A DNA stretch of 64,000 nucleotides, taken from the sequence record NC_048047.1; one strand, written 5' to 3'. The notes under the pieces were generated by a model, which worked only from the letters and a program-made list of their open reading frames with translations, ran no database searches and was not told the origin of the DNA. Shown here in pieces: positions 1 through 64,000 of this stretch; the stretch's first letter is position 1, and each line of letters starts with the position of its first letter. The position numbers were made by a program, and so were the translations under genes.

Positions 1-420
1 CTCGTCCACCAGGACCGCCGGAAGGTCGAGTTCAACGACCTGATCTCGATGATCGAGGCGCCGGCCATCAAGTACCGGGCCGACCAAATCCTCGTCGAGG
101 ACAAGGGCTCGGGCACCCAGTACCTGCAAAACCGGGGCTCGACCGACAATCAGAAGCGTCAGGCGCCCTGTCCGCTGGTGGCGGTCAATCCTGGCGTGGC
201 CGGCAAGAGCTTCCGTTTTGACGGTGTCACGCCCATGATCGAGGGCGGCGATGTCTGGCTGCCCAAGGATGCGCCCTGGATCGAGCAGCTTCTGGTCGAG
301 ATCGGCCAGTTCCCCGACAGCGCTCACGATGACCAAGTCGACGCCATGAGCCAGTACCTCAACCACGCCAAGAAGAACCGCACCCGCTACGGCAGTCGCA
401 AGATCACCAAGCACACGTAA
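1..420 (+). CDS. terL: Terminase large subunit, C-terminal nuclease domain (5' partial)
   Basis: Frame is open from base 1. Motifs LVEDKGSGTQY and AHDDQVDAMSQYL are typical of the TerL RNase H-like nuclease domain. Confidence 0.85.
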   Translation, partial: LVHQDRRKVEFNDLISMIEAPAIKYRADQILVEDKGSGTQYLQNRGSTDNQKRQAPCPLVAVNPGVAGKSFRFDGVTPMIEGGDVWLPKDAPWIEQLLVEIGQFPDSAHDDQVDAMSQYLNHAKKNRTRYGSRKITKHT

Positions 421-595
421 CCGCCCCAAGTCGACGATAGCCGACATCTCCAGGTGTCGCCGATCGACGACTTTGACGCCTGCGGGGCGCGTTAACCATG
501 TTTGTTTACCCTCTTTGGCCCGTTAACCTTAATAAAATCCCAGGTAGTACCAGGTATGGCCGGTACTACCAGCGGTAATACCGGAGAAAAGCCCT

Positions 596-1165
596 GTGTT
601 TCGCTATCTGACCGCCCTTTTCGACCACATCGTCCACTACAAGCTCGCCCCGGCCCATCGCCGCATCGCCCCCGAGGGGCAGGCGGCCCTCGACCGCCTC
701 AAGGCGGTTGATCGCCAGATCGAGGCCGGCGTCTACCAAGGCAGCGACGTGCGCGGCACCCGCGCCTACGCCTTCCACCACATCCCGCCGCGCGAGCGCC
801 TGATCGCCGCCAACAAGGGCCGCGACGTCACCGGCCTTACCCCGCGTCGCGAGCGGCGCCTGTCGGTGGCGGGCAAGAAGCCCTGGCAGCCGCTGCTGGT
901 CACCGAGCCGCCGCGTGATCCCGAGGAACTGGCCCGTGAGCGTGAGGATGAGGCCAGCACGTTGCGCGCCAGCGCCGAGCATCTGGCCAAGCGCGCGGCC
1001 TCGCGCCTGATGCGCCAGCGGCTGGGCGAGCGCTATGCGCCTTACCGTAGCCTGGGCCAGGAGGTGCTGAGCAATGTCGGCCTGGACGCCACCTGGGTGA
1101 GGGCCGGCTATCAGCAGGCCATCGACGATGCTCACCCGATCGCCGCCACGCCGGACGAGGTCTAG
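596..1165 (+). CDS. Hypothetical protein, 189 aa
   Basis: Single clean ORF with phage-like GC3 bias downstream of an AT-rich stretch containing TTAACCAT (492) and GTTAACCTTAA (522). Confidence 0.6.
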   Translation: MFRYLTALFDHIVHYKLAPAHRRIAPEGQAALDRLKAVDRQIEAGVYQGSDVRGTRAYAFHHIPPRERLIAANKGRDVTGLTPRRERRLSVAGKKPWQPLLVTEPPRDPEELAREREDEASTLRASAEHLAKRAASRLMRQRLGERYAPYRSLGQEVLSNVGLDATWVRAGYQQAIDDAHPIAATPDEV

Positions 1166-1266
1166 GGACCCTGCGTCCAAGCCCTTGGGGACCCTGGCTG
1201 AAAAACCGCCAGGGACCCTGGACAAAACAGGTCAGGGACCCTGCGCCAAAACGGTCGGGGACCCTG
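1165..1266 (+). repeat. Five direct repeats of GGGACCCTG with a 23-24 bp period
   Basis: Copies at 1165, 1188, 1212, 1235 and 1258; four are followed within a few bases by an A4-5 tract. Confidence 0.95.
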
Positions 1267-1306
1267 GCCAAAATCGCTTCCAGCCCAGCCGGAAATTCAC
1301 ATCCCC

Positions 1307-1462
1307 ATGCTCCTTTCCCTCACCAGCCTGATCGGCGCCCTGCTGATCGCCGCCGTCGCGGTCTTCGCCCTGTGCGGCGAGATCGACTGGTGCATTGACG
1401 GCCAGTGCGGCTCCTGGCGCGGCCCCTTTGCCCCGCCCGGTCCTAGTTCATCGCTTTCGTGA
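1307..1462 (+). CDS. Possible small membrane protein, 51 aa (MLLSLTSLIGALLIAAVAVFALC...)
   Basis: Translated by hand; hydrophobic N-terminus; no clear SD; below the ORF-track length cut-off. Confidence 0.35.
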   Translation: MLLSLTSLIGALLIAAVAVFALCGEIDWCIDGQCGSWRGPFAPPGPSSSLS

Positions 1463-2093
1463 CAGGTCTTGATTTCCTTGGGCTTTTTGGCCTGCTGTCA
1501 CGATTCAAAAGGTTTCACGCGTGCCCCGAGCCCTGAAAATCCACCCAAAATGGGCGATTTTGATCGATCTCTGGCTCTGGGCGGCGGTCCGCGTCTACGC
1601 ATGGGTCCACAATGCGAGGCCGGAGGCCGGTGCGCCACCCACCAAGTCGTGAGACATGTCAAGCCCCCTCGCTTGACATGTCATAGTTTGTCCGAAAGGT
1701 GACAGCGTCGGCGCAAAAGAAATCGCGTTGACTCCGCAAACCCAGGCCAGCCTTGACGTTGCGCCATTCTCCGCAGGTTTTGCGGTGATTGCCCCGGCTA
1801 TTCGCCGCACGTGTCAGCAAAACCGCCTATGTGACGTCCTGCTTGACATGGCTCAAGTTCCGTGGCACGGGAAAGGCTCGGGCGTGTGCTCGGATGGAAA
1901 GCTCCGCTGTCGGCTTCAAGCCAAGGCCTGGGTGGAACACCAGCGCTAGACCTGCCCGCCGACGCCCTCGACCCCATGCGATCGCCGGCGGGGGACCACC
2001 GCCTTCGCCTGCCACACCCGGCGAGGATCGAAGGCGAGAAACGCCCACCAGAGCCCGCCGCCCTGGTGGGCGTTTTGGTGTCCGGCCTTGAAC

Positions 2094-2286
2094 TTGACGT
2101 CGGGCCATTTCGCCGCCGACTTGACGTCGGATCATTTGCCCGGCCGACTTGATGATCGCCCATTTCGCCTGGACTTGACGCCGGCGCATTTCAAATTTGA
2201 CGCGAGCGCATTTCCTTCCCAAATTTGACGAAAGGCCATTTCAAACTTGACTTGACGTCATTTCATTTCTTGACCTGACGCCATTC
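2094..2286 (+). repeat. Eight tandem copies of TTGA(C/T)N-N6-CATT(T/C)
   Basis: Copies start at 2094, 2121, 2149, 2175, 2197, 2225, 2247 and 2270; the 6-nt spacer length is invariant. Confidence 0.9.
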
Positions 2287-2302
2287 CATCCCGCTGGCCG
2301 GG

Positions 2303-2518
2303 TAAGGTTAACGGCCGATTAACCATGTGGCGAGTAAGGTTAATTTTCAAGGTTAACGCGCATGGTGAACGAACAGGGTTAACGCGCCTTAAGGTTACCC
2401 GTTAAGGTTAACAGGCGTTAAGGTTAACGGTTAGGGTTGAAAATTAAGGTTAACCCGGCTCAAGGCCCTACCGGCGGCCGTTAAGGTTAACGCCAGGGGC
2501 AAAATCGTTAAGGTTAAC
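2303..2518 (+). repeat. Cluster of about 10-11 same-orientation (T)TAAGGTTAAC units
   Basis: Perfect TTAAGGTTAAC at 2402, 2418, 2444, 2481 and 2508; near-matches at 2303, 2335, 2348, 2375, 2389 and 2431. TTAA-N7-TTAACCAT at 2308-2326. Confidence 0.9.
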
Positions 2519-2520
2519 GC

Positions 2521-2616
2521 CCAAAACAGCGAAAATCAGCAAAAATCGTCCAAAAATAGCGAAAATCAGCGCAAAATAGCGCTTTTTAGGCCGAAAATCA
2601 CCGAAAATCCGGTTTT
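2521..2616. other. Helically phased A-tracts (intrinsically bent DNA)
   Basis: A4-5/T5 tracts start near 2523, 2532, 2541, 2552, 2562, 2573, 2583, 2594 and 2604, a period of about 10 bp. Confidence 0.85.
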
Positions 2617-2917
2617 CTGACCCATTTTAGGGTTAATGTCGCGCCCTAACCCGATTTTGGGCGACACCCAGGCGAACGGGCGCCGGCCGGGTCGTGATCC
2701 CCGGCCGGTGGGTCAGTGGAGCAGCCAGAGCAGAAACGCCAGCGCCGCCAGTGACCAGCCGTTCAGCAATTTCAGGGTGGGCGCCTCTCTCGTCTGCCGT
2801 GGCCGCTCGCCACCCCTCATTCATCGCATACAAGAAAACTGTTGCCAAGCCCCAAAGATCGCTTGACAGCATAAAAGCCCAATGCGACAAGAGGCCATCC
2901 AAACGGGAGACACCCCA

Positions 2918-3490
2918 ATGACCGAGCAAACCCTAGACCTTCTCTATCCGGCCCTGATGCTGGAGCAGAAGATTCCCCACCGCGAAGGCATGTTGCGGCT
3001 GGCCATCGTCCTGCGCGACTTTGGCCCCAAGGCGCCCCATCGCTACGTCACCCACCTGCGGATCGAAAACCCCGTACCGGGCTCGGAACACGCCTTCACC
3101 TACAGCTATGACCACGGCACCTATTCGGCCGACCTGCGCCGCGCCACCACGGTCTATTTCGAGCGCGTCGCCGAGCGGGTCATGACCGCCATGGTCGCCC
3201 TTCACGACCTGCCCGAAGTCGCCCCGCCCCCGCCGACCGTCACCATGCCGCTCGAACTGGCCCAGACCGCCTATGGCCTGATCGATGACAACGAACTGGA
3301 CCTGTCCAAGGCCTGCGGCAACGTCACCTTGGTCGAGGCCGCCATTACCGGGCTGGCGGGCGTCCTGGGCTCGCTCAAATACTTCCGCGACGTCGAGGAA
3401 GGCAACGCCAAGCTTCTGGAGGCCTATGAAGCCGCCCAGGCCGCCCGTGACGCCGCCCTGGAGGCCGAATCCGAGGCCGAAGAGGCCTAA
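2918..3490 (+). CDS. Early hypothetical protein
   Basis: Promoter at 2863 and SD GGAGA; true start is ATG 2918 (the ORF-track start runs through the promoter). Confidence 0.8.
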   Translation: MTEQTLDLLYPALMLEQKIPHREGMLRLAIVLRDFGPKAPHRYVTHLRIENPVPGSEHAFTYSYDHGTYSADLRRATTVYFERVAERVMTAMVALHDLPEVAPPPPTVTMPLELAQTAYGLIDDNELDLSKACGNVTLVEAAITGLAGVLGSLKYFRDVEEGNAKLLEAYEAAQAARDAALEAESEAEEA

Positions 3491-3634
3491 AAGGACGCGC
3501 CCAGGCCTCCCCGGCCTGGGCGTTGCCCATTCACCAGGCGTTAAGGTTAACCGCGAAATTAGTGCGAGAAATCTGTTGACACGCATTGAGGCCCTATGCG
3601 AGAACAAAGCTCCACTTCATGAGGAGCGCCAAGC

Positions 3635-4291
3635 ATGGCCCTGCCCGATCGCCTCTTTGTTTCCACCGACGGCGCGCTTTACGACACGGCCGCAGAGGAC
3701 TGGAGCCGCCGCGCGCCCGTGCGCCGCCGCTACAATATCCTGACCAGCGAGGTCACCGATATGCAGGACGTCAAGGCCGCCCTGCGCCATGGCCCCTACG
3801 CCTTCCCCGGCGGCTATCCGCACTATTTCGTCACCCGCGACGGCGTGGCCCTGTCCTTCGACAGCGTGCGCAAGATGCTCTATCAGGTCGCGGACGATTT
3901 TCAGCATGACGCCTCGACCGGCTGGCGCATCGCCGCCATCGTCCCCAATTTCGAAGACGACGATCTCGTCTGCGACCACAGCGGCGAGAAAATCCCCTCG
4001 GCCTATGGCGCGGGCGATGAGTCGCAAGACGATGACGCCCCCATGGCCTGGGCGGTCGGCGCCAACGTCTCGGGCTTCATGCCCGACAGCGAGCCGGTGC
4101 ATTATGCCGATTGGACCGACGCGCGGCGCGGCCTGATCGACCTAATCGGACAAGCCCGCGAGGCCTACGAGGAAGACTCCGCCGAGGACGCAGCTTTCCA
4201 GACCATGCTGGACGCCTTGCGCGCCGTGCCCGATGAGGCTGAGTTCAATTGGGGCGCGGTCGGCTATCGCTGGTGGCTTGAGCGCCTGTAA
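3635..4291 (+). CDS. Early hypothetical protein with YAFPGGYP motif
   Basis: Promoter at 3576, SD GAGGAG, terminator-like hairpin after the stop. Confidence 0.8.
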   Translation: MALPDRLFVSTDGALYDTAAEDWSRRAPVRRRYNILTSEVTDMQDVKAALRHGPYAFPGGYPHYFVTRDGVALSFDSVRKMLYQVADDFQHDASTGWRIAAIVPNFEDDDLVCDHSGEKIPSAYGAGDESQDDDAPMAWAVGANVSGFMPDSEPVHYADWTDARRGLIDLIGQAREAYEEDSAEDAAFQTMLDALRAVPDEAEFNWGAVGYRWWLERL

Positions 4292-4443
4292 CCGCGAGCC
4301 CAGGCCTTCGCGCCTGGGCTTTGCCCCGCCCCCTGGGCGTTAAGGTTACCCGCGAAAATAGTGCAAGAAACCTGTTGACTCGCTTTGCCGCCCATGCGAG
4401 AACAGGGCTCAGACGAAACGACGAGACCACAAAGGAGGCCGCC

Positions 4444-4452
4444 ATGAAGTAG
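4444..4452 (+). CDS. Putative Met-Lys minigene (ATG AAG TAG)
   Basis: Strong SD AAAGGAGG at 4431-4438, 5 nt before the ATG, in the leader of the promoter-4375 transcript. Confidence 0.45.
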   Translation: MK

Positions 4453-4473
4453 CGACAATCTGGAGCACATCTC

Positions 4474-4947
4474 ATGGAAATCTACGTTGGCCTGCGTGAC
4501 GATCTGGTTCAGGTCGGGACTCATTGGGAGGACGGGGAACCGGAGTTTGCCCGTGTCATCACGGTCTATCTCCAGGCGCCTGACGGCTCCCGGATCATCC
4601 ACGATTACCGGTTCACCACGCGCGGCCCCCAAACCCAGGATGGGGATGGGATGCCATGTTGGCCACAACTCGATATCGAGGCTGTCGTCACCGAGGCGCA
4701 AGCCTTCCGCGACAAGGTGGAAGCCCATCTCAAGGCTGGTGGCCGCATCAAGCGCGAGCATTGGCGCGAGATCGATCCGGCCTACGGGTCCAGGGCCTAT
4801 GCCGATCTCGACCAGTTCGGCTATTGGCGCGCCATCGAACGTCAAGGCTGGCGCGACCATGGCGAGAACGTTCCGCCCGATCAGTGGGACGCCATCGCCG
4901 GTTTTGCCGAACCCAACGGCTGGCCCTTGCCAGACCTCTTTGCCTGA
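4474..4947 (+). CDS. Early hypothetical protein
   Basis: SD GGAG; followed by the terminator at 4952-4980. Confidence 0.8.
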   Translation: MEIYVGLRDDLVQVGTHWEDGEPEFARVITVYLQAPDGSRIIHDYRFTTRGPQTQDGDGMPCWPQLDIEAVVTEAQAFRDKVEAHLKAGGRIKREHWREIDPAYGSRAYADLDQFGYWRAIERQGWRDHGENVPPDQWDAIAGFAEPNGWPLPDLFA

Positions 4948-4951
4948 TCCC

Positions 4952-4980
4952 AAGGCCCGCCTCCCCGGCGGGCCTTTTCT
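4952..4980 (+). terminator. Intrinsic terminator AAGGCCCGCC-loop-GGCGGGCCTTTT, representative of a family closing early cassettes
   Basis: Similar hairpins plus T-tracts at about 8774-8811, 10884-10911, 13513-13539, 16822-16860, 19238-19264, 20685-20713, 21726-21755 and 22623-22649. Confidence 0.85.
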
Positions 4981-5133
4981 TGACCACCGCCTGGGGTTAA
5001 CCTTAACGTCGCCTTAAGGTTAACCCGCCCAGGCCGGCGCCCAGGCGAAAAAGATTGCGAGAAACCTGTTGACACGCATGGAAGCCCTATGCGAGAACAG
5101 GGCACCAATTCAACGCCAGCCGGGAGACACCCC

Positions 5134-8100
5134 ATGGCCCTTGTCACCGAGTCCTTTGTCGTCGATATCGACTGCACCCGCGCCCTGACTGCCGCCGAGC
5201 GGCGAGGACTGGCCGGCGCCATCGCCCAGGTCCTGGGCGTCAATATTGATCGTGTCGAGCCCGAACCGGGCGGTTTCCTGACCGCCAATATCGGCCGCGT
5301 GCGCCCGGCCGGCATGGTCGGCGCCTCAGGTCAAGAGGCTCGGATCAAGACCGAGGCCCTGACCAGCCGCGACCATGACGCGCCCGTCGCCCTGACCCTG
5401 GAGGCTGGCGAGCGCGTCGATGTCATCGCCCGCTTCTACTGCATGGCCGATGCTGAGACCTATCTGAACGAAAACCCCGACATCGACCCGGTGTCGCTGA
5501 ACCTGGGCTGCTATGGCATTGACGCGCCGTTTGGCGTGGCCAGCGACGCGGACGGCGACAAGCTCCTCTATGAGCTGGGCTATCGCCTGCACGCCACGGG
5601 CGGCGGGTCGTGGTCCTTCACCGATCCGAAGGGCTATCTCTGGGACGGCGGCGGCAAGCGTGAGGCCGTGGTCATGATCGCCCTGAAACAAGCCGCCGAC
5701 GCCGAGGAGGCCTAAGACCATGACCGGTTACACGATCAAGCTCGAAGTTCAGGTCAACCCGGCTGACAGCCTGGAGCAGGCGCGCAAGGACGTCGAGACC
5801 GCCATTATCAAGGCCGATCTTCCGGCCTGGATGGAATGGATGATCATCGACGCCGCGCCCCTGGCGCCGGTGATCGCGCCGGCCACGCGCTGGGCGACCT
5901 TCGTCGGTCAGGCCTGGATCAACGGCCACACGATGGAAGTGGACGACAGCCGCGTGAGCTACGGTGTCACTGACGAGGAGTTTGACGAAAACGGCGGGGA
6001 CGAGCCGGCCGACTTCGACGCCCTGGCCCAGGCCGCCCGCGCTCCCGACTGGGTGCGCAACTGGTCAGGCCCCTTCGACATCTACATCTCGGACATTCCA
6101 GACGGGCAGGACCCGGATATTCCGGTTTTCGGCTAAGGGTGCAAGAAAGCTGTTGACAGCATAACAGCCCTATGCGAGAAAGGGTCATAGCAAGGAGACA
6201 CCGCTATGACCCCCAACCCGACCGAAGAGGGCAAGGCCGCCGCCCGCCAATGGCTGGCCAACTCGACCAGCGAATGGGCGCCCGAGCCCAAGAACCCCTA
6301 TCGCACCCTGGCCCGGTCGATGACCGCCCGCACCGACGAGGAACGCCGCTGGGACGCGGGCTATCAGCACATCCTCGACCTGGAATTCCCCGACGACGGC
6401 GCCGAGCAGCGCGCCGAACGCGCCTTTGGCTGCTAGAGAGGTCCGCCGGCTCACCCCGGCGGACTTTCCACCACCGCCCGGCGTTAACCTTAACGCCGCC
6501 TTAAGGTTACCCGCGAAAATAGTGCAAGAAAGCTGTTGACAGCATAGAGGCCCTATGCGAGAAAGGCTCATCGAAACGGGAGACACCCCATGGACGACAC
6601 CTATCCGCCCCTGACCCCCGGCCAGCAGGACGCCCTGGTCGCCTTCGCTGACCAGCATGGCGGCCTGGGCGAGGCCTGGAAGGAAGCCCTCGGCGACGCC
6701 TGGAGGACGTGCAGCGAGCCCGAGGCGCTCAAGGCCGACCTGCGGACCATCCGCAACACCTATGGCCCCTCCTGGCTCTATGATGAATACGCCTGGGGCT
6801 GGCGCCCGACCCTGCCGGCCTGGGAGCGCGCCGGGCGCTGGACCGACACCCCGCCCGAGCCGACGCCGGGCAAGGCCCGCTGGAGCGCCGCCTTCGACCC
6901 GCCGGCCATCGGCGAGCGCGTCCGGGTGACCACCAACGGCCTGGGCTGGGCCAAGGTCACCGGCTACTTCGTCGAAGGCGACTGGCTGGGCGTGATCGTC
7001 AAGCTGGAGGCCCCGGCCGACTGGTATGTCAAACAGAACGGCGGCAACGTCCCCGGCCACAGCTTCGGGACCGAGATCGCCCTGACCGACCCCGCGTGAC
7101 CTGGGCGGCCCTGGCTGGGAGACCAGCCGGGGCGACGCCTTGGCCGGCGCGGTTAACCTTAAGGCCGCGTTAAGGTTAACCGCCCGCGCCCTCCGCCCGG
7201 CGAAAGAAAATGCAAGAAAGCTGTTGACACGCATCCGAGACCTATGCGAGAAAGGCGCATCGAACAACGGAGGCCCTTCCATGGCCAAGCTTTTCAGCGA
7301 TCTCCAAGACCTTGCCACCTCGACCTATGTCGTGCGCATCGTCGACAATGGCGGCGAGAGCGCCGACCGTTACACGATCGTCACCGCCGATGGCGACTAT
7401 TACGCCTACAGCGCCAATCCCTCCCATCCCCAAGGCGTGGGCCTGAGCGGCGAGGGCATCGACCCGCAAGTTCTGGCCGACTGGGTAGAGCGCGGGCAGG
7501 CCATCGACCTGACCATCGGCGAACTACCCGAGGGCGCCGCCCGCTGCCTGCTGGCGTCGATCAACGCCAGCGTCGAGGACTTCCTGGCCGCTGTCCTGGA
7601 CCCGACGTCCAACGCCGTGGCCCCGACCCGCGAAAAGGCGGAGATCAACGAGGGCGTCATGGATTGCTTCGGCAAGGGCATCTATCGTGTCGGCGAGGGT
7701 TTCGCCGTGCGTATGGATGGCATGGACGCGGGCGATGATCGCGGACCGTTCATGACCGCTGTCGATGCGGTCAAGGCCACCCTCCCCGATGAATACGCCT
7801 GGGCGGGCGAGGAATACCTGTCGCCGCGCGACATGACCAAGGTCACGCCCGAAGCCAAGCCGCTCGTCTTGGTTCACGCCCTGGAGGCCATTCGCGACTA
7901 TGAATATCAGCGCGACACACCCGGCGCGTTTTTCGACGGCCTGCACAAGGACGACACTGACGCGGGCCTGGGCATCGTGCGCCGCACGCGCTACCTGTCC
8001 AAGGTCACCGGTGATGCGACCATCGTCGGGCTGATCGGCGAGGCGCCGGCTTTCGCCCTGGCCCATGCGTGCCTCGACCAACTGTGGACCCTGGCGCAAG

Positions 8101-8754
8101 AGCGTTGGGAGGCGGGCCAGTGAGCGCCCGCGAACGCCGCGCCCTCGCCGAACTGCTGGCCCTCTTCCATGCCGTCAATAGCGGCCATGTCAAGGGCCGC
8201 AACCCCTACGCCTTCCCGGCCGTCAAGCTCGCCAACGCGGCGTTGACGGGCGATCCGCTGGACGGGGGATTCCACGTCGCCGAAGCGCTGGACACCCTGC
8301 GCACGTCCGATGGCAAGGCGCTGCTATTCGACACCGAATTTCCCGAAGAAAGCGGTTGACAGCATAAGGGGCCTATGCGAGAAAGGGTCATCAACGGAGA
8401 CACCCCGCCCATGTGGACCGACAAGACGTTCAAGACCCGGACCGCCAAGGAGGCCTGGATCGCCCGCAACGAAGACCGCTATCAGATCGTCGAGATCGTG
8501 GTCTGCAACGCTTACGGCGTGTCCTACAAGCCCCTGCGACGCGTCTACTAGGAGACCCGCCCATGATCCCCGACTCGGTCCGCAACCCCAAGGACCACTG
8601 GACCCCCATCGCCACCCGCGCCGAGGCGGACGCCCTGGCCTTCCGCTACAACCAAGACGACGACGGCCCCGGCCTCTACGAGGTCCACGAAAAGGGCGCG
8701 ACCTTCGCCATCGCCTACTATGACGAAGACGGCGTGTTCTGCGCCTACGTCTAG
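5134..8754 (+). other. Run of early hypothetical genes
   Basis: CDSs at 5134-5715, 5720-6136, 6206-6436, 6590-7099, 7281-8123, 8120-8359, 8411-8551 (46 aa, hand-translated) and 8563-8754. Each has an SD and/or a promoter, and the CDSs tile tightly. Confidence 0.75.
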
Positions 8755-8943
8755 CCGTCACCTCGTCACCTTGAAGGCCGGCGCCGCTCTCCTGGCGCCG
8801 GCCTTTTCTTTGCGCCCGGCCGCCCGGTTAATCTTAAGGCGGCGTTAAGGTTAACCCGCCGCATCCCGCCCTGATGCAAAAAACCTGTTGACACGCATGG
8901 AAGCCCTATGCGAGAAAGACGACGAACACGGGAGACACCCCTT

Positions 8944-9948
8944 ATGACCACCGCCACCATCGCCGGCGCCGAACACACGATGATCGGACAAGCCGCCTAC
9001 CGCTCCACCCAGCGCCCGCATCAAGTGCAGGACATGGCCTATGGCGCGTTCCCGGCCGCCACGTCGGACTCGCCCTTCGCCGTCAAGCCTGCCTGCGGCA
9101 AGACCCCGAGCGCGCGCGTGCTGGAGGACTTCGACCCCGCCGACGTCTTCACCATCAAGCCGCGTGATCGCGGCGACGGCTTCCTTGCGGTCGCCAACTT
9201 CGGCGGCTCTGAGGTGTCGTGGATCAGCGTCGCCGGCTATGGCGACACCGAAGACGCCGCGCGCGCCAACCTCATGGCCAAGTTCATCGACGATCGCGAC
9301 GGCAAGAGCAAGTTTGGCCCCCATGAGCCGCTCAAGGGCTATGACTGGTCCTATAAGCTGGCGCCCTATTGGGACATGCTGGAGCGCGAGGCCGCCATTC
9401 GCCAGCCCTTCAAGCGCACGCTCTACCTGGGCAAGCTGAAGTCGGGCCGCCCCAATCCCAAGGGCTTTGACGTGTTCGTCGATGTCGAATGGACCGGCGA
9501 GCGCCTGAGTCTGTCGGGCGTCATCGGCCCCAAGGCCAATGGCAACGCCTGGGGCGGCTGTGGTCAGATCGTCGGCAGTCTTGCGCGCAAGGACTTTCTG
9601 GAGTTCGCCCCGTCCTGGCATTATGGCTCGGCCCTTGACGGTCTGGTCAAGGCCTGGACCCGCTGGCACCTGAACGACATGCGCGCCGGCACGCCTCGCC
9701 AGCAAGAACACCTGCGAGGCTATCAGGCCAAGCGCAACATTGAGCAGGCCAAGGCCGCCGGCGCCCACCATCTCGACGCCACCCGCGCCGAACTGGCGCG
9801 CGTCCATCTGGAGCCCGACACCTGGGAGCGCCGCAACGGCCGGCCCTATAGCTACGGCTCCGCATGGTTGCGCGAGGAGGTCCCCACCTTCGTTCTCGAC
9901 TTCCTGCGCAATCTCCCCGCCCCCGTCAAAACCAGCCCCTGGAGGTAA
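8944..9948 (+). CDS. Early hypothetical protein, 334 aa
   Basis: Promoter at 8888, SD GGAGA, ATG 8944. Confidence 0.8.
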   Translation: MTTATIAGAEHTMIGQAAYRSTQRPHQVQDMAYGAFPAATSDSPFAVKPACGKTPSARVLEDFDPADVFTIKPRDRGDGFLAVANFGGSEVSWISVAGYGDTEDAARANLMAKFIDDRDGKSKFGPHEPLKGYDWSYKLAPYWDMLEREAAIRQPFKRTLYLGKLKSGRPNPKGFDVFVDVEWTGERLSLSGVIGPKANGNAWGGCGQIVGSLARKDFLEFAPSWHYGSALDGLVKAWTRWHLNDMRAGTPRQQEHLRGYQAKRNIEQAKAAGAHHLDATRAELARVHLEPDTWERRNGRPYSYGSAWLREEVPTFVLDFLRNLPAPVKTSPWR

Positions 9949-9955
9949 CCCGCCC

Positions 9956-10390
9956 ATGGCCATCAACACCGCCGGCCTCGTCGGCAAGCTCAAGGAAGCC
10001 CTGGCCAGCGCGCCGAACCTGACCCTTTGGGCCAAGGAACGCGGCCTCTTCCACCAGAACGTTTCGGCCGCCGCGCGCGGCGACACCGTGCCGCAAGACA
10101 GCATCGCCAAGGCCCTGGGCTATCGGCGCGTCCACGTCCAAGCCTATCTGGCGCCCGGCGAGGCCCTGCCGCTTCTGCCGCCCGGCTGGGAGGAAGTGGT
10201 TCCGGGCTCGGCGACCCCGGTCGACTGGAAGCCGCGCGACAAGACCGCCGAGCCGGCTCATCGCCGCGTTGGCTCGCCTGAGCAAATGGCGCGCGCCCGC
10301 TCGCTTCGCCGGCAGGAAGACCCCGAGGCCGTGGCGGCGGTGCAGGAAGCCCTTGCCGACGCCAAGGCCAAGCTGCGAAAAACCGGTTGA
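9956..10390 (+). CDS. Cro/XRE-like helix-turn-helix DNA-binding protein
   Basis: SD GGAGG. The N-terminus NLTLWAKERGLFHQNVSAAARGDTVPQDSIAKALGY fits the small phage Cro-like HTH pattern. Confidence 0.55.
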   Translation: MAINTAGLVGKLKEALASAPNLTLWAKERGLFHQNVSAAARGDTVPQDSIAKALGYRRVHVQAYLAPGEALPLLPPGWEEVVPGSATPVDWKPRDKTAEPAHRRVGSPEQMARARSLRRQEDPEAVAAVQEALADAKAKLRKTG

Positions 10391-10441
10391 CAGCATAAGG
10401 CGGCTATGCGAGAAAGGCTCATCACTTTCTGGAGCAAGCCC

Positions 10442-12988
10442 ATGGCCGCCTTCCTGATCAACACCGATCTCAACGCCCTGGTCGAGGACATCGCCTATGA
10501 CGTCGAGATGGAAGACCGCGCCGCCGAGGAACTCGATGGCATGGACTTTGGCGACCGCTGCTATTACGGCGACCGCGCCTATCATGGCCAGCTTGAGCTT
10601 GCCCGGATCATCGAAGCGGCCACCGCCGCCCATCCCATCCTGTACGCCTAGCAGAGGAGGCGCCGCTTGACCCGTTACCGCACCGACTACAGCCAAGACG
10701 ACGGCAAGACCGTCATTATCGAGGAAGGCCTGACCCGGACCGAGGCCATGCAAAAGGCCGCGATCCTGTCGCGCAAGCACGGGACCGCCTACGCCGTCGC
10801 CTCCGACGACAAGGGCCGCGACACTGGCCAAAGGGTCTATGCTGACGGCCGGTTCAGCTACCAAGACGACAAGTTCTAAGGCAAGAGGCCCGGAGCGATC
10901 CGGGCCTCTTGTCTGTCCCGAGCCGCCCGTTAACCTTAACCCCCTGGGACGGGGCGTTAACCGAACAATCTGCAAGAAACCTGTTGACACGCATCTGAGG
11001 CCTATGCGAGAAAGGCTCATCGAACAACGGAGGACGTCATGTCCAAAACGTCTATTGATCCTGTGATCGCCCAAGCCCTCGCCGAACTGCGCCAAGGCCC
11101 GGTCATGGTCGATCATGGCCCCCAAGACCGCACCCAAGTCGTGAGCTTCGGCGCGACCCAAGCCCGGATGGCCAATGTCGCCCTCACGATCGAACAAGCC
11201 CTGTCGCAAAGCCCCGCGCCCTACGCCCTGGGCTGGTTGCTGGTCACTGAATATGACCGCCTGGGCGACAATTGGGGTGGCTTTCTGGGCGGCCCTCTCG
11301 ATGAGGGGCAAACCCTCAAGGACGCTGACGAGGTGCTGGCGTGGTTCCGCGCCACCTTCCCCGAGGACCCGGAAGGCTTTGCCGGGCAGATGGCCGGCGC
11401 CCTGCCCAATGACGAGACCCGCGCCAAGATCGAAGCCGGCTACGCCGAGGCCCTGGCCATCAAGGACACGGTCGCGCCCCTGGCCAATATCGGTTCGGCC
11501 GAGGCGGTCGCCGACATGATGTCCACCATGTTCGGCTCTGCTGTCAACGCTGCTCAGGCCCTGGGCTATCTCGTCACCACCCTGGGCGCGGGCCGCTTCG
11601 GCGTCACCCATGACGACGGCGCCACCCTGGCCACGCGCCTGGAAATCGACCACCCGACCCAAGAGGCCGCCGCCCGCGCCGCCCTGGTCTACCATGTCCA
11701 GCACCTGCAAGCCGACACCCTGGCGCTGGCCAATCTGAAGGACTGACCATGACCGCCGCCGCCTCTCTCTTCGAACAAGCCCAGATCGAAGCCGCGCAAG
11801 CCGCGATCGATCTCAACACCGCCAAGGTCGGGCTGGAAACCGAGGACTCCAGCCCTGGAACCGACCTCTTCCACCTGCTGGGCTCGCTGCTGACCTGGGC
11901 GGACGCCTGGGGCGTGGACTTCGACGACATCCTGTCTCAGGTCCGCGAGCCGGTGAACGTCACCACGACCCTGACCCGCAATGATCCGGCGACCTATGGC
12001 CAAGATCAGCGGTTCGCCGCCATCCTGGCCAATCTCGACCAGCGCAATACCCCTTCCGTGCCGGTCCTGACCCGTGATGAGGCCGAAACCGAGGCCATGC
12101 GCGATCTCGCCGCCGTGGTCGGCAAGGTGATCAAGGTCCACGACATCACCGGCTATTTCGGCGAGACGGGCCAAGAGGACTTGCGCCCCCATGAAGGCGC
12201 GCCGGCCTTTTCGGTGATCGTCCTGCCGTCTGAGCGCGGCGATGTCATCCACTGGAATGACGAGCATCTGGACGTGCGCTGGAACGTCACCCCCGCGCCG
12301 GGCGAAACCCGCCTCTATGAACTGCGCTCGCTGTGGGTGTTTGGGCGCGGCTACGTCGTCGAGAAGGAGGGCTAAGGCATGGCCATGCCCCTGGGCTTGC
12401 GGACCACCGCCACGAGCTACGCCATCGACGTGGATGATGACCAGTTCCTGGCCATGATCCAGGCCGAGAGCTACAAGGGCGGCGACTTCGAACCGACCCT
12501 GTTCGACAAGCTGCAAAAGACCGACGCCCGCGACATCGAGTATAACGGCCACTTCGGCGCGTCCGTCTATTTCACCCTCAACGAGGAGGACGACACGCCC
12601 GCCCTCCGCGCCGAACTCGCCCGGCTGATCGCCGAACACCTCACCCTCTGTGTCGCCCACATGGCGACCTACGACAAGGACGCGCCCGATGCTGACTGAG
12701 GCCTCCATTCGTCTCGCCCCGTCCGACCTGCAAACGACCTTCGTCGTGGTCGGCAAGGTGCATCTGCATTTCTTCCTGACCACCCTGGTGGGCTTTCGCT
12801 GTCCGCGCCTGGGCGCGGTGCGCAACCCCGAGGGCCACAACGCCGGCGCCCGCGCCAAGGCCCATCTCCAGGCCCTGGGCTACTACGCCGAGGGCACGGG
12901 TAAAACCGCCACCGAAGAAGACTTTCAGCGCCTCGCCATGGCCGCGCTCGCCGGCTCCAGTGGTCCTGACTATCTCCTGTTGAGATAA
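10442..12988 (+). other. Run of early hypothetical genes
   Basis: CDSs at 10442-10651, 10667-10879, 11039-11746, 11749-12375, 12379-12699 and 12689-12988; promoters at 10387 and 10984. Confidence 0.75.
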
Positions 12989-13104
12989 GACCGCCTCCCA
13001 CGTCTAGGGCTGTCACGAATCCCCCCATCTATGACAGCCCAGACGCCCGTTTAGTCTTCCCTGTACTCTATTGCGCCAGTATCGGCGCGGAAAGTGATGC
13101 GCCT

Positions 13105-13167
13105 ATGAAGCTCCTCGAAGGTGGCGGACTGCTGGCCCTGTGCTTCCTTTTCTGGCTCCTCCACTGA
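13105..13167 (+). CDS. 20-aa hydrophobic micropeptide MKLLEGGGLLALCFLFWLLH, copy 1
   Basis: The identical peptide is encoded at 16757-16819 despite 12 nucleotide differences, none of which changes the peptide. Confidence 0.8.
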   Translation: MKLLEGGGLLALCFLFWLLH

Positions 13168-13231
13168 CAAGGCTGTTGACAGCATAAAGGCACTATGCGA
13201 AAAGGGGTCATCGCCACCGGAGACACCCGCG

Positions 13232-13498
13232 ATGACCGAATATGACGACTACGGCCAAGACGCCTATTTCGACCACCTCCACGATCAGGCCGTCGATGAG
13301 GCTTTCGAGCGCCACGCCGACGACGCCTATGAGGACGACCTAGGCGACGAGGACCCCGACCTCGAAATCCCCGATGAGGAAGACGAGGAGGAGGGCCTTC
13401 GCCGGGCCGAAGGGCTCATGCCCTGGGCGACCCCCGAAGGCGTCGAGCCTGGGCAGTTCCCGCGCCGGGCCTATGACGACGACGAAATCCCGTTCTGA
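13232..13498 (+). CDS. Highly acidic 88-aa protein ending in an SSB-tail-like YDDDEIPF
   Basis: Promoter at 13176, SD GGAGA; 33 of 88 residues are D/E. Confidence 0.8.
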   Translation: MTEYDDYGQDAYFDHLHDQAVDEAFERHADDAYEDDLGDEDPDLEIPDEEDEEEGLRRAEGLMPWATPEGVEPGQFPRRAYDDDEIPF

Positions 13499-13704
13499 TC
13501 TCCTCCCTTCGAAAGGCCCCGCGCGGGCCTTTCTTTTTGCCCCGCGCCTGGGGTTAACCTTAAGGCGGCGTTAAGGTTAACCCGGACCATTTTTCGTCTT
13601 TTGTGTCGGGCCATTTTTCGCTTTTCGTGTCGAGGTGCAAGAAAGCTGTTGACAGCATAAAAGCCCTATGCGAGAAAGGCTCATCGCAACCAAGGAGCCC
13701 GACC

Positions 13705-15467
13705 ATGGGTCTCAAGATCGAAATCGACACCGGCAACGACGCCTTTCAGGGTGTGGCCGGCGAGCACTGCGCCAGCCTCCTGCATGAGGTGGCCCGCAAG
13801 CTCGACCAAGGCGCCCGCGCCGGCAATATCTACGACGGCAACGGCAACAAGGTCGGGACCTACGAACTCGACCACACCGACGCCCCGGAGTCGTAAGCCA
13901 TGGCCTATTTCGACGTCATCACCACGGTGCGCGTTGAGGTCGAGGACATCCCCGATCTCTTCGCCGCCGCCCTGGCGCGCGCGGTCAAGGACGGCATGGA
14001 AGAGGGCGACGCCCGCGACCTGCTGACCAACTCCGACCCCCTGGGCCGCCCCGACATCAAGTCGTGCCTGATCATGCTGTTTGATCCGGGCGTGAGCCCG
14101 GACGGCACGTCGATCAGCGGCACGGAAGTCCAGCGCCCCGACATGGACGAAGACGACGCCATGGACGCCTACGAGGACGCCCACGGCGAAGACGAGGAAG
14201 GCGACGGCGATGACGAGGACTAAGGGCAAGTCGCGCGTTCCCCAACGCCTGCTGATCGCCAGTCGGCCGACCCTGGTCGCCGGCCCCTCGCCAGCCACCC
14301 GCCGCCACTGGTGGGACCTTCTGGACAGCGCGGGCCACCCGCGCGACCTTGAGGCCCTGCTGGTCGTCACCATCGACCAAGACGCGGCCGAAACCGTCGT
14401 CGCGGTCCTGCCGCTCGCCGCCGCCGACTACAGCGAAGAAGCCGTCAAGGCTGACGCCCTGGTCGCCGCCCACACCCGCCCCCGCAGCCCTGGCAAGCGC
14501 GACGCGCTCAACGCCTATGTGCTGCATGTCAATGACCCCCATGCGGAGCATCAACCGTGAGCTATTCCGGCCCGATCACCATTTCGCAAGGCCTGCGCTG
14601 GCGCCTCGATAGCTACGGCAACGGCGCGGCCTATGCCTTCTATGACCTGTCGGCCGGCGCCAGCGTCTGGCTTGAAGGCGACGACGCCACCACGTTCCGC
14701 GACGACTACGACAACGCCGAAAAGCGCCGGCCGCAAGACGAGCCTGACGAGATTATGGGCCATCTGTGGCATGATCACGAATACGGCGCCGCCGCCAAGG
14801 TCCGGGCCGTCACCGTGCGCCGGATCATCCGCGAAGACACCGTGATCCTGTTGCGCCCCGGCGAGAGCGAGGCCGACGCCAAGGAACGGGCGATCTTCAA
14901 TCAATCCTCGCTCAAGTGGGACACCTACGATTGCGAGTATAGCGCCGACGCCGCCGAGGACGCCCCCGCCGAGGAATACGCCTATCTGCTGACCGGCCAC
15001 CCCTGCGCCATCTAAGCCAAGGCCCGCCCCTCCCTTCAGGCAAGGAAGGCGGCGGGCCTTGCCCTGGGCGATCGCGGTTAACCTTAACGTGCAAGAAATC
15101 TGTTGACACGCATTGAGGCCATATGCGAGAAAGGACCACCGCAACGGGAGAGACCCCCATGACTGCCCAAGCCGTTCTGACCGCCCGCCTTGACCGCGCC
15201 GTCGCCGTGATCTCTGGCGACATCCCCAAGAGCCGGCGCAAGGTGCGCAAGGCCCGCCGCGCCTTCCAGCGCGCCCTGGAAGGGATGGACATCCCGACCT
15301 ATGTGGCGTGGATCAACCACCCCGACTCGTTCATCGCCCTCACCGACGATGTCGAGCACTGGGCGCAAAGCGGGATCACCACCGCCGCCCAACTGGGCGC
15401 CTATCTCGACGGCTGCGCCCGCCATGAGGCCCGCAAGGACTTGATGAGCGGCTACCTCGACGACTAG
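13705..15467 (+). other. Run of early hypothetical genes
   Basis: CDSs at 13705-13896, 13900-14223 (acidic C-terminus), 14210-14560, 14557-15015 and 15159-15467. Confidence 0.7.
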
Positions 15468-15561
15468 GCGGCAAAAAGGCCCGTCCCCTGGTGGGGCGGG
15501 CCTTGTCCTGTCCGATCGGGATTAACCTTAACGCGAGATTAAGGTTAACGCAGCCTTAAGG

Positions 15562-15804
15562 TTAAGTGGCGTTCTTGCGCGTCGTGGCCTGGGGATTGGC
15601 CTTCAACCATGCGTCGGCTTCCGTCCGGGTCGAGAACGGCGCCCCGCCAATGCCCTGCGTCCCGTCGTCCCATTGGATGGTCCAACCCACGTTCTTGATT
15701 TCCCAATCTTCGGCCACGCCGTGGGGGATCGGGGCGTGTACGCCAATACGGGTAAACGGCGCCCGCTTCAGTTGACGGACACGCGCCGGGATCACTTGCG
15801 GCAT
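15562..15804 (-). CDS. Hypothetical protein, 80 aa; the only inverted gene in the early array
   Basis: Minus-strand SD AGGA; minus-strand TTTCTTGACAC at 15879-15889; the stop codon lies inside the TTAA palindrome arm. Confidence 0.6.
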   Translation of the reverse strand: MPQVIPARVRQLKRAPFTRIGVHAPIPHGVAEDWEIKNVGWTIQWDDGTQGIGGAPFSTRTEADAWLKANPQATTRKNAT

Positions 15805-15985
15805 TTCAGGGATTTCCTATTGACAAAGGCCTTGCCCCATGGGCGGCCCGAAAGGCGACTGTATCAAGCGGCGCCGCCGTGTCAAGAAACGCGACACAGA
15901 CTGAGAAAGCGGTTGACACGCATCTAAGCCCTATGCGAGAAAGATCAGGCACGGCGCACCCCCGCGCCCCTGGGAGACACCCCGC

Positions 15986-16756
15986 ATGGACCTGACCACG
16001 TTTTCGGCCTCGGCTGAATTTGTTCTCTGCAACAAGCCGGTGAAGATCACCGTCAAGCCCGCCGGCCGACCGCTCTACCTGTCGTTTTCCATCGAACAGA
16101 TCGGCATGATCGGCGGTAGCGACGAATTGATGAGCGAGGCCGAACAACACGACGTTGAGGACTTGGTGACGGTCTTGACCATCGCCGACGTCCTGTCCCT
16201 CAAGCCCATCGAGACCTATAACGACGAAGACCGCGACGCCGTCGAGAGCGTGCGCTATGCGCTGATCATGCTCAACGGCGAGCGCTACGCTTCGGCCGTC
16301 GCGTTCGAGGATGTCGGCGAGGCCGATTTTTCCAATCGCGACGACACCATTGACACCCGCCAAATCGTCGAGCGGGTCGAGGTGCTTCGGAGCGCCCTGG
16401 AGACGGCCGGCGTCGAGACCGGCGACCTCGCCGCCCTGGAAGCCCTCGACGAAGAAGAGGCCGTGACGGACCAAGACCAGCGCGAGACCTTCAACGAGAT
16501 TCGCGAGGAATATCTGATCCTGGCGCGCATGGTCGAGGAGGGCGCCAACTACGGCGAGGATTGGACGTTCGGCGCCACCCTGGTCCGCGAATCCTACTTC
16601 ACCGAGTTCGCGCAAGAAGAGTGCGAAAGCCTGGGCTACATCGCCAAGGACTTCCCGTCGTGGATTTCCATCGACTGGGAAAAGACCGCCAACACGATGA
16701 AATCCGACTATACCGAAATCGACTTTGACGGCGTGAGCTACTACGTTCGCGCCTAG
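15986..16756 (+). CDS. Acidic ArdA-like antirestriction (DNA mimic) protein
   Basis: The C-terminus FTEFAQEECESLGYI...ISIDWEKTANTMKSDYTEIDFDGVSYY matches the ArdA C-terminal pattern; the protein is very acidic. Confidence 0.6.
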   Translation: MDLTTFSASAEFVLCNKPVKITVKPAGRPLYLSFSIEQIGMIGGSDELMSEAEQHDVEDLVTVLTIADVLSLKPIETYNDEDRDAVESVRYALIMLNGERYASAVAFEDVGEADFSNRDDTIDTRQIVERVEVLRSALETAGVETGDLAALEALDEEEAVTDQDQRETFNEIREEYLILARMVEEGANYGEDWTFGATLVRESYFTEFAQEECESLGYIAKDFPSWISIDWEKTANTMKSDYTEIDFDGVSYYVRA

Positions 16757-16819
16757 GTGAAGCTCCTCGAAGGCGGCGGCCTGCTCGCGCTCTGCTTCCT
16801 CTTCTGGTTGCTTCATTAA
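16757..16819 (+). CDS. 20-aa hydrophobic micropeptide, copy 2 (GTG start)
   Basis: Abuts the TAG of the ArdA-like gene in frame; same peptide as 13105-13167. Confidence 0.75.
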   Translation: MKLLEGGGLLALCFLFWLLH

Positions 16820-17131
16820 CCCCGGCCGGCGTCCATGACCTGGGCGCCGGCCTTTTCTTTGCGCCGCGATCGGGGTTAACCTTAAGGCGGCGTTAAGGTT
16901 AACGGCGGGCCTGGGAGGAAAGGCGTCAAGGCCGCGAGCTAGGATTACACGCGATGGCTTAGCCGGCGTCCAGCCGGCGGCGCCTTCGACCACCGCGAGG
17001 CGGCCTTGACCCTCGTAATCTCGCCGACCCGTCGCCCGGTGTCAACCGTTTTCTTTCTCCAAGAATTCTGTTGACACGCATCGAAGCCCTATGCGAGAAA
17101 GGGTCATCTTCAACGCCTGGAAAGAAAATCC

Positions 17132-17788
17132 ATGCCCCGCACCGTCACCAAACAGGTCTTCACGTTCAAGGAGTTGAACGACAAGGCCAAGGCCAAGGCT
17201 ATCGAGTGGTATCGCGGCCTCAACGACCAAGACTCCGGTTGGTGGGAGTTCGTCTATGACGAAGCCGACCGCATCGCCGACGCCTTCGGGATCACCCTGC
17301 GCCGCAAGGAAGCCGGCAAGCCCAATAGCGGCCCGGACATCATGTTCACCGGCTTCTGGAGTCAAGGCGACGGCGCCTGTTTCCAAGGTCGCTACGAGTC
17401 GCCCCAAACCCCGGCCGTCGAAGCCTTCGCCGCCCTGGGAATCGAAGACGACACGCTCAAGGCTCTGGCCGCCCGTCTGGACGCTCTGAGCGCCAAGGTT
17501 CGCCTGATCACCACGGTCAAGCACTCTGGCCACTACTACCACGAGTATTGCACCGACTTCGAAACCGAACGCATGGTTCCCGACGAAGCCGGCGACGCCT
17601 TCGACCCTTACGACTTCGAGCACGAAGACGAAAAGGAACTGATCGACATTCTGCGCACCTTCATGAAGTGGATTTATCGCCAGCTTGAAGTCGTCGAGGA
17701 AGACCGCAATTCCGACGAAACGATCAGCGAATATCTGACCGACTCTGATTACGAGTTCGAGGCGGACGGCTCGCCGACCAACGACTAA
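17132..17788 (+). CDS. Conserved acidic early phage protein (VFTFKELNDKAKAKAIEWY...GFWSQGDGACF family)
   Basis: Promoter at 17071. I recognise this as a recurring phage hypothetical family; function unknown. Confidence 0.8.
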   Translation: MPRTVTKQVFTFKELNDKAKAKAIEWYRGLNDQDSGWWEFVYDEADRIADAFGITLRRKEAGKPNSGPDIMFTGFWSQGDGACFQGRYESPQTPAVEAFAALGIEDDTLKALAARLDALSAKVRLITTVKHSGHYYHEYCTDFETERMVPDEAGDAFDPYDFEHEDEKELIDILRTFMKWIYRQLEVVEEDRNSDETISEYLTDSDYEFEADGSPTND

Positions 17789-17960
17789 GCCAAGCCCGCC
17801 GCGCCCGGCCTTTTCGCCGGGCGCGTGTCGGGTTTTGGTTTTCCAAGGTCTTGTTAAGGTTAACGAAAAAAGCCCTCCAGCGACCTGAGAAACTGCAAGA
17901 AAAATGTTGACTGCATCCAAGCCCTATGCGAGAAAGGCTCATCGCAACGGGAGACACCCC

Positions 17961-19832
17961 ATGACGACCCCGACCAAGAAGCGCCGCAAGCGCTACCCGC
18001 CCAAGAGCGACGCGGCTAAGGCTCGCGCCGCCGCCAAGAGCAAGGCGTTCTTCGCCAAGCACGCGCTCAAGGCCACCGAGGCCACGATCGCCGCCATGAA
18101 GGCCGGCGACCAAAAGGCCGTCCAACGCCACGCCAAGGACGCCCGGCGCCTGAACCGCTGGATGATCCACAAGCGCGACATCGCCGCCGCCTTCGCGGCC
18201 CTTTTCGACCTGCGCGCCGCGCGCCTCGCCCTGGAGCTTGCCGCATGACCCGTCGCCCTGCCTATCTGACCGTCCTGGGCGGTATCGGCCTCATCCTCGC
18301 CAGCCTCGCGCTTTCGGCCGCCAGCGCCCCGGAAAAGCGGGTTCTCGTGGGTCAATACTGCGACGGCGACCTTGTGCGCCTCTACGGCCTGGAAGACGGC
18401 GAGGAAGCGGCCGAGGCCTGCGCCATCGTCGAAGTCCACGCCCTGCCCAAGGGCCTTTGACCATGGAACGCCTCAACGTTCACGTGCTGACCATCACCTA
18501 TGACAGCGGCAACCCCGTCCCGCCGTTTGTCGCTCTGGCCATGTCCAAGGAGGAGCTTGACGACAACCTGCAAGCCAAGGCGCGCGAGGAAGTCGAAAAC
18601 CTCTATTTCGAGGAAGACGACCTCTTTGACGACCTCGCCAAGGTCCTGACCGCCGAACGCGTCGCCGAGCTTCAGCCCCTGGGCCTGGACGCCATCGGCC
18701 TCCTGACCCCGGTCGAAGTCGTCACCATGGCCAAGCAATTTGCGTCGATCACGCCAAGCTTTGACGTGCTTCCGCTCTACCTCGAATCGACCCCGACCTG
18801 ACGCAAGAAAGCTGTTGACAGCATAATTCGCCTATGCGAGAAATGACTGTCAACGGCGATTCCCGCCGCATGGAGACACCCATGAAGCTGATCAAACACG
18901 ACGTTCTCGACCACGGCCGCGCCTCGACCCTGCGCAACGCCCTGGGCACGGCCCTGGAACGATACGCCGAAATCGCCAAGGACTTCGAAGGCTACGCCAT
19001 CGAATACGCGGCCCTGGACGAGGCGGGCAAGCAAGCCTGGAAGGCCACCAATAGCTGGATCAATCCGCGCGCCCTGCCGGACCTGAAAAAGCAATTCGAG
19101 CGCCAAGTCACCGAGGTGCAAGACCTCATCGACTGGCTGGACGGCGACAAATTCCAAGACGAAAACGGTCAATACCCGGAAAACACCGAGTTCACCGTCG
19201 TCGCCGGCCTGATCCGCGACTTCTAAACGCCCTGGCCAAGGCCCGCCCTCACGGCGGGCCTTTTCCTTGACCCCGCGCCGCTGTTAACCTTAACGTGCAA
19301 ACGTTCGCCGATTAACCTTAACGAGACATGTCCGTTCCGTTAACCCTGTCGTGCAAAAAAGCTGTTGACTCGCATCCAAGCCCTATGCGAGAAAAGGCCA
19401 TCAGCAACGGGAATGACCCCCATGACCAAACCCGAAATGACCCCGGAAGAACGTCGAGCCCAGCTTGACGACATGCTCAAAATCTGGCGCGAGCGCGTCG
19501 AGACCGCCAAGCAACGCCTGTCGATCAACGTCCTGGTCGGCCGAGGCTTCCTCTGCGTCCTGGAGCGCGAGCCCAGCGGCATGGCCATCGGCCCGACCGA
19601 GGATGACAAGGGCTGGCGCCTTGTGGCCATGAACCCCTGGTTCACCGGCTGCGTCAAATGGGCCAAGGCCGACGCCGAACAAGTCGCCGCGCACTGGAAC
19701 GCCAACCTCACCGGCGACGCGGCCCTCTACTGCGTGGTCAAGGTCATGCACTATCGCGCCGTCCTCGAAGAGATGGTCACCAAAGGCGAGGAGATGATCG
19801 CCTTCATGGAAGACCGCTATAAGGCCGCCTGA
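17961..19832 (+). other. Run of early hypothetical genes
   Basis: CDSs at 17961-18248 (basic), 18245-18460 (signal/TM N-terminus), 18463-18801, 18882-19226 and 19422-19832. Confidence 0.75.
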
Positions 19833-20020
19833 TCTTGACGCCCTCCGGCTCCGGCCGGAGGGTTAATTTTTGGTCGACCCGGCGTCAAGGTTAACGCGCT
19901 CCAGCCTGGGGTTAACCTTAACCCGCAACCGTTTGCACGTTAACCATTTGGCGCAAGAAACCTGTTGACACGCATTTCTGTCCTATGCGAAAAGAGGCCA
20001 TCCAATCAACGGAGGCCCGC

Positions 20021-20677
20021 ATGGCCAGCCCTGAAGATATCGCCATCGTCCAAGCCGCGCCGGTCAGTTTCGACCTCGAAGCGTGGGAGGAAGAAAACGG
20101 CCAATATGCCCAAGACCACTGGCGCCACCTCAACTACGCCTTTGAGATCAAGGGCTATAAGCACATGTTCACGCAAGATCAGCGCGCCGCCGCCGATCGC
20201 CTGATCGCCGAATATGAGGAAGCCCAAGACGACCACCGCGAAACCTACCGCGCCGAAAGCGACGCCGTTTTCTGGGCGGCCGACGCCTTCGCTCGCCAGT
20301 ACATCGGCACGGCGCTCTGGACGGGCGTTAGCTACCCCATGGGCGATGATCGCGGCGGAAGCGACAGCTACTATGACGGCGAATCGGCCTGGATCACGCC
20401 CAAGACCCTGCGCGAGATGATCGAAGATTGCGACGCCTTCCAGCGCGACAACGTCGCCGCCCTGGCCAAGGCCTATGCGTCTGACGTCTGGATCGAAGGC
20501 GAGCGCTACAACGCCAGCAACGCCGGTCACGATTTTTGGTTGACCCGCAACGGTCACGGCGTCGGCTTTTGGGATCGTGGCCTAGGCGAGGTCGGCGAGA
20601 CCCTTTCCGAAGCCGCCCGCAAGGTCGGAGAATACAGCCTAGCCCTTGACGACAACGGCGAAATCAGCCGCATGTAA
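20021..20677 (+). CDS. Conserved early phage protein with AGHDFWLTRNGHGVGFWDR motif
   Basis: Promoter at 19965, SD GGAGG; a recognisable recurring phage motif of unknown function. Confidence 0.8.
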   Translation: MASPEDIAIVQAAPVSFDLEAWEEENGQYAQDHWRHLNYAFEIKGYKHMFTQDQRAAADRLIAEYEEAQDDHRETYRAESDAVFWAADAFARQYIGTALWTGVSYPMGDDRGGSDSYYDGESAWITPKTLREMIEDCDAFQRDNVAALAKAYASDVWIEGERYNASNAGHDFWLTRNGHGVGFWDRGLGEVGETLSEAARKVGEYSLALDDNGEISRM

Positions 20678-20839
20678 CCCCGGCAAAGGCCCGCTTGACA
20701 GCGGGCCTTTTTCGTGCCTGCGCCTGGGGTTAACCTTAACGCCACCCCGCTCCGCCTTAACGCTCTTTTCTGCAAGAAAACAGTTGACTCGCATCCGCGC
20801 CCCATGCGAGAAAAGGTCATCAACCACGGAGCGCGGCAC

Positions 20840-22589
20840 ATGGCCAAGCAAGAACAACTTGAAATCGCCCTGGTCCTGCTGGACGAGCACAAGGCCAAGA
20901 TCGGCGCCCCTCGCGCCTTCACCTACGGCGAAGTCATCGAGGCGTACCGCGACGCGGGCGCCCTGATCAGCGCCGAGGTCCGCTTGCAGCGGATCGCCGA
21001 AAACGAGTGCAACGGCTACCGCGACGAGACGGCCGAAAAGCTCGATGAGCGCCGCCGTCAGACCCTCGAAGCCAAGGCCGGCGAAATCGCCAAGCGCTAC
21101 GGCGTGGCCCTGACGTTCGGCGGCGACCCGCGCGGATCGGCCCTCAAGATCAAGACCCCGCACACGGGCCGTTACAACGGCTTTGGCGGGCGTGAGGATG
21201 GATGGGCCGTCTAGGCCCATTCTGACCCCTTCCACCCCTGTAGCGCGTCCCCTCTCAACCCCTGGCCCTAGGAGACACCCCATGGCCCGCACGACCATCC
21301 ACACCCGCACCGACAAGGCCAATCGCGAGGCGCTGACCCCGTGGGAATATGAGCGCCAGCACCGCGCCGACAAGAAAGCCGCCAAGTCCTGGCGCACCGA
21401 TCGCCAAGGCCGCCGCGCCCTGGCCTCTTCGGACGCCTTCAAGGCCCACTAAATCGGCCTCGAAAAAAGTTCGGCTCGATGCGAGAAACCTGTTGACTCG
21501 CATCGAGCCCCTATGCCATAAAGGGTCATCAAACGGAGACACCGACATGACCCACTTCCAACGCGCCACCGAAGACCAAGTCACCGTCGCCCACCACACC
21601 GTTTCGGGCGGTGAACTGACCGTCACCACCCGCCCCCTGGCCCGCCCGGTCTACCGCCTGAACGGCTTCAAGATCAGCGCCGCCGACGCCGCCCGCAAGC
21701 TGGCCGCCTAAGACCCCTCCCCTAGAAGGCCCCCTCCCTGGAGCGGGGCCTTTTTCGTGGCCGTTAGGCAGGCGTTAGGGTTAACCGGTAGGGTGAATTC
21801 GTTAACCTTAATGGGGCGTTAAGGTTAACCCAGCCAGCCCAGGCTGTTAACCATGTAGGCGAAGAAAGTGCGATCTCGTGTAAGAAAGCTGTTGACTGCA
21901 TAAGAGCCATATGCGACAAAGGGTCATCAGCAACGGAGCTACCCGATGTCCTTCCGCCTTTCCCTCACTGACGAAGCCCGTTTCACCGCCGCGCGCGGCG
22001 CCGTTCGCACCGTCCGGGAACAGGCCCGCCCTGAGCCGGCCAAGGACGGTTCGGGCAAGTACGTCCTGGCCTCGCAAGACGCCCTGTCGCGCATCCGCGC
22101 CGTGCTGGGCAACTAAGCCATGAAGGTCACGGCGCACTATGGCAACGGGCTCTCGCGGGTCATCCCCTGCGAGACGCGAGAGGCCGCCCTGGACGCGATC
22201 AAGGCCGCGTTGCGCTATGATCGCTCGGCGACCTTCACGGTTGACAAGCGGATCACCCAAGGCGCGCCGACCCGCGCGGCCTCCGAACGGGTTTGGCTGC
22301 TGTAGAAGAAAAAAGCGAGTCGACGCAAAAAAGCTGTTGACTCGCATAAGGCCCATATGCGATAAAAGGTCCTCAGCAACGGAGACACCCGATGACCTTC
22401 CACCACAACATGATGAGCAAGCTGGACGCGGCCCAACAGTCGGGCGAACTGTCCTATGCCCAGCACGCCGACATGCGCGCCACCCTGCGCGCGGCGAACA
22501 TGCGCGGTGAAGTGTTCACGTCGATGAACGAACTGCGCAAGGCCTGCAAGGGCGCTGGCCGCGACTATCAAGGCCGCTTCGCCAACTAA
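20840..22589 (+). other. Last run of small early genes
   Basis: CDSs at 20840-21214 (GDPRG motif), 21282-21452, 21547-21711, 21946-22116 (56 aa, hand-translated), 22120-22305 and 22392-22589. Confidence 0.75.
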
Positions 22590-22699
22590 GGCGGCCCAAG
22601 ACCTCCCAAGCCCTAAGACCCTAGGCCCGCCCTTCGAGGCGGGCCTTTTGCTGTCTGCCGTCCGGGGAGGCTCCAAGGCCGGGGGCGGCCGGGGACGGT

Positions 22700-23190
22700 A
22701 AATAAGAAGGTTCCAAGAAAGTATGGCCCTACCGGAAGGGGTCCAGGGACCCAAGGCCGGGGTCTGTTGCATTTCTGCCACAGGCCCCTCAGGCGCCTAG
22801 GAATCACATTGAATTTTTCATATACCAAGGGTCGTCCAAAATCAAAGACCCGTTTTCCGCCCAGGCAAACCCGTTTCACAGGGCTAAGTGTCTGAAAAAT
22901 TTTATAAAAAATTCCGGCGCAGGGAAAGGGGTCCCCTATTTTCCGGTGGGGAATTTTTCTCAGAAACGACCTATGTCTGAAAAATTTTTATAAAAAACTA
23001 TAAGTTGCATTTCACCTATAGGTTGTAAATCCGGTCATCCCTGGCCGGATTGCCGGCCAAATCCGGCCATCAATCGGACATGGGGCGATGTCCAGCAATT
23101 TACACCGCCTCAATCATTTCAAGGGCTTAGACTAAAAGCTGGACATTTGCCGGACATCAACCGGCCAAATCCGGCCAAACGGAACCCGAA
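22700..23190. repeat. AT-rich non-coding boundary with local repeats
   Basis: GTCTGAAAAATTTT(T)ATAAAAA at 22890 and 22975; CCGGCCAAATCCGGCCA twice (about 23053 and 23161); GGGACCC at 22746 and on the minus strand at 22929-22935. Confidence 0.8.
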
Positions 23191-23197
23191 CCGGCCA

Positions 23198-25789
23198 CTA
23201 CCTACGGTCGACATTGTAGCACCCGACGCAGCGCGCATCGACATGCTCATGCACCTCGTAGGCCGGATCGCTGAGGTCCAGCATCGCGCTGGCCTCGGTG
23301 AAGTCGGCGCAGATCGTCATCACCTCGCCGGCGTCGCCCTCGTGATCGATGACAATGGTGCAGTCGATCGCGTCCCAGCGCTCAGGCTCGGTGAGCAGAT
23401 AGACCTCGATCTCGGCGGGGGCGATCATCGTGCCCGACAGCAGCGTCTCCAGCAGATTGTAGACCTGATAGCCCTGCACCGGTCCGGTGACCTCGCTGGC
23501 GCGGGGATTGTCCAGATCGGGACTGACGACCACATACCAGTTGAGCGGGATGTAGTGTTCCCGGCGCGGGTCGTGATCGATGGTGATCGACTCGCCGGCG
23601 CGCAGCGATCCCAGGCGCAAGGCGTCATGGACACGCGCCTTCAGGTCGGGCGCGGCGCTGGCCGGATCGCAATAGGCCTCGAAGAGTTCGGCGCACAGCG
23701 CGCGGTAGTCGATCATGACATCACCGGGGCCTTGAGGTCTTCGCAGGCGTCGTCCAGCGGCGGGGCGGCGCGGTAGTTCATCGGATGGGCGCCGGCTTCC
23801 CACTGCGCCAGCAGTAGGCGATTGTAGCGCGCGGCCGAGTGCAGGTAGAGAACAGACATCTGCGTGGCCAGATAGGTGCCCGGCTGCTGGGCGCGCACCT
23901 TGCAGGCAGCCTCGGCGGCGGCGCGCCATTCGATCTGGGCCTGGGCCAGCGGGGACGGCGCCGGCGGCTTGATCGTCTGGAGCGCTGACCAGACCATGCA
24001 GGCCAGACAGAAGCCGGCGATCGCCGTCTGACAGACGACGAGCACCCAGTTGATGGTGCGTTTCATGCTGCGACCTCCGCCGCGTCAGCCGCTGCCAGCG
24101 CCTCGCGCAGCAGTCTGTCGGCGAGCCGCTGCCGGTCGGCGACCTGGGCCTTGCAGGCCGCGAGGGCGACCCTGGCTTTTGCCGCTTCCAGGTTGTTGCC
24201 CTTGCGCCGCGCGGTCTCGGCGCGATCCTTCCAGGCCGTTGCCGTGGCGCGCGCCCTGGCCGCCGCCATCCGAAGCTCGGCGATCTGGATGCGCACGTTC
24301 AGGGGCAGGTCCCGGAAGTCTGTCACAGCGTCACGTCTTCGGCGCTCAGGGCCACATACCAGCCCTGGAGCATCTCCACGACGATCTCGCCATCGCAGCC
24401 GTCGATCGCATTGCCGATCCCGCCGCGATCGAGCAGGTCGCGGATGATGAAGACCACATGCTTGGCGGCCGGGTCATCGGTCCAGGTGGCCAGTTCCTGA
24501 ATGACCGCGTAGGGGTCGGTGCTCTGGAAGATGGGATGGAGCGCGGTCATGAAATGCCTCTCGTCGGAACGTGGGTGGCCACCAGTTTGTACCAGCCGAC
24601 GACCAGGGAGATGATGTCCTCATCCTCCATGTTCGTCAGGATTGCGTTCAGGCCGGGCCGCTCGTGCATGTCATCCCAGATGCCCAGCACCACATAGGCG
24701 GCGTCATCGCCAGCCTCGGCCGCGTCTTCCAGCGCGCCCATGATCTCGTCGACCTCGCGCACGCCGTGGAGGCGGTCCAGCAGCGTGCGGGCCTGGGCTT
24801 CGGTCGTCATCGGTTCTTCATCCAGTCCAGCAGCGGCGGCAGGAAACCGTCGTAGAAAGCAAAGGCCAGCATGACCAGGAACACCAGCCACAGCCCCAGG
24901 CCGATGACGGTCTTCAACAGCCAGTGCTCCTCTTCCTGCTGGACCTCCCAGCCGGTGCCGTCGCACTCGCCCATCTGGCAGAGGATGCAATCCTCGTGAT
25001 GGTGGTAGAGGACCTTGTCAGTCGTCGTCATCGAACTCGTCCGGGTGCTCCTCGGCATAGACGCAGTCGGGGCAGGTCAGCACCGCGTCGACCGACACGC
25101 GCCAACCATTGGCCTCCAACTCCGTCTTGGCCTCTTCCAACGACAGCGTCAGAGGTCCCGCCGTGCGGAAGGCTTCGACAGGTTCGCTCTCCTCCCGACA
25201 CTTGTCACATGACACGTCTACTGTCGCGCGGTCAAATCCCATGTCATGGCTCCTATCAAATTTCAGCAAGTGGGTCGAGCGGTTCCATCGACAGCCGGCC
25301 ATCCTTCGTGGCGCCGCCGGCCGCCAGGGCCTCGATCCGGTCGAGCAGCAGGCAGGCGTCGCGCTCGCAGCCCACATAGTAGGGCTCCATCATCCCGATC
25401 AGCGACTGGATTTCTTCAGCGATCTCGTCGAGGAACCCGCCGGTCACCACGACCTTGCGGGTGACGCGATCGCGCGCCTCCTTCTCCTCGGCCAGCTTGG
25501 TGGCGTTCTTGGCCGCCTCGACCTCGTTGCACACCCACTTGATCGTGTTGTTGAAGGCCTTGGCCTGTTCGGGGTGCAGGTGACCGACGTGATCGCGCAC
25601 GGGGGCGAACAGGCGATGGTAGTGATAGCCGTGGGACTTCCACGTCTTCAGACAGAATGGGCAATGCAGCGGCCCGCCCTGGGCCATCAGGGTCAGCGCC
25701 GCGAGGACCGCGCGGTCGGCGTGCGCCGCGCCCTCCAGCATCTGGCTGGCATAGGTGCGGTAGGGCTGGGAGGTGTCTTCGAACATCAA
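23198..25789 (-). other. Minus-strand small hypothetical genes
   Basis: Overlapping or abutting CDSs at 23198-23716, 23713-24066, 24063-24326, 24323-24550, 24547-24810, 24807-25031, 25018-25242 and 25256-25789. Confidence 0.7.
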
Positions 25790-26571
25790 AACCCCGCGTC
25801 GACCGGCGGCGCCTGGAAGATGCGGCAGCGATTGAACGCCACCTCGGCAAGGACCCGCAGCGCCCCGTCGCGGTCGCCGCTTTCATAGGTCGGCTTGGCG
25901 TAGTCGTTGACGCCGATCACCATGTTGTTGCGCGTCACGGTGTCGTTGGCCAGGACCAGTTGCGTGTCGGCGTCGCGCAGGCTCTTGAAACCAGTGGCGC
26001 GCTGCTCCTCGGAACTGGCGCCCGTGGTCGTCTTGAAGCCCACCACGAAGACGTCGGGCCGCGTCTTACGGATCGCGCCGATCAGCTTGTCGGCCGGCGT
26101 CAGTCGCATCAACTGTTGACCAGCATCGGTCTTCAGCCGCGTCTCGTGCGGACCCGAAGTCGTCGACAGTTGGATGCCCTCGCCCCTGGAGGTATCCAGG
26201 ATCGAGCCCTCGTAATCGCACAGCGCCGCGCTCATCACGATCATCTTGGTCTCGGGATCGGCCAGCAGCTTGTCGAGCAGCGCCTTGATGTCGCTGTTGT
26301 AGACGAGCTTGCTGTAGGGATCGGCCATCTTGGTCAGATGCAGCTTGACCCGCTGGCGCGTGTAGAGCCCGTAGTGGCGATCCTCCATCGGGTGATCGTA
26401 ATAGGCCTCATAGGTCACCTTGTTGCGACGCATGTGCCATTCCATCTCACCACTGAACTGGATGTGCAGCTTCTTGGCCGCGCCGCCGAACGCCTGGGCC
26501 GCCAGCGACAGGTGATTGCGCACCGGCGCGAAGGTGCCCCCGCCCAGGATGTGAATCTTGCCGTCCATCAC
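25786..26571 (-). CDS. Stand-alone CoaB/phosphopantothenate-cysteine ligase-like protein
   Basis: Motifs ILGGGTFAPVRNH, MSAALCDY, VVGFKTTT and LVLAND follow the CoaB/Dfp C-terminal pattern. Confidence 0.72.
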   Translation of the reverse strand: MMDGKIHILGGGTFAPVRNHLSLAAQAFGGAAKKLHIQFSGEMEWHMRRNKVTYEAYYDHPMEDRHYGLYTRQRVKLHLTKMADPYSKLVYNSDIKALLDKLLADPETKMIVMSAALCDYEGSILDTSRGEGIQLSTTSGPHETRLKTDAGQQLMRLTPADKLIGAIRKTRPDVFVVGFKTTTGASSEEQRATGFKSLRDADTQLVLANDTVTRNNMVIGVNDYAKPTYESGDRDGALRVLAEVAFNRCRIFQAPPVDAGF

Positions 26572-28001
26572 GCGTCCTCTTTACCAGCGTCGTGGGCGGC
26601 GATGAACTCCGTCACGCTGTCCTCGATCGATTGCTCACGGTGCATGATCTCGGCGGCGCCTTGACCTTGCAGGCGCGCGCGCACCGCCAGAAGGATATCG
26701 CCGACGATGACGCCGTGCGACGCGGGCAGCGGCACGAACGCGTACATCTCCAGCATCCCCTCGATATGCTGGATGCGGGCCGCCACGCTCAGCATGCTGA
26801 CGTCCTGGATCGCCTCGGCCGCCTCGTCGACCACGTCGCGCAGCAGGTAGTAGATCGACGCCTCCGCGTCATCGACATAGTCGACGTCGATCATCTTGAA
26901 CACGAGATCACGCAGCGGCGTGAAAGGGTCCTGGCGGCTCATGGTTCAGTCGTCCTCAAGATGCGGCGCCATACTGGCGTTCCACCATGCGCCGGCGGGC
27001 AGCGTCTGGCCTGGATGCAGCCAGTGCGTGAATGGCGCGAACGGGTAGCCCTTCTCCAGGACGCCATGAATCCAGGCGCCCATCACCGGGATGCGCTCCT
27101 TGTTGGCCGCCAGCCAGCAGAGCGCGTTGTGCTCATGCCGATAAGGCTTGCGCGCGTCGGTCCAACCCGCGCCGTTCCCCTTCGGAAACAGGCTGAAGGT
27201 CAGCATCTCGCCCAGGATGTAGCCCAGATGGGCGATCTCGTCCTCTGGTGCAGCACTCATGAGCGGACCACCCTGATGTTGCGTTTCATGTCCGTGTAAA
27301 GCTGGAGGAGGAGCAGTTTCCTCGTGGCGCGGTTTTCGGGCAGCGGCAGCAGATCAAGCTGCTTCAACGTCTTCCAGGCGCTCAAGGCCGCGACGGCGGC
27401 AGGATCGCTCGGCGCGTCTTCCAGCACCTGGACCAAATCACCCGACGAGCCTTGATCGGCTTGATAGAGCGCCACCAGTTCGTCGTAGGTGTTATACGCA
27501 TAGCTCATAGGCGAGGCGCTCCGTGGAAGCTGTCCTTCATGTCCACATAGAGGTAGAGGATCAGCTTCGTCTGCAAGCTGGGCACAAGCGGCGCAAGGCC
27601 AAGCTCGCTCAGGGTCTTCCAGACGCGCAGCGTCGCGCCAGCACGGGGATTGTGCCGATCGGCCCGCAGGACCTTCAGCATGTCCTCGGCCGTGCCGTCG
27701 TCTGCGTGGAAGATCGCCAGCAGTTCCTCGTGGGCGTTGAAGTCGTAGCTCATTCGTACATGCCCTTCAGGTCCGCGCTGATGCGCTCATAGAGTTCCAT
27801 GATAATGCGCACCCGCGTTTCCCACTCGGCGGGCAACGCCTCGTAGCTTTCCAGGACCCGATAGGCGCGCACCGTCGCGATCGCTGCCGGATTACCGTCG
27901 GCCCGCTCCAACTCAAACAGCATGTCAGCGGGCGCCAACTCCTGGCGCTTGTCCATCCGCTTCATGGCGCCGATCAGTCTGTGCAGGGTGGGGCCTATCA
28001 T
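26568..28001 (-). other. Minus-strand small hypothetical genes, including a helical paralog trio
   Basis: CDSs at 26568-26942, 26946-27260, 27257-27508, 27505-27753 and 27750-28001. Confidence 0.7.
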
Positions 28002-28723
28002 GCTTCCGGTTTCCTCAGGGTCTCGGCCATGCGCACCAGCGCCTGGGCGGTGTAATAGGCGTCGTTGCCGCCGCAGTGCAGGCCGTTCAATTCGATGCCC
28101 ACCTTGCGGCAGAGATTGCCTAGGGTCATCCACATTCCGCCGGCCGCGCCATAATAGAGGCTGGACAGGAACGCCGTGTCGGCCGTCGCCCTGGGCGTCA
28201 GCTTGATGCCCGCGCCGCTCAGCATCCGAACGTCGCCGCCCAGGCTGTGGCCGACCACGATGTCAGCCTGGGCGACGGCCGTCTCGACCTCTTCCTTGAG
28301 CAGGTCATCGCCAAGGACTTCGGTCTGACCGTATTTGAACCGGTCCTTGCGATGGCGCATGAGCACCGGCCGCAGGTTGCGGGTCTGGTAGCCGCCGCGC
28401 CCAAAGGTGCTCAGGCCCACCTCGGTCAGGTTCTTGCGCTCGTCGAACTCGGTGTCGATCGCCAGGATCGTGCCGCCGGCCGCGATGACCTTGCGCACCT
28501 GCTCCAGCTTGTCCCACAAGGCGTCGGGGCCGAGCCGGCTTTCGATCTCCTCGCGCTGGCGTGCGCGCAACTTGCCCTTCACCGCCTGGATGCGAACCAG
28601 CCGTTCATCCCAGCCTTCGACATGCACCACCCGCCCATCGTTGGTGTATTTGCGCGCGTAATGCGCGTCGAGCATCTTGTTGACGAGCCTGACCCGCTTG
28701 CCCATGTAGCGCCGCGTGCCCAT
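27998..28723 (-). CDS. DEDDh (DnaQ-like) 3'-5' exonuclease, Gfd2/YDR514C-like
   Basis: ExoI LAIDTEF, ExoII VVGHSLGGDV and ExoIII HCGGNDAYYT motifs. Confidence 0.75.
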   Translation of the reverse strand: MGTRRYMGKRVRLVNKMLDAHYARKYTNDGRVVHVEGWDERLVRIQAVKGKLRARQREEIESRLGPDALWDKLEQVRKVIAAGGTILAIDTEFDERKNLTEVGLSTFGRGGYQTRNLRPVLMRHRKDRFKYGQTEVLGDDLLKEEVETAVAQADIVVGHSLGGDVRMLSGAGIKLTPRATADTAFLSSLYYGAAGGMWMTLGNLCRKVGIELNGLHCGGNDAYYTAQALVRMAETLRKPEA

Positions 28724-29010
28724 CAGTGCCGCCCAAAGTCGATGTCGCGGGCGATCGTACTGAACACGGCATAGATCAGCCCCACGCGCTTTTCGGCGTC
28801 CGCTGGCAGCGCGTCCTCCGCCTCCAGCGTCTCGTAGACCGAGTGGGCGGTCTTGGCCGGCGGGTAGTGGTCATAGCGCCGCAGGACCGCGAGCGCCTCG
28901 ACGACAGGGTCCGCCATCGTCGCCGCAGCGAGCCATAGGCCCGTCAGGGCCGCCTTGATGCGTTCCTGGTCCTCGCGCCCACCCTCTATGACGAAGCTGC
29001 CGTGCATCAT
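28723..29010 (-). CDS. Hypothetical protein
   Basis: Tiles with its neighbours; its C-terminal half resembles the 27.2-28.0 kb paralogs. Confidence 0.65.
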   Translation of the reverse strand: MMHGSFVIEGGREDQERIKAALTGLWLAAATMADPVVEALAVLRRYDHYPPAKTAHSVYETLEAEDALPADAEKRVGLIYAVFSTIARDIDFGRH

Positions 29011-29013
29011 GTC

Positions 29014-29733
29014 CTACTTCGACACGCTCAGCGCCGGCGCCTCGGGCGTAGCCGCCTCGGCCGACTGCGGCGGGAACACCGACAGGTCGACATAGGTCCA
29101 GGACTTGATCCACCAGCACCAGACAAGGCGCCCGTGCGGCTTGGGATGAAGTTCGTTGGGCGGCACTTCACCCTTGATGCCGTACAGCTTCTTCAACTCA
29201 TGGCGCAGGACACGCGCCAAATCCTCAGGCGGCGAGGCGTCGACCGACCACGGCACTGCGACCAGATCGATGTCTCGCTTACGGCTGCCATGGAGCGTCA
29301 AGGCATACCCGTGATTGCGCGCCTCGCGACGCAGCGGGCGGATCAACCGCCGGGCCAGGGCCTTGACCTTCTTGGGATCGGCCGCGTCCGTCGAGAGACC
29401 GCCGTTATGCATCTTCAGCGGTTCTACCGAATGGTCGTACTTGCTGTGGAGATGCTTAGCCCGTTCGTAGAAATCGGCGAACTCGGACGCTGCGACGACC
29501 TTGTTCAGTCGCGCCACCGCGCTCAGCAGAGCCTTGCCTTCGTCGACCAGTTTGCAGTCGGGCCGCGACAGGCGAGGCTTGGCGATCCCAGCCCCGCGAA
29601 TAATCGCCTCGATGGTTGAGACATTGAAAGGGGCCTTTCGCCCCTTGGCCGGCAAACCGTCATTGTTGGCCAGGAACGCGGCAGCGTCGACCAGATCATC
29701 AGTCCAGATGGGTTTATTAGGGTCAAGCTGCAT
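29014..29733 (-). CDS. Putative minimal nucleotidyltransferase-fold protein
   Basis: GYALTLHGSRKRDIDLVAVPW fits the hG[GS]x-DxD signature. Confidence 0.5.
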   Translation of the reverse strand: MQLDPNKPIWTDDLVDAAAFLANNDGLPAKGRKAPFNVSTIEAIIRGAGIAKPRLSRPDCKLVDEGKALLSAVARLNKVVAASEFADFYERAKHLHSKYDHSVEPLKMHNGGLSTDAADPKKVKALARRLIRPLRREARNHGYALTLHGSRKRDIDLVAVPWSVDASPPEDLARVLRHELKKLYGIKGEVPPNELHPKPHGRLVWCWWIKSWTYVDLSVFPPQSAEAATPEAPALSVSK

Positions 29734-32700
29734 CAGTAGTCCTTCGGCGGGTCGTATCTGCGGTTGTTGGCGTCGATCATCGCCTCGTCCATGTACTCGT
29801 CCACCAGATCGGCGAACGCCTCGGCCGCCTCCTTGGTCGGGAAGGTCGTGGCCAGGGCCAGCCCGTGGCGGAAGCGCTCGGTCTCGATGGGCGTCAGCCG
29901 CACGTACCAGACCAGCTTGCTCAGCGTCGGATCGACGTCCGAATAGACCAGCGTCCAGTCGCTATCACGCATCGTGCTCACGTCCTTCCAGCAACGCCTT
30001 GTGGCGCTCGGGCCGCATCAGCATCCAGACCTCTTCGTCCTTGGTGCCGTCGATGCCTTCGACCTTGATCCCGTAGCTGACGCCCAGGATCGCCCAGAAC
30101 CCCACGTGCGCGCCTTCGACGGCCTTGGGCACGTCGATCAGCACCGCGCCCAGGTCGCGGGCCAGGAGGTACTTGCTGTAGCGCAGCGTCAGCGTCAGGT
30201 CATTGGGACCATAGGTCGGATCGAAGGTGCAGCGCACCGTCTTCTCGCGCCCGGCGTCGATGACGCTGTCTTCCACCGCTTCGAGCACCACGGCGCCGTC
30301 GTCGTCGCGGCCATCGGACAGGATGAACCACTCGGCCTTGTAGTCCTTGTAGTCGCGCCAGATGCGGTGATGCTCCTCGACCTGGAAGATCATCACCGCG
30401 TCGAGGTAGCCACGCTCCAGGGCGTGATCGATGTCGCCCAGCCGCGCCTTGCCGGCGATTGGCGTGTGGTCCTCGTTGTGCGGGAATTCGATCCGCAGGG
30501 TGACGATCTCATGGGCCTCGCCCGAGAGGTGCTTCATCGCCATCACCAGTCGCGCCCAAAGCCGAAGGCCTCGTCTTCGTTGTCGAAGCCGATGTCCTCA
30601 TAGCCGTCCTCGTCGGGCGCCGGCTCATAGGCCAGCAGCCACCACACCTCGCCGTTGTCGACCCAGTAGCCATGGATGTACCATTGGCCCCAGTAGTCCT
30701 CGCTCATGCCCAGGTCGTTGCCGTCGCCGACATAGAACGAGCCCTCCATCAGCAGGTCGCTGTAGCGCGCCTCGCTGACCTCGATGCTGCTGTCGTCGAG
30801 GCCAACGGCGTCCTCGAACCTCAGGTTGATGGTCTTCATGGTTCCCCCTACCAGCCGGAATACCGGCGCGGCTTGATATGCTCGATGACGTGCGCGGTGA
30901 CGGTTAGGTGGCTGATGGTCACGTCGCCATACTCGTCGACATTGTCGACGTCCTTGCGCACCCGGACGACACGGACGACGTACTCGCCTTCGGCCGACTC
31001 GTCCTTGACCGCGAACGCCAGTTCCTCGCCGGCCTTGATCGACAGCGCCAGGGCCGGCGGCCAGTCGCGGCTGTAGACCACGGCCCGCTCGCCGTCCTCC
31101 GAAATGAGGTTGAAGGTGATGTCGAAATCGCGAAGGTCGCTCATGTGGGCTTCAGCTTGCTTTCCAGGTCTTGCACCACTTCCCAGGCCCCGACCGCCAG
31201 GGTGGTCTGGAACTGGGTCTCGATGATCGCGCGGCGCAGGGCGTCCTTCATCGGTTGCAGCCCCAGGTCGGCGCGCCCCTTGATCGTGTCGATCGCGATC
31301 TGCTTGGCGATGGCCCGCTCGACGCGCTTGGCCTCCGTCACCGCGCGCTGACAGCCCCAGTAGTGCTCCTGGGCCTTGCGCAGCCGCTCGCGCACCTTCA
31401 CGGCGGCGGCGATCTGCGCGTGCATCTCGATGACGGCGGGCGTGTCCATGGCTTTAGGGCGCGACAGCCTTGGCGATCACCGGCCGGCGGTGCGTCGGCG
31501 TCCAGCCCTCGGGCTTGGGGGCGGCGTAGTCCACCGAGCAGTCGCCGGTGATCTCCTGGATGCGGCCCGACGTCTGGCTGGTGTAGTAGAAGCCGTCGCT
31601 GTCGCCATGCTTGGCCACCTTGCCGGTGGAGAAGTCGTCGACCGTGATGAACCCACCGCTGAAGCAGGTGATGCGCGCCGGCTTGCCGTAGTTGAACTGG
31701 TAGTCGGCCTCGGCCTGGGTGCAGGCGGCCAAACCGGCGGTCGCCAGGGCCATCAGCGCGATTCGAAACTTGATCATGAAGGCTCCTCAGATATTCGAAA
31801 GACGGGTATGTTCATCGACCCGCCGCTGGGCTTCCAGGTAGACGGACTCGGCGACAAGTTGGTCAAGAACGGCGTCGCGCAGGTCCGCGCGCAGGCTGCT
31901 GACCTCGTAGGCCTCAGGCGGCGTGTCGGGATAATGCTCGTCGCCTTCGTCGAAGTGCATCCGGTCGCAGATCATGCCCGCGAGGCCTTGGACGACGAGA
32001 CGCGCCGAAAGCAGCTTGGCCTCGGCCACGCCCTTCAGCATGGCCGGCGACAAGGGTGCATTGTCCTCGCTCACAGCGACACCGTGTCGATCTCGACGTG
32101 CGACAGCCGCAGCGGACCGCCGCTCAGACCATCACGATAGGTGAAGGTCCGATCGACCTTGGTGATGAGCAGCGCCGACAGCTTGGGCAGATCGATCGTC
32201 TCGTCCTTGCGGATCGAGGCGGCGTCCACCTCGTCGATCTCGTAGGTGCGCGCGTACTTACCGCCAACGCTGACGACCAGGGACACTTCGCGGCTCATGC
32301 TTCCTCGTCCTCTTCCTCATTGGCCGCGCCGTAGTCGACCACATGCACTTCGATCGTCTGCGCCAAGCCGCCCCACGGCGGGCTCTCGGCATCGCCCACT
32401 CGCCCCACCGGGGTCTTCTTGACCATGGTCACGCCCATCAGGCGCTTGCCGGCCGGGATCGAGCCCATCGGCTCGGCCAGATCGAGCACCACATAGTCGC
32501 GCGTCGATAGCGTCAGCGCCTCGATCGCCGGCCAGGAGCGTGAGATGAACTCACCGACCTGATCGTCGCTGTCGCGGACGAAGAAGTGGACGTGGTAGGG
32601 AAGCGACAAGCTGGGCTCCTGGGCGGGTGTCTTGATCTCGGTTTAATCCGCCGCAGCGGGCGCAGTCAACGACTTTCTTGCAGGATTGTTCTCGTCTTCG

Positions 32701-35481
32701 CAAGCCTGCCGGCGCTCCCAGGCTTCGTCACACAGCGCCTGGGCCACAAGCACGTCGAGGGCTGCCGATCGCAACACCCGATGCGCCATATACAAGCTCC
32801 CGGTGCCCCGCTCGACGACCAGGGGCACACCCTTGGGCGAAGCGTAGTAGTCCGAGCGCCTGACCTTCTCGAACTCGGCCAGATCATTGACCTCTTGGGC
32901 CGCTTCAGCCAAGGCGATACGTGCCCGGACCAGAGCTTCGCGGCGATCCTGGTGTAGAGCGATCGGCTCGGGCGGGAATTTCCTCGGATCGGTCTCGATC
33001 CCAAAATCACGCAACGTCAACTGAAATCTCCACGAGAGGTTTCTGCTTGAAGACCGCCCCGAAGAACGGCTCGATCCCTGGCGAGTAGGCCGTGATCGGC
33101 TGCCAGCGCCAGCGTTCCTGCCAAGACTCGGGCCGCACGGTGGTGAGGGTCACGCCGATCCCGCCGGCGTACTTCGACAGGTCCAGGTCCGAGAGTAGGT
33201 CGACGGCAGTCGTCATTTGAGGGTGACCTTGATGCGGTAGGCGAGATGCTTGCGGTTGTCCTTGACCAGCCAATCGGCGTACTGGCGGCTGTGGGCGCCG
33301 GTCCGTTCGGTGAGCGGGTAGGGACGCTTCTCGTCGGCGTAGATGTTGAACCAGAACGATTTCAGAGCCGGACCATGGAGTTCGGGGTACCGGAAATCAG
33401 GATGCCGCCACCTTTCCACCTAGAAGGGCTCCGGCGGCGGCCGGCGTTCGATCACCTGCACCAGGACCTGCACATGCGACAGGAACGGCTCGGGGATGTT
33501 GAGCCCGCCGTCCACGTGCTTGATGACGTTGAGCACCTTGACCCGGTAGACGCCCGGCTCGATCTTCACCGCCTCGGCGCCCAGGTCGCCTTCGATCCGC
33601 ACGGGGATCACGAGGTAGTCGCCGCCCTTGATCGTCAGGGCGTGCATCGTCGGCCAGCCCTTCGACCACACCGTGCCCATTGACAGGCGCGTGGAGTCGA
33701 CGAAGTTGACCTCCAGGTCGATTGTCTTAGCCTCGATGGTCATGATCCCCCACGCGCGGATAGCCCCATTCGGGCATGTTCTGGGCCAGGGTGAGGTCGT
33801 CGACATTGACGTCGACCACCACCCTGATGATGTCGCTGTCGCCATAGCCTGTGAAGGTGCCGGCGATCTGCTTGACCACCTTGGTGACCGTCAGCTTGTG
33901 CTGACCCTCCAGCAGGCTGTCCTGGCCGTCGGCCCACTTTGGCATGCAGTGCCCGGTGACGATGTCCATCTCCAGGACATCGCCGGCGCGCAGCGTCAGG
34001 GCCTGGACCTCGGGCCAGTCCAGCCTCAGGACGCCGTGATCCTCGCTCCACTGGGTGAAGCGGAACTCGACTTGCATCATCGCGATCATGCGCCCTCGCC
34101 ATTGCCATAGACGATCACCGGATCGGCCCGCATGTCGACGACCACGCAGCGCGAGCCGTGCAGCGCCGTTTGATGGGCGGCCAGCCGCTCCAGACGCTCG
34201 CGATTGGGGCTGCGGATCGGGCCGTGCTCGTTGCCCATCTCCGCCCAGCCGTCGGGCGTCAGGACATAGCAGCGAAACAGCGAAAGCTCCTCGGCCAGCG
34301 CGTCGATCAGTTCTTCATCGGTCTGGGGACGCAGGCTCATGGGATCAGGGGGCTCATGCTGTTGTAGGCGGGCGTCACCAGGGCCTTGATCAAGGTGACC
34401 TGGACGTTCGGCGGGTCGATGCCCACCTCGCGCAGAACGTCGGTGATTAGCCAGTACCGGCCGCCGACCTTGAACTTGGCGCCCGTAACGATGGTGGTCG
34501 CCAGATCGTCGGGCGCCAGAAAGGTTGAGACGACCTGTCCTCGGAGGATGAATTCGACCTTGGTCGTCAAGCCTCGATCCCCCGCTGAAGCGTCGCCCGG
34601 CGTACGATCGCTTGGATGCTCCTGATCGACTGGGTGTAGGCCAGCAATGTGTCGGTGTGGACCGTCATGGCGCCAGGATGGCTGTCGATGTTGCGATGCA
34701 CGCGATCGACGATCCAGAAGGCGCCTTGCAGCTTGAACTTGACGCCCTCCTGGATGCTCAGCGCCAGGAGATCGTCGGCCTCGAACGAGGAGACCATCAC
34801 GTTGGCGGGGCGACCGCCAGGATCGCCCTCGACCTCTTGCCAGAACTCAACCTTGGTCGTCATGGCTCACCTTCTTGAAATCGGGGCCATCGAACAGGTC
34901 CACCGAAAGATGGACCTCCGACACGAAAGGCGTTCCAGCCTCGTCCGTGTGCCGTGCGATAGCTTTGTCGACCGACGCGATCGTCCCGCGATACTCACCA
35001 ACGATCGGCGTGCTCAGCAGATTGTCGCCGGGCCGCAAGGTCAGCCGGATATAATCCTCGGGCTTAAAGCCCATGGCGACGACCTGGGAGAACATGCCGA
35101 TCTCCACGATGGCGAACGGCGCGGGCTCATTGTCCGTCGTGAACCGCAGGTCGTCGGGATGATAGAGCGTGGCGATCACGTGGATGGGGTCGTGGCTCAT
35201 GCTTCATCGTCCTTGTCGAGCACGCCGCGTAGCATGCAGGTCAGGAAAATCCCGTCGATCTTGGCCTTGCCCTCGGTCCCGAACGCGATCTCCCGGTCGA
35301 CCGTCAGCACCTTGACCTCGTAGGTCTTGCCGTCGGTGGCCATGAAGCTGAACCGGTCGGTCTTGGCGAACGACAGCGCGTCGCGCCGGGGGAACCGGCC
35401 CAGGAAGTGGGCGTCGATCAGGACCTCGGCGTATTTCGCGCCGGCGGCCCTGACCGTCACATGGACAGGGATTTTGGCCAT
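29733..35481 (-). other. Minus-strand run of small genes, about nine of them beta-rich paralogs
   Basis: CDSs at 29733-29981, 29965-30546, 30543-30839, 30848-31144, 31141-31449, 31787-32074, 32071-32298, 32295-32609, 32643-33020, 33007-33216, 33213-33419, 33420-33743, 33727-34089, 34086-34340, 34337-34570, 34567-34863, 34847-35200 and 35197-35481. Confidence 0.7.
31454..31777 (-). CDS. Lipoprotein
   Basis: Signal peptide MIKFRIALMALATAGLAAC with lipobox LAAC. Confidence 0.7.
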   Translation of the reverse strand: MIKFRIALMALATAGLAACTQAEADYQFNYGKPARITCFSGGFITVDDFSTGKVAKHGDSDGFYYTSQTSGRIQEITGDCSVDYAAPKPEGWTPTHRRPVIAKAVAP

Positions 35482-36266
35482 CAGCCTTCGCCTTTGATCG
35501 CCGCCTGCACCAGACCCGAGGCTTCCTTGCCGTCATAGCGGCCGGCGAAGTTGGCCTTCAGGTGCGCCATGTACTGGCCCATGTTGGCGCCGGGATTGGC
35601 GGCCTTGAACGCGGCGATCTCCGCCGACAGGTCCTCGGTGGTGAGGTTCTGGGGCAGGTAGCGCGCCAGGATGGCGGCTTCCTCGGTCGCCTTGGCGATC
35701 TTGGCGGCGTTGTCCTCGCTCGCCGGGCGCGTGGCCAGGGCCTTGAGGTTCTCGGTCACCGCGTTGGCGAAGTTGCGCACCATCGGCGTCATCTCTTCGT
35801 CCGTCGGGTCCTGGCGCGCCTTGACGCCCAGATCGATCAGCCCCTGCTCCAGGCGACCCAGCGGCCAGCCTTCCTCGGCCGCCGTTTGCTCGGCAGCCGC
35901 ATCGGCGCCGGCCAGCAGGGTGTCGTATTCGTCGTTGACCACGCCGATGGCGTCCAGCACGGCTTGCTCACCGTGCGCCGCGTACTCGGCCTGGACCTTG
36001 GCCAGACTTTCGGCGCGCAGCGGCTTGAAGAACGCCGCATTGTCCTTCTTGGCCTGTTCGAGTTGACCCAGCGGCCAGCCTTCAGCCTCGGCCTGCTTGC
36101 GCAGCACCTTTGCGCCGACATTGTACTTGACCGACGACAGCGTCGAGGTGGCGTCGCTCAGCAGCAGGTTCAGCAGCGAGACTTCGACCGGGCGCGCCGG
36201 GATGTTCTGCTTGGGGTCGCCCTTGGCGGCGGCCAGATCGCTGCGGATTTTCTCGATGAGGCTCAA
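35481..36266 (-). CDS. GatB/YqeY domain protein with a central insertion
   Basis: N-terminus MSLIEKIRSDL and C-terminus LARYLPQNL...MGQYMAHLKANFAGRYDGKEASGLV are YqeY-like. Confidence 0.7.
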   Translation of the reverse strand: MSLIEKIRSDLAAAKGDPKQNIPARPVEVSLLNLLLSDATSTLSSVKYNVGAKVLRKQAEAEGWPLGQLEQAKKDNAAFFKPLRAESLAKVQAEYAAHGEQAVLDAIGVVNDEYDTLLAGADAAAEQTAAEEGWPLGRLEQGLIDLGVKARQDPTDEEMTPMVRNFANAVTENLKALATRPASEDNAAKIAKATEEAAILARYLPQNLTTEDLSAEIAAFKAANPGANMGQYMAHLKANFAGRYDGKEASGLVQAAIKGEG

Positions 36267-36309
36267 GGTGGTAGTCCTTCTTGCGGGGTTTTACGGGACC
36301 CGTCCCTGT

Positions 36310-36350
36310 AAAGAAAACGAGCCGCCTTTCACAGTCTTCGGCGGCTCGTT
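36310..36350 (-). terminator. Intrinsic terminator-like hairpin upstream of the minus-strand operon
   Basis: 11-bp stem AACGAGCCGCC/GGCGGCTCGTT (36316-36326 / 36340-36350), followed by TTCTTT on the minus strand. Confidence 0.7.
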
Positions 36351-36390
36351 ATGGTTCCAATCGGCCGGACATGCTCCGGTGGGCGAACGC

Positions 36391-36399
36391 TCACTTCAT
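36391..36399 (-). CDS. Putative Met-Lys minigene (ATG AAG TGA)
   Basis: Minus-strand SD AGGAGG (36405-36410), 5 nt before the ATG; same geometry as 4431-4452. Confidence 0.4.
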   Translation of the reverse strand: MK

Positions 36400-36535
36400 C
36401 TCAACCTCCTGCGCTACCTTCGGTCCACTTGCGCCTCTCATGTGGGCGCGTGGCAATAGAGAGACCCGACGTTCCTCCACCTCACGGTTGCTGTCAAGCA
36501 GGAAATCACCGTGACGCGATCTACGTCACGTGCTG

Positions 36536-36562
36536 CATTTCTTGACACGTGTCGTTAACCAT
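36536..36562 (+). promoter_or_regulatory. Second promoter-like class CATTTCTTGACA, here followed by the CtrA half-site TTAACCAT
   Basis: Exact 12-mer at 36536, 55775 and 58625; variants at 2264, 46556, 61392 and on the minus strand at 15879-15889. All except 2264 lie upstream of gene starts. Confidence 0.6.
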
Positions 36563-36707
36563 GGCACACCGGCCTCACGGTCGAGCCACATCCCGTGGCT
36601 GGATCGCCTTTCGTCATCGGCCTTGGGCGGGGCCAGTAAAGTCGGATCAGTATGCCGGCCTGAATACCCCGCCTCTTTTTCGGCCGCTCACCCAGGTCAA
36701 AGTCCCC

Positions 36708-38513
36708 ATGGCTGGTCAATCCGCCAATTCCGCCAACATCGATCGCGTCGCGCGACCCAAGTCGAACGCCGTCAACGCGATCCTGAACCCGGAATACGTC
36801 TACTGGGAACCGGACTGGGTCAAGGTCCGCGACACCCTGGCGGGCCAGCGCGCCGTCAAGGCCAAGGGCCAAGCCTATCTGCCCAAGAACCTGGGCTCCG
36901 ACGACAGCGAATACGCCGCCTATCTGGCCGGCGCCATCTTCCACAACATGGTCGACCAGACGCTGAACGGCATGACCGGTCAGGTCTTCCGTCGCGCCCC
37001 GATCATCCGCAATCTCCCCGAGCGGCTGGTCGACAAGATCATTCACCTGGGCCAGGACGGCTCGGGGCATGTGGCCTTCACCAAGACCGTCGTGCGTGAA
37101 GTCTGCTCGATGGGTCGCTATGGCGTGCTCGTCGATGCGCCCACCACCTCGGGCGACAGCTACGCCGTCGGCTACCGCGCCGAGGACATCCTGGACTGGG
37201 AGATCGAGCGTGTCGATGGCGTCCAGCGCCTGACCCGCGTTCTGCTGCGCGAGTTCCGCCGCGTACGCTCGGTGCTGTCGGGCCGCGCCCGCATCCGCTC
37301 GGGCGGCGGCGCCTACCAGTACGAGACCGTCTACCGCGAACTGGTCCTCGAAAACATCGACGGCCGCTGGACCTACTACCAGAACATCTACGACAAGGTT
37401 GGCCCGCAGGGCGTGCCCACCGATGTCCTGCGTCCGGTGATCAACGGCAATCCGCTGACCGCCATTCCGTTCGTGTTCTTCGGCCCGACGGGCAACACGC
37501 CCGACTGCGAGAAGCCGCCGCTCCTCGACATCGCCGAACTGAACATTTCCCACTACCAGGATTATGCCGACTTCCAGCACGGCAAGAAGTACACCTCCCT
37601 GCCGATCTATGTCGTGCCGGGCGGCAGCGAAGGCGGCGCCGACGAGTACAAGATCGGCCCCAACACCATCTGGGAAGTGCCGCTCTCGTCGACGCCGGTC
37701 ATCCTGGAATACAAGGGCGATGGCCTCAAGACCCAGATGAACGCCCTGGCCACCAAGGAGCGCCAGATCGCCGCGATCGGCGGCCGGCTGCTGCCGGGCC
37801 TGGGTCAGGGCATCTCCGAGTCCAGCGAGCAGGCGACCATGCGCGGCGCCTCCGAGCAGTCGATCCTGATGAACGTCATCCTGGCGGTCCAGGACGGCAT
37901 GTCGCTGGTCCTGCGCTACTGGGCCGCGTGGCGCGATGTTCCGATGAACACCACCGCCGCGCTGCGCTACGTCATCAACTCCAACTTCCTGACCGGCTTT
38001 GCCGACGCCCGCGTGCTGCGCGCGATCCAGATGATGTGGGAAGCCGGCCTCGTGCCGATCGAGGTTCTGTTCGAGAACCTGCGCGACCTGGAGGTCCTGT
38101 CCGACGACTGGACCATCGAGATGTTCACCGATCGGATGCAAGACCCGACGGCGTTCATGAACAATCCCGACGCCCAGGCCAAGGTTCGCGGTTACGCCAA
38201 TCGCAAGCAGGAACTGGACGAGGCCGCCCGCAAGATCGAGCAAGGCCAAGCCGACCGCGCCCTGGACATCCAGGAAGAGAGCATCGACGGCCTGGACGAT
38301 GGTGACGTGCTGCGCAAGCGCGAGGACCAGCAGATGGACTTCGAGCGTCAGCAGCACGAAGACCAGATTCAGTTCCAGTACGACAAGCTGTCGTCCGACG
38401 AGCAACTGGCCAAGCTCAAGCTCGCCACCCAGAAGGCCATCGCTGCCAAGTCGGCGCAGGCCGCCGCCCAGCGTCCGCAACCCACCCGGCCGCCGGCCGG
38501 GGGTCAAACCTAA
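36708..38513 (+). CDS. Portal protein (DUF4055-type)
   Basis: WVKVRDTLAG...YLP...Y..YL.GAIFHNMVDQTL.GMTGQVFRRAP and KPPLLDIAELNISHYQDYAD match DUF4055 portals. Likely start is ATG 36708. Confidence 0.85.
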   Translation: MAGQSANSANIDRVARPKSNAVNAILNPEYVYWEPDWVKVRDTLAGQRAVKAKGQAYLPKNLGSDDSEYAAYLAGAIFHNMVDQTLNGMTGQVFRRAPIIRNLPERLVDKIIHLGQDGSGHVAFTKTVVREVCSMGRYGVLVDAPTTSGDSYAVGYRAEDILDWEIERVDGVQRLTRVLLREFRRVRSVLSGRARIRSGGGAYQYETVYRELVLENIDGRWTYYQNIYDKVGPQGVPTDVLRPVINGNPLTAIPFVFFGPTGNTPDCEKPPLLDIAELNISHYQDYADFQHGKKYTSLPIYVVPGGSEGGADEYKIGPNTIWEVPLSSTPVILEYKGDGLKTQMNALATKERQIAAIGGRLLPGLGQGISESSEQATMRGASEQSILMNVILAVQDGMSLVLRYWAAWRDVPMNTTAALRYVINSNFLTGFADARVLRAIQMMWEAGLVPIEVLFENLRDLEVLSDDWTIEMFTDRMQDPTAFMNNPDAQAKVRGYANRKQELDEAARKIEQGQADRALDIQEESIDGLDDGDVLRKREDQQMDFERQQHEDQIQFQYDKLSSDEQLAKLKLATQKAIAAKSAQAAAQRPQPTRPPAGGQT

Positions 38514-38529
38514 CCCCAGTAGCAGTTTC

Positions 38530-39083
38530 ATGGCCACCCCGCGTTACGAGACCTTCGAGGACTTCCAGCACGATCTGGACGAGTCCGGTCACCTCTCCAA
38601 CGATCCCTTCGGGATCGACATCGATATCGGGTCTCTCGACGACGCGGACCTGGAATTTCTGCTTCCCGCCACCAAGAAGCCCAAGAAGGCAACCTGATCA
38701 TGAGCACCACCACCGACGCCCTCGGCGACAAGGCCGAAAAGGCCATCAACAAGGCCGGCGCCTGGATTCAGAACCACACGACCCTCGTGCTGGTCTTCAT
38801 CCTCGGCTTCGCCGCCGGCGCGCTGCTGATCTAGGCCATGTTCGCCTACGACCGCGACGTGCCGCACGTCATCTCCGCTGATCCGCCGCACCGCGAATAT
38901 CCCGTGCGTGTCCTGGGCGACGGCAAGGTGCTGGAGGTCCTCGACCACGAGGATGGTTCGGCCAGCTACAGCTACTACGCCAATCTGGCCTTCGAGATGG
39001 ACGGCGACGTCTTCGATCTCGGACCGGTGGACCTGACGCAGTTTCAGGGCCGGGTGCCCAAGACGGTCAGCTTCGGCTTCTAG
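38530..39083 (+). other. Three small genes
   Basis: CDSs at 38530-38697 (acidic), 38700-38834 (44 aa, C-terminal TM helix, hand-translated) and 38838-39083. Confidence 0.65.
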
Positions 39084-39115
39084 CCTTGCGCCCCTGAAAC
39101 GATAGGGGGCCTCTG

Positions 39116-39221
39116 CCGCGCCAGCTTTGAGAATTGCCCGCGCGGGGGCGAGCCTGAGGTCCTCAAAGCCTCCCGACCCTGGTCGGTTATTGCGAAGATC
39201 GAGCCAGCCAGGGCGGCGCGG
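39116..39221 (+). ncRNA. Possible structured intergenic or leader RNA
   Basis: Nested stems CCGCGCC/GGCGCGG (39116-39122 / 39215-39221), GCTTTGAG/CTCAAAGC (39124-39131 / 39162-39169) and CCGAC/GTCGG. Confidence 0.3.
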
Positions 39222-39258
39222 TCAACCCCGACAACAAAGACCCCGAAAGTCTCACCCG

Positions 39259-40335
39259 ATGACCGACTACCTGTCGCACGATGACGCGTGCGTGAACACC
39301 TGCGCCTATGCCCCGATCAACATCTCGGTGGTGCGCGGTCTCTTCCTGGATGACGGCGCCGATCGTGGCCGGGGCGGTCCGCGCTTCGTGGCTGACGACT
39401 CCGGCCGCTACATCGCCTTCGACACCCCCGCCTTCGAGGGCGTCCTGCACGAGGACGAAGCCTATCCGCTGCTCAAGCAACTGACGGCGGTGCTGCTGTG
39501 ATCGTCGCGCTGACCAGCAGCCTCACCGACAGCCCGATCGCCGTTTCGGCGCTGCACGTTCTCAATGTCGGCCAAGACGACGCCGGCGCGGCTCTGCGTA
39601 TGAGTGACAAGTCCACCCTGTTCGTCACCGAGTCCTACAAGGACGTCGTTGACGCCATCGCCGAAGCCCTGGCGCCGGCCCAACTCGACTTCGCCGCCAT
39701 GCTGTCCATGGTCCAGGCCCTGAAGGCTCCCCAATGATCTTCCTCCACCGCCTCATCCCGGTCCGCGACGGCGGCGTGGAACGCCAGCGCATCGCCGTCC
39801 GCGCCGACGCCATCGACCTGATCATCGACAACGGCGAGGGCGTGCCCGCCAACATCGAGGTCCACGGCGACCGCTACCGCGTCGAGGAGGACTTCATCGC
39901 CGTCCTCGAACTGACGCGCGCCTGGGCCAAGCTCTACGACCATGCCGCCAAACATGACATCGCGCCGGCCGACATCATCGGTGTCAGCCACGATGACAGC
40001 GACCCCGAAGCGCCGGTCGTTCTCCAGCAATCCGCCACCTCGATCCGCGACTGATGATCGCCCTCCAGCCATCCTACGTCCACGATCGCCCGATCTTCCT
40101 GGACCCCACCACCATCCGGCGCATGCAACGGCCGTCGACGACCCAGATTTGGGTCGAAGGCTACGACGAGTGCATCCAGGTCCAGGAAACGCCCGAGCAG
40201 GTCGTGGCCCTGGCGTCGGCCTGGAGCAATCGCTGGGAATTCGAAAAGCACCTGGGTGTCCACGCCACCTACGTCGACTTCCGTGACCAGCGTGTGACCT
40301 ACCATTACCTGGAGAAAAACTTCCATGACCAGTAA
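39259..40335 (+). other. Tandem small genes, several FlbD/SwrD-like
   Basis: CDSs at 39259-39501, 39498-39737, 39734-40054 and 40054-40335. The last reads MIALQ...IFLDPTTIRRM...TTQIWV...IQVQETPEQVV. Confidence 0.55.
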
Positions 40336-40576
40336 GCACCTTCAGCAGGTCCAGGCCGATGCCGAGAAGCTGACCGTGATCGCCGAAGGCGTCATGGACG
40401 CCTCCACCCTGCTGCGCGAAAAGCTCGCCCAGGTCCCGGCCAGCCGCGACACCTCCCTGGCCGTCACCAAGCTCGACGAGTTCGACTTCTGGGCCGGCCG
40501 CGCCCTGTCGTCGGTGCTCCAGCCGCTGCTCCAGGAACTGCACGACGCGGGCCTGCTCGAAGTCGTCCCCGACTAA
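40325..40576 (+). CDS. Small helical protein with a Tad1/Acb2-like hairpin motif
   Basis: ASRDTSLAVTKLDEFDFWAGRAL resembles the SREx-SxAxTxLEEAxxW motif of the Tad1 C-terminal hairpin. Confidence 0.45.
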   Translation: MTSKHLQQVQADAEKLTVIAEGVMDASTLLREKLAQVPASRDTSLAVTKLDEFDFWAGRALSSVLQPLLQELHDAGLLEVVPD

Positions 40577-40705
40577 ACCACCCAGCGGGCTAACTGGCCA
40601 CATCTGGCCAGTTAGCCCGCAGAACTCCTCATATCTGGCCACATGTGGCCAATTCAGCCCTGGCGGAGTCAGGGTTGCAAGTCCCAAGCAAAAGACCAAG
40701 CACCC

Positions 40706-41455
40706 ATGACCATCGCCCTCATCAAGGCGCTCGCGACCGCCGCTGAGCACGGCCTTGCCGAAGCCCTCGCCGGCAAGAAAATCTACCCCGACAACGAGCA
40801 CATGCTGGCCGCCCTCATGGAGGAAGTCGGCGAAGTGGCAGAAGCCCTGCTCGAAGCCCACCGTGATCCCGACAACGCCGCCAAGCAGGCCAAGGTCTAT
40901 GCCGAGGCCATGCAAGTCGTCGCCCTGGGCCTGCGGATCGGCCTCGAAGGCAGCGGCGAGTTCTCCTACGAGTTCCGCCAGGAATATGCCGACGCGTTCA
41001 AGACCGTCGAGCCGCCGGCCCCCAAGAAGGCGTCGGCCAAGGCCTCTCCCAAGAAGACCACCGACGATCTGGCCAAGGACGTCGAGCAGCAGAAGGCCAT
41101 CGATCGTCTGATCGACGAGATGCGCCAGATCAACAAGCGCCCCATCCCGCCCTACGAGTATCCGGTGTGGGTGGGCGGCGCCGCGCCTCGCGCCATGTGG
41201 ACCGGCGGCGGCTCGGGCGTCCAGGGCGATGGCGTGGGCGGCGGATGCTCGACCTACGCCGGGGGCGGTGGAGGCTACAGCGTCAACGGATCGGGCGGCG
41301 GCGCCCATGGCGGCCCATCCTTCAGCGCCTGCTACCCGCCGATCAACGCCCCCGAAGGCGTGAGCGTCAACATCGCCGCCAAGCTGCCGGCCAAGCGCCT
41401 GTCGACGGTCAAGGACGACGACTACTGCCCCGCGATCACGGGCGTGAACCACTGA
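40706..41455 (+). CDS. MazG-like NTP pyrophosphohydrolase domain with a Gly-rich C-terminal extension
   Basis: LAALMEEVGEVAEALL...YAEAMQVVAL is the EExxE...E MazG signature. Confidence 0.7.
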   Translation: MTIALIKALATAAEHGLAEALAGKKIYPDNEHMLAALMEEVGEVAEALLEAHRDPDNAAKQAKVYAEAMQVVALGLRIGLEGSGEFSYEFRQEYADAFKTVEPPAPKKASAKASPKKTTDDLAKDVEQQKAIDRLIDEMRQINKRPIPPYEYPVWVGGAAPRAMWTGGGSGVQGDGVGGGCSTYAGGGGGYSVNGSGGGAHGGPSFSACYPPINAPEGVSVNIAAKLPAKRLSTVKDDDYCPAITGVNH

Positions 41456-44400
41456 TGGCCGAGCCCCACACCCTCAAGGTCGGCGACCGCGTCACCCATC
41501 CCGACTGGGACGGAGCCGAACGCACCGTCGAAGCCATCGCCCCGATGATGCGCTCCACCTGGGTCAAAGGCCGCCAGAAGCTGGTCGAAGACCCCCAGAT
41601 CAACATCGTCTGCCTCGACGCGCCCATCCTCGACAGCGACGGCTTTGCCGATGACGCCTGGATGGAACCCGGCCTCATCCTTATCGAAAGACCCGCCCCG
41701 TGAGCGACGAACGTCCCACCATCCAGGTCCTCGCCCTCCACGACGACGAGATCGAGGCCTTCGTGCCGACCCCCGAGCAAGCCGCCGCGATCGCCGCCGG
41801 CAGCCTGATCATCGGCCGCATCCGCTACGCCCCCAACCCCGACTACGTCGCACCCCAGGAAACCGCCTGACCATGATCGCCGCCACCTTCGACAAGATCG
41901 CCCAGGACCTTGCGATCGACGAACACGCCTCGCCGGCCGCGCGCCTCCTGGCCAACGCCATCCTGCTGCGCGTGATCGAGGACGATGACCTCGCCGCCGA
42001 GAACGAGGCCCTCGACAAGACCGTCGCCTCGCTCAAGGGCCGTCTGCGCGAGGCTGAGGGCAAGCTGGAGAGCGCCTACCAGATCGGCCGCGACGGCGTC
42101 CTGGCCGTGCAGAACATCGAGCAAGCCAAGTACCAGCAACTCTATGACGATCATATGGAGGTCGTCACCCGTCTCCAGGCGCTCGAAGTGCGCCTGAAGG
42201 ACGTCCAGGAACAGCCCGTCGTCGACGAGACCCTGGTCGCCAAGCTGCGGCGCGACATCAAGGACTACCAGGACCGCGACGCCAAGTTCCAGGACAAGAT
42301 CGGCGAGTTCCGCGAGGCCAATATCAAGCTCCTCAAGGAGCGCGAGGAGATCGCCTTCGCCCGCGAGGCGCTGAACGAGGAAAACGACTCCCTGGCCAAG
42401 GAACTGGACATGGCCGACGCCGCGCTCCAGGAACTGCACAAGGAGTGGCGAGGGATGGAGGCGCGCGCCCTGGGCGCGGAGACGGCGCATGACGCCCTCC
42501 AAGGCAAGCTCAAGCGCGCCGAGACCAGCGCCGACCAATACGCCAAGCGCGTGGAGGGCCTGGAAAAGCAACTGGCCGATAGCCGCGACCGCGTCGAGCA
42601 GAAGACCAGCGAGCATCGCGCCGCCCTGGCCAACATGCGCGACCTGGAACAGCAGAACATCAAGCTGCGCACGGCCGCCGAGGTCACCCTGAATGACGAC
42701 CTCCTGATGGAGAACGCCAAGCTGCTCGCCCAGGTCAAGCAGTTGACCCAGGAAGGCGTCTGGAAGGACAAGTCCATCGCCAGCTATCAGGCCGACGCCC
42801 TGGTCAAGGCCCCGACCGACGAGACCCTGCTGGCCACGGTCAACGCCCAGGCCGCCGAGATCGCCAAGCTCCAGGCCAAGCTTCGCGACGGCTTCGAGGG
42901 CGGCTCGATCGAGCATGCCGAGGCCGCGCCGGTGCTCGTCGCCTGCCAGTCGAGCGTCGATCTTCTGAGCCTGCGCAACAACCTCTGGCAGACCACCCTG
43001 GCGCCGCACCTGATCTTCGCCGTCATCGGCGAGGACAAGCCCGCCGGCCCGCTGGGCGGCATCATCGTCATGCCCACCCAGGCCGTGGGCCTCAAGAAGC
43101 CCGACGCCGTGCGCACCCACGATGCGATCCGCAAGCTCGACTGGCTCGCCGATGTCAAGAAGCAACTGGCCGACGGCGCCGGCCTCGTCACCATCCAACC
43201 GCAGTGAGACCGATGACCAACCCGACCCTTTCCCTCACCGTCTCGGGCGCGCGCGGCGCCGGCAAGACCGTCCTGATCCGCAAGGTGGCCCAGTTCCTGC
43301 GCGAGCAGGGCTACGCGGTCGACACCCAGCGCCTGCCGCGCGGCACCGACTACGCCTTCGATGGCGTCAAGGGTGATGGCCGCACCATCACCCTGTTCGA
43401 AGGCGGCCTCTGATGCTGCCGACCCTGGTCGACCTCACACTCGAACACGTCCGCGAGCGCAGCGCGCAGGGGGATTGTCCGCTCACTCAGCCCTATTCGG
43501 TCGAGTGGCTGGAAGACGCCCTGCTGACCCTGGCCGATGAACGCGACGCGCTGAAGAAGCAGGTCGAGGACCTGTCGTTCGATCTCGACATCAAGAAGAT
43601 TCGCATCGACCACTTTGAGGCCCTGGCGGCTTTCTCCAAGCCTGCCGAGCCGGCCGTGCCCTTTGCTGATGCCCGCGATGACCTGCGCTTCAATGATCCG
43701 GTCGCCTACGACAACATGAACCGCGTCCAGGTCACTGCCAAGCACGCGGTGATCACCATCACGCCATCCCCGGCCCCGGCGGTCGACATCACCACCTCGC
43801 CGATCTTCCAGAGCGGCTGCTTCCTGAACGACCAGACCATGGTTTCCAGCGAGCGCGACTTCCTGGGCTACACCGGCGGGATCGTGGTGGGCGAGGCGCC
43901 CGACCTGGGGCTCGCGGGTGGAGCGCTGCATCACAGCCTGTCCGACTGCGCCTCGCGGTTTCACCCCGCCGGCCCGTTCCAAGGTTTCCCCGGCACGGGC
44001 GCCGACTACGTCCAGGACCTGAACGCCGTAGGCATTTGCGATCCCGCCGTCTTCACCGGTGAACCGGGAAACCTCGACGTGGAGTGGACCGAGGACACCC
44101 GCAGGTTCCTGGCCGCCATCGAGCGTAAGAAGCAGCCGCCCCTGACCCCCGAGGAAGAGGCCGACAAGCTGGCCCAGGCTGACGCCGCCGCCCTGGAATT
44201 CGTCAAGGGCATGATGCGTTGGGAACTTCCCATAGAACGCCTCAAGACCGGCCAGCCGATGATCCCCACCCGCCCCGGCTACGGCATCGCAGTGACCGAC
44301 ACGCCCTACGGCAGCAAGAGCCGCGAAATGCGGGTCTATCGCGGCGAGACCATCGACTGATGCTCTCCCAGCCCCTGCGAATCAAGGCCAGCGACAAGAC

Positions 44401-47400
44401 GTGGCAGGCCGAACATGCCGGCGCCTTGCTCTCGTCGGTCACCAACCTGGAACTGACCCTCAAGGCCGGCGAGGTCCCGAGCGTGACCCTCACGCTCGAC
44501 ACGCTGGCGGGCGGCACCAACTTCCTGGCCGAGGCCCGCTGGCGGCCGATCAAGGTCAACCGCGCCCTGCGGCTGGCCCAGGTCTATGGCAAGGCCATCG
44601 CCGTCGCCCAGCAGCAGCCGATCCTGCGGCAGGTTGAGGTGATCAACACCGGCGGCGCGGCCAGCGACTGGATGGTCCGCTACCTCGATCGGACCGCGAC
44701 CCCGCCACTGCATAAGGTCAAGGTCAGCGTTCGCGGCAACCCGCCGATCGTCATCGCCGACCTCTGGGTCCAGGAGGACATCATCGATCATGTCGATGAC
44801 GCCGCTCTGCGCCGCCACTTCTCGTTCGACTTCGTCACCGAGCTTCTCGGCGCCAACTACCAGGAACTCGTCGATGCCCTCTGAGCGCAAGTACGTGATT
44901 CTCAGAACCGTCGAGACGCCGGTCGAGGAGGAAAAGGAACGCATCGCCCGCAAGATGGGCAAGGCATGGCGCTGGCAGACCCAACGTCTGCATGACAAGG
45001 ACGCCGGCGTCGAGGGCAACTGCACCACCGTCGCTCTGGCCAGCCTCCTTGCCATGCCGGTGAGCCACGTGCCCGACTTCATCACCCTCTACCCCGACGC
45101 CGGCGAGTTCTGGTTCGCGATCGAGCGCTGGGTGGCCGAGCAGGGCTACCACCTGCAATTGATGCGCAAGGAATTTGCGCCCAGGACCCTCTATCTGGCT
45201 TCGGGACCTTCGCCGCGCGACGCCGAACTCTCCCACATGGTCATCATGCAGGACGGCAAGCTCTATCACGACCCCCATCCGTCGGGCGCCGGCATCACCG
45301 AGGTCAGGCACGTGTGGATTTTGCTACCGACCGACCCTGGCAAGCTGCGAATCTTCTAACAAACAACAAGAGATGACGAAAATGGCCCTTCCCGACCCCC
45401 AGAATGTCGGTCACATGCAGATGGTCGCCCATCTCGCCGACGAAATGGCCAAGATCACGGCCTTGAACGACCCCTATAATCCCAACGACCACTATCCGCC
45501 CAAGGGCACGCCCGATGGCTGCCTGATCCTTGCGCTGTCCTGCGACAATTTCACCGTCCTGGGCCACACCGGGCGCTATCTGCACGCCATGATCAACTGC
45601 GCCGGCTTCAATGGCGAGGAACTGGGCCTGGAGGGCGTCCCCGACGAGCCCGGCTACTGGGTCTGCGAGAACGGTTCGGTCAATGCCGGCACCGACAGCT
45701 ACACCGGCGAGGGCTATGCCGAGATGTACGGCGACTGGCGCCCGGCGCGCCGTGAGGACTTCGAGCACTACGGCGTCGACATGCCGGCGATGCTGCTCTG
45801 ATGGGCGGCTACGCCCCCAGGCCCGCGAAACGCGCGCGCCTTCGCCCTTCGCCACCCAACTTCAAGTCCGACTATGCGCGTCATCGCGAAAAGGAGGAGC
45901 GTATCGCCGCCAAGGTCGGCGGCGAGCAGGAGTTGAAGCGCCTGCTGCGCGAGCAGGAAGAAAAGGGACCCTTCGCCGTCCTCTGCCAGGACATGCACAC
46001 GGGTCGCTACCACTTCCTGTCCGCCGTCGAGCACCGCAGGCAGACCAGGGCCTATTTCCAGCCCAGCATCGCCGAGTCGCTCGACAGCCTCAACGAAATC
46101 ATGAGCAAGCTGACGCCCTCGGTCGCCAGCGACGCGCCCAGGACCGCCACCTCCAGCCTCTACGCCGAGGTCCAGGCCCTGCCGGTGGGCGGCCGGATGA
46201 TCGTCGGCGGCCTCAAGCGCGGCCCCGAGGAACTGGGACCCAACGTCCAGATCGTCTACGACGCCGAGATCGACGAACACATCGCCATCAAGCTGCCGCC
46301 ATCGCCCTATCTGAGGGTGGACAAGCCGCCCAAGCAGGTCACGCAAGGACCGACCGGTCCTCTGTCGCCGGGGCCGTTCGAGCCAAAGATCAAGGACGGT
46401 CCATCGTCCTTCTGGTTCAGGGTCGTTGAGATCGCCGGCGTCCTCCTGGGAACCTGCATCGGTACTGCCATCTATCACGCGATCTGCGGGCCGTCCTAAG
46501 GGCGGCCCTTTCCATGTCACGCTGCGTGTCACGAGGCGCCGAAAGAATCCTGCGCTATTTTTCTTGACCTGTGACGCGCAGCATGACATGACATGGTTAA
46601 CGAAGAGGTTGCCATGTCCCCCCAAACCACGGAAAGCCAGATCGACGCGCTCTTTGAGGAGCCCGTCCCGGCCTATACGATCCACAGCGCCCTGTATGCC
46701 GCGCCCCGGACCCAGAGCTTCAACCCGGCCGACCTGATCATGGTCGACGAAGTCCCGCCGCTGGGCTTCACCGAAGCGCTGCTGCACGGTGACGAGGCCG
46801 TCATTCCCCTGGCGCGCGGCCCGCTGCCCGAGAGCGGTCCCGGCCGCATCATCGACGGCGGCTCGGTGGAGATTTTCGTCAACACCCTGACCGCCTACGA
46901 TAGCGCTGGCGATCCCGGCGCCGGCAGCCAGACCGAGCCGGAATACTTCCTCGATCAGGTCCACCCCGGCGGCATCTGGTACCTGATCCCCGACGCCGAT
47001 CGGCTGGCCTGGAACGATCACTGCGCCGTCGCCGAGCCGATCTACCGCCGCTACATCGACGAGCATGTCGAACTGTCGGCCGAGGAAGAAGACCTCGTGG
47101 CCACGCCGGCCTACGCCAAGCCCTTGCTGACCCATCCGCGCTGGACGGTCTTCAAGTCCCCCCGCCAGAAGTTCTCCTGAGCCGAGTACCCGCCATGTTC
47201 AGCGTCAGCAAGACCTATTCCGAGTTCCCGGCCGATCAACGCGACAAGATCGCCGCTGACCTCAATCCGGCCGCCCGCGAGCAGTTCATCGCCGGCAAGC
47301 TGGACATCGAAATCCTGGAGTTCAAGGGCGAGGGCGTGCGCGCCATCGAACGCGCCGTCGCCGAGAAGAAGCGTCAGGTCACCGAAGCTTTCGCCCCCGA

Positions 47401-48736
47401 TCTCGAAGCCCTTGCCTGGGCCAAGAAGTGGGCGGCCGAGCCGGTGATCGTCATCCCCGCCGATCTGGCTGCCTGATGATCGCCTACGACCTTCGCCAGC
47501 AGCATGACGATTGGGGCAACAACCCCGCGCTCCTGACGGTGGAGGATCGCAACGCGATTGACCTTGGAGCCTGGAAGCGGGCCGGTCACGAGACCCTCTG
47601 CGAGACCTGCGACCGTCCCTACTGGAAACACCCCGAGGTCATCGGAGCCCTGTGGCTCCACCGCCTCTGCGACAACACCCTGGTGAAGCTATGAGCAAGA
47701 TCAACGGACCTTTCTGGGTCGTCACCTACAAGACCGAAAGCGGCGACGAGGGCTTCTACGGAGTCTTCAACGAGGAGCCGACCGACGCCCACTTCCTGGC
47801 TTTCGCCCTGGAGGATTTCTCCGAGGAAGTGATCGAGGAAGAAGACGACGAGGGCGTTATCACGCGCACCCTCTACATCTACTTCCGCGCCCACGAGGTC
47901 GAGAGCATCACCGACCTGCCCGATCCGGTGGAGGACTGAGCATGGTGGAAATCCCCACCGCAGCCTCGGTCCTGGCCCTGGTGCCCGGCGTCTCCTACGA
48001 GGCCTTCAGTCGCACCATCGTCAACCAGATCACCACCGCCGCCAACAGCGGCCGGCGCGAGATCACCATCATGAACAACGCCGTCAAGGGCAACCTCGTG
48101 GCCGAGTACGTGAAGGGCGCCACCAACGGCGACGACATCGTCGCCAAGCTCATGCGCGAGTTGACGAGCAAGGGCTACAAGGTGGCGCGTCATAGCGAGG
48201 ACTATCGCGACCCCCGTGATTACTCGCCGGCCTACATCTCCATCTCCTGGTAGCGCCATGGCCCACCCTGATGACATCGTCGCCTGTCCCTACTGCACCT
48301 CGATCAACACCGAGGCGCACTTCGAGGACCATCCCGGCGGCTACGGCGGCCACATCCAGGTCGGCCCCTACTCGTGCTTCGAGTGCGACGCCGTCGAGAT
48401 GAGCCCGTACGAGGACTACCCCGAGGCCACCGCCGAGGAGAAACAGAAGTTCTGGCTGCGGGGGACGGTCTGATGATCCAGGTCACCGAGCCAAACCGTC
48501 GGGTCACCTACCTCAATCCCGATCACATCGTGGCGGTGGGCCGCTACGACGCGACCGAGGACGACACGGCGATCATCATCCGCGACTGGGACGGTTATCT
48601 GCGGGTCGTCGAGAACGTCATCGACGTCACCCGGTTGATCCGCGCCTCGCGCAAGTACGGCGACCACTACGACTACGTCTTCATCGACAAGGGCGTCCTG
48701 AAGGGCGAGCGCGACGAGCGCACCTGCGTACTGTAA
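41455..48736 (+). other. Run of plus-strand hypothetical genes
   Basis: CDSs at 41455-41703, 41700-41870, 41873-43207 (long coiled coil), 43213-43413, 43413-44360, 44360-44884, 44874-45359 (possible Cys-His-Asp peptidase-like: GNCTT, SHMVI, HDP), 45382-45801, 45801-46499, 46614-47180, 47195-47476, 47476-47694, 47691-47939, 47942-48253, 48258-48473 (two CxxC) and 48473-48736. Confidence 0.7.
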
Positions 48737-48750
48737 CCGGAGTACCCCGC

Positions 48751-49191
48751 GTGACCACCATCGTCTTCAAGGACGGCCTTGTCGTCGCAGACCGACTGAT
48801 CACCGAGCGCGGCGCGCGCCTGGGATACAAGACCAAGATCGTCAAGAAGGGTGGGGCCATCGCGACGGGGGCCGGCTCCTCGATCGTCTGCCGCCAGTTC
48901 ACCGACTGGTTCCTGGGCGGCATGAAGGGAGCCCCGCCGGCCATGAAGACCGACCCGCATCCCAACGCCCCGTCGTCGGAGTGCGTCATCTACTTCGCCA
49001 AGGACCGCTTCGTCACCTTCGACGCGGCGGGCGTGAGCGAAATCTACGCCGACCATCACACCCTGGGCTCGGGCGCGCCGTTCGCGCGCGGAGCCCTGGC
49101 CGCCGGCGCCGATCCCATCCGTGCTGTCGAGATCGCCATCCAGTTCGATCTCTATAGCGGCGGCGAGATCGACGTCCTTTCCCTGAACTGA
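48751..49191 (+). CDS. Ntn-hydrolase, HslV/proteasome-beta-like protein
   Basis: N-terminal MTTIV...VVADRLIT, KTKIV, AGS and LGSGAPFARGAL motifs; Thr nucleophile exposed after Met removal. Confidence 0.72.
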   Translation: MTTIVFKDGLVVADRLITERGARLGYKTKIVKKGGAIATGAGSSIVCRQFTDWFLGGMKGAPPAMKTDPHPNAPSSECVIYFAKDRFVTFDAAGVSEIYADHHTLGSGAPFARGALAAGADPIRAVEIAIQFDLYSGGEIDVLSLN

Positions 49192-49199
49192 AGATCGCC

Positions 49200-49994
49200 A
49201 TGCCCTCCTGCATCGTTGTCAGCCCCAAGGTCAAAGAGGGGCAGCCTGCCCCCAAGCTGAAGGCCTACACGGTCCTGGAGCAGGACGAGTACACCGGCGG
49301 CATCGTCTTCGCCGCCCATCATGCCGTGGCCCGCCGCGCCGGCGCCAACGAATGGGGCGATGGCGAGTGGGAATATGTCGAGTGCCGGCGCTCGCCGGAA
49401 TATGACGCCTACGGCCCCGAGGGTCTCAACGATCTGATCCTCTGGCGCAATGGCTGGCACTTCGAGTGCATGTGCGGCCGGCGCATCGACAGCGACTTTG
49501 GCTGGCAGAACGCCGACATGGTGTGGAGCACCAAGTACGGCGAGTTCATCGACCGCGAGCACAAGACCAAGCGCCTCTACTGCGCGCCGGTTCTCAAAGA
49601 ACCGGTCCTCCACGGAAGGCACCTCTACTGCTCGCCCTGGTGCGCCATGAACCGGCGCAACTGGCAGGCCGAACGAGAGCGCGACGGCGATCTGGCCATG
49701 ACCATGGCCCGCCTGTCGGGCACCCTGGAGGGTTGCGAGATCATCAACGGCGCCAAGCGCACCGAGAGCGTGGCGACGGGTAAGACCATCACCTGGGACT
49801 TCATGGGTCATCCGCGCACCCGCCCGGAGACCAAGGACGTCGCCACCTACCACGTCGCCTTCAGGTTCCCCGGCGGTCAGTACCCCGGCGACTGGAAGCA
49901 CACCGATCCCACCAAGGTCTATCTGAGCCGCGTCGATGTCGAGGCGTGGTGCAAGTTCAAAGGAAAACCCTTCGATGCGGAACTATATGGATGA
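49200..49994 (+). CDS. Hypothetical protein with Cys motifs
   Basis: Clean ORF with ECMCGRRI and YCSPWC. Confidence 0.7.
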   Translation: MPSCIVVSPKVKEGQPAPKLKAYTVLEQDEYTGGIVFAAHHAVARRAGANEWGDGEWEYVECRRSPEYDAYGPEGLNDLILWRNGWHFECMCGRRIDSDFGWQNADMVWSTKYGEFIDREHKTKRLYCAPVLKEPVLHGRHLYCSPWCAMNRRNWQAERERDGDLAMTMARLSGTLEGCEIINGAKRTESVATGKTITWDFMGHPRTRPETKDVATYHVAFRFPGGQYPGDWKHTDPTKVYLSRVDVEAWCKFKGKPFDAELYG

Positions 49995-50520
49995 TGAGGA
50001 CGAAGACGATTTGAGCTTTGGTGGGGCAATTCGGCCCTTCAAGCAAAAGGTCGCTAAGATCAAGAACGGGGCAAAGCGCCGCGCCTACGAGAAGTACATC
50101 AAGAAAGACTATGAACTCAAGAAGATCGCTCCGATCTGTATTGAGTGCGGCAGCCTCGCTTCCCTGACCTCCGGCGAGATCGCCTATCCCAACAAGCCGG
50201 AGTTTCGTCGCGAGCAGGCCTATCTCTGCAAGTGCGGCGGGCGCGTTCGTTGCCATCCGGGCACCACGATCGCCCAGGGCTACCCGGCCAACCACAAGAC
50301 GGCCGAGGCTCGCTGGCACACCCACAACGCCTTTGACGCCCTGTGGCGCGACGGCCCGTTCACCCGGTTCCTGGATGCCCGCTCTCGCGCCTATGCGTGG
50401 CTGGCGGCCGAACTCGAACTCGATCTCGACGACTGCCACATCGGCATGTTCAACGCCAAGACCTGCCAGCGCGTCCAGACGCTCTGCGAGGTCAAGGCCC
50501 GCGAAGGAAGCCTGCATTGA
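49975..50520 (+). CDS. DUF3268-like zinc-finger protein
   Basis: CIECG...YLCKCGGRVRCHPGT...THNAFDALW...AYAWLA...CHIGMF pattern. Confidence 0.75.
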   Translation: MRNYMDDEDEDDLSFGGAIRPFKQKVAKIKNGAKRRAYEKYIKKDYELKKIAPICIECGSLASLTSGEIAYPNKPEFRREQAYLCKCGGRVRCHPGTTIAQGYPANHKTAEARWHTHNAFDALWRDGPFTRFLDARSRAYAWLAAELELDLDDCHIGMFNAKTCQRVQTLCEVKAREGSLH

Positions 50521-52322
50521 CCACCAACTGGCGCCGGCTCTCGTACATCGAAGAGACGCTCAAGAAGATGGGCGACCTGACCCTGCGCGAGATCGCCGAA
50601 TGGATCGACGATCTCACCGTCCAGGTCGATCACCTGGAAGCCGAGAACGCCCGGCTCGCCAACGAGATCGACGAACTCGAAACCCAGATGGCTGGAGAAG
50701 ACCTGTGATCGCGAGCCCCTACGAAGACCGCGTCAAGGAAGTCCTGAACGCCAATACCGCCTGGGAACTGGCCGAGCTTTACGTGGTCATCTCCGATGAG
50801 AACATCAAGCTGCAAACCGAATGGCACGCGCTGATCGCCGAAAATCAGGCGACCCTGGCCGACAGCGCCCAGGCCATCAAGACCATCATCCAGGATCACG
50901 ATGAAACCAAGGTCTCGCTGGCCCTGGCGGTCGAGGAGATCGGCGCGCTGACCGTGGCCCAGGCCAATCTGATGCGCGAGCGTGACGAGGCGCGCGCCGC
51001 CCAGGCCCTAGCCGAGGAGAAGTACGCCAAGCTGGCCGAGGTCGCCGGCGGGGAGAACCTCGCTGAACAGATCAGGCGCGCCACCATCCAGCGCGAGATG
51101 GACGGCCTGCGCAAATCGCTCGACGAAGCCAGGGCCTGGGCGGAGAGGGAGAAGCTGATCGAGCCGGCGGAGTCGGCCTGGGACATCCTGGCCCGCGTCG
51201 GCGAGGCCGCCTTGGTTCGCTACGGGACCAAGCCGTGAAGCCATCGCCCCGCGAGATCAAGCCGACCGACACCTTCCCGGCGACGTTCCTGGCGGCCTCC
51301 GGGCGGTTCTTCCCCTGCACCATGATGTCCTACGCCTTCGACGGCGCCGCGCCAGACGAGGTGCTGATCGAGGCTTCCAAGACGATCCACGCCAAGGTCC
51401 AGGACTGGATCACCGCCAAGATCGTCGAACACGACTGCCATAGCACCTGGGTCCGCGTCGTCGGGGATCAGGTCATGCAGGACCACCCCTGGCTTCTGGT
51501 CAGGTTCACCCAACCGGCCGTTCAGGCCGCCTTCACTCAAGATTTCAAGGACTACCTCCGATGAGCAAGATCATCTCCTTCCAGGACGTCACCAACGAAC
51601 TCGGCAACCGCATCTCGCTGAAGGTGCTGCTGAACGATGACGCCACCCTGACCGTCGTGATCACCGGCCCCGACAGCGAAAGCACCAACACCCTGACGCC
51701 GACCGAGTTCAAGGCCCTGGCCGGCGTCCTGCGCACGGCCCTGCCGTCGATCACCTTCTAGGGGTCTGCGCCGGTGGACGTCGAGGCCTACAAGAAAGCG
51801 ATCCACGAGGCCACCCACCGGCGGCTCGCGCTGGAAAACCCTTGTCGCGACTGCGGCGCCCTCGGAACCCTCAAGATCGAGGGCTCCGAGGACAGCGAGG
51901 GCTACTATCGCTGCAAGCCGTGCGAACCGTGCGGCGGCAGGGGCTGGATCAAGAAGCCCCTGGCCGAGGTCATGACCATGCGATTTGGCCCCGAGTGGCC
52001 GATCGTCCTGACCCCGCGCCAGAAGCTGATGGCGCTGGAGAACCGCTTCTACAGCCGCCAGACCTGGACGCCCAAAGCCGGCGATCTCTACACCACCTCG
52101 CGAGCCGATTATGAGCTATACGAGATCGTCGACATCGACACCAACGACCACACTACCCACCGACGTATTCGCACACGCTACCGGTCGAAGCCGGACGGGC
52201 CGATCTCGGAGTGGTACGCGTGCGAGTTCCTCTCCGAAAACACCTTCGGCTACGCCAGAACCCACGTACCCAATTGGATTTTCGCCGTTCCCGAGGGGCC
52301 AGCACAGGGTCTGGCCGGGTAA
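50517..52322 (+). other. Run of hypothetical genes
   Basis: CDSs at 50517-50708, 50705-51238 (coiled coil), 51235-51564, 51561-51761 and 51774-52322 (CxxC...CxxCxxC). Confidence 0.7.
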
Positions 52323-52344
52323 GTTCGCCCCCTTCGAGCGCGGC

Positions 52345-52803
52345 ATGTGCCGTTGGTGCGGCGCTGTCATCCTCCGGGCCGACGGCACCGTCAACAAGCG
52401 CAAGCAGTTCTGTGACCGCCACTGCGTCCACGAGTTCCTGCTGAGGACCGATCCGACCCGCTGGCGCAAGAACACCTACAAGGAGTCGATGGGCATCTGC
52501 CATCGGTGCAGCGAGGTCTTCGACTACTACGAAGATGATGGATGGGAGGCCGATCACATCGTGCCGCTCTACCACGCCCACCGGATCGGGGACTGGACCG
52601 CCTGGGACCCCGAGAACCTCCAGCTTCTCTGCATCCCCTGCCACAAGGACAAGACGCAGGAAGACTACGCCACCTACGGCCGGCCCTGGCTGGGTGAAAG
52701 CCCCGACGTCCTGCCCGACAGCGACGAGCCGCACCCCGAGGACCTGCCTGACTTCGGCGAAGAAGACGAAATCGACTTCGATGCCGATGAAATCCCATTC
52801 TAA
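52345..52803 (+). CDS. HNH endonuclease with an acidic tail ending DFDADEIPF
   Basis: CRWCG...FCDRHC, CHRC...WEADHIVPL...NLQLLCIPCHKDKT. The start is uncertain (frame open from 52111). Confidence 0.8.
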   Translation: MCRWCGAVILRADGTVNKRKQFCDRHCVHEFLLRTDPTRWRKNTYKESMGICHRCSEVFDYYEDDGWEADHIVPLYHAHRIGDWTAWDPENLQLLCIPCHKDKTQEDYATYGRPWLGESPDVLPDSDEPHPEDLPDFGEEDEIDFDADEIPF

Positions 52804-52820
52804 GACAAAGACTTAAGCCT

Positions 52821-53708
52821 ATGATCATCGATCGCATGCAGAAGGACGGGATCATCTTCCCGCCCAAATGGCTGCCGGCCAATACCCACTACCTGACTAT
52901 GATGGGCTCGATTGCCTATGCCGTGAGCGGTGACACGAGCGACTGCGACGTCGCCGGCTTCACCATTCCGTCCAAGGAAGTGATCTTCCCGCATCTGGCT
53001 GGCCACATCCCCGGTTTTGGCAAGCAGCCCGAGGCGTTCAACGTCTGGACTGAGCATCACAAGGTCGATCCGCGCACGGGCAAGGAATACGACTTCACGG
53101 TCTACTCGATCGTCAAGTTCTTCCAGCTTTGCCTGGAGAACAACCCCAACATGATCGACACGCTGTTCACGCCGCGCCGCTGCGTGCTGCATGCGTCCAA
53201 CATCGGCAACTACGTCCTGGAAAACCGCAAGCTGTTTCTCCACAAGGGCAGCTACCACAAGTTCCGGGGCTACGCCTACGCGCAACTGGCCAAGATCAGG
53301 TCCAAGCAGACCTCCGATAACCCCAAGCGCCAGGAGTCGATCGACAAGTACGGCTACGACGTCAAGCACGCCTACCACGTCGTGCGTCTGGCGCTGGAGG
53401 CCGAACAAATCCTGATCGAGGGCGACCTGGACCTGGAGCGCAACGCCGCCATCCTCAAGGACATCCGCGCCGGCCAGTGGAAGCTGGATCACCTGGAGCG
53501 CTGGTTCCAGGACAAGGAAAAGGCCCTGGAGGTCCTGCACGGCCAGTCGACCCTGCCCCACAAGGCCGACGAGGCCCAGATCAGGGCCGTGCTGATGCAC
53601 GCCCTGGAGATGCACTATGGCTCGATCTCCAAGGCGCTCGTCCGCGAGACCGATCTGGGCCGCGTCCTGGACGAGATGAAGGCGGTCATCGACCGGTACG
53701 CCGCGTGA
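52821..53708 (+). CDS. RlaP-like (Pol beta family) nucleotidyltransferase
   Basis: GSIAYA...SDCDVAG, NPNMIDTLF and KHAYHVVRL motifs. Confidence 0.75.
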   Translation: MIIDRMQKDGIIFPPKWLPANTHYLTMMGSIAYAVSGDTSDCDVAGFTIPSKEVIFPHLAGHIPGFGKQPEAFNVWTEHHKVDPRTGKEYDFTVYSIVKFFQLCLENNPNMIDTLFTPRRCVLHASNIGNYVLENRKLFLHKGSYHKFRGYAYAQLAKIRSKQTSDNPKRQESIDKYGYDVKHAYHVVRLALEAEQILIEGDLDLERNAAILKDIRAGQWKLDHLERWFQDKEKALEVLHGQSTLPHKADEAQIRAVLMHALEMHYGSISKALVRETDLGRVLDEMKAVIDRYAA

Positions 53709-54915
53709 GCGCCCTGCCCGTCACCAAGAACGGCATCGTCGACTGGGTTAGCGCCCAGGTGCCGCACTGGATGCCGCCGGCGGTCACCGCGCGCTACGAC
53801 GAGGACCCCGAGAACGGGCCGGTGGAGGATTTCACCAGCCCGGCCTCGCTCAAGACCCTGATGGCCGAGACCATCCCCTTCGGCGCGGTGATCGAGGAGG
53901 ACTTCTACTACCGGATCGGCTTCGTCCACGGCGCCCTGGCGCATGGGGCGGCCCGGTTCGACTGGCCCGAGGTCTATGCCGAACTAAAGGAGATCATGCG
54001 CGCTCGACGCGGTGAAGTCTCGCCCGCCACCCGCGAGAACCGCGCGCCCGAGCCGGCCAAGCGCTACAAGCACCCGGACTGGTACGAAGGCGATTGTCCC
54101 CATCTGGCTCCGTACCGGATCGCGGGCGGCTACGACGGCGAGGTTCTGCGGCGCTTTCCACTGCGCTACGGTAGCGCCGAGGTCGAGGTCTGCACGGCGT
54201 GTGACGCCTATCGTCTCAACGTCCACAATCCCAAGACGTGGTGGAAGGGACCCTATGCGGCTGCCTACGCCAAGGCCATGCGCGAGATGGAGGAAGAGTG
54301 CTGATGACCAAAGCCGACAAGCTACTCGCCCTGCTTGCGATCGCCGAGCGCGCCTTGCAGGAAATCTACCAAGGCGACAAGGGGCCGCTGCTCCTGGCCA
54401 ATCACCACGCCGCGCGCTGCTACCGCCGGGCGCTCGCCCAGGACGCCCTCAAGGAACTGGCGGTCACCCGCACCGCCCATCAGGACCTCTGATCCATGAC
54501 CACCATCATCTTCGACACCCTCCTTCACGCGCCTGTCGACCTCAAGCCTTTCCTGCGCCCCGAGAAGACGCCCAATCCGTCGGGCCGCTTCATCTTCGAG
54601 TTTGTCAGCGCCCAGGATCACGCCGACCTCTTCCAGGAACTGTCCTCCAAGATCGCCATCCACGAGCAGACCATCGCTGATCTGCGCGAGTCGATCACCA
54701 ACCTGGAGCAGGCCGTCCAGGACGAAGAAGCGATCACCGACCTCTACAAGGGCGTCGCCCAGCAGAACGCCGGCGCGGTCAAGGACCTCAAGCGGTTCAT
54801 CACCCAGGGCCTGGGCTACGACCCCGCCCCTCTGGCCGACATCGTCCGCCATCTCGACAACGTCGCCGGCCTGCTGGGGCCGGGCGAAGAACCCTCTAGC
54901 TCCATCCTCAACTAG
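53705..54915 (+). other. Three hypothetical genes
   Basis: CDSs at 53705-54304, 54304-54492 and 54497-54915. Confidence 0.65.
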
Positions 54916-54924
54916 GACCCCGCA

Positions 54925-55530
54925 ATGCCCATCCTCAACTTCACCGACTTCGACGACATCCCCGAATCCCTGCGCAGCTATGCCAAGGTCTCCTCGACCT
55001 CCACGGGCTTCGAGGTCGACGTCTCGCCGACCCTGAAGCTGGCCGAGTTCCGTGAACGGAACATCGAACTGGTCAACGAGCGCGATGGCGCCCTGGCCAA
55101 GGCCAATCGCAACCTCGAAGAAGAACTGGCCCGGCGCACCAAGGAGATGTTCGACACCTTCACCGCCCAGATCGCCGACCGCGACGCGGTGATCGCGGCG
55201 CTGCGCGAGCAGGTCGACCTGAATCTCGCCCTGGCCGAGAACAAGCAGCAGCAGATCAACACCCTGACGGGCTCGGCGATCGAGGACGCCCGCGTCATCG
55301 ACGCCCTGCTGGCCAATCTCGAAAAGGTCAAGGCTGTCGATATCGACTATCTGACCGCCGAACGCGACGCCTTCCGCCACTCGGCCCAGGAATGGCTGGC
55401 CCTGGCCGACGAGGCCGCTCGCGAGGTCGATCTGCTCTCCCAGTACATCCTGAGCAAGACCACCTTCGAGGCAGTCGCCGACGAGCACGAGGCGCTGGGC
55501 AAGATCGTCGACCTCCTCGCGATCCAGTAA
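54925..55530 (+). CDS. Coiled-coil protein whose N-terminus is paralogous to the scaffold candidate at 55946
   Basis: MPILNFTDFDDIPESLRSYAK...KLAEFRERNIEL versus MPIITFEDLNAVPEALRTYAK...KLSEFRDKNIEL. Confidence 0.75.
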   Translation: MPILNFTDFDDIPESLRSYAKVSSTSTGFEVDVSPTLKLAEFRERNIELVNERDGALAKANRNLEEELARRTKEMFDTFTAQIADRDAVIAALREQVDLNLALAENKQQQINTLTGSAIEDARVIDALLANLEKVKAVDIDYLTAERDAFRHSAQEWLALADEAAREVDLLSQYILSKTTFEAVADEHEALGKIVDLLAIQ

Positions 55531-55553
55531 ACCTCTAGCCAATTCAAACAATT

Positions 55554-55587
55554 AGGCCCGCCACGATGTCCTCGTGGCGGGCCTTTT
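55554..55587 (+). terminator. Intrinsic terminator ending the accessory run
   Basis: AGGCCCGCCAC...GTGGCGGGCCTTTT. Confidence 0.85.
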
Positions 55588-55945
55588 GCTTTTCGTCATC
55601 GACCTGGGCAGGTCATCGGCGACGGACCCACAAGGAGACACCCAAGTCGGTCCGCCGCCGGGGCGCTTCGGTCGGTGGGGGCACCGCGCGCGCCTTCATG
55701 AACACTGCCCAAGAAGATTGTCATCGTCAACCCAAAGAAAGCACTTGACTCGCGACGCAAATGGCGCCGTGACGCATTTCTTGACATTAGGAATATTTTC
55801 CTATACGTTGCGCCTCAATCCCGACAAAAGCGGCGGTGGCGCCCCTGCCACGGCCAACCAGTGTGTCTTTAGCTCGACTGCACGAGACGGGTCGTCACGC
55901 GCGCTCCCCAGGGTGGGGCTGCCAACCGAGAAAGTCTGAATTTAC

Positions 55946-56767
55946 ATGCCCATCATCACCTTCGAGGACCTGAACGCGGTCCCGGAAGCCCTCCGTACCT
56001 ACGCCAAGACCGAAGAAGCGACCGGTAAGGTTACCGTCAACGTCGTTCCCGAGGTCAAGCTGTCGGAGTTTCGCGACAAGAACATCGAACTGACGAAGTC
56101 CAACGAAGACCTGAACGCCAAGGTCACTCTGCTTTCGGGCATCGTCGGTGAAGACCCGGACGCCTTCAAGGCCGACATCGCTGACATGCGCGCCGTGCGG
56201 CAGCGCGTCTCCGACGGTGAACTGCGTGAAGGTCGCCAGATCGAAGAAGCCATCGCCAAGCGCACCGAGGAAATGCGCAAGGGCTACACCGACCAACTGA
56301 CGGCCGAGAGCCGTGAGAAGGCTCTGTGGAAGCAGAAGTGGGAACAGGAGAACCAGAAGTACAAGGAGCAGATCGTCGTCGGCGCGATCAAGGATGCTTG
56401 TATGGACCCGTCGCTGGGCGTCATCGCCTCGGCCATCGGCGACATCACGCAGCGCGCCAAGTCGGTCTTCCGCGTTTCGGACGACGGTCGTCTGACGGCC
56501 TACAACGGTGAAGCCGTGATCTACGGCGGTGACGGCACCTCGTCGATCACCCCCAAGGATTGGGTCGGCAAGCTGAAGGACGAGGCCGACTACTTCTTCA
56601 AGGGCAGCCACGGTGGTGGCGCCGGCGGTGAAGGCGGTCGTGGTGGTTCGTCGACCGACAAGAAGGTCGCCGGCAAGTATTCGCCCGAGCAGTGGGCCAA
56701 GATGGACGCTCGCGCCCGTCTGGCCGCCGCCAACGGTCAAGACCCCAACGCGGCGCTGGGTTTCTAA
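55946..56767 (+). CDS. Putative capsid scaffolding protein
   Basis: Lies directly upstream of the MCP; helical and charged, with a FFKGSHGGGAGG tail typical of scaffolds. Confidence 0.7.
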   Translation: MPIITFEDLNAVPEALRTYAKTEEATGKVTVNVVPEVKLSEFRDKNIELTKSNEDLNAKVTLLSGIVGEDPDAFKADIADMRAVRQRVSDGELREGRQIEEAIAKRTEEMRKGYTDQLTAESREKALWKQKWEQENQKYKEQIVVGAIKDACMDPSLGVIASAIGDITQRAKSVFRVSDDGRLTAYNGEAVIYGGDGTSSITPKDWVGKLKDEADYFFKGSHGGGAGGEGGRGGSSTDKKVAGKYSPEQWAKMDARARLAAANGQDPNAALGF

Positions 56768-56969
56768 GCGTCCAACCGGTTTGCAGGCCCGCGCGGTGAT
56801 CCGCTGCGGGCCTCGCCACCCACGAGTTTCGCAAGCGGCCCACTCGACCCCAGGTCGGCGGGCTGATGGCGCAAAAGCATACCCTCGGTGCCGCTGACGG
56901 CCGAGGGGCGATCCGAGGCGGGGGCCGTCTCTCAACTGTCAGTAATTTACACCAAGAGGAGCTAGCCCA

Positions 56970-57905
56970 ATGGCTGCTTTGACCCTTCTGCAAGCCGCCG
57001 AAATGGCGAACGGCCGCGACGAAGTTAAGCGCGGCGCTATCATCGAACTGTTCGCGGAGCCCGATCTGCTGCGCGTCCTGCCGTTCATGAACGTGACCGG
57101 CTCGGCCTACTCGTACATCCAAGAAGGCCAACTGCCCGGCGTCGCCTTCCGTGGTATCAACGAGTCGTACACCACCACGACCGGCGTCGTGAACCCGCAG
57201 ACCGAGCGCCTGCGCATCGCCGGTGGTGACCTGGACGTCGACAAGTCGCTGATCAAGACCCACGGCGCCGACGTGCGCGGCACCCAAGAAGCCATGAAGG
57301 TCAAGGCCCTGGCCCTGTACCTCGCTGGCAAGATCGTCAACGGCGACAGCGAAGCCGATCCGCGTGAGTTCGACGGCCTGCGCAAGCGCATCGTCGGCGA
57401 CCAACTGATCCCGGCCGGCGCCTCGTCCGGTGGTGACGCTCTCTCGCTGACGGTGCTGGACACCGCCATCGACCAAGTCGACGGCGCGACCCACATCATC
57501 ATGTCGAAGAAGATGCGCAACCGTCTGAACGCGGCTTCGCGTCAGACCGGCGTCGCGGGCTTCATCACCTGGGACAAGAACGAGTTCGGCACCCGTATCG
57601 CGTTCTACAACGACCTGCCGATCCTCGTCACCGACTACGATGACAAGAACCAGCAAGTCATCGCCTTCAACGAAGCCAACCCCGGTGGTGGCGCGACCGT
57701 CGGCACCTCGATCTACGTCGTGAACATCTCGGAAGCCGGCGTTGTCGGTCTCCAGAACGGCGTGATGGACGTCACCGACCTGGGCGAAGTCCAAGACAAG
57801 CCGGTGCTCCGCACCCGCGTCGAGTGGCTGATCTCGCTCGCCGTCCTGAACGGCCGCGCTGCGGCCCGTATCTGGGGCATCAAGGACGCGGCGGTGGTGG
57901 CCTAA
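56970..57905 (+). CDS. Major capsid protein (HK97 fold)
   Basis: 311 aa. LLRVLPF, GVAFRGINE, IAGGDLDVD, EFDGLRKRI and LRTRVEW motifs; strongly biased codon usage; SD GAGGAG. Confidence 0.9.
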   Translation: MAALTLLQAAEMANGRDEVKRGAIIELFAEPDLLRVLPFMNVTGSAYSYIQEGQLPGVAFRGINESYTTTTGVVNPQTERLRIAGGDLDVDKSLIKTHGADVRGTQEAMKVKALALYLAGKIVNGDSEADPREFDGLRKRIVGDQLIPAGASSGGDALSLTVLDTAIDQVDGATHIIMSKKMRNRLNAASRQTGVAGFITWDKNEFGTRIAFYNDLPILVTDYDDKNQQVIAFNEANPGGGATVGTSIYVVNISEAGVVGLQNGVMDVTDLGEVQDKPVLRTRVEWLISLAVLNGRAAARIWGIKDAAVVA

Positions 57906-58005
57906 CGGTCACTACCACCCCCTCCTTCTAGGATCGTGAGGGAGGGCCTTCGGGCTCTCCCATCACCCTCCTTCTTCAACCTCTTTTTCTAGGGAAGCTC
58001 CTGAT

Positions 58006-58446
58006 ATGGAATCCGCCGTCCGTCACCAATACGATGCCGCGCTCGCCCTGCAAGCGATCGGCTCGGCCGCTGTCACCGCCACCGCCGTGGGCACCGGTAA
58101 GATCAGCCTGCAACGCCTGACCGCCGGTCGTGGCGACCTCCTGAACCGCTACGGCCAAGGCGCCTTCGACGTCGTGGTCTACTTCTCGGCCATCGACACC
58201 ACGTCGGGCAACGAGACGTACGAACTGCAATTCTGCACCTACGACGCCGCCGGCGCCAACGAGACCGTCGTCGAAAAGGCCACCATCACGGCGGCCCAGG
58301 TCGGTGAAGTCCTGGAATTCAAGTTCCAGCCGATCACCCTCCAGAAGTTCGACGCCGACGCCGCCCAGTTCGGTGTCAAGCTGGTCCTGGCCGGCACCAC
58401 GCCGTCGGCGACCTACTACGCCTTCGCCTCGCAGGACACCCACTAA
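58006..58446 (+). CDS. Minor capsid/decoration protein
   Basis: Beta-rich 146-aa protein immediately after the MCP, the usual position in phiCbK-like phages. Confidence 0.6.
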   Translation: MESAVRHQYDAALALQAIGSAAVTATAVGTGKISLQRLTAGRGDLLNRYGQGAFDVVVYFSAIDTTSGNETYELQFCTYDAAGANETVVEKATITAAQVGEVLEFKFQPITLQKFDADAAQFGVKLVLAGTTPSATYYAFASQDTH

Positions 58447-58482
58447 CCCTGGGTTTCCTGCCGCAAGGCACTGACTACCAAG

Positions 58483-58512
58483 AAGCCGCTGGCCCAAAAC
58501 CGGCGGCTTTTT
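58483..58512 (+). terminator. Intrinsic terminator after the capsid genes
   Basis: AAGCCGC...GCGGCTTTTT. Confidence 0.75.
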
Positions 58513-58736
58513 GCTGCCTGCATCAGGCCTTTATGCTGTAAATGACATAAGCGGATTTTATGCTCGAAACGGCATAAACCGTGTCGCGGAACATGACGCT
58601 TGACAGTGAGCGTGACATGTGCCGCATTTCTTGACACGGCTCATTAACCATGTCATCAAGATACCCTCTTCCGCACGCCCGCGAGTGGCGTCGCGTTGGC
58701 CGCCTTCAGGCCCACCCCCACCACATCGAGAGCCTC

Positions 58737-59534
58737 ATGTCGATCACCCACGTCACCATCTACAATGAAGACGGCGAAGCCGAGACGCACACCCGCCTGA
58801 ACGCCGTCGATCTCGTCCGCAACAACGGCTACAGCTACAAGTACGGCAAGACCTACACCCCGGTCGACAGCGCCGCCTACGCCCAGGCCAAGGCCCCGGC
58901 CAACACGCCCGAGCCGGCGCACGCCGTCCTGGCCTCGGTCGGCAGCGGATCGGCCATCGGCGCCATGGACCAGCCGGTCACCTTCAACGCCCCGGTCGCC
59001 GAGACCGTCGCGCCGGTCGAAGAAGTCTTCGACGCCGGCAAGGAAGACGACACCCCGGTCGTGGCCACCGAGAGCAAGCCGGCCCGTCGTGGTCGTCCCT
59101 CCAAGGCCCAACTGGAAGCCGAAGCCGCCGCTGCGGCCGGCGAATAAGCCTCACGGCCAGGGCGCGATCAGTACCGCGTCCTGAGCCTGCGTCCAGCTTG
59201 AGCCCGCCGATCTGTTCGGCGGGCTTTGCTGTATCCCCCAGGAGAACCCATGGATACGCCCATCACGTTCGGCACGACCGACAAGCAAACGCTGGTCGAA
59301 GGTACGCCCAACACCTTCACGCCGAGCAAGCCCTATACCGCCGTGACCATCCACAGCGACCGCAATCTCTATGTCCGCCTGGACGGTGAGGACGCGGCCG
59401 ACACCGATTTCTACTGGCTCAAGGACGCCTACCTGACCGTGCGCGTCGAGTGGGGCGTGCCCGTTTCGGTTCTCGTCGCCGATGACCAAGACAGCGGCGG
59501 CGTGGTGCGCTTCACCGAGACGGCGGTCGTCTAA
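58737..59534 (+). other. Two small putative virion-associated genes
   Basis: CDSs at 58737-59147 and 59250-59534, with SD sequences. Confidence 0.65.
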
Positions 59535-59537
59535 CAC

Positions 59538-59933
59538 ATGCCTTCGCTCTCCTACTCCGTTCACGCCAAGTTCTTCAACTGGATGAAGGGCGCCACCTTC
59601 GGGACCGCGCCGTCTTCGCTGAAGGTCGCCCTGCTGACCGCCGCGCCCAACCCCGACGGCTCGGGCATCGTCGAGCCCGTTGGCGGAGGCTATGCGCGCC
59701 AACCCTTGACCCTGAGTCCCATCACGGTCGCCGAAGGCATCTCCACGGTCAAGAACGACAACGCCATCATCTTCGGCGCCGCCACCGCCCAATGGCCGGC
59801 AGTCACGCACCTGGGGGTCTTCGGTAGCGATGGAACGCTGCTGTTCTACGGGCCGCTGGCTGCCTCGCGCGTCTGCACCGTCGGCGACAGCATCGCCTTC
59901 GGCATCGGCGCGGTGCAACTGCGTCTGCGGTGA
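59538..59933 (+). CDS. Small structural protein of the family often annotated phage tail fibre protein
   Basis: LKVALLTAAP...EPVGGGYARQ...N.NAIIFGAAT..W..VTHLG...G.LLFYGPL; paralog at 61625. Confidence 0.65.
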   Translation: MPSLSYSVHAKFFNWMKGATFGTAPSSLKVALLTAAPNPDGSGIVEPVGGGYARQPLTLSPITVAEGISTVKNDNAIIFGAATAQWPAVTHLGVFGSDGTLLFYGPLAASRVCTVGDSIAFGIGAVQLRLR

Positions 59934-61374
59934 CCGCGCTTTCGGCATCCTTCGTCGGCAACGGCGGCGCGATCCCCGACCAGCCCCTGGCTCGGCCCAA
60001 GCTGCTGCTCTACGTCGAAGCCGCCATCCTGTCCGACTCCTGGGGCTCGATCCCTGATCCGGCCGGCACCATGGACGGCGGCGCCGATCTTTTCGCCGAC
60101 ACCTCCGGCTCGATCTGGGAGAACGCAGCCTACGGGCTCAAGGTCACCCTGTTTGCCAACGCCGTGGCCAACATGTCGTTTGGCGACGACGTCATTGCCG
60201 TTGTCGATGACCCCTCGACCGCCTGTGTCGCCCTTGGCGGCGCCATAGAGGAGTCGATCGAAGCCGTTCTCGACATCCCCAAGCTCCTGGCCATCACCGA
60301 AGCCCAGGTCGCCGGCCTGGGGGCGGTCCTGCGCGAGGCAGGGCTTGATCCCGATCATCCTGACGACCCCGACGACACCAATTTCGTACTCATCTTCAAC
60401 GCCGGTCTCTGAAGGATCACATGGCCACTCTCGTTTCCCGTATCTCTGATCTTGCCACGCGCATCTCCGCCGAAATCAAGGCGCTGCGCACCCTGGTCAA
60501 TGGCAATGCCGCCGACCTCTCGGCGCTGACGACCACGACCAAGACCAACCTCGTGGCCGCGCTCAACGAACTGCGCGCCTACACCATGGCGATCATCGAC
60601 GACACCGCCACCTCCGCCTCGACCTCCAAGGCTTGGTCGGCCAGCAAGGTCACCACCCAGATCAACGCGGCCATCACCTCCCTGGTCAACGGCTCGCCCA
60701 CCGCCCTGGACACGCTAAAGGAACTGGCCGACGCCTTGGGCGACGACCCCAACTTCGCCGCCACCATGACCACCGCCCTGGGCAACCGCGTGCGGGTCGA
60801 CGCCGCCCAGACCTTCACGGCGCTCCAGACCGCCCAGGCGCGCACCAACATCGATGCGGCCCAGGCCAGCGCCATCGGTGATCCTGACACCAACTACGTC
60901 ACCATCTTCAACACTGGCCTGACCTAAGCAGGAAGGCCCATGGCCACCCTCATTTCTCGTATCAGTGATCTGGCGGTGGCCATCCGCACCAAGATCAACG
61001 CCATGATGCCCCGCCTCCTGCCTTCTGGCGGGATCGCGGGGCAAAAGCTCGTCAAGACCTCAAGCTCTGACTATGCGGTGGGCTGGGGCGAGCGCTCGGT
61101 GGTTTTCACCGGCACCACCGACGCCAACGGACTGGCGACGATCACCTTCACGCCAGCCTTCACGACAGCGCCATATGTGAGCGGGCAGGTGGATCAAGCC
61201 TCCACCGCCAATCCCGTGCGAATGGCCACCGTCCAGGTCTTGGACCGCACGGCCACGGGCTGCAAGATCAAGACCATGCGCCACGCGGTCACCGCCGTGC
61301 TCATCGGCGGCAACATCCCCGGCGCCGAGGCCATGCCCAGCGCCGCGTACATCCTCAGGGTCATCGGCACTTAA
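59930..61374 (+). other. Three fibre-like structural genes sharing terminal motifs
   Basis: CDSs at 59930-60412, 60421-60927 (LDTLKELADALGDDPNFAATMTTALG tail-fibre-type repeat) and 60940-61374. Confidence 0.65.
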
Positions 61375-61462
61375 GCCCGTTTCCATGACGCCATTCTTGA
61401 CACGAGTCACAATCTGTGGCACATGTCAAGATCAATTTCCCCAAAAATTTGGAGAGCGCGCC

Positions 61463-61603
61463 ATGCGTCGTATCGACGTGCGTCACGAGGGTTACGGCGG
61501 CCTGAAGGTCGATCCCTATAACACCCTGGGCGATGGGGGCGGCGGCTGTGTCGGAGACGGCGGCTCCGAAGGCATCCAGCCCGATGGCGGGACCCGAGTT
61601 TAA
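61463..61603 (+). CDS. Small Gly-rich hypothetical protein, 46 aa
   Basis: SD GGAGAG; ATG at 61463. Confidence 0.5.
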   Translation: MRRIDVRHEGYGGLKVDPYNTLGDGGGGCVGDGGSEGIQPDGGTRV

Positions 61604-61624
61604 CCTTAACCAGCGGACCCTTCA

Positions 61625-61996
61625 GTGCCGAATTTCACCTACACCATCCACGACGAACTGGTCGATCGCCTTGCTGGCGCTAAGGCCGGCGTCCTGACGG
61701 CTGCGCCGCTGCCGGATGGCACGGGCGTGTTCGAGCCCAATGTCGCCGACGGCTACGCGCGCCAGGACTTCGTCTTCACCACGACCCAGGCCCAGGGCGT
61801 GACCACCATCTCCAACGCCCAGCCGCTGGTCTTTGGTCCGGCCATCAACGAATGGCTGGCCGTCACCTATTTTGGCCTCTTCGACGGGGTCAACGGCGAC
61901 CTGCTGCTCTATGGCCGCCTGCGTTCCACGCGCGTGGCCCACGCCGGCGACAGCCTTTCCTTCCAAGTTGATGCGATCAACATCGGGCTGCGGTAA
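61625..61996 (+). CDS. Paralog of the 59538 structural protein
   Basis: GYARQ, ISNAQPLVFGPA..W..VTYFG, G.LLLYGRL. Confidence 0.65.
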   Translation: MPNFTYTIHDELVDRLAGAKAGVLTAAPLPDGTGVFEPNVADGYARQDFVFTTTQAQGVTTISNAQPLVFGPAINEWLAVTYFGLFDGVNGDLLLYGRLRSTRVAHAGDSLSFQVDAINIGLR

Positions 61997-61999
61997 TTC

Positions 62000-63880
62000 G
62001 TGGCCGTCGCGCAGCTTCAATCCACCGCCAAGCTGGAGGTCACGACAGACGCGAACCTGAGCGTCTTTCTGGCCAACCCGCCGGCTGGCGACAACGAACT
62101 GCGCTGCAACACCTTCGACATGTGGTTGGAGGTCGAGGAGGACATCAATGTCCGCCACGCCCAGCCACTGGTCTTCGGCACCGCGCCCGAGCCTGAAGGG
62201 CAGACGGCCGGCGTCCTGGACGCCTGCGATGTGGAGACCTTCTGTGGTCCCTGCGGCGAAGGCGGCTCGGGCAACGGCGGTGGGGGCGAGTTCGACGGTA
62301 CCGGCTTTGACATCATCCTTGGCCCCGTCGCCCAGCAAGGCGATGGCTCCTGGGACGGCGCAGCGCCTCTCAACGATTCTACCCCGGTCTCCGAAGCGAT
62401 CGACCGGCTGAACGAAATCCTGGGCCGGCTGGTGCCGAGCGCCCCTCCTGAGTTCCCTAACGGGAGCTTGTCGGTGGCCAACGGCTCGGGTTCTTCGCCG
62501 CGACTGGCGTCGGGCGTGCCGGACAATTCCGGCGACACGCCCTACGCGGCCGGCGCGAGCGTGACGCGGATCACCGCCTCGGGCGTGACCAGCTTCACGT
62601 TCAACGACGTGGGTCCAGGCAACAGCGGCGCCCTCCAGGTCCTGGTCAACGGCGCGATCGCCGCCACCCGGACGCTGACCGGCGCGGACGAAGGCAACTA
62701 CGCCGGCTTGGTCATCGCCGATCAGAAGGACTACCCGCCTTCGACGCCGGGCTTCTACAAGTCGCTCGACGCCACGGCCTCCAACGTCGCCGCGCCCGTC
62801 GGCGTCAACAAGTTCCAGATGAAGCACACCGGCGCTGGCCAGACCAACGTCGTCTACTTCGTCCGAGACGCCTTTACCGCCTCGCCTGCGGTCAGTGCTC
62901 CGTCCCTGGCGCTTCAGAGCCTGGGCACGCTGGCCTACTCCTCGGGCGTGCCGCACTTCGGGACCGGCGGCCAGCTACTGGTCGGAGCCTCGACCAACAA
63001 CTTCGCGGGTGAGACCTACTACGGTGGGTCTGACCCGTTCAGCGTTTCGGGCTCGGGCGGCATCATGTCCACTCAGAGCTTCGGCTACGCGGCCCTGGGC
63101 CTGACGACGCCGTTCGCGCGCAACACCACCGCGACCGCCGCCCTCACGCCCCAGGTCGTCAGCATCAACGGCTCGGTCCACGGCTCTGGGCAGGTCTCGG
63201 GCACGGCGCGCAACGTCAACGGTTCGGGCTCGGCGCTGCTGTCGACGACCACGATCCTGGTCAAGAACGGCGGGGCCGGCGGACGCATCGACGAGAACGC
63301 CGTCACCGTCTCGGGCCTGGGGTCGAGCCCCAACGGCAATATGGCCGTCCGGGTCAAGCTCGGCGCGGGTGACACGCCCGGCGGCGCCTATCAGGCCTGG
63401 GTCTCGGCCGACCCACTCGACACCTGGGAAGCCGCCGTCGTCGCCGGCGTCCTGGCCCACAACCAGACGGACTATACGGCGGGGGTCCTGCCGCAAGGTC
63501 CAGACTACTCGATCGGGCGCAGTGGCGCCCAGTACGTCACCTTCCTGTTCCAGCGCGCGCCGCTGTCGCAGTTCAAGATCGCCGTCACAGGTGCCTATGC
63601 CGGCTGCTGGACCAAGCTGCCCGGCGTGTCCGACGCCACCCCCAACGCCCCGAACGGCTGGTGGAATGGCTTCAAGGCCTATGACGGCGCCGGCGTCCCC
63701 GGCGAAGCAGGCGACCCCGACGCCGGCTGCGCCACGGGCGCGGTCATGACCGGAGGGTCGGGGACCTTCACCATGACCTTCGGCACCCAGTCCTCCACCA
63801 ACGCGACCGGCAACACGATCCTGGTCCGCTTCAAGCTCAACCCAGGGCAGTCGATCACCGCCCTCTCGTTCACCGCCTAA
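62000..63880 (+). CDS. Large beta-rich virion structural protein, 626 aa
   Basis: Gly/Ser/Thr/Ala-rich protein in the structural module. Confidence 0.65.
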   Translation: MAVAQLQSTAKLEVTTDANLSVFLANPPAGDNELRCNTFDMWLEVEEDINVRHAQPLVFGTAPEPEGQTAGVLDACDVETFCGPCGEGGSGNGGGGEFDGTGFDIILGPVAQQGDGSWDGAAPLNDSTPVSEAIDRLNEILGRLVPSAPPEFPNGSLSVANGSGSSPRLASGVPDNSGDTPYAAGASVTRITASGVTSFTFNDVGPGNSGALQVLVNGAIAATRTLTGADEGNYAGLVIADQKDYPPSTPGFYKSLDATASNVAAPVGVNKFQMKHTGAGQTNVVYFVRDAFTASPAVSAPSLALQSLGTLAYSSGVPHFGTGGQLLVGASTNNFAGETYYGGSDPFSVSGSGGIMSTQSFGYAALGLTTPFARNTTATAALTPQVVSINGSVHGSGQVSGTARNVNGSGSALLSTTTILVKNGGAGGRIDENAVTVSGLGSSPNGNMAVRVKLGAGDTPGGAYQAWVSADPLDTWEAAVVAGVLAHNQTDYTAGVLPQGPDYSIGRSGAQYVTFLFQRAPLSQFKIAVTGAYAGCWTKLPGVSDATPNAPNGWWNGFKAYDGAGVPGEAGDPDAGCATGAVMTGGSGTFTMTFGTQSSTNATGNTILVRFKLNPGQSITALSFTA

Positions 63881-63889
63881 GGACAGCCA

Positions 63890-64000
63890 GTGGCCATCAG
63901 TGACAGCGAAAAGGTCGACTTCCTCTGGAAGAAGATCATCTACGGCGCCACCAAGACGGCGAGCCCGGCCAACAAGGCTGGCTCGAACGAAGCCATCCCC
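63890..64000 (+). CDS. Structural protein, 3' partial (MAISDSEKVDFLWKKIIYG...)
   Basis: GTG start after SD AGGA; the frame runs off the window. Confidence 0.6.
   Translation, partial: MAISDSEKVDFLWKKIIYGATKTASPANKAGSNEAIP

Follow-up and report, generated by a model that had tools for sequence, protein, structure and literature searches.

A GCAT-N9-ATGC dyad in the terminal-repeat promoters of Caulobacter jumbo phage CcrBL9 is a putative operator for a phage-encoded Cro-like repressor

In the terminal repeat of the Caulobacter jumbo phage CcrBL9, nearly all early promoters share a strictly conserved 17-bp site of two-fold symmetry, GCAT-N9-ATGC. This dyad is most probably the operator at which a Cro-like phage repressor would shut down the early gene set together. 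We analyzed bases 1-64000 of the genome (the window), in which bases 1-22260 constitute the terminal repeat. The dyad occurs 27 times in the window, compared with 0.90 +/- 1.0 copies expected from 100 dinucleotide-preserving shuffles. Twenty-three of the 27 copies, all on the + strand and within 2869-22360, follow a TTGAC at an offset of 1 nt (n = 10) or 2 nt (n = 13), and the gap between the arms is 9 nt in all intact dyads of the window, in agreement with an earlier note on this DNA. A search that ignored the arms and used only the A-rich upstream element and TTGAC returned the same 24 cassette promoters, with the dyad in 23 of them and the promoter at 4375 as the only exception. The remaining four dyads, at 1599, 8861, 26753 and 58520, lie beyond the core-promoter slot. 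The one at 1599 (GCATGGGTCCACAATGC, 1599-1615, no strand assigned) stands alone within a 1.4-kb non-coding leader, and its arms are kept in CcrSC (at 2377) despite a diverged upstream flank. With both terminal-repeat copies counted, a genome would by arithmetic have 45 intact dyad promoters, the sequence read being the left-hand copy.

Each cassette is compact, about 85 bp long. Its A-rich UP-like element reads tGCAAGAAAg, its -35 TTGACA, its extended -10 TGC, its -10 GA(G/C)AAA and its putative start region TCATC; the spacer measures 17 or 18 bp, and a short leader carries a ribosome-binding site. The cassette would be read by host RNA polymerase containing sigma-73, which probably uses the hexamers. 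All 24 promoters are on the + strand. The spacer is 17 bp in promoter 1 (2863-2891, reading TTGAC A GCAT-N9-ATGC, dyad 2869-2885, -10 GACAAG), which drives gp004, and in promoters 5 (6153-6181, dyad 6159-6175), 6 (6536-6564, dyad 6542-6558), 8 (8356-8384, dyad 8362-8378), 10 (10387-10415, dyad 10393-10409), 12 (13176-13204, dyad 13182-13198, -10 GAAAAG), 13 (13649-13677, dyad 13655-13671), 17 (17907-17935, dyad 17913-17929), 18 (18815-18843, dyad 18821-18837) and 23 (21892-21920, dyad 21898-21914, -10 GACAAA). It is 18 bp in promoter 2 (3576-3605, dyad 3583-3599, -10 GAGAAC), which drives gp005, and in promoters 4 (5069-5098, dyad 5076-5092), 7 (7224-7253, dyad 7231-7247), 9 (8888-8917, dyad 8895-8911; drives the gp015-gp016 operon), 11 (10984-11013, dyad 10991-11007), 14 (15103-15132, dyad 15110-15126), 15 (15913-15942, dyad 15920-15936), 16 (17071-17100, dyad 17078-17094), 19 (19365-19394, dyad 19372-19388), 20 (19965-19994, dyad 19972-19988, -10 GAAAAG), 21 (20784-20813, dyad 20791-20807) and 22 (21493-21522, dyad 21500-21516, -10 CATAAA). 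Promoter 24 (22337-22366, dyad 22344-22360, spacer 18 bp, -10 GATAAA), the last of the series, lies just past the annotated repeat end at 22260. The exception, promoter 3 (4375-4403, -10 GAGAAC; drives gp006), reads TTGAC TC GCTT-N8-ATGC and nonetheless has a 17-bp spacer; its ortholog is intact in CcrSC, and the RB23/BL47 version shows a degeneration independent of that in CcrBL9 (GCCT-N9-ATGC).

Across four genomes, 76 distinct promoters give GCAT 1.7-2.0 bits per base, and ATGC and TTGAC 2.0 bits. The nine inner bases had been described as freely variable, which holds for positions 1-4 (0.10-0.43 bits) but not for positions 5-9, where the consensus GCCCT reaches 0.6-1.2 bits. In 18 pairs of orthologous CcrBL9 and RB23 promoters, mismatches occur at 1 of 72 GCAT bases and 0 of 72 ATGC bases (1 of 144 for both arms), whereas each inner position is mismatched in 4-16 of the 18 pairs. 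In 7 of the 18 RB23 pairs and 1 of 20 CcrSC pairs the spacer toggles between 17 and 18 bp, and every such indel falls between TTGAC and GCAT; promoter 17, for example, has orthologs with an 18-bp spacer of this origin in both CcrSC and RB23. N9 is unchanged across the pairs except at promoter 4375, where GCAT is also mutated. GCAT stays in register with the -10 side: its gap to the right arm is constant and its distance to the -35 toggles, so that it is not an extension of the -35. The motif persists in more distant relatives: in contig L251, CAT-N9-ATG is invariant in 19 promoters, and contig L129 has the motif too. Comparison across five lineages shows strong purifying selection on the dyad beyond common descent. 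It is scarcely credible that a functionless dyad was conserved through cassette kinship or gene conversion alone: the cassettes are plainly paralogous, and a two-promoter unit was recently amplified in tandem in BL47, but positions adjacent to the arms are substitution-saturated in paralogs and orthologs, indels are limited to one linker position, and the dyad is retained in L251, whose gp016 ortholog is just 41% identical. Recent common descent as the sole cause, the counter-reading that the earlier note had offered, is thus contradicted by the substitution pattern.

The two arms differ in what could read them. Complementarity shows no excess at flanking or inner positions, and the symmetry amounts to 3-4 bp per arm. 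The right arm places TGC at the extended -10 position, and its GC fits the Caulobacter RpoD -10 consensus GCtANAWC (PMC8144410, PMC13004042). The conservation of ATGC therefore requires no regulator, because polymerase recognition (extended -10 TG and host GC) explains this arm fully. The cassette -10 matches the host consensus at 6 of 8 positions, and the consensus bases G-14, C-13, A-11, A-9 and A-8 are invariant in the cassettes (PMC8144410). It is without T-12 and T-7, and a scan with the E. coli consensus calls none of the cassette promoters. For the left arm we know of no polymerase reader, since no part of a sigma-70-type holoenzyme known to us reads -29 to -26 in register with the -10, and sigma region 4 would shift along with the -35. 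The idea that the dyad hides in a spacer ignored by RNA polymerase may hold for the left arm and fails for the right.

In 5 of 5 lineages (CcrBL9, CcrSC, RB23, BL47 and L251), one promoter alone has a second dyad nearby, that of the gp015-gp016 operon. In CcrBL9 the centre of this extra dyad (GCATCCCGCCCTGATGC, 8861-8877, no strand assigned) precedes promoter 9's core dyad by 34 bp; the extra dyad is kept in CcrSC (at 9537), also 34 bp upstream. In RB23, BL47 and L251 the extra dyad lies 5 bp downstream and depends on a relaxed arm (ATGT). The doubling is the pattern that would be expected for an autoregulated repressor, and we propose the dyad at 8861 as a putative second, autoregulatory operator. 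No family match was found for gp015 (8944-9948, + strand), the first gene of the operon. The second, gp016 (9956-10390, + strand), encodes the candidate regulator, with a predicted N-terminal Cro/XRE-type helix-turn-helix at residues about 5-55 followed by a conserved proline-rich motif, LPLLPPGWEEV, and C-terminal helices. A direct match to gp016 was not found in Pfam, PHROG or PDB sequences, and a direct profile search detected a DNA-binding domain in none of the 42 proteins of the terminal-repeat region. A gp016 profile recovered 24 remote homologs, 22 of which were aligned with gp016 and scanned; nine matched Pfam YdaS, whose fold is Cro-like (best E 2.7e-9), six HTH_31 (8e-11) and six HTH_3 (2e-7), so that the family assignment of gp016 is transitive, through these homologs. 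The AlphaFold model has a mean pLDDT of 85.6 (N-terminal domain about 96), and its top PDB fold matches are nearly all XRE/Cro domains, including DdrO, HipB, 434 Cro and SinR, with Foldseek E-values of 0.08-1 that are weak because the domain is short. Homolog matches and predicted structure together show that gp016 carries a Cro/XRE-type helix-turn-helix domain, confirming what had been noticed in the protein at 9956. Members of the gp016 family are also present in two phages of CtrA type without the dyad (L256 and L257). In the BL47 record a 1-nt deletion frameshifts the gp016 ortholog, yet all dyads are kept; the frameshift may be a homopolymer sequencing error.

Our reading, with moderate confidence, is that the cassettes are strong promoters for host polymerase into which the operator of a dimeric, autoregulated phage repressor is built. 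The spacer would hold a 17-bp two-fold symmetric operator with the core CAT-N9-ATG, usually GCAT-N9-ATGC, at about -29 to -13. Its right half-site would double as the extended -10 that polymerase requires regardless, and the left half-site would serve the regulator only. At sigma-70 promoters any protein occupying -29 to -13 must overlap with the footprint of polymerase, and a dimeric sequence-specific protein there would block polymerase access and bring all early promoters down together. Of the candidates for the dyad's regulator, the early protein gp016 is most likely; it would probably bind as a dimer, repress, and also occupy the second operator at its own operon promoter. Start sites, early timing and shut-off of the CcrBL9 cassette promoters are what we infer from the sequence. 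The earlier proposal of a dimeric phage regulator switching the early regulon thus gains from selection on the dyad, its -10 register, the gp016 helix-turn-helix and the doubled dyad, with the regulator's role itself still a prediction.

It is possible, though unlikely, that GCAT at -29 to -26 is intrinsic to the promoter, read by the Caulobacter holoenzyme or acting through DNA shape or flexibility in the -10 register for exceptional strength; no separate regulator would then take part, and the extended -10 would mirror GCAT by coincidence. The whole cassette does seem polymerase-optimised, with its UP-like element, perfect -35, extended -10 and invariant host-consensus positions, and the right arm is certainly polymerase-read territory. 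Moreover, the symmetry stops at four bases, and the three natural exceptions all change the left arm and retain ATGC, which suits a merely modulatory element. A conserved 4-mer would be reverse-complementary to some 4-mer of TTGAC or ATGCGA about 2% of the time, so that accidental symmetry is unlikely; the chance of it, 2-4%, is small yet not negligible. However, the register of GCAT is not that of sigma region 4, and two bits at four adjacent positions is far stricter than known spacer-shape effects. Promoter-intrinsic function also leaves unexplained the extra dyads outside the core promoter, which in five lineages are confined to the operon of the helix-turn-helix protein, and the exact promoter-plus-dyad pattern gave only single matches at chance level in 185,579 species genomes, with no Caulobacter among the about 80 of 119 matches listed.

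Control by a Caulobacter dimeric transcription factor, gating the early regulon on host state, appears distinctly improbable; the many dyad copies might additionally titrate such a factor. The dyad geometry suits many helix-turn-helix dimers, the direct profile search came out empty for the 42 phage proteins scanned, and the CtrA-type terminal-repeat cassettes of phiCbK and Colossus, from sister genera, are a subfamily precedent for regulon control by a host dimer (PMC9437464). Nevertheless, a literature search found no Caulobacter regulator with such a site, in line with the note, which knew of none, and the doubled dyad goes with a phage operon encoding a helix-turn-helix protein. An unrelieved host repressor on all early promoters would stop infection, and an activator seems superfluous given the consensus -35 and extended -10. 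The latter also bears on a very improbable further reading, that gp016 or an injected virion protein activates or stabilises polymerase at a -10, GAGAAA, that is poor by E. coli standards. The missing T-12 and T-7 favour it, as does a dyad in contig L252 that adjoins the upstream edge of the -35, a class II-like activator position, but this dyad loses significance after the five contexts searched are counted. The fit of the -10 to the host consensus, with the other promoter elements, leaves an activator unneeded; early promoters have to fire ahead of any phage protein synthesis, and a site centred at -21 overlaps polymerase contacts.

The cassettes resemble those of phiCbK-like phages (Shapirovirus and Colossusvirus), whose terminal-repeat promoters depend on CtrA (PMC9437464). 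Both have a long direct terminal repeat full of small function-unassigned genes in short operons, each behind a near-identical cassette with the site of one dimeric regulator, putative in CcrBL9. In the phiCbK-like cassettes, CtrA boxes of the TTAAC type cover the -35, the -10 is CTAGGGT-like, and the host activator CtrA is required; Bertelyvirus cassettes instead have a consensus TTGACA -35 and GCAT-N9-ATGC in the spacer. The first 20 kb of phiCbK contain no dyads. CtrA-like TTAA-N7-TTAA boxes are present in CcrBL9 upstream of the cassettes.

The stoperators of mycobacteriophage L5 gp71 and the operators of phage P1 C1 are systems in which one regulator acts on two dozen or more near-identical sites in many transcription units. 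Our model likewise has a single phage regulator and dispersed sites, but the L5 and P1 sites are asymmetric, bound by monomers and found in temperate phages, and many of them block elongation instead of sitting in promoter spacers. HipB binds TATCC-N8-GGATA. Such XRE operators share with the dyad short arms, 8-9 unspecified bases between them and half-site centres 13 bp apart. HipB is an XRE-fold dimer with multiple-operator autoregulation and is among the best gp016 fold matches; however, it is an antitoxin whose action is limited to one operon, with no sequence relationship to gp016 beyond the fold. In Bacillus phage SPO1 and coliphage T5, the terminal redundancies hold many small early genes, function-unassigned and driven by unusually strong host-polymerase promoters, and undergo programmed shut-off. 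They resemble CcrBL9 as terminal-repeat host-takeover modules (pre-early genes), but their shut-off uses polymerase-binding or histone-like proteins (T5 A1, discussed in PMC3556154, SPO1 TF1, and sigma replacement) and not a spacer dyad at each promoter.

The closest parallel to our model is Cro of lambda, 434 and P22, with 17-bp or 14-bp pseudo-palindromic operators over PR and PL: a small early phage helix-turn-helix dimer, to which the predicted gp016 fold is similar in 434 Cro and related domains, acts within the core promoter at an operator of about 17 bp that has two-fold symmetry. The Cro systems belong to temperate phages with a CI partner and have just two promoter regions, each holding three operators, whereas CcrBL9 is a virulent jumbo siphophage with about 24 separate promoter-operator cassettes, in which one half-site is the extended -10, 3-4 bp are conserved per half-site and the operator is putative. 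As with Cro, early transcription would be under negative feedback that includes the regulator's own promoter, and the circuit in CcrBL9 would be a Cro-like negative feedback over the early regulon.

The dyad GCAT-N9-ATGC (left arm GCAT, right arm ATGC) occurs 27 times in the window, compared with 0.90 expected from shuffled sequences. Twenty-three of the copies lie 1 or 2 nt 3' of TTGAC, each in a near-identical cassette ahead of a gene. A search blind to the arms, which used an A-rich element and TTGAC, recovered 24 such cassettes (2863 to 22366, + strand) and the dyad was missing from the one at 4375 alone, confirming the claim of the earlier note that 23 of 24 early promoters carry it. The 41 kb of the window outside the repeat region contained two dyads and no cassette. 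The 9-nt gap had been described as fixed, and N9 indeed proved invariant in about 100 promoters of five lineages; the sole indel in N9 is in promoter 4375, which reads GCTT-N8-ATGC, so that GCAT is mutated there too. The inner 9 nt had been said to vary freely, which holds for the first four bases (0.10-0.43 bits) but not for the last five, GCCCT (0.6-1.2 bits).

The window is 100% identical to bases 1-64000 of Caulobacter phage CcrBL9, a Bertelyvirus of the Dolichocephalovirinae with a genome of 322,272 bp and a direct terminal repeat annotated at bases 1-22260. The genes at 2.9-22.6 kb are small, all on the + strand, and each annotated as hypothetical. Identity of the GenBank relatives over this region is 88% for CcrSC, 82% for BL47 and 79% for the group of RB23, C1, C2 and J4. 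The ortholog of promoter 4375 is degenerate in RB23/BL47 through a different, independent mutation (GCCT) and intact in CcrSC, and the overall spacer of promoter 4375 is still a legal 17 bp. We also observed an unusually long leader at this promoter (4375-4947 with its gene, gp006), with 70 nt between the -10 and the ATG; gp006 may escape the common control.

A dyad at 1599-1615, in the leader, stands alone and has the inner sequence GGGTCCACA, which matches the DnaA-box-like TGATCCACA at 7/9 positions. Another, at 58520-58536, lies in the intergenic region 58480-58600 between the minor capsid gene and gp125, surrounded by repeated TTTATGC and GCATAAAC motifs and 3' of a terminator-like hairpin; this region may be a late-promoter region.

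The cassette consensus is tGCAAGAAAgcTG-TTGACA(c)-GCAT-nnnr-GCCCt-ATGC-GA(G/C)AAA-GGnTCATC, followed by about 12 nt and GGAGAcaCCCC-ATG. The distance from TTGACA to GA(N)AAA is 17 bp in 11 promoters (4375 included) and 18 bp in 13, and the ATG of most cassettes lies 24-27 nt past the hexamer. Transcription would start at the conserved TCATC, 6-7 nt past the hexamer. The consensus of the Caulobacter RpoD (sigma-73) is TTGaCgS at -35 and GCtANAWC at -10 (PMC8144410, PMC13004042). The phage -35 agrees with it: TTGAC is conserved at 2.0 bits per base, and nearly every copy has G or C at its seventh base. At the -10, GC-GA(N)AA-A matches 6/8 host positions (T-12 and C-7 are unmatched), and the phage-invariant G-14, C-13, A-11, A-9 and A-8 are exactly the positions that the host defines, with the variable position of the hexamer falling on the host N. 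An extended -10 (TG at -15/-14) is also present, as TGC stands directly 5' of the hexamer in 24/24 CcrBL9 promoters and 76/76 pooled promoters (2.0 bits). It follows that the right arm ATGC (-16 to -13), being the extended -10 plus the host GC, is sequence read by the polymerase, and no regulator is needed to explain it. This had escaped the earlier note. A promoter scan with the E. coli consensus called none of the cassette promoters because T at -7 is absent; the host consensus is also without T-7.

Each cassette carries an A-rich upstream element, tGC(A/G)AGAAAg, at about -47 to -38 (6523-6532, for example), and its A-rich block at -45 to -40 occupies what we take to be the position of a proximal UP element, which gives it an UP-like reading. 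The element is nearly identical to positions -14 to -5 of the same promoter, GCGAGAAAG, and is exactly TGCGAGAAA in four promoters, so that each cassette holds a direct repeat 33-34 bp apart.

Several other promoter readings failed on spacing or sequence. A MerR-type spacer operator, with a spacer of 19-20 bp, was ruled out by the spacers of 17 or 18 bp. The alphaproteobacterial sigma-32 consensus is CTTG-N17/18-CYTATNTNNG; a sigma-32 promoter was ruled out because the -10-like CCTATGCGAG is only 13-15 nt from GTTG. The alternative -10 TATGCG would leave a spacer of 12-13 bp, and a divergent minus-strand promoter using the mirrored arm has no A at -11. Two further features of the cassettes were seen. 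The -35 reads TTGACTC in five promoters clustered toward the right end of the repeat (4375, 19365, 20784, 21493 and 22337), and therefore contains GANTC, the target of CcrM methylation. The annotated start of gp037, 19473, lies 78 nt after the -10; within 19413-19473, an in-frame ATG at 19422 stands at the usual cassette distance behind GGGAATGACCCCC, so that gp037 probably begins 17 codons earlier.

We then considered the left arm. Among 76 distinct promoters of CcrBL9, CcrSC, RB23 and BL47, GCAT is conserved at 1.7-2.0 bits per base, a level equal to that of TTGAC and above that of the sixth -35 position. In homologous promoters of the relatives the arms are kept while inner positions differ. 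With promoter orthology assigned solely from the downstream coding sequence, 18 CcrBL9-RB23 pairs showed 1/72 differences in GCAT, 0/72 in ATGC and 0/90 in TTGAC, and single inner positions differed in 4-16 of the 18. Since the unconstrained positions are saturated, neither descent nor gene conversion can account for the arms, and a reading by descent alone is effectively excluded. The spacer length differs between orthologs in 7/18 RB23 pairs and 1/20 CcrSC pairs, and the change is always an indel between TTGAC and GCAT, never inside N9. These results indicate that GCAT is in register with the -10 side and not with the -35; sigma region 4 therefore does not read it as an extended -35. To our knowledge, the left arm has no known polymerase reader. 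Conservation beyond known polymerase recognition is thus seen in the left arm only, in the -10 register, the right arm being accounted for by the extended -10 and the host GC.

The pattern extends to metagenomic relatives. The dyad is intact in contig L129. The 29-kb contig L251, whose gp016 ortholog is only 41% identical, has 19 cassettes in which CAT-N9-ATG is invariant and N9 constant, with GCAT in 16 and ACAT in 3, and ATGC in 17 and ATGT in 2. Taken together, these data demonstrate a genuine motif under strong selection throughout the genus, with two-fold symmetric half-sites, GCAT and ATGC, at a fixed N9 spacing in about 100 promoters of five lineages. Complementarity outside the 3-4 nt arms did not exceed expectation. 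About 2% of conserved spacer 4-mers would by chance match the reverse complement of a 4-mer within TTGAC or ATGCGA, and the probability of any inverted pair between the blocks is about 4%; the mirror relation of the arms, taken alone, is suggestive and falls short of proof. In L251 the arms showed no significant symmetric covariation, with one double change (ACAT...ATGT) and three single ones.

We next listed every (G/A)CAT-N9-ATG(C/T) other than the core dyads of the cassettes in five genomes. In 5/5 genomes, the promoter of the operon that holds the ortholog of gp016 (9956-10390, + strand) was the only one with a further dyad less than about 40 bp from that of the cassette. The extra dyad is 34 bp upstream in CcrBL9 (8861) and CcrSC (9537), and 5 bp downstream, overlapping the -10, in RB23 (11596), BL47 (10910) and L251 (9007). 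Shuffled sequences gave 0.5-0.85 relaxed dyads per ~25 kb, so that about 0.0025 would be expected in a given 80-bp window, and by a rough estimate two different architectures would arise at the same operon by chance with a probability of the order of 1e-4. A repressor gene with more than one operator at its own promoter is a classical sign of autoregulation.

Direct searches with gp016 found no match in Pfam or PHROGs, and a gp016 profile found none among PDB sequences. Pfam searches of 40 terminal-repeat proteins, one by one, returned nothing, and PHROGs searches of 42 repeat-region proteins returned terminase, ligase and unnamed families only; among 37 minus-strand genes at 23-37 kb, Pfam found no helix-turn-helix. 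Searching with a profile built from gp016 and its orthologs retrieved 24 remote homologs, each of them matched via the N-terminal 60-80 residues. An alignment was made of 22 members of the family (gp016, two orthologs and 19 remote homologs), each of which was scanned with Pfam, which matched YdaS in 9 (best E 2.7e-9), HTH_31 in 6 (8e-11), HTH_3 in 6 (2e-7) and HTH_26 in 3; gp016 itself was unmatched, so the link is transitive. YdaS has a Cro-like fold. An AlphaFold model of gp016 built from the 22-sequence alignment had a mean pLDDT of 85.6, and about 96 in the N-terminal four-helix domain, with helices at residues 5-18, 22-28, 33-41 and 48-53, in agreement with the four-to-five-helix bundle of Cro/C1/XRE-type proteins, which has its helix-turn-helix at helices 2-3; it supersedes an earlier model from four sequences (pLDDT 59). 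Nearly all of the best Foldseek matches in the PDB were XRE/Cro DNA-binding domains (DdrO, HipB, 434 Cro, SinR and P22 c2), with probabilities of about 0.9 and up to 0.96 and target-normalised TM-scores of 0.5-0.63, the E values of this short domain being only 0.08-1. The putative recognition helix, QNV(S/T)A, is kept in all dyad-bearing phages. The family matches and the predicted fold together suggest that gp016 is a Cro/XRE-type helix-turn-helix protein, as the earlier note had supposed for the protein at 9956, and that it is produced from an early operon running from promoter 8888 through gp015 (8944..9948, + strand) to gp016.

The gp016 family is also present in CtrA-type phages without the dyad (L256 and L257), and the contexts of remote homologs in L253, L256, L257 and L258 contained none. 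In L252 a perfect dyad abuts a -35 just past a helix-turn-helix gene, which is not significant given the five contexts searched. In BL47 (L007), a 1-nt deletion in a C-run at about 11990-12040 frameshifts the gp016 ortholog relative to RB23, and the record annotates only the C-terminal 93 residues; a sequencing error or a genuine loss would account for it.

What, then, is the left half of the dyad for? With moderate confidence, we read it as completing an operator that a dimeric protein would bind through both half-sites. The likeliest such protein is gp016, encoded by the phage itself, which would repress the early regulon as a Cro/XRE-like protein and would also regulate its own operon; we infer its dimeric state, its binding and the sign of the regulation. 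A promoter-embedded operator belongs to a known class and is ordinary in kind. An element intrinsic to the promoter, with no operator, would suit the polymerase-read right arm and has some small chance of being correct, but a purely polymerase role for GCAT leaves the doubled dyad unexplained. It is decidedly unlikely that GCAT, at -29 to -26, is an unrecognised basal element of alphaproteobacterial sigma-73 promoters that mirrors the extended -10, with the dyad at most secondarily an operator. GCAT would then be read in the -10/extended -10 register by the holoenzyme or a polymerase-bound cofactor, and the phage would have built the strongest possible host promoter.

An operator for a host factor is unlikely. 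In line with the earlier note, which knew of no Caulobacter regulator with this site, no such Caulobacter factor turned up in the searchable literature, nor did any description of these promoters. An activating role in place of repression by gp016 is very improbable.

The promoter-plus-dyad pattern gave 119 single matches in 185,579 species genomes, about chance level, and Caulobacter was absent among the matches listed (about 80 of the 119), a weak negative given that the pattern is very specific; there is thus no sign of such a promoter in the host. In IMG/VR, multiple matches to the pattern occurred in CcrBL9 and CcrSC only, the remainder being single chance matches, and no new relatives were found. 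The first 50 kb of Caulobacter phage Cr30, considered as an independent set of early promoters used by the host polymerase, contain no TTGAC-type cassettes; with its 38% G+C, this phage was useless as a control.

phiCbK and Colossus, too, have terminal repeats made up of repeated promoter cassettes, but of the CtrA type, in which TTAAC boxes go with a CTAGGGT-like -10, whereas those of the Bertelyviruses have a TTGACA -35 and the dyad. The CtrA dependence of the phiCbK/Colossus-type cassettes has been established experimentally (PMC9437464). GCAT-N9-ATGC is absent from the first 20 kb of phiCbK. Together, these differences suggest that the Bertelyviruses run the equivalent module by a different control logic. 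The CcrBL9 cassettes have TTGACA at -35 and no TTAA-N7-TTAA(C) box overlapping it. CtrA-like boxes nevertheless persist in CcrBL9 upstream of cassettes: TTAA-N7-TTAA occurs 10 times against 0.01 expected, beginning 46-89 nt upstream of the -35 TTGAC in six cassettes, with the others far from any promoter.

Other repeated elements were observed in this region. The sequence TTAAGGTTAAC occurs 39 times in the window with at most one mismatch (0.15 expected), and 37 of the copies are in the terminal repeat. Over 522-21829 it is densest in the non-coding leader, where at least 8 direct copies form an array at 2302-2518. Between genes, and upstream of many cassette promoters, TTAAGGTTAAC is paired in inverted orientation into palindromes of about 31 bp (GGTTAACCTTAAGGCGGCGTTAAGGTTAACC) that contain the CtrA-like TTAA-N7-TTAA boxes; these palindromes might be bound by CtrA or by another protein, or might form hairpins in the transcript. 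Behind the array, at 2520-2620, lie A-tracts (AGCGAAAATCAGCAAAAATCGTCCAAAAATAGCGAAAATCAGCGCAAAATAGCG...) phased at about 10-11 bp, which look like intrinsically curved DNA; the first early promoter is about 250 bp further on. In BL47 (L007), five tandem copies of an ~885-bp unit lie at 25739-29984, each holding three small genes, the orthologs of CcrBL9 gp042-gp044, along with two cassette promoters; it looks as though the inner end of the terminal repeat was amplified recently.

If the operator reading is correct, one small Cro-like protein and one 17-bp site would control about 40 Bertelyvirus early genes of unknown function, and the same genomic module is under the host cell-cycle regulator CtrA in sister genera. 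In practical terms, the cassettes offer Caulobacter genetics a family of strong, compact promoters that are probably repressible and come in graded natural variants. The dyad would provide a clean and testable handle on the early-to-middle switch in a jumbo phage of a model bacterium, and would represent a natural case in which a whole regulon was shifted from host to viral control.

Follow-up and report, generated by a model that had tools for sequence, protein, structure and literature searches.

The palindromes that recur in the window analysed here, the leading 64 kb (64,000 nucleotides) of the genome of Caulobacter phage CcrBL9, are probably extended CtrA sites, possibly used together with the CtrA partner SciP, within a regulatory module that is repeated along the direct terminal repeat (DTR). 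As judged from sequence, each module runs from a stop codon and a terminator hairpin through about 20 bp to one to three units of the form TTARGGTTAAC(C), followed after 15–70 bp (once 168 bp) by a near-identical, host-type early promoter. Where two units are spaced by 7 bp, a canonical TTAA-N7-TTAA CtrA box is formed between them, and the outer GGTTAAC(C) resembles the known extended half-site TTAACCAT.

Palindromes, units and the terminal repeat

A search for TTAACCTTAA-N7-TTAAGGTTAA with up to three mismatches retrieved nine matches, starting at 4997, 6484, 7153, 8828, 13554, 15522, 15539, 16876 and 21802. Six of the nine are exact, and no match was found in 100 dinucleotide-preserving shuffles. 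The repeated palindromes of a preliminary description, which had counted eight, are therefore genuine. Their arms, extending to 11–14 bp, were recovered at the lengths given there, and so were the spacers, three reading forward (CGTCGCC, CGCCGCC and CGCAGCC) and five reversed (GGCCGCG, GGCGGCG three times and TGGGGCG). The repeated entity is a 10–12-mer, TTARGGTTAAC(C), present in about 40 copies; the 10-mer arm alone, allowing one mismatch, was observed 40 times against 0.17 expected. Units occur singly, as inverted or direct N7 pairs (direct, for example, at 15539) and in a direct array at 2302–2517, and spacings of 13, 16, 26–28 or 37 bp are also found in the array and elsewhere. Exact copies of TTAACCAT lie at 492, 2319, 19940 and 21847. 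The features are as follows.

1–22260, unstranded: left DTR of CcrBL9, annotated in MH588546/NC_048047; bases 1–22000 100% identical
523–532, minus: single unit before gp002; TTAACCAT 31 bp upstream (492)
2302–2517, plus: direct array of about 10 units within a 1455-bp gene-free gap (1463–2917)
3541–3552, plus: single unit, gp005 promoter; -35 is 25 bp downstream
4340–4349, plus: single unit with one mismatch, gp006 promoter; -35 is 25 bp downstream
4997–5023, unstranded: palindrome, gp007 promoter; spacer CGTCGCC, 45 bp to -35
5057–5100, plus: early promoter, one of 23 conserved copies, GCAAGAAA-N-CTG-TTGACA...CCTATGCGAGAAA; units upstream of the module
6484–6510, unstranded: palindrome with one mismatch, gp010 promoter; spacer CGCCGCC, 25 bp to -35
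7153–7179, unstranded: palindrome with 14-bp arms, gp011 promoter; spacer GGCCGCG, 44 bp to -35
8828–8854, unstranded: palindrome with one mismatch, gp015 promoter; spacer GGCGGCG, 33 bp to -35
10930–10962, minus: single unit and a TTAACC half-site 27 bp on, before the gp019 promoter
13554–13580, unstranded: palindrome; spacer GGCGGCG, exact reverse complement in the CcrSC orthologue
15076–15087, minus: single unit, gp028 promoter; 15 bp to -35
15522–15565, unstranded: three N7-spaced units (orientations -, +, +) between the gp028 terminator and the minus-strand gp029 stop codon
16876–16902, unstranded: palindrome, gp032 promoter 168 bp downstream; spacer GGCGGCG, inverted relative to the CcrSC orthologue at 6/7 bases
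17854–17863, plus: single unit, gp033 promoter; 43 bp to -35
19284–19345, minus: two direct units 28 bp apart and a TTAACC half-site, before the gp037 promoter
19885–19947, unstranded: two units 27 bp apart and TTAACCAT, before the gp038 promoter
20728–20760, minus: single unit and TTAA 27 bp on, before the gp039 promoter
21775–21828, unstranded: degenerate unit, then palindrome 21802–21828, before the gp042 promoter; spacer TGGGGCG, TTAACCAT at 21847

A high density of the motif is found in the DTR and nowhere else in the CcrBL9 genome. The DTR contains 79 copies of TTAA and the 141.7 kb examined beyond it contain 48, and TTAA-N7-TTAA boxes number ten in the DTR and zero in those 141.7 kb. 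The 12 exact palindromes of the whole 322-kb genome correspond to six DTR sites in both repeat copies. All nine palindrome matches are intergenic and fall inside the DTR, and every copy of the 10-mer except one, at 61600, lies within the terminal repeat. Units are likewise intergenic, apart from the copies at 15556 and 61600 (the latter outside the DTR), each of which overlaps a stop codon. The unit in its roughly 40 copies, its confinement to the DTR and the promoterless cluster at 15522–15565 had been overlooked in the preliminary description.

Module layout and conservation

Every cassette is equipped with a promoter and a terminator of its own. The early promoters are present in 23 near-identical copies with a consensus -35 (TTGACA), and the units lie upstream of the -35. 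TTAA units occur within 130 bp upstream in 14 of the 23, while the remaining nine have no unit in the 130 bp checked. Units start about 50 bp past the upstream stop codon, directly beyond a terminator-like hairpin, and the actual terminators lie about 20 bp upstream of the palindromes. The distance from the stop codon to the unit is tighter than that from unit to promoter, being 47–57 bp at 11 of the 16 sites that lie past the gene-free gap. From the right arm to the -35 we measured 25 to 168 bp, in agreement with the earlier estimate of about 25–170 bp. Counted from the -35 hexamer, the positions of TTAA cluster at about -25/-27, -47/-48 and -53/-54; the helical-phasing statistic for units is inflated because the modules are paralogous.

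Placement between terminator and promoter, as first described, generally holds, except for the cluster at 15522–15565, which is bordered by the ends of two converging genes and adjoins no promoter. With units at 14 of 23 promoters and one promoterless cluster, the proposed gating of every cassette is too strong. This cluster is kept in CcrSC (16326) and RB23 (18380). The array at 2302–2517 is flanked by TTGACG..CATTTC repeats on the left and by A-tract repeats on the right, and the same gap-array arrangement is found in CcrBL10 and phiCbK.

Between CcrBL9 and CcrSC, 158 of 160 arm positions are identical, as against 34 of 56 spacer positions and 55–78% of the flanks. At two orthologous sites the spacers are inverted between these phages. 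Irrespective of orientation, the N7 distance between units is kept in CcrBL9, CcrSC and RB23 as well as in metagenomic phages. In RB23, the inner variants CTAA and TTAG are those of natural CtrA sites such as fliQ and hemE.

CtrA boxes in phages and cells

That the DTRs of phiCbK-like phages carry CtrA sites is already published as a prediction. In CcrBL9, one of the phages in which CtrA sites are unevenly distributed, 32 sites are predicted; they cluster in the DTR, and most are intergenic (Mascolo et al. 2022, PMC9437464). For the CcrSC orthologues of the palindromes, Table S6 of that study lists the inner boxes, which score 9.6–13.6 (PMC9437464). In phiCbK, CtrA~P binds canonical boxes of the DTR and two promoters are CtrA-dependent (PMC9437464); electrophoretic mobility shift assays and lacZ fusions showed that CtrA binds and regulates gp005 and gp018 (Mascolo et al. 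2022, PMC9437464). CtrA binding has been demonstrated for phiCbK gp005 and gp018 and for two unrelated phages.

The boxes of Mascolo et al. 2022 (PMC9437464) and the units described here share the phage group, a data set that includes CcrBL9, clustering in the DTR, intergenic position and the TTAA-N7-TTAA core, and the CcrSC orthologues are listed there. However, that study dealt with 17-bp boxes and did not describe the 10–12-mer, the 27–31-bp palindrome, the arrays or the link with terminators. In addition, the tested phiCbK boxes overlap the -35, whereas the CcrBL9 units lie upstream of a consensus TTGACA (Mascolo et al. 2022, PMC9437464).

The palindromes hold two TTAA half-sites 7 bp apart, in intergenic or promoter DNA of a phage whose host, Caulobacter vibrioides CB15, bears CtrA; for the weight matrix we relied on the published scan (CcrSC scores of 9.6–13.6; 32 sites in CcrBL9). 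The outer part of the arm matches a further known element. SciP ChIP-seq gave the motif (G/A)TTAACCAT(A/G), which corresponds to an extended form of the CtrA half-site (Fumeaux et al. 2014, PMC4083442), and the phage arm GTTAACC(T/C)TA matches TTAACCAT at 9 of 10 positions (PMC4083442). Position 8 of the arm differs, being T or C and not A, and use by SciP there is a prediction.

Identical sequences in cells provide new support for the CtrA reading, again by sequence match. Among 185,579 species genomes, the exact 27-mer had 18 matches, nine of them in Methylopila or Hansschlegelia. In eight of these nine loci it lies 55–57 bp upstream of a flagellin ATG; for the ninth (L037), the flagellin gene is not within the sequence retrieved. 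Plain TTAA-N7-TTAR boxes stand at the equivalent position of paralogous flagellin genes. In cells, the element is found at genes of the conserved CtrA regulon. In a Rhodobacterales genome, a further match precedes a luxI gene by 71 bp. The CtrA-box reading put forward in the preliminary description is supported by the TTAA-N7-TTAA core, the restriction to the DTR and the published predictions.

Several features run counter to it. The phiCbK sites with experimental validation overlap the -35 as plain boxes and are not palindromes upstream of it, and the inner boxes are flanked by CC/GG where G/C is preferred, giving moderate scores only. Unit spacings of 13, 16, 26–28 and 37 bp are unexplained by a simple dimer on TTAA-N7-TTAA. 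The position of the units is also more constant relative to the upstream stop codon than relative to the promoter, the cluster at 15522 is promoterless and 9 of 23 promoters are unit-free. The exact 27-mer, moreover, was found in none of the Caulobacter genomes of the collection.

Alternative readings and predicted effect

TTARGGTTAAC(C) might instead be read mainly by a protein other than CtrA, such as SciP, another host OmpR-family regulator or a conserved protein of phiCbK-like phages, the CtrA box between units being incidental. The conserved entity is indeed the 10–12-mer and not the N7 box, RB23 having four canonical boxes versus 45 units and 66 GGTTAAC cores. Direct arrays use spacings other than N7, single units are placed where other promoters have palindromes, and the reported SciP motif is near the arm sequence. 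Nevertheless, we consider a different main binder unlikely. A DNA-binding domain was recognisable in none of the 40 DTR proteins tested, and a phage-made factor would not be present until the first early genes had been read. The 27-mer and the plain CtrA boxes of paralogues at flagellin promoters of non-host bacteria point to a conserved cellular factor. Scanning these phages with a SciP matrix, which may differ from the ChIP motif, showed no positional skew.

Inverted arms of about 11–13 bp around a spacer of 6–8 bp are also the geometry of tyrosine-recombinase sites, which the 11–14-bp arms and 7-bp asymmetric spacer share. As previously described, no recombinase is encoded in the window. 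The proposed search elsewhere in the genome did find one, gp482 (155,823–156,551), a candidate enzyme only, with a PF00589 match (E = 3e-16) and conserved HxxR and H..Y motifs; absence of an enzyme is therefore no argument against recombination. The palindromes would then be core sites of gp482, serving as integron-like cassette borders or in Cre/lox-like circularisation via the left and right repeats. CcrBL9 and RB23 differ in the order of their cassettes, and at one junction the homology changes partner no more than about 16 bp from the 4997 palindrome. Every palindrome recurs identically in the other copy of the repeat, and persistence as a circular episome is known in relatives.

Variable and flipping spacers, breakpoints elsewhere, half-units and the flagellin 27-mers nevertheless leave this second proposal of the preliminary description unsupported; it is a weak reading and, in our judgement, very improbable. 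Within one repeat, partner sites lack identical spacers (3/9 only), such identity holding only for the left/right twins, and CcrBL9 sites and their CcrSC orthologues can carry the spacer in opposite orientations. Positions equivalent to those of palindromes are elsewhere taken by single units and direct N7 pairs. The suggested comparison of cassette breakpoints among relatives placed the resolvable ones away from the palindromes, none falling in a spacer. Of three recent duplications in BL47, one was resolved to the nucleotide and had its crossover inside a promoter, between -35 and -10; another went via paralogous genes and the third was of a two-gene unit, neither with a TTARGGTTAAC(C) unit at its borders. 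Gene replacements between CcrBL9 and CcrSC stop at ORF borders, inside the inter-unit interval, and leave the adjoining promoter and terminator untouched. The CcrBL9/RB23 junctions are old. The recombinase is kept in phiCbK, CcrPW, Lacusarx, Cp1R7A-A1 and Brevundimonas phages, in the repeats of which palindromes of this kind are scarce or absent, and a search beside the recombinase gene found no matching palindrome. The same 27-mer, moreover, stands at cellular flagellin promoters.

LoxP/Cre of P1 and integron attC likewise have inverted arms around a 6–8-bp asymmetric spacer, and P1 is terminally redundant and can exist as a plasmid. Its loxP site, however, is single, and attC sites are 57–141 bp long, form imperfect palindromes with extrahelical bases and come after cassettes that lack promoters; the CcrBL9 palindromes, which recur at many promoters, share none of these traits. 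An integron attC assignment was rejected given their length of 27–31 bp, perfect arms, a promoter and terminator for each cassette and a recombinase at least 130 kb away. PeSL modules of T4-type phages, reportedly described by Arbiol et al. in 2010, are said to flank small early genes and to be substrates of homologous recombination for cassette shuffling or duplication. The repeated modules described here are alike in this, the BL47 promoter crossover being an example, whereas PeSL modules are not known to carry a site for a host transcription factor.

Finally, a role as a nucleic-acid structure (a back-up hairpin behind the terminator, or a cruciform for replication or packaging) is extremely unlikely. 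In its favour, the predicted hairpins are stable (-13.6 to -21.1 kcal/mol, z-scores -3.2 to -5.1), the sites lie at a constant distance just beyond terminators and spacer flips suggest hairpin or template-switch events. Against it, no U-run follows the hairpins, partnerless single units occupy equivalent positions, little transcription is expected across sites downstream of strong terminators, an Rfam search gave no match, and arm conservation is of sequence and not of pairing (in RB23 each arm varies independently of the other, leaving four C-A mismatches, four G-T pairs and only one compensated pair). The palindromes were also rejected as intrinsic terminators, their stems being A+T-rich and no T-run following.

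Read as extended CtrA sites, the units resemble the pilA promoter and Cori of C. crescentus, where several CtrA sites or half-sites occur per region, some degenerate (CTAA, TTAG), and spacing affects output. The host sites differ in being irregular and palindromic only at TTAA, whereas the phage units are near-identical. As with the Spo0A boxes of Bacillus phage phi29, the phage would use a developmental master regulator of its host to time early transcription, although regulator, host and site architecture differ. Since the CcrBL9 promoters have a consensus -35 with the units upstream of it, the predicted effect of CtrA on them is more likely to be modulation than an on/off requirement.

The repeated unit in the terminal repeat

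Bases 1-22000 of the window are 100% identical to the start of CcrBL9 (MH588546 / NC_048047), a phage of 322,272 bp classified in Bertelyvirus (Dolichocephalovirinae) whose host is Caulobacter vibrioides CB15. The left copy of its terminal repeat (DTR) is annotated in the record as 1-22260 and contains ~43 small genes, almost all on the plus strand. According to Pfam, gp001 (49-420) is a Terminase_6C fragment, representing the C-terminal part of the large terminase and a duplicated 3' gene end. The terminal repeat therefore has its start within this gene, in the 3' end; in the related phage BL47, the full large terminase gene runs into the right repeat. Gp001 gave the only Pfam match among 40 DTR proteins, no candidate DNA-binding protein was retrieved in the repeat, and Rfam searches over 1-24000 gave no match. 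Between gp002 and gp003, positions 1188-1273 hold 3.7 copies of a 23-bp repeat containing GGGACCCTGG. Right after the repeat boundary, a gene-free stretch of 608 bp (22590-23197) with A+T-rich repeats (gtctgaaaaatttt..ataaaaaa, twice) lies between the early genes on the plus strand and a long block on the minus strand.

Searches with TTAACCTTAA-N7-TTAAGGTTAA, allowing up to three mismatches, retrieved nine matches, compared with none in 100 shuffles, and confirmed the palindromes of the preliminary description in position, arm length and spacer orientation. These palindromes are only part of a wider pattern built from the unit TTARGGTTAAC(C), which consists of the palindromic core GGTTAACC and a second TTAA 6 bp away. 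The unit is arranged in several ways:

Single units: 3541, 4340, 10930, 15078, 17854 and 20730
Inverted pairs with a 7-bp spacer: the palindromes of the preliminary description
Direct pairs with a 7-bp spacer: 15539; also present in the phages CcrSC and RB23 and in metagenomic phages
Direct repeats: units 26-28 bp apart, plus an array of ~10 at 2302-2517

The 10-mer palindrome arm occurs 40 times with up to one mismatch (0.17 expected). All copies but one lie inside the terminal repeat, and all are intergenic except those at 15556 and, outside the repeat, 61600, both of which overlap a stop codon. The latter (61600-61611), with no other unit beyond the repeat, is in the block of structural genes, and the stop codon concerned is that of gp131. 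TTAA is found 79 times in the repeat, 62 of them in a TTAACC context, while the following 141.7 kb of the genome contain 48 TTAA and no TTAA-N7-TTAA. The 12 exact palindromes of the whole genome correspond to six DTR sites in both repeat copies, and counting the two repeats there are ~80 unit copies per genome. The unit is common to at least four genera of phiCbK-like phages, lower-GC metagenomic phages and cellular flagellin promoters. In full-text searches with the 10-mer or the GGTTAACC core, no description of the extended motif in connection with CtrA or phages was found.

Promoters, flagellin genes and the CtrA reading

There are 23 near-identical early promoters of ~44 bp (TTGACA ... CCTATGCGAGAAA) between 3576 and 22380, such as that at 5057-5100. 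TTAA units are located within 130 bp upstream of 14 of them; the nine unit-less promoters are mostly in short spacers inside operons. Unit clusters are directly preceded by a G+C-rich terminator hairpin, and 11 of the 16 clusters downstream of the gene-free gap at 1463-2917 begin 47-57 bp past the upstream stop codon. The cluster at 15522-15565 lies between convergent gene ends without a promoter. The nearest unit and the -35 are most commonly separated by 43-45 bp, and otherwise by 15, 25, 33-37, 52, 63-72 or 168 bp, with TTAA starts peaking at -25/-27, -47/-48 and -53/-54 relative to the -35 hexamer. A Rayleigh test for 10-bp phasing of this gap was significant, but as paralogous copies the modules are not independent, and the result is given little weight. 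A scan for E. coli-type promoters did not detect the phage promoters, as their -10 is not TATAAT-like. Since the conservation of the 23 early promoters is far above what a sigma-70-type promoter needs, a second factor may bind them. These promoters contain TGCRAGAAA at two places, one upstream of the -35 and the other in the -10/start region. Outside the repeat, TGACAC-N6-TTAACCATG occurs twice (36543-36563 and 58632-58652) and ATGGTTAA once (46597); these sites may mark another promoter class using a CtrA half-site.

In the Bertelyvirus phages CcrBL9, CcrSC, RB23 and BL47, the -35 is a consensus TTGACA with units upstream, whereas in phiCbK, CcrBL10 and CcrPW the early promoters themselves bear a box at the -35 (TTTAC-N7-TTAA), and an 11-bp spacing predominates. 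Between CcrBL9 and CcrSC, palindrome arms are identical at 158/160 positions, spacers at 34/56 and flanks at 55-78%. Many inner half-sites of RB23 are CTAA or TTAG, with the outer GGTTAA invariant; host CtrA sites, for example at fliQ and hemE, normally include such degenerate halves. One to five copies each are also present in eight more phage contigs from metagenomes, the G+C content of some being as low as 48-58%, again directly behind terminator-like hairpins. In the contigs of a lower-GC phage family (L013, L018, L023, L025 and L035), the palindrome lies within a longer conserved module, in which a terminator hairpin (its stem containing TTAACCATG) is followed by a T-run, ~12 bp, the palindrome, N7 and TTAAC.

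The exact 27-mer pattern (Y/R allowed at two positions) retrieved 18 matches in a scan of one genome each of 185,579 species, none of them in Caulobacter. Half of these matches (9/18) belong to Methylopila and Hansschlegelia, with 67-69% G+C, and have identical arms and different spacers. Eight of the nine are located 55-57 bp upstream of a flagellin start codon, the gene of the ninth being outside the stretch examined (L037). Neighbouring paralogous flagellin genes carry plain TTAA-N7-TTAR boxes or 10-mer-N7-TTAA at the equal upstream position. A further match, in Thalassovita, precedes a luxI gene by 71 bp. Flagellar and quorum-sensing genes form the CtrA regulon conserved outside Caulobacter. 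The flagellin and luxI occurrences, the best new evidence obtained here, point to recognition of the whole 27-mer by a conserved cellular factor.

Among the readings considered, CtrA boxes, one of the two proposals of the preliminary description, are best supported, as predicted sites for this host cell-cycle regulator. Mascolo et al. (2022) screened 499 phage genomes using a CtrA matrix and found that, in phiCbK-like phages including CcrBL9, high-scoring intergenic CtrA sites are concentrated in the terminal repeats (PMC9437464). Their tables list 32 predicted CtrA sites for CcrBL9 and, in the sister phage CcrSC, the inner boxes of the orthologous palindromes (e.g. CTTAAGGCCGCGTTAAG), with scores of 9.6-13.6 (PMC9437464). 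In EMSA, CtrA~P bound boxes preceding phiCbK gp005 and gp018, and the activity of the two promoters was lost in a strain with temperature-sensitive ctrA (PMC9437464). The longer unit and the palindrome are absent from that description (PMC9437464). Less probably, the unit is bound by a protein other than CtrA: the arm is close to the ChIP motif of SciP, CtrA's partner, and a CtrA dimer on an N7 box does not explain the spacings of 13, 16 and 26-28 bp.

Cassette turnover and spacer inversion

The second proposal was that the palindromes are recombination sites, either attC-like cassette boundaries or targets of a tyrosine recombinase. Such a recombinase was found elsewhere in the genome: gp482 (155,823-156,551; L055:41823-42551, a separate stretch of CcrBL9) has 242 aa, matches PF00589 (E = 3e-16) and contains HxxR and H..Y. 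It is short, with the catalytic domain only. Gp482 is conserved in all phiCbK-like phages, namely those of Caulobacter, Brevundimonas, Sphingobium, Mesorhizobium and Erythrobacter, including phages with few palindromes. Searches for inverted repeats beside the recombinase gene found none resembling the palindrome.

Cassettes do move, as CcrBL9 and RB23 differ in gene order. At one junction between these phages, homology switches within ~16 bp of the palindrome at 4997, which says little because every terminator-promoter spacer carries units; the old rearrangement junctions can be placed no finer than the intergenic module. Three gene replacements between CcrBL9 and CcrSC (4487/4952, 15133/15471 and 5719/6468) have their ends at ORF borders or shortly before a unit, and in the first two the promoter and terminator flanking units are unaltered. 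BL47 and RB23 are 98-99% identical, and the repeat of BL47 is 4.7 kb longer owing to three tandem duplications:

Duplication 1: 454-bp two-gene unit, without the motif nearby
Duplication 2: 1.5-kb unit, crossover between the -35 and -10 of a promoter
Duplication 3: 885-bp three-gene cassette in five copies, amplified through two paralogous genes

Thus, where breakpoints are better resolved (the CcrSC replacements and the BL47 duplications), crossovers are not at units. This settles that, in the resolvable cases, cassettes were shuffled and amplified through homologous recombination of the repeated regulatory modules or of paralogous genes, and that site-specific exchange at palindromes was not involved.

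Spacers differ between palindromes. At two sites, the CcrBL9 spacer is the reverse complement of that of CcrSC with unchanged flanks: 13554-13580 (7/7 positions; CcrSC 14271) and 16876-16902 (6/7; CcrSC 17680). The spacer direction attributed to the palindromes is hence not maintained, and such inversion is characteristic of flipping through hairpins or template switching. The recombination reading is not supported. Cre/lox-like circularisation between the twin sites of the two repeat copies is conceivable, though improbable; a single site would suffice for it, without one at each promoter. It is unlikely that the palindromes function as hairpins: no U-run follows the sites, single units occupy equivalent places, compensatory arm changes are lacking apart from one pair in RB23, and the two arms vary independently in RB23, so base pairing is not the conserved property.

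The gene-free gap and the biology of Bertelyvirus

The gap at 1463-2917 (1455 bp) contains no genes and has three successive repeat blocks:

2092-2289: TTGACG..CATTTC repeats
2302-2517: ~10 direct TTARGGTTAAC units
2523-2581: 10-bp A-tract repeats

CcrBL10 has the first two blocks in the same order, phiCbK has the unit array, and all genera retain a small unit array in a large gene-free gap beside TTGACG..CATTTC repeats. Relatives have recently been reported to persist or replicate as episomes, and the authors suggest a host-recognised origin in the genome. As speculation, the gap with its unit array is a candidate origin or control region. A dispersed centromere was also considered and is unsupported: in the part of the genome covered, Pfam detected no ParA or ParB in eight proteins encoded close to the recombinase and the replication genes. 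We regard as rather improbable the fuller proposal that the functional element is the 11-12-bp unit instead of the CtrA box, with copies that, beyond tuning promoters, would form a composite CtrA-SciP operator or a CtrA-titrating sink and, together with the gap, would control episome replication. The parallel proposed for the unit copies and the gap is the host origin, where replication is controlled by CtrA.

The crowding of CtrA boxes in the terminal repeat of CcrBL9 is already in the literature and therefore of low novelty. The additions made here are incremental: the actual repeated unit, its link to terminators, the parallel with flagellin promoters and the explanation of cassette turnover by homologous recombination. 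For experiments on giant Bertelyvirus phages, possible guides are a unit larger than the CtrA box, its fixed distance behind terminators and the 27-mer at Hyphomicrobiales flagellin promoters. If CtrA binds, CcrBL9 would read the cell-cycle state of its host at most early transcription units, which fits the published idea of 'lytic deferment' for phages that infect swarmer cells only.

Follow-up and report, generated by a model that had tools for sequence, protein, structure and literature searches.

Three unannotated 20-codon micro-genes in the direct terminal repeat of Caulobacter jumbo phage CcrBL9 and the predicted membrane micropeptide that they encode

Introduction

IbsC, the smallest type I toxin, consists of 19 amino acids that are almost all part of a transmembrane helix, and small membrane proteins regulating larger membrane complexes have been reviewed as a class (PMC12648545). 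Among phage-encoded peptides, PfsE of the Pseudomonas filamentous phage Pf4 is an inner-membrane protein of 30 aa with a conserved aromatic motif, YxWGW, which binds PilC and blocks superinfection (PMC8764522). For phage T5, a predicted membrane protein has been noted in the first-step-transfer terminal repeat (PMC3556154). The genes in the direct terminal repeats (DTRs) of phiCbK-like phages have no assignable function, and predicted CtrA sites have previously been reported in these repeats (PMC9437464).

Caulobacter phage CcrBL9 (MH588546.1, 322,272 bp) is a lytic jumbo phage (Dolichocephalovirinae, genus Bertelyvirus), whose DTR is annotated at positions 1-22260 (22,260 bp) and repeated at the right end, and every gene annotated in this region is a hypothetical protein. 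The window analysed here, a stretch of 64,000 nucleotides, corresponds to bases 1-64000 of this genome with identical coordinates. In this work, we followed up an original prediction, made from the letters of the window, of a micropeptide encoded twice in the DTR, by comparative genomics, RNA folding, profile and pattern searches, and structure prediction.

Compared with the systems described above, the CcrBL9 peptide resembles PfsE in that both are very small, are encoded by a phage, are predicted to reside in the inner membrane and contain conserved aromatic residues; as to the setting, PfsE targets the pilus platform PilC, and phiCbK-like phages enter through pili and flagella. There is, however, no sequence similarity between the two, the CcrBL9 peptide lacking YxWGW and having a single Trp or Phe at -4 from the C-terminus, while PfsE belongs to a chronic filamentous phage and is encoded by a single copy. 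With the small membrane regulators, the predicted peptide would share, by analogy, the format of a single-helix micro-protein that binds membrane partners, although its 20 aa place it at the extreme low end of this class and no homology was found. The T5 membrane protein lies among the pre-early genes of a long terminal repeat, and it is only by analogy that the CcrBL9 DTR could be called pre-early.

Results

Two micro-ORFs encode one peptide and differ by silent changes

The two ORFs, referred to as copies 1 and 2 (Table 1), were reported in the original prediction to be unannotated and to encode the same peptide. Both statements were confirmed: each translates to (M/V)KLLEGGGLLALCFLFWLLH*, and neither is annotated in GenBank MH588546.1. 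The count of differences also proved exact, with 12 of 63 nt differing between the copies, of which ten changes are synonymous and the others swap the start and the stop codon, leaving 0 amino-acid changes (pS 0.62, pN 0-0.02). Nine of the ten internal differences fall on third codon positions and the tenth on the first position of a CTC/TTG leucine pair, whereas the same differences read in the five other frames yield 7-10 amino-acid changes each. When ten changes were placed at random, the peptide was kept in 0 of 200,000 trials, regardless of whether the base-change spectrum was preserved.

Alignment of the two copies together with their flanks revealed that the similarity is bounded by the start and stop codons, the flanks being unrelated, and the longest identical run shared by the copies is only 16 nt. 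For comparison, copy 1 of CcrBL9 (BL9) and its orthologue in phage BL47 differ at four residues, at a pS similar to that of copies 1 and 2. We infer that the identity of copies 1 and 2 may reflect selection that favours one product and, at the same time, disfavours recombination between these direct repeats, which are spaced by 3.65 kb.

Table 1. Location of the micro-ORFs and of associated features in the CcrBL9 terminal repeat
Feature	Position	Strand	Remarks
Copy 1, 20-codon micro-ORF, ATG..TGA	13105..13167	+	encodes MKLLEGGGLLALCFLFWLLH; between gp022 and gp023
Inverted repeat/hairpin GGGCTGTCA..TGACAGCCC	13001..13045	+	about 65 nt upstream of copy 1; fold z = -6.05
Early-type promoter of gp023	13176..13200	+	8 nt downstream of copy 1 stop; families D3/D4
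gp031, 256 aa, phrog_25535 (unknown function)	15986..16756	+	copy 2 appended to its end
Copy 2, 20-codon micro-ORF, GTG..TAA	16757..16819	+	peptide identical to copy 1 (MKLLEGGGLLALCFLFWLLH)
Intrinsic terminator, 12-bp GC stem + TTTTCTTT	16824..16862	+	4 nt after copy 2; z = -4.05
Copy 3, diverged paralogue, CTG..TGA	2713..2775	-	encodes LKLLNGWSLAALAFLLWLLH; found by six-frame scan
Copy 3 promoter-like element TTGGCAAC-N10-TATGCGA	2824..2848	-	variant of the DTR early motif; conserved in SC and BL47
Copy 3 5'UTR region	2784..2813	-	conserved stem-loop GTGGC-GAGCG-GCCAC at 2799-2813
Hairpin after copy 3	2683..2708	-	4-5 nt past the stop; z = -2.4 to -4.1
DTR palindromes (examples)	4997, 6484, 7153, 8828, 13554, 15522, 16876, 21802		
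DTR promoters (examples)	2863, 3567, 5060, 6153, 6536, 7215, 8356, 8879, 10387, 10975, 13176, 13649, 15094, 15904, 17062, 17907, 18815		

Regulatory modules of the terminal repeat

The DTR of CcrBL9 contains repeated modules composed of a terminator, a palindrome, a promoter-like motif and a 5'UTR, which are near-identical from unit to unit. The palindrome, GTTAACCTTAA-N7-TTAAGGTTAAC, is present in about 12 copies and contains the boxes TTAA-N7-TTAA, which correspond to the predicted CtrA sites reported previously (PMC9437464). The promoter-like motif, AGAAAnCTGTTGACA(C)GCAT..CCTATGCGAGAAAGG, occurs in at least 25 copies, and the 5'UTR ends in ..GGGAGACACCCC-ATG. A search with the early promoter motif gave 19 matches against 5.5 expected, all the exact copies lying inside the DTR; no description of this promoter consensus was found in the literature. 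The DTR is presumed to be transcribed early by the host RNA polymerase.

Rfam and tRNA scans of the 64-kb window were empty. Further along the genome, an 87-nt tRNA-Lys(ctt), unusually long for a Lys tRNA, is called by both ARAGORN and GenBank at 81826-81912. The terminal repeat of BL47 is longer (30,174 bp) because of a three-gene unit of about 885 bp that is repeated five times in tandem (gp050-gp064; MZ574432.2, 25791-29984).

Each copy lies in a different genomic context

Copy 1 starts with ATG in BL9, CcrSC (SC), BL47 and RB23, and in-frame translation upstream of it is not conserved between the two clades, BL9/SC and BL47/RB23. Its GC content at third codon positions (GC3) is 0.79. Upstream, neither a promoter of its own type nor a canonical Shine-Dalgarno (SD) sequence was found, a weak (A)GAAAG being located 10-12 nt before the start; downstream, there is no hairpin or terminator, and the gp023 promoter comes next. 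It is likely that copy 1 shares the transcript of the gp019-gp023 unit. The hairpin that had been pointed out upstream of this copy was borne out by its folding energy (Table 1); its stem is invariant, being kept in BL47, its loop is variable, and it has no T-run.

Copy 2 directly adjoins gp031, its GTG following the TAG stop of this gene in frame in both BL9 and SC, and it is probably translationally coupled to gp031 by termination-reinitiation. Within the first 20 kb, no terminator-like site is stronger than the terminator behind copy 2, and gp032, located after this terminator, has a separate promoter. In BL47/RB23, the gp031 homologue is 43% identical, with its C-terminus conserved up to the stop, and ends with TAA; copy 2 is absent, and the same terminator sits 6 nt after the stop codon of the homologue. 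Copy 2 is accordingly an exact 63-nt presence/absence, with 20 codons located between the gp031 TAG and the terminator in BL9 and SC. PHROGs searches with the neighbouring genes returned only families of unknown function.

The copy 2 terminator is separated from the gp032 promoter by a non-coding element of about 95 nt (16925-17020), which is almost invariant between BL9/SC and BL47/RB23, whereas the flanking proteins are only about 43% identical. This element is closed by GTCAAGGCCGC...GCGGCCTTGAC and, when folded as the + strand, gives z = -2.67; Rfam contains no match to it, and it displays no significant complementarity to the micro-ORF mRNAs.

Copy 3, in turn, is a stand-alone unit with its own promoter, SD, CTG start and hairpin. 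The CTG start is kept in BL9, SC and BL47, and is preceded at 7-8 nt by the SD-like sequence GAGAGG (2784-2789; AGGAGG in BL47). Further upstream, a block of about 35 nt is conserved at 38, 37 and 36 nt from the CTG in BL9, SC and BL47, respectively; since the same nucleotides are thereby read in three phases, the block is non-coding. An in-frame ATG at 2820 gives a 35-aa form of copy 3 and, more generally, a longer form of 33-37 aa could also arise in each lineage from an in-frame upstream ATG or GTG. The stem of the hairpin after copy 3 comprises 9 bp in BL9/SC and 12 bp of a different sequence in BL47, the loop GGAUCACGA being common to both and the stem changes compensatory; these hairpins were folded individually, and a MAFFT alignment across the clades failed to register the differing stems. 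A role of copy 3 as leader of the downstream BL47 'gp005c' was considered and rejected, gp005c having the appearance of a spurious Arg-rich ORF.

Downstream of copy 3 extends a 1.25-kb unannotated stretch (1463-2712) with a GC content of 0.57 and about 76% identity to BL47, which carries TTAAGGTTAAC motifs and, at about 2520-2620, short repeats of the GATTTTCG type; the stretch may serve as an origin or give rise to a non-coding RNA.

Conservation and selection across Bertelyvirus

Whole-genome pattern scans (IMG/VR; CcrBL9, CcrSC) located three copies per DTR and none outside it, which amounts to six copies per genome, as all three lie in the DTR. In the BL47/RB23 clade, copy 1 reads MRLIEGGGFLALCFLLWLLH and copy 3 reads LKLLNGWSLLTLAFLLWLLH; both loci are at least 99.6% identical in 7/7 genomes of this clade, where they are unannotated, so that, together with BL9 and SC, copies 1 and 3 are present in 9/9 known Bertelyvirus genomes. 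Comparison of the BL9 and BL47 orthologues gave a pN of 0.16 and a pS of 0.69 for copy 1, and a pN of 0.10 and a pS of 0.51 for copy 3, with replacements that are all conservative (K/R, L/I, L/F, F/L, A/L and A/T), which again indicates purifying selection. The GC3 of the micro-ORFs (0.79-0.89) is coding-like, agreeing with the 0.84 +/- 0.04 of the annotated DTR genes and clearly exceeding the intergenic GC content of 0.55-0.62.

Among the paralogues, nucleotide divergence reaches 40% while the architecture of the peptide is retained, and start and stop codons are kept in every copy, the starts being ATG, GTG and CTG (TTG in the Colossusvirus relative described below). The peptide has been preserved as a protein in two phage genera, and the three loci are therefore genuine micro-genes. 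Selection on the peptide, which the original prediction had deduced from copies 1 and 2, is likewise upheld by three paralogues, nine Bertelyvirus genomes and the Colossusvirus relative.

A relative in Colossusvirus and searches for further members

CcrColossus gp022 (AFU87892.1) is annotated as a 24-aa 'hypothetical protein' in the DTR of that phage; it reads (M)RFIEHVLEGSGLIFAIVILFLLH, has AAGGAG 5 nt before its TTG start, and is followed by a terminator. CcrPW harbors a syntenic, unannotated counterpart, RFIEHMLEGSGVLFAIVILFLLH, with the SD AAGGAG; the two genes differ at 11 of 75 nt, resulting in three conservative replacements. As with the Bertelyvirus copies, the location of gp022 is the DTR of a jumbo phage infecting Caulobacter, and the gene has an SD of its own and a terminator after it. 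At the protein level, the CcrColossus and CcrPW peptides share with those of Bertelyvirus an M-R-[FL]-I-E start (copy 1 of BL47 begins with MRLIE), a G-x-G hinge, a 12-residue hydrophobic run, an L-L-H-stop end, and a distance of exactly 14 residues from Glu to His. In contrast, CcrColossus gp022 is 4 residues longer (HVLE insert), has Phe in place of the invariant Trp, starts with TTG, and is present in one copy per DTR instead of three. Judging from 20-24 residues of sequence and the shared architecture, gp022 is very probably a true homologue of the Bertelyvirus micropeptide; it was not detected by an HMM built from Bertelyvirus sequences only.

The peptide had been put forward as new, which holds insofar as it is unannotated in Bertelyvirus, but a 24-aa relative, gp022, had already been annotated; no mention of these micro-ORFs was found in the literature. 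Our results give good support to the view that the DTR micropeptide of Bertelyvirus and Colossusvirus constitutes a new family within a known kind, that of small hydrophobic phage proteins.

Wider searches for members were performed with degenerate DNA patterns in place of protein-database queries. The family architecture (M-[KR]-[LF]-[LI]-[EN], Gly-rich hinge, 11-12 hydrophobic residues, L-H-stop, location in the DTR) fits 11/11 sequences examined, and the corresponding DNA pattern matched only BL9, SC, PW and Colossus in IMG/VR, with 0 false positives. Among 185,579 species genomes, the pattern gave five matches, all attributed to chance by inspection, about 6 being expected. Two further patterns gave only chance matches outside the known members: a stricter one matched no genome, and its one metagenome match was an alternative frame of a larger AT-rich ORF, while a first C-terminal pattern matched 8 metagenomic viral contigs that were chance matches, displaying low GC, internal stops and no N-terminal motif.

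A profile HMM detected no member in the DTRs of phiCbK (first 14 kb) and CcrBL10, and blastn with the 63 nt retrieved only BL9 and SC, the remaining matches being short and due to chance. The result of tblastn with the 20-mer against 50,697 phage records was empty even for CcrBL9 and thus uninformative, probably owing to the low-complexity filter and the short query. Four peptide variants had no Pfam or NCBIfam match at E<=10, and the micropeptide had no PHROGs match at E<=10 and no PDB match. On the basis of the pattern and HMM searches, the range of the family appears to be limited to jumbo phages of Caulobacter from two genera.

Other very small hydrophobic proteins are encoded in these terminal repeats, namely CcrBL9 gp003 (1307-1462, 51 aa), phiCbK gp001 (1002-1193, 63 aa) and phiCbK gp003 (1586-1690, 34 aa), the last also having a terminator after it; none of them is recognisably related to the micropeptide. 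In CcrColossus, an unannotated 18-codon hydrophobic ORF, MIKLTPLILAALILWALW, lies on the minus strand between gp002 and gp001 (JX100810, 2291..2235), and is absent from CcrPW.

Predicted properties of the peptide

That the peptide is short and very hydrophobic, as first proposed, agrees with its 20 aa, its GRAVY of 1.3-1.5 and the single helix in which it was modelled; its Wimley-White octanol transfer is favourable as well. Its N-terminus is polar (M-[KR]-[LF]-[LI]-[EN]) and is followed by a hinge rich in glycine (GGG or GWS), a hydrophobic run of 11-12 residues and a C-terminal Leu-His, with L3, G6, L12, L15, W17 (F in Colossus), L19 and H20 as invariant positions. The AlphaFold model, made on the 35-aa ATG-extended form of copy 3 only, displays one helix over the conserved 20 residues (pLDDT 85-93) and a disordered N-terminal extension; this helix constitutes weak evidence, since short hydrophobic sequences are routinely modelled as helices.

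A lipoprotein signal peptide was also considered, and rejected: LALC has Leu at position -1 of the lipobox L-[AS]-[GA]-C, and the lipobox is ruled out because the Cys is not conserved, being Ala in copy 3 and Ile in Colossus. Given that only 14 residues extend from the polar E/N to the His, which is short for a bilayer span, the peptide could bind a protein groove instead.

Discussion

With a probability that we put at roughly 0.6, the product of the three loci is a micropeptide that is translated from early DTR units, resides in the membrane as a single helix and acts in trans. In the mechanism that we propose, the three loci would be translated as peptides of about 20 residues, the genes being expressed, presumably early, from the promoter-dense DTR, each copy by its own route; early expression of the copies would fit this density of promoters. 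The peptide would form one short alpha-helix that partitions into the host inner membrane, where it may act in trans on a membrane-located host function, and its dose would be raised by the three paralogues and doubled by the terminal repeat. Candidate targets are an envelope machine, such as the pilus and flagellar entry route of phiCbK-like phages, or membrane integrity or potential; by analogy, IbsC and PfsE show that there is precedent for peptides of this size doing either job. More speculatively, the outcome might be superinfection exclusion, or the inhibition of a transporter or protease.

A type I toxin-antitoxin-like module, in which an RNA antitoxin and the structure of the mRNA would repress the translation of a membrane-depolarising toxin, is an unlikely alternative. 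The peptide matches the type I toxin class in size and hydrophobicity (PMC12648545), sharing with IbsC-type toxins both its length and a near-total hydrophobic helix. The translation signals of copy 3 are weak or structured, as in such toxins, this copy being monocistronic, with a 5'UTR that is both conserved and structured and with CTG as a weak start, and in the fold of the mRNA from Colossus, the 3' part of the ORF is paired to the SD (z = -2.81). The likeness to Ibs in the original prediction therefore stands for size and hydrophobicity, but not for kinship: there was no match to a toxin-family HMM in Pfam or NCBIfam, nor to PHROGs, at E<=10, and no antisense partner was found. Of the promoter types scanned, neither an early-type nor a sigma-70-type promoter lies antisense to any copy, and the DTR yielded no candidate for a complementary RNA. 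Moreover, unlike stand-alone toxin-antitoxin loci, two of the three copies (1 and 2) are located within or behind ordinary operons, and an addiction module would have no obvious role in a lytic jumbo phage.

The remaining explanations, namely a leader peptide, amber readthrough and a non-coding element, are weak. A 20-mer stays inside the ribosome exit tunnel until its release, and a cis-acting leader or arrest peptide would stall the ribosome at the stop codon beside a hairpin and so set the read-through between units, which we regard as quite unlikely. In favour of such a peptide, the stops of copies 2 and 3 lie 3-5 nt before a stable hairpin; the Colossus micro-ORF is followed by a terminator and, about 20 nt on, by gp023, with no promoter between, the order ORF-terminator-gene being found likewise in PW; and a sensor acting in cis would also show conservation of the peptide in multiple copies regardless of context. 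However, copy 1 is followed by a promoter instead of a hairpin, copy 3 lacks a credible downstream gene, the stop codons vary (TGA, TAA), and both MFE and centroid folds consist of independent hairpins with no competing antiterminator pairing. The closeness of stop and hairpin is ordinary compaction, because the BL47 terminator is equally close to the stop of the gp031 homologue, where there is no micro-ORF. The more specific proposal that the 20-mer is a cis-acting nascent-peptide sensor, in which termination paused by the hairpin gates read-through between DTR early units, is distinctly improbable; if true, it would describe a self-contained 63-bp cassette that could go behind any gene, as copy 2 does behind gp031.

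It is very improbable that copy 2 serves as an amber-readthrough extension placing a C-terminal membrane anchor on a fraction of gp031. The GTG does follow the gp031 TAG directly and in frame in BL9 and SC, and the BL47 homologue, with no copy 2, ends in TAA; on the other hand, in-frame adjacency has a 1-in-3 chance of occurring, the start position of copy 2 is retained as GTG, and separate starts are found at copies 1 and 3 and at the Colossus gene, all of which are free-standing. In addition, both clades conserve the C-terminal end of gp031 right up to its stop, and a CUA anticodon occurs in 0 of the 23 phage tRNAs detected within the first 114 kb. Finally, a repeated non-coding DNA or RNA element (a protein-binding site, a recombination site or a structured RNA) that is open by chance is essentially excluded, even though the DTR is full of repeated non-coding motifs and copy 2 alone has some excess RNA structure (z about -2.1), because all substitutions between copies 1 and 2 are silent in a single one of the six frames and no RNA structure is conserved, 7 of 9 63-nt units having no excess structure (the exceptions, both of them copy 2, reach z values of about -2.1 to -2.3), there being no Rfam match, and paralogues up to 40% diverged in nucleotides keeping their peptide architecture and their start and stop codons.

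Returning to the trans-acting membrane micropeptide, a gene of 20 codons can be called here on the strength of the comparative signal alone, the three paralogues serving as internal replicates. Genes so small escape every annotation pipeline: three were overlooked in nine genomes, and the relative was called only in CcrColossus. Identical peptides encoded with near-saturated silent divergence in one genome provide an example of selection holding a product constant. Should the micropeptide prove to be an effector that acts in the membrane during host takeover or superinfection exclusion, it would rank with the smallest phage effectors described and would also be easy to study, as it can be chemically synthesised and its host, Caulobacter crescentus, is a harmless model organism; moreover, its gene would be the first to be given a function in the large terminal repeats that phiCbK-like phages carry (PMC9437464).

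Follow-up and report, generated by a model that had tools for sequence, protein, structure and literature searches.

The SSB tail, an antibacterial target, is the central hub through which bacteria recruit enzymes of replication restart, recombination and repair. In phage T7, gp2.5 and gp4 share acidic C-terminal tails, ended by Phe, for the T7 DNA polymerase. The phage DNA mimics Ocr and ArdA are small, early and extremely acidic proteins, the rigid folded scaffolds of which imitate duplex DNA. Mimicry of short linear motifs is well known in eukaryotic viruses and, to our knowledge, little documented in phages. Small molecules that block docking on the SSB tail were found to stop replication and recombination, and to kill bacteria (Marceau et al. 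2013, PMC3594151). Our full-text literature searches for a natural mimic or decoy of the SSB tail gave, within the papers covered, synthetic mimics only.

The gene considered here, CcrBL9_gp023 (gp023 hereafter), is annotated as coding for a hypothetical protein. It belongs to Caulobacter phage CcrBL9 (MH588546, 322,272 bp, genus Bertelyvirus), the host of which is C. vibrioides CB15, and lies in the first 64 kb of the phage genome, i.e. the whole stretch of 64,000 nucleotides that was analysed and that we call the window. By megablast, bases 11000-17000 of the window match this genome with 100% identity and at identical coordinates. The gene is located within the annotated 22,260-bp direct terminal repeat, and an identical second copy is found at 313244-313507 of the genome. 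The features of the locus, in window coordinates, are the following:

13176..13200, plus strand: promoter-like motif TTGACAGC...CTATGCGA, part of the gp023 single-gene unit
13219..13222, plus strand: ribosome-binding site GGAG, 9 nt 5′ of the ATG, kept in the alignment
13232..13498, plus strand: coding sequence of gp023, 88 amino acids
13232..13396, plus strand: residues 1-55, variable and extremely acidic; transient helices are possible at residues 5-35 and 49-60, the latter reaching beyond this part
13397..13474, plus strand: residues 56-81, Pro/Gly-rich linker with LRRxEGxMPW, invariant in three Bertelyvirus lineages
13475..13495, plus strand: residues 82-88, DDDEIPF, mimic of the SSB C-terminal tip, the last six residues being those of the host SSB
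13511..13540, plus strand: intrinsic terminator, a 9-bp stem followed by a T run, 3′ of the gp023 stop codon

The protein contains 18 Asp and 15 Glu (33 acidic residues), no Lys and 5 Arg, which amounts to a net charge of about -28, and its C-terminus, YDDDEIPF, is followed directly by the stop codon. A longer frame, started by a GTG at 13121, was rejected: it is not conserved and spans the promoter, and the 88-amino-acid reading is the correct one.

Like the SSB tail (DDDIPF in E. coli, DLDDEIPF in C. crescentus), the gp023 C-terminus presents a free-carboxylate ...D-D-E-I-P-F after a flexible stretch containing Pro and Gly; unlike a bacterial SSB, gp023 has no OB fold or detectable ssDNA-binding domain, shows no homology beyond the tip, and is a separate phage orphan of 88 amino acids. 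The likeness with T7 is that several proteins of one phage carry one kind of acidic, Phe-ended tail, in CcrBL9 a putative docking peptide, and CcrBL9 also has a family A polymerase; the difference is that the T7 tails belong to working replication proteins and are directed at the phage polymerase, whereas gp023 is domain-free and its tip copies that of the host SSB. With Ocr and ArdA, gp023 shares small size, extreme acidity, a likely early expression and a proposed molecular mimicry, but disorder is predicted for it, and what is conserved in it is a peptide motif, not an array of charges. As for the inhibitors of Marceau et al. (PMC3594151), the action proposed below is the same, i.e. occupation of the tip pockets of many partners at once; these inhibitors are synthetic, whereas the competitor would, with gp023, be a peptide of natural origin, encoded by a gene.

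The C-terminus of the host SSB could be read directly from a published primer, AB_oligo_659 (PMC8102061, supplementary file 12), with which the C. crescentus "full length ssb" was amplified in order to fuse YFP to the C-terminus. Beyond the KpnI site, the reverse complement of this primer is GAT CTG GAC GAC GAG ATC CCG TTC, i.e. D-L-D-D-E-I-P-F, and the forward ssb primer encodes MAGSVNK, the usual start of an alphaproteobacterial SSB. Since the reverse primer served to amplify the full-length gene, the C. crescentus SSB must end in DLDDEIPF. The LDDEIPF tip is present in 5795 of 18,841 alphaproteobacterial assemblies (PMC13490951). The last six residues of gp023 (YDDDEIPF) are identical to those of the host reference tip; the seventh residue from the end is Asp in gp023 versus Leu in the host protein. 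The variant with Asp is nevertheless a genuine natural SSB tip, because most of the bacterial ORFs ending in DDDEIPF-stop, at least 120 in number, possess a canonical SSB N-terminus (MAGSVNKVIL... or MASFNKVILLGNL...). That the gp023 tail copies an SSB tail, in other words the mimicry itself, is solid as far as sequence comparison goes.

The tip is rare in the genome and is found at the end of two other proteins. When the whole 322-kb genome was scanned in all six frames (4553 frames with a length of at least 40 amino acids), only three distinct ORFs proved to end in an acidic run followed by IPF: gp023, in its two copies, an ORF ending at 52803 with FDADEIPF and another one ending at 237582 with PLDDEIPF. 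We estimate that [DE][DE]IPF-stop should be matched by chance about 0.015 times per genome, against 4 matches observed in CcrBL9. At the DNA level, this pattern has no match in phiCbK, CcrRogue and CcrColossus, one in a Brevundimonas phage and three in BL47, and the reversed pattern, used as a control, gave no match in five related genomes. Judged by these counts, and by the fact that no orthologue departs from it, the gp023 tail is not a chance feature. The two additional ORFs correspond to:

52345..52803, plus strand: gp116, HNH endonuclease (Pfam HNH and PHROG HNH) with an acidic C-terminal extension ending FDADEIPF
237151-237582 of the genome (L006:5152-5583), outside the window: gp372, 143 amino acids, no family match, ending PLDDEIPF

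Identity to the host tip extends over the last seven residues in gp372 and the last five in gp116. The acidic extension of gp116 and its FDADEIPF end are present in BL9, CcrSC and BL47, whereas the orthologues from phiCbK, Rogue, Colossus and Papperlapapp have basic tails devoid of IPF; to judge by this comparison, the extension is a gain of the Bertelyviruses only. The end of gp372 is PLDDEIPF in BL9 and CcrSC versus ...LEDHIPFE in BL47. Among the Caulobacter phages tested, the set of tips is specific to Bertelyviruses. In the phiCbK, Rogue, Colossus and Brevundimonas-phage relatives, a gene annotated as RNase H is located directly upstream of the gp116 orthologue.

SSB-type tips were also found well outside this genus. 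Brevundimonas phage Papperlapapp, a related jumbo phage, encodes a 112-amino-acid acidic protein, 01590, which ends in SFDDDIPF (L144:1504-1839, minus strand) and has a homologue in IMG/VR (L243:3862-4173; blastp 2e-21) ending in DVDDEIPF, for which our home-made OB-domain profile gave no match. Both are small and acidic with an SSB-type tip, like gp023, and otherwise dissimilar from it, the similarity between 01590 and gp023 being limited to the tip; by this comparison they form a second, independent family of small acidic tip-ended phage proteins. Among the 121 IMG/VR ORFs ending in DDEIPF-stop (loci L154-L273, e.g. L186:9453-11129 and L181:1936-3468), 23 match the same OB-domain profile; the others include an SF2 helicase, a primase of the archaeo-eukaryotic type (AEP), a protein similar to Pam3 gp34 and many proteins without family, some of which are probably non-canonical SSBs. 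The tip thus appears to have been grafted widely onto phage replication proteins. In bacteria, DDDEIPF is found at the end of non-SSB proteins as well, namely an exonuclease VII small subunit, a 3′-5′ exonuclease, a DUF4062 protein and a protein kinase (L050:7568-7876, L053:3870-5162, L031:3858-4862 and L057:77-931). Because it occurs on such diverse phage and bacterial non-SSB proteins, the tip can be regarded as a portable docking peptide. What sets gp023 apart is that no recognisable domain is attached to it.

The search for a domain or a fold in gp023 gave no Pfam match at E values up to 0.1 and no PHROG match, and no OB fold was detected. AlphaFold2, run on a three-sequence alignment, returned only helix and coil at low confidence (mean pLDDT 57.8, pTM 0.20), with helical propensity at residues 5-35 and 49-60 and coil for the last 28 residues; for the same sequence the ESM Atlas model has a pLDDT of 0.42 and a pTM of 0.15. 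The protein is thus predicted to be disordered, without a confident fold. The idea that it might be what is left of the 3′ end of an ssb gene was rejected, there being no similarity beyond the tip, and BLASTP of gp023 against the tail-matched bacterial proteins (at least 120) produced only alignments that were tip-length or compositional. As to the phage itself, CcrBL9 has no match to PF00436 (SSB), and neither has any of four related Dolichocephalovirinae genomes; PF10991 (Enc34-type ssDNA-binding) and PF08804 (gp32) have no match in CcrBL9 either, which is a weak result since the controls for both matched nowhere. From these searches CcrBL9 appears to be without a recognisable SSB. An earlier note, made from the letters of this DNA alone, had described gp023 as an OB-fold-less protein of 88 residues, 33 of them Asp or Glu, that ends, with YDDDEIPF, in an SSB tail. 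Translation of the ORF agrees with the length, the composition and the end, the lack of an OB fold stood up to the Pfam and PHROG searches, and the tail assignment is strengthened by the DLDDEIPF end of the host SSB and by the natural occurrence of DDDEIPF in many bacteria.

Relatives of gp023 are few. With tblastn against 50,697 phage records, matches were obtained in the 11 Bertelyvirus records only; a word search retrieved relatives in CcrSC (90% identity), in the C1/BL47 group (82%) and in one Logan contig (L007); and an exhaustive search through 1.84 billion representatives with an HMMER profile returned the same Bertelyvirus-type relatives, plus one spurious low-complexity match. No relative was found in genome contigs and metagenome contigs, only CcrSC was found in viral contigs, and the ESM Atlas provided no usable lead. 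By these searches, gp023 would constitute an orphan family of Bertelyvirus-type phages. Within the family, conservation is very unevenly distributed: residues 56-88 are invariant across three Bertelyvirus lineages, and evolution is fastest in the acidic N-terminal half. When BL9 is compared with BL47, seven synonymous differences and no non-synonymous one are counted in the last 33 codons, versus four synonymous and seven non-synonymous differences in the 33 codons that precede (-66 to -34 from the C-terminus). This pattern indicates that the C-terminal third of gp023 is under purifying selection. In the divergent relative on the Logan contig, the called protein departs from gp023 after residue 56, owing to an extra G; in the other frame, one finds the MPW motif, a different linker and the end ...HGDDDEIPF-stop. 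Since both are kept in this relative, the LRRxEGxMPW motif and the tip are the two elements that survive divergence, and the invariance of the former suggests that gp023 may make a second contact through it. The extra G is located in a run of G at L007:4050-4070; it could stem from faulty assembly or represent a genuine frameshift.

The promoter-like motif ahead of gp023 is one of 22 near-identical copies, of the form TTGAC-N-GCAT...CTATGCGA, which are distributed over positions 3576-22362 of the window, each ahead of a small gene cassette. The series is repeated in the second copy of the terminal repeat (303588-321928 of the genome) and, outside the repeats, the motif has a single copy in the genome, at 286324. 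The gp023 copy is conserved in CcrSC, BL47 and L007. With its own promoter motif and terminator, gp023 is, on this arrangement, a single-gene cassette in a co-regulated class restricted to the terminal repeat, and the 22-member set looks like a dedicated class of early promoters. Early promoters of phiCbK are under CtrA control (PMC9437464). Taking together this CtrA dependence, the position of the motifs and their host-type promoter shape, we infer that the class is the earliest one and that early expression of gp023 is likely. The earlier note had already called gp023 early: the position in the terminal repeat and the 22-copy promoter class now support that claim indirectly. On the RNA side, no run with the locus was found, and wastewater and freshwater contigs gave short fragments only. 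In between the gp023 terminator and the gp024 promoter there is a palindrome, GGTTAACCTTAAGGCGGCGTTAAGGTTAACC (window 13553-13583), which contains a perfect TTAA-N7-TTAA CtrA box; similar sites are found near 4996, 7152, 15522, 16875 and 21801.

What could such a protein do? Our tentative interpretation, to which we would give close to an even chance, is that gp023 amounts to the docking peptide of the host SSB on its own, mounted on a disordered acidic scaffold and encoded by a cassette of the earliest class, and that it uncouples host enzymes from SSB-coated DNA. The gene would be transcribed from its own strong cassette, present in two copies in the terminal repeat, along with the earliest class of phage genes; the free C-terminal ...DDEIPF would then insert into the hydrophobic/basic pockets that the genome-maintenance proteins of Caulobacter use on SSB, with RecQ (CC3465), RecO (CC1564), RecJ (CC1386) and RecG (CC1437) as candidate targets in the host. 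PriA and the chi subunit of the clamp loader are presumably further candidates. Because gp023, according to this proposal, cannot bind ssDNA, its occupancy of the pockets would uncouple the enzymes from SSB-coated DNA, and the outcome would be a dampening of host replication restart, recombination and repair during takeover. Caulobacter does have recQ, recO, recJ and recG, and is without ExoI and RecBCD (PMC1839093). The earlier note had likewise proposed a decoy, which would titrate or redirect host replication and repair enzymes. Such an effect is plausible since replication and recombination come to a halt, and bacteria are killed, when the same pockets are blocked chemically (PMC3594151). 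Both the binding of gp023 to any partner and the inhibitory outcome are things that we infer from the sequence. Several points speak against a pure decoy: the seventh residue from the end, Asp in place of the host's Leu, is one, and the second contact suggested by the invariant LRRxEGxMPW motif is another. A further one is stoichiometry: a monomeric peptide must reach a high concentration if it is to rival tetrameric SSB on DNA. Finally, the occurrence of the tip on gp116, on gp372 and on phage helicases and primases shows that phages often seem to use it to recruit and not to block; since gp116, gp372 and replication proteins of other phages carry the tip too, a recruiting role or a phage-encoded partner is conceivable. 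The role that we deem most likely from these comparisons is, in broader terms, that of a competitor or an adaptor at the host SSB-tail pockets (RecQ, RecO, RecJ, RecG, PriA).

The adaptor version, taken by itself, is rather unlikely. It supposes a second target, be it a protein of the phage or a DNA-binding protein of the host, which is bound by the acidic N-terminal part or by the LRRxEGxMPW linker; the tail would recruit to this target a host SSB-interacting enzyme, which is thereby redirected to the benefit of the phage. The invariance of the entire C-terminal third, beyond the tip alone, would be accounted for, as would the retention of MPW in the divergent L007 relative, and the presence of the tip elsewhere on helicases, primases and nucleases fits recruitment; but neither a second domain nor a fold is predicted in gp023, and its N-terminal part, one of the two proposed contacts, is precisely the least conserved region. 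We see as distinctly unlikely the possibility that the tail addresses a phage-encoded hub, i.e. that, much as with the T7 tails, gp023, gp116 and gp372 all dock on one protein of the phage replisome, which gp023 would regulate. Three CcrBL9 proteins have the tip in common, the phage has a family A polymerase (PolA) and a Dda/PIF1-like SF1 helicase that could be such a hub, no SSB family was detected in it, and, of the Caulobacter phages tested, only the Bertelyvirus lineage has this set of tips. Against this, the tip agrees with that of the host in six or seven residues, which is more than an acidic stretch with a terminal Phe would require, gp023 is placed among the cassette genes of the terminal repeat, far from the replication module, and the tip of the gp372 orthologue has decayed to ...HIPFE in BL47.

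A more generic explanation, which we find highly improbable, is that gp023 acts as a polyanionic mimic of nucleic acid or as an acidic chaperone, coating basic DNA-binding surfaces such as those of the host SSB OB fold, nucleoid proteins or nucleases, and that the tail is minor or incidental. Its net charge of about -28 and the aromatic residues scattered among the charges, as well as the acidity of the adjoining terminal-repeat genes, are in keeping with such a function; besides, SSB tips can fold back on the DNA-binding surface of SSB. Yet the acidic part is the one that evolves fastest, the tip and the linker being invariant, charge alone leaves the exact match to the host tip unexplained, and nothing like the rigid scaffold of known DNA mimics is predicted for gp023. 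Lastly, the proposal that the ORF is a chance reading frame, or its tail a coincidence, could draw only on the small size and low-complexity composition of the protein; it is effectively refuted by the exclusively synonymous change in the last 33 codons, by the existence of a promoter, a ribosome-binding site and a terminator proper to gp023, and by the number of tails, 4 where about 0.015 per genome are expected.

If gp023 is indeed a competitor for the SSB tail, it would be a naturally occurring competitor for the hub in its entirety, and an example of host takeover through the copying of a short linear motif. It would also provide a simple genetic means of turning off the docking of SSB partners in Caulobacter, as well as a probe to catalogue the SSB partners of an alphaproteobacterium. 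A wider scenario, doubtful in our eyes, would be that the SSB-less Bertelyviruses grafted the host tip onto three unrelated proteins in order to rewire the SSB hub, that gp023 is the first natural protein acting as a pan-inhibitor of SSB-partner docking, and that tail-only, OB-less proteins make up a recurrent and hitherto undescribed class of takeover factors; the word recurrent is justified by the second, unrelated family in Brevundimonas-type phages. That a phage nuclease, and helicases and primases from other phages, also bear the tip suggests that tail grafting may be a general, under-described design principle. The elements that are new here are the direct reading of the host tail, the tails of gp116 and gp372 with their lineage-specific gain, the class of promoters, the pattern of selection, the exhaustive search for homologues and the independent Brevundimonas-phage family.

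The surroundings of gp023 call for two additional remarks. Several terminal-repeat proteins are acidic and without family match, and the product of a neighbouring cassette gene, gp025 (window 13900-14223, plus strand), also has a strongly acidic C-terminus. Upstream of the gp023 promoter, an unannotated ORF of 20 codons (window 13105-13167, plus strand) specifies a hydrophobic peptide, MKLLEGGGLLALCFLFWLLH; CcrSC, BL47 and the Logan contig L007 all retain this ORF, BL47 and L007 differ in it by synonymous changes only, and, on the strength of this conservation, it is probably a real micro-gene.
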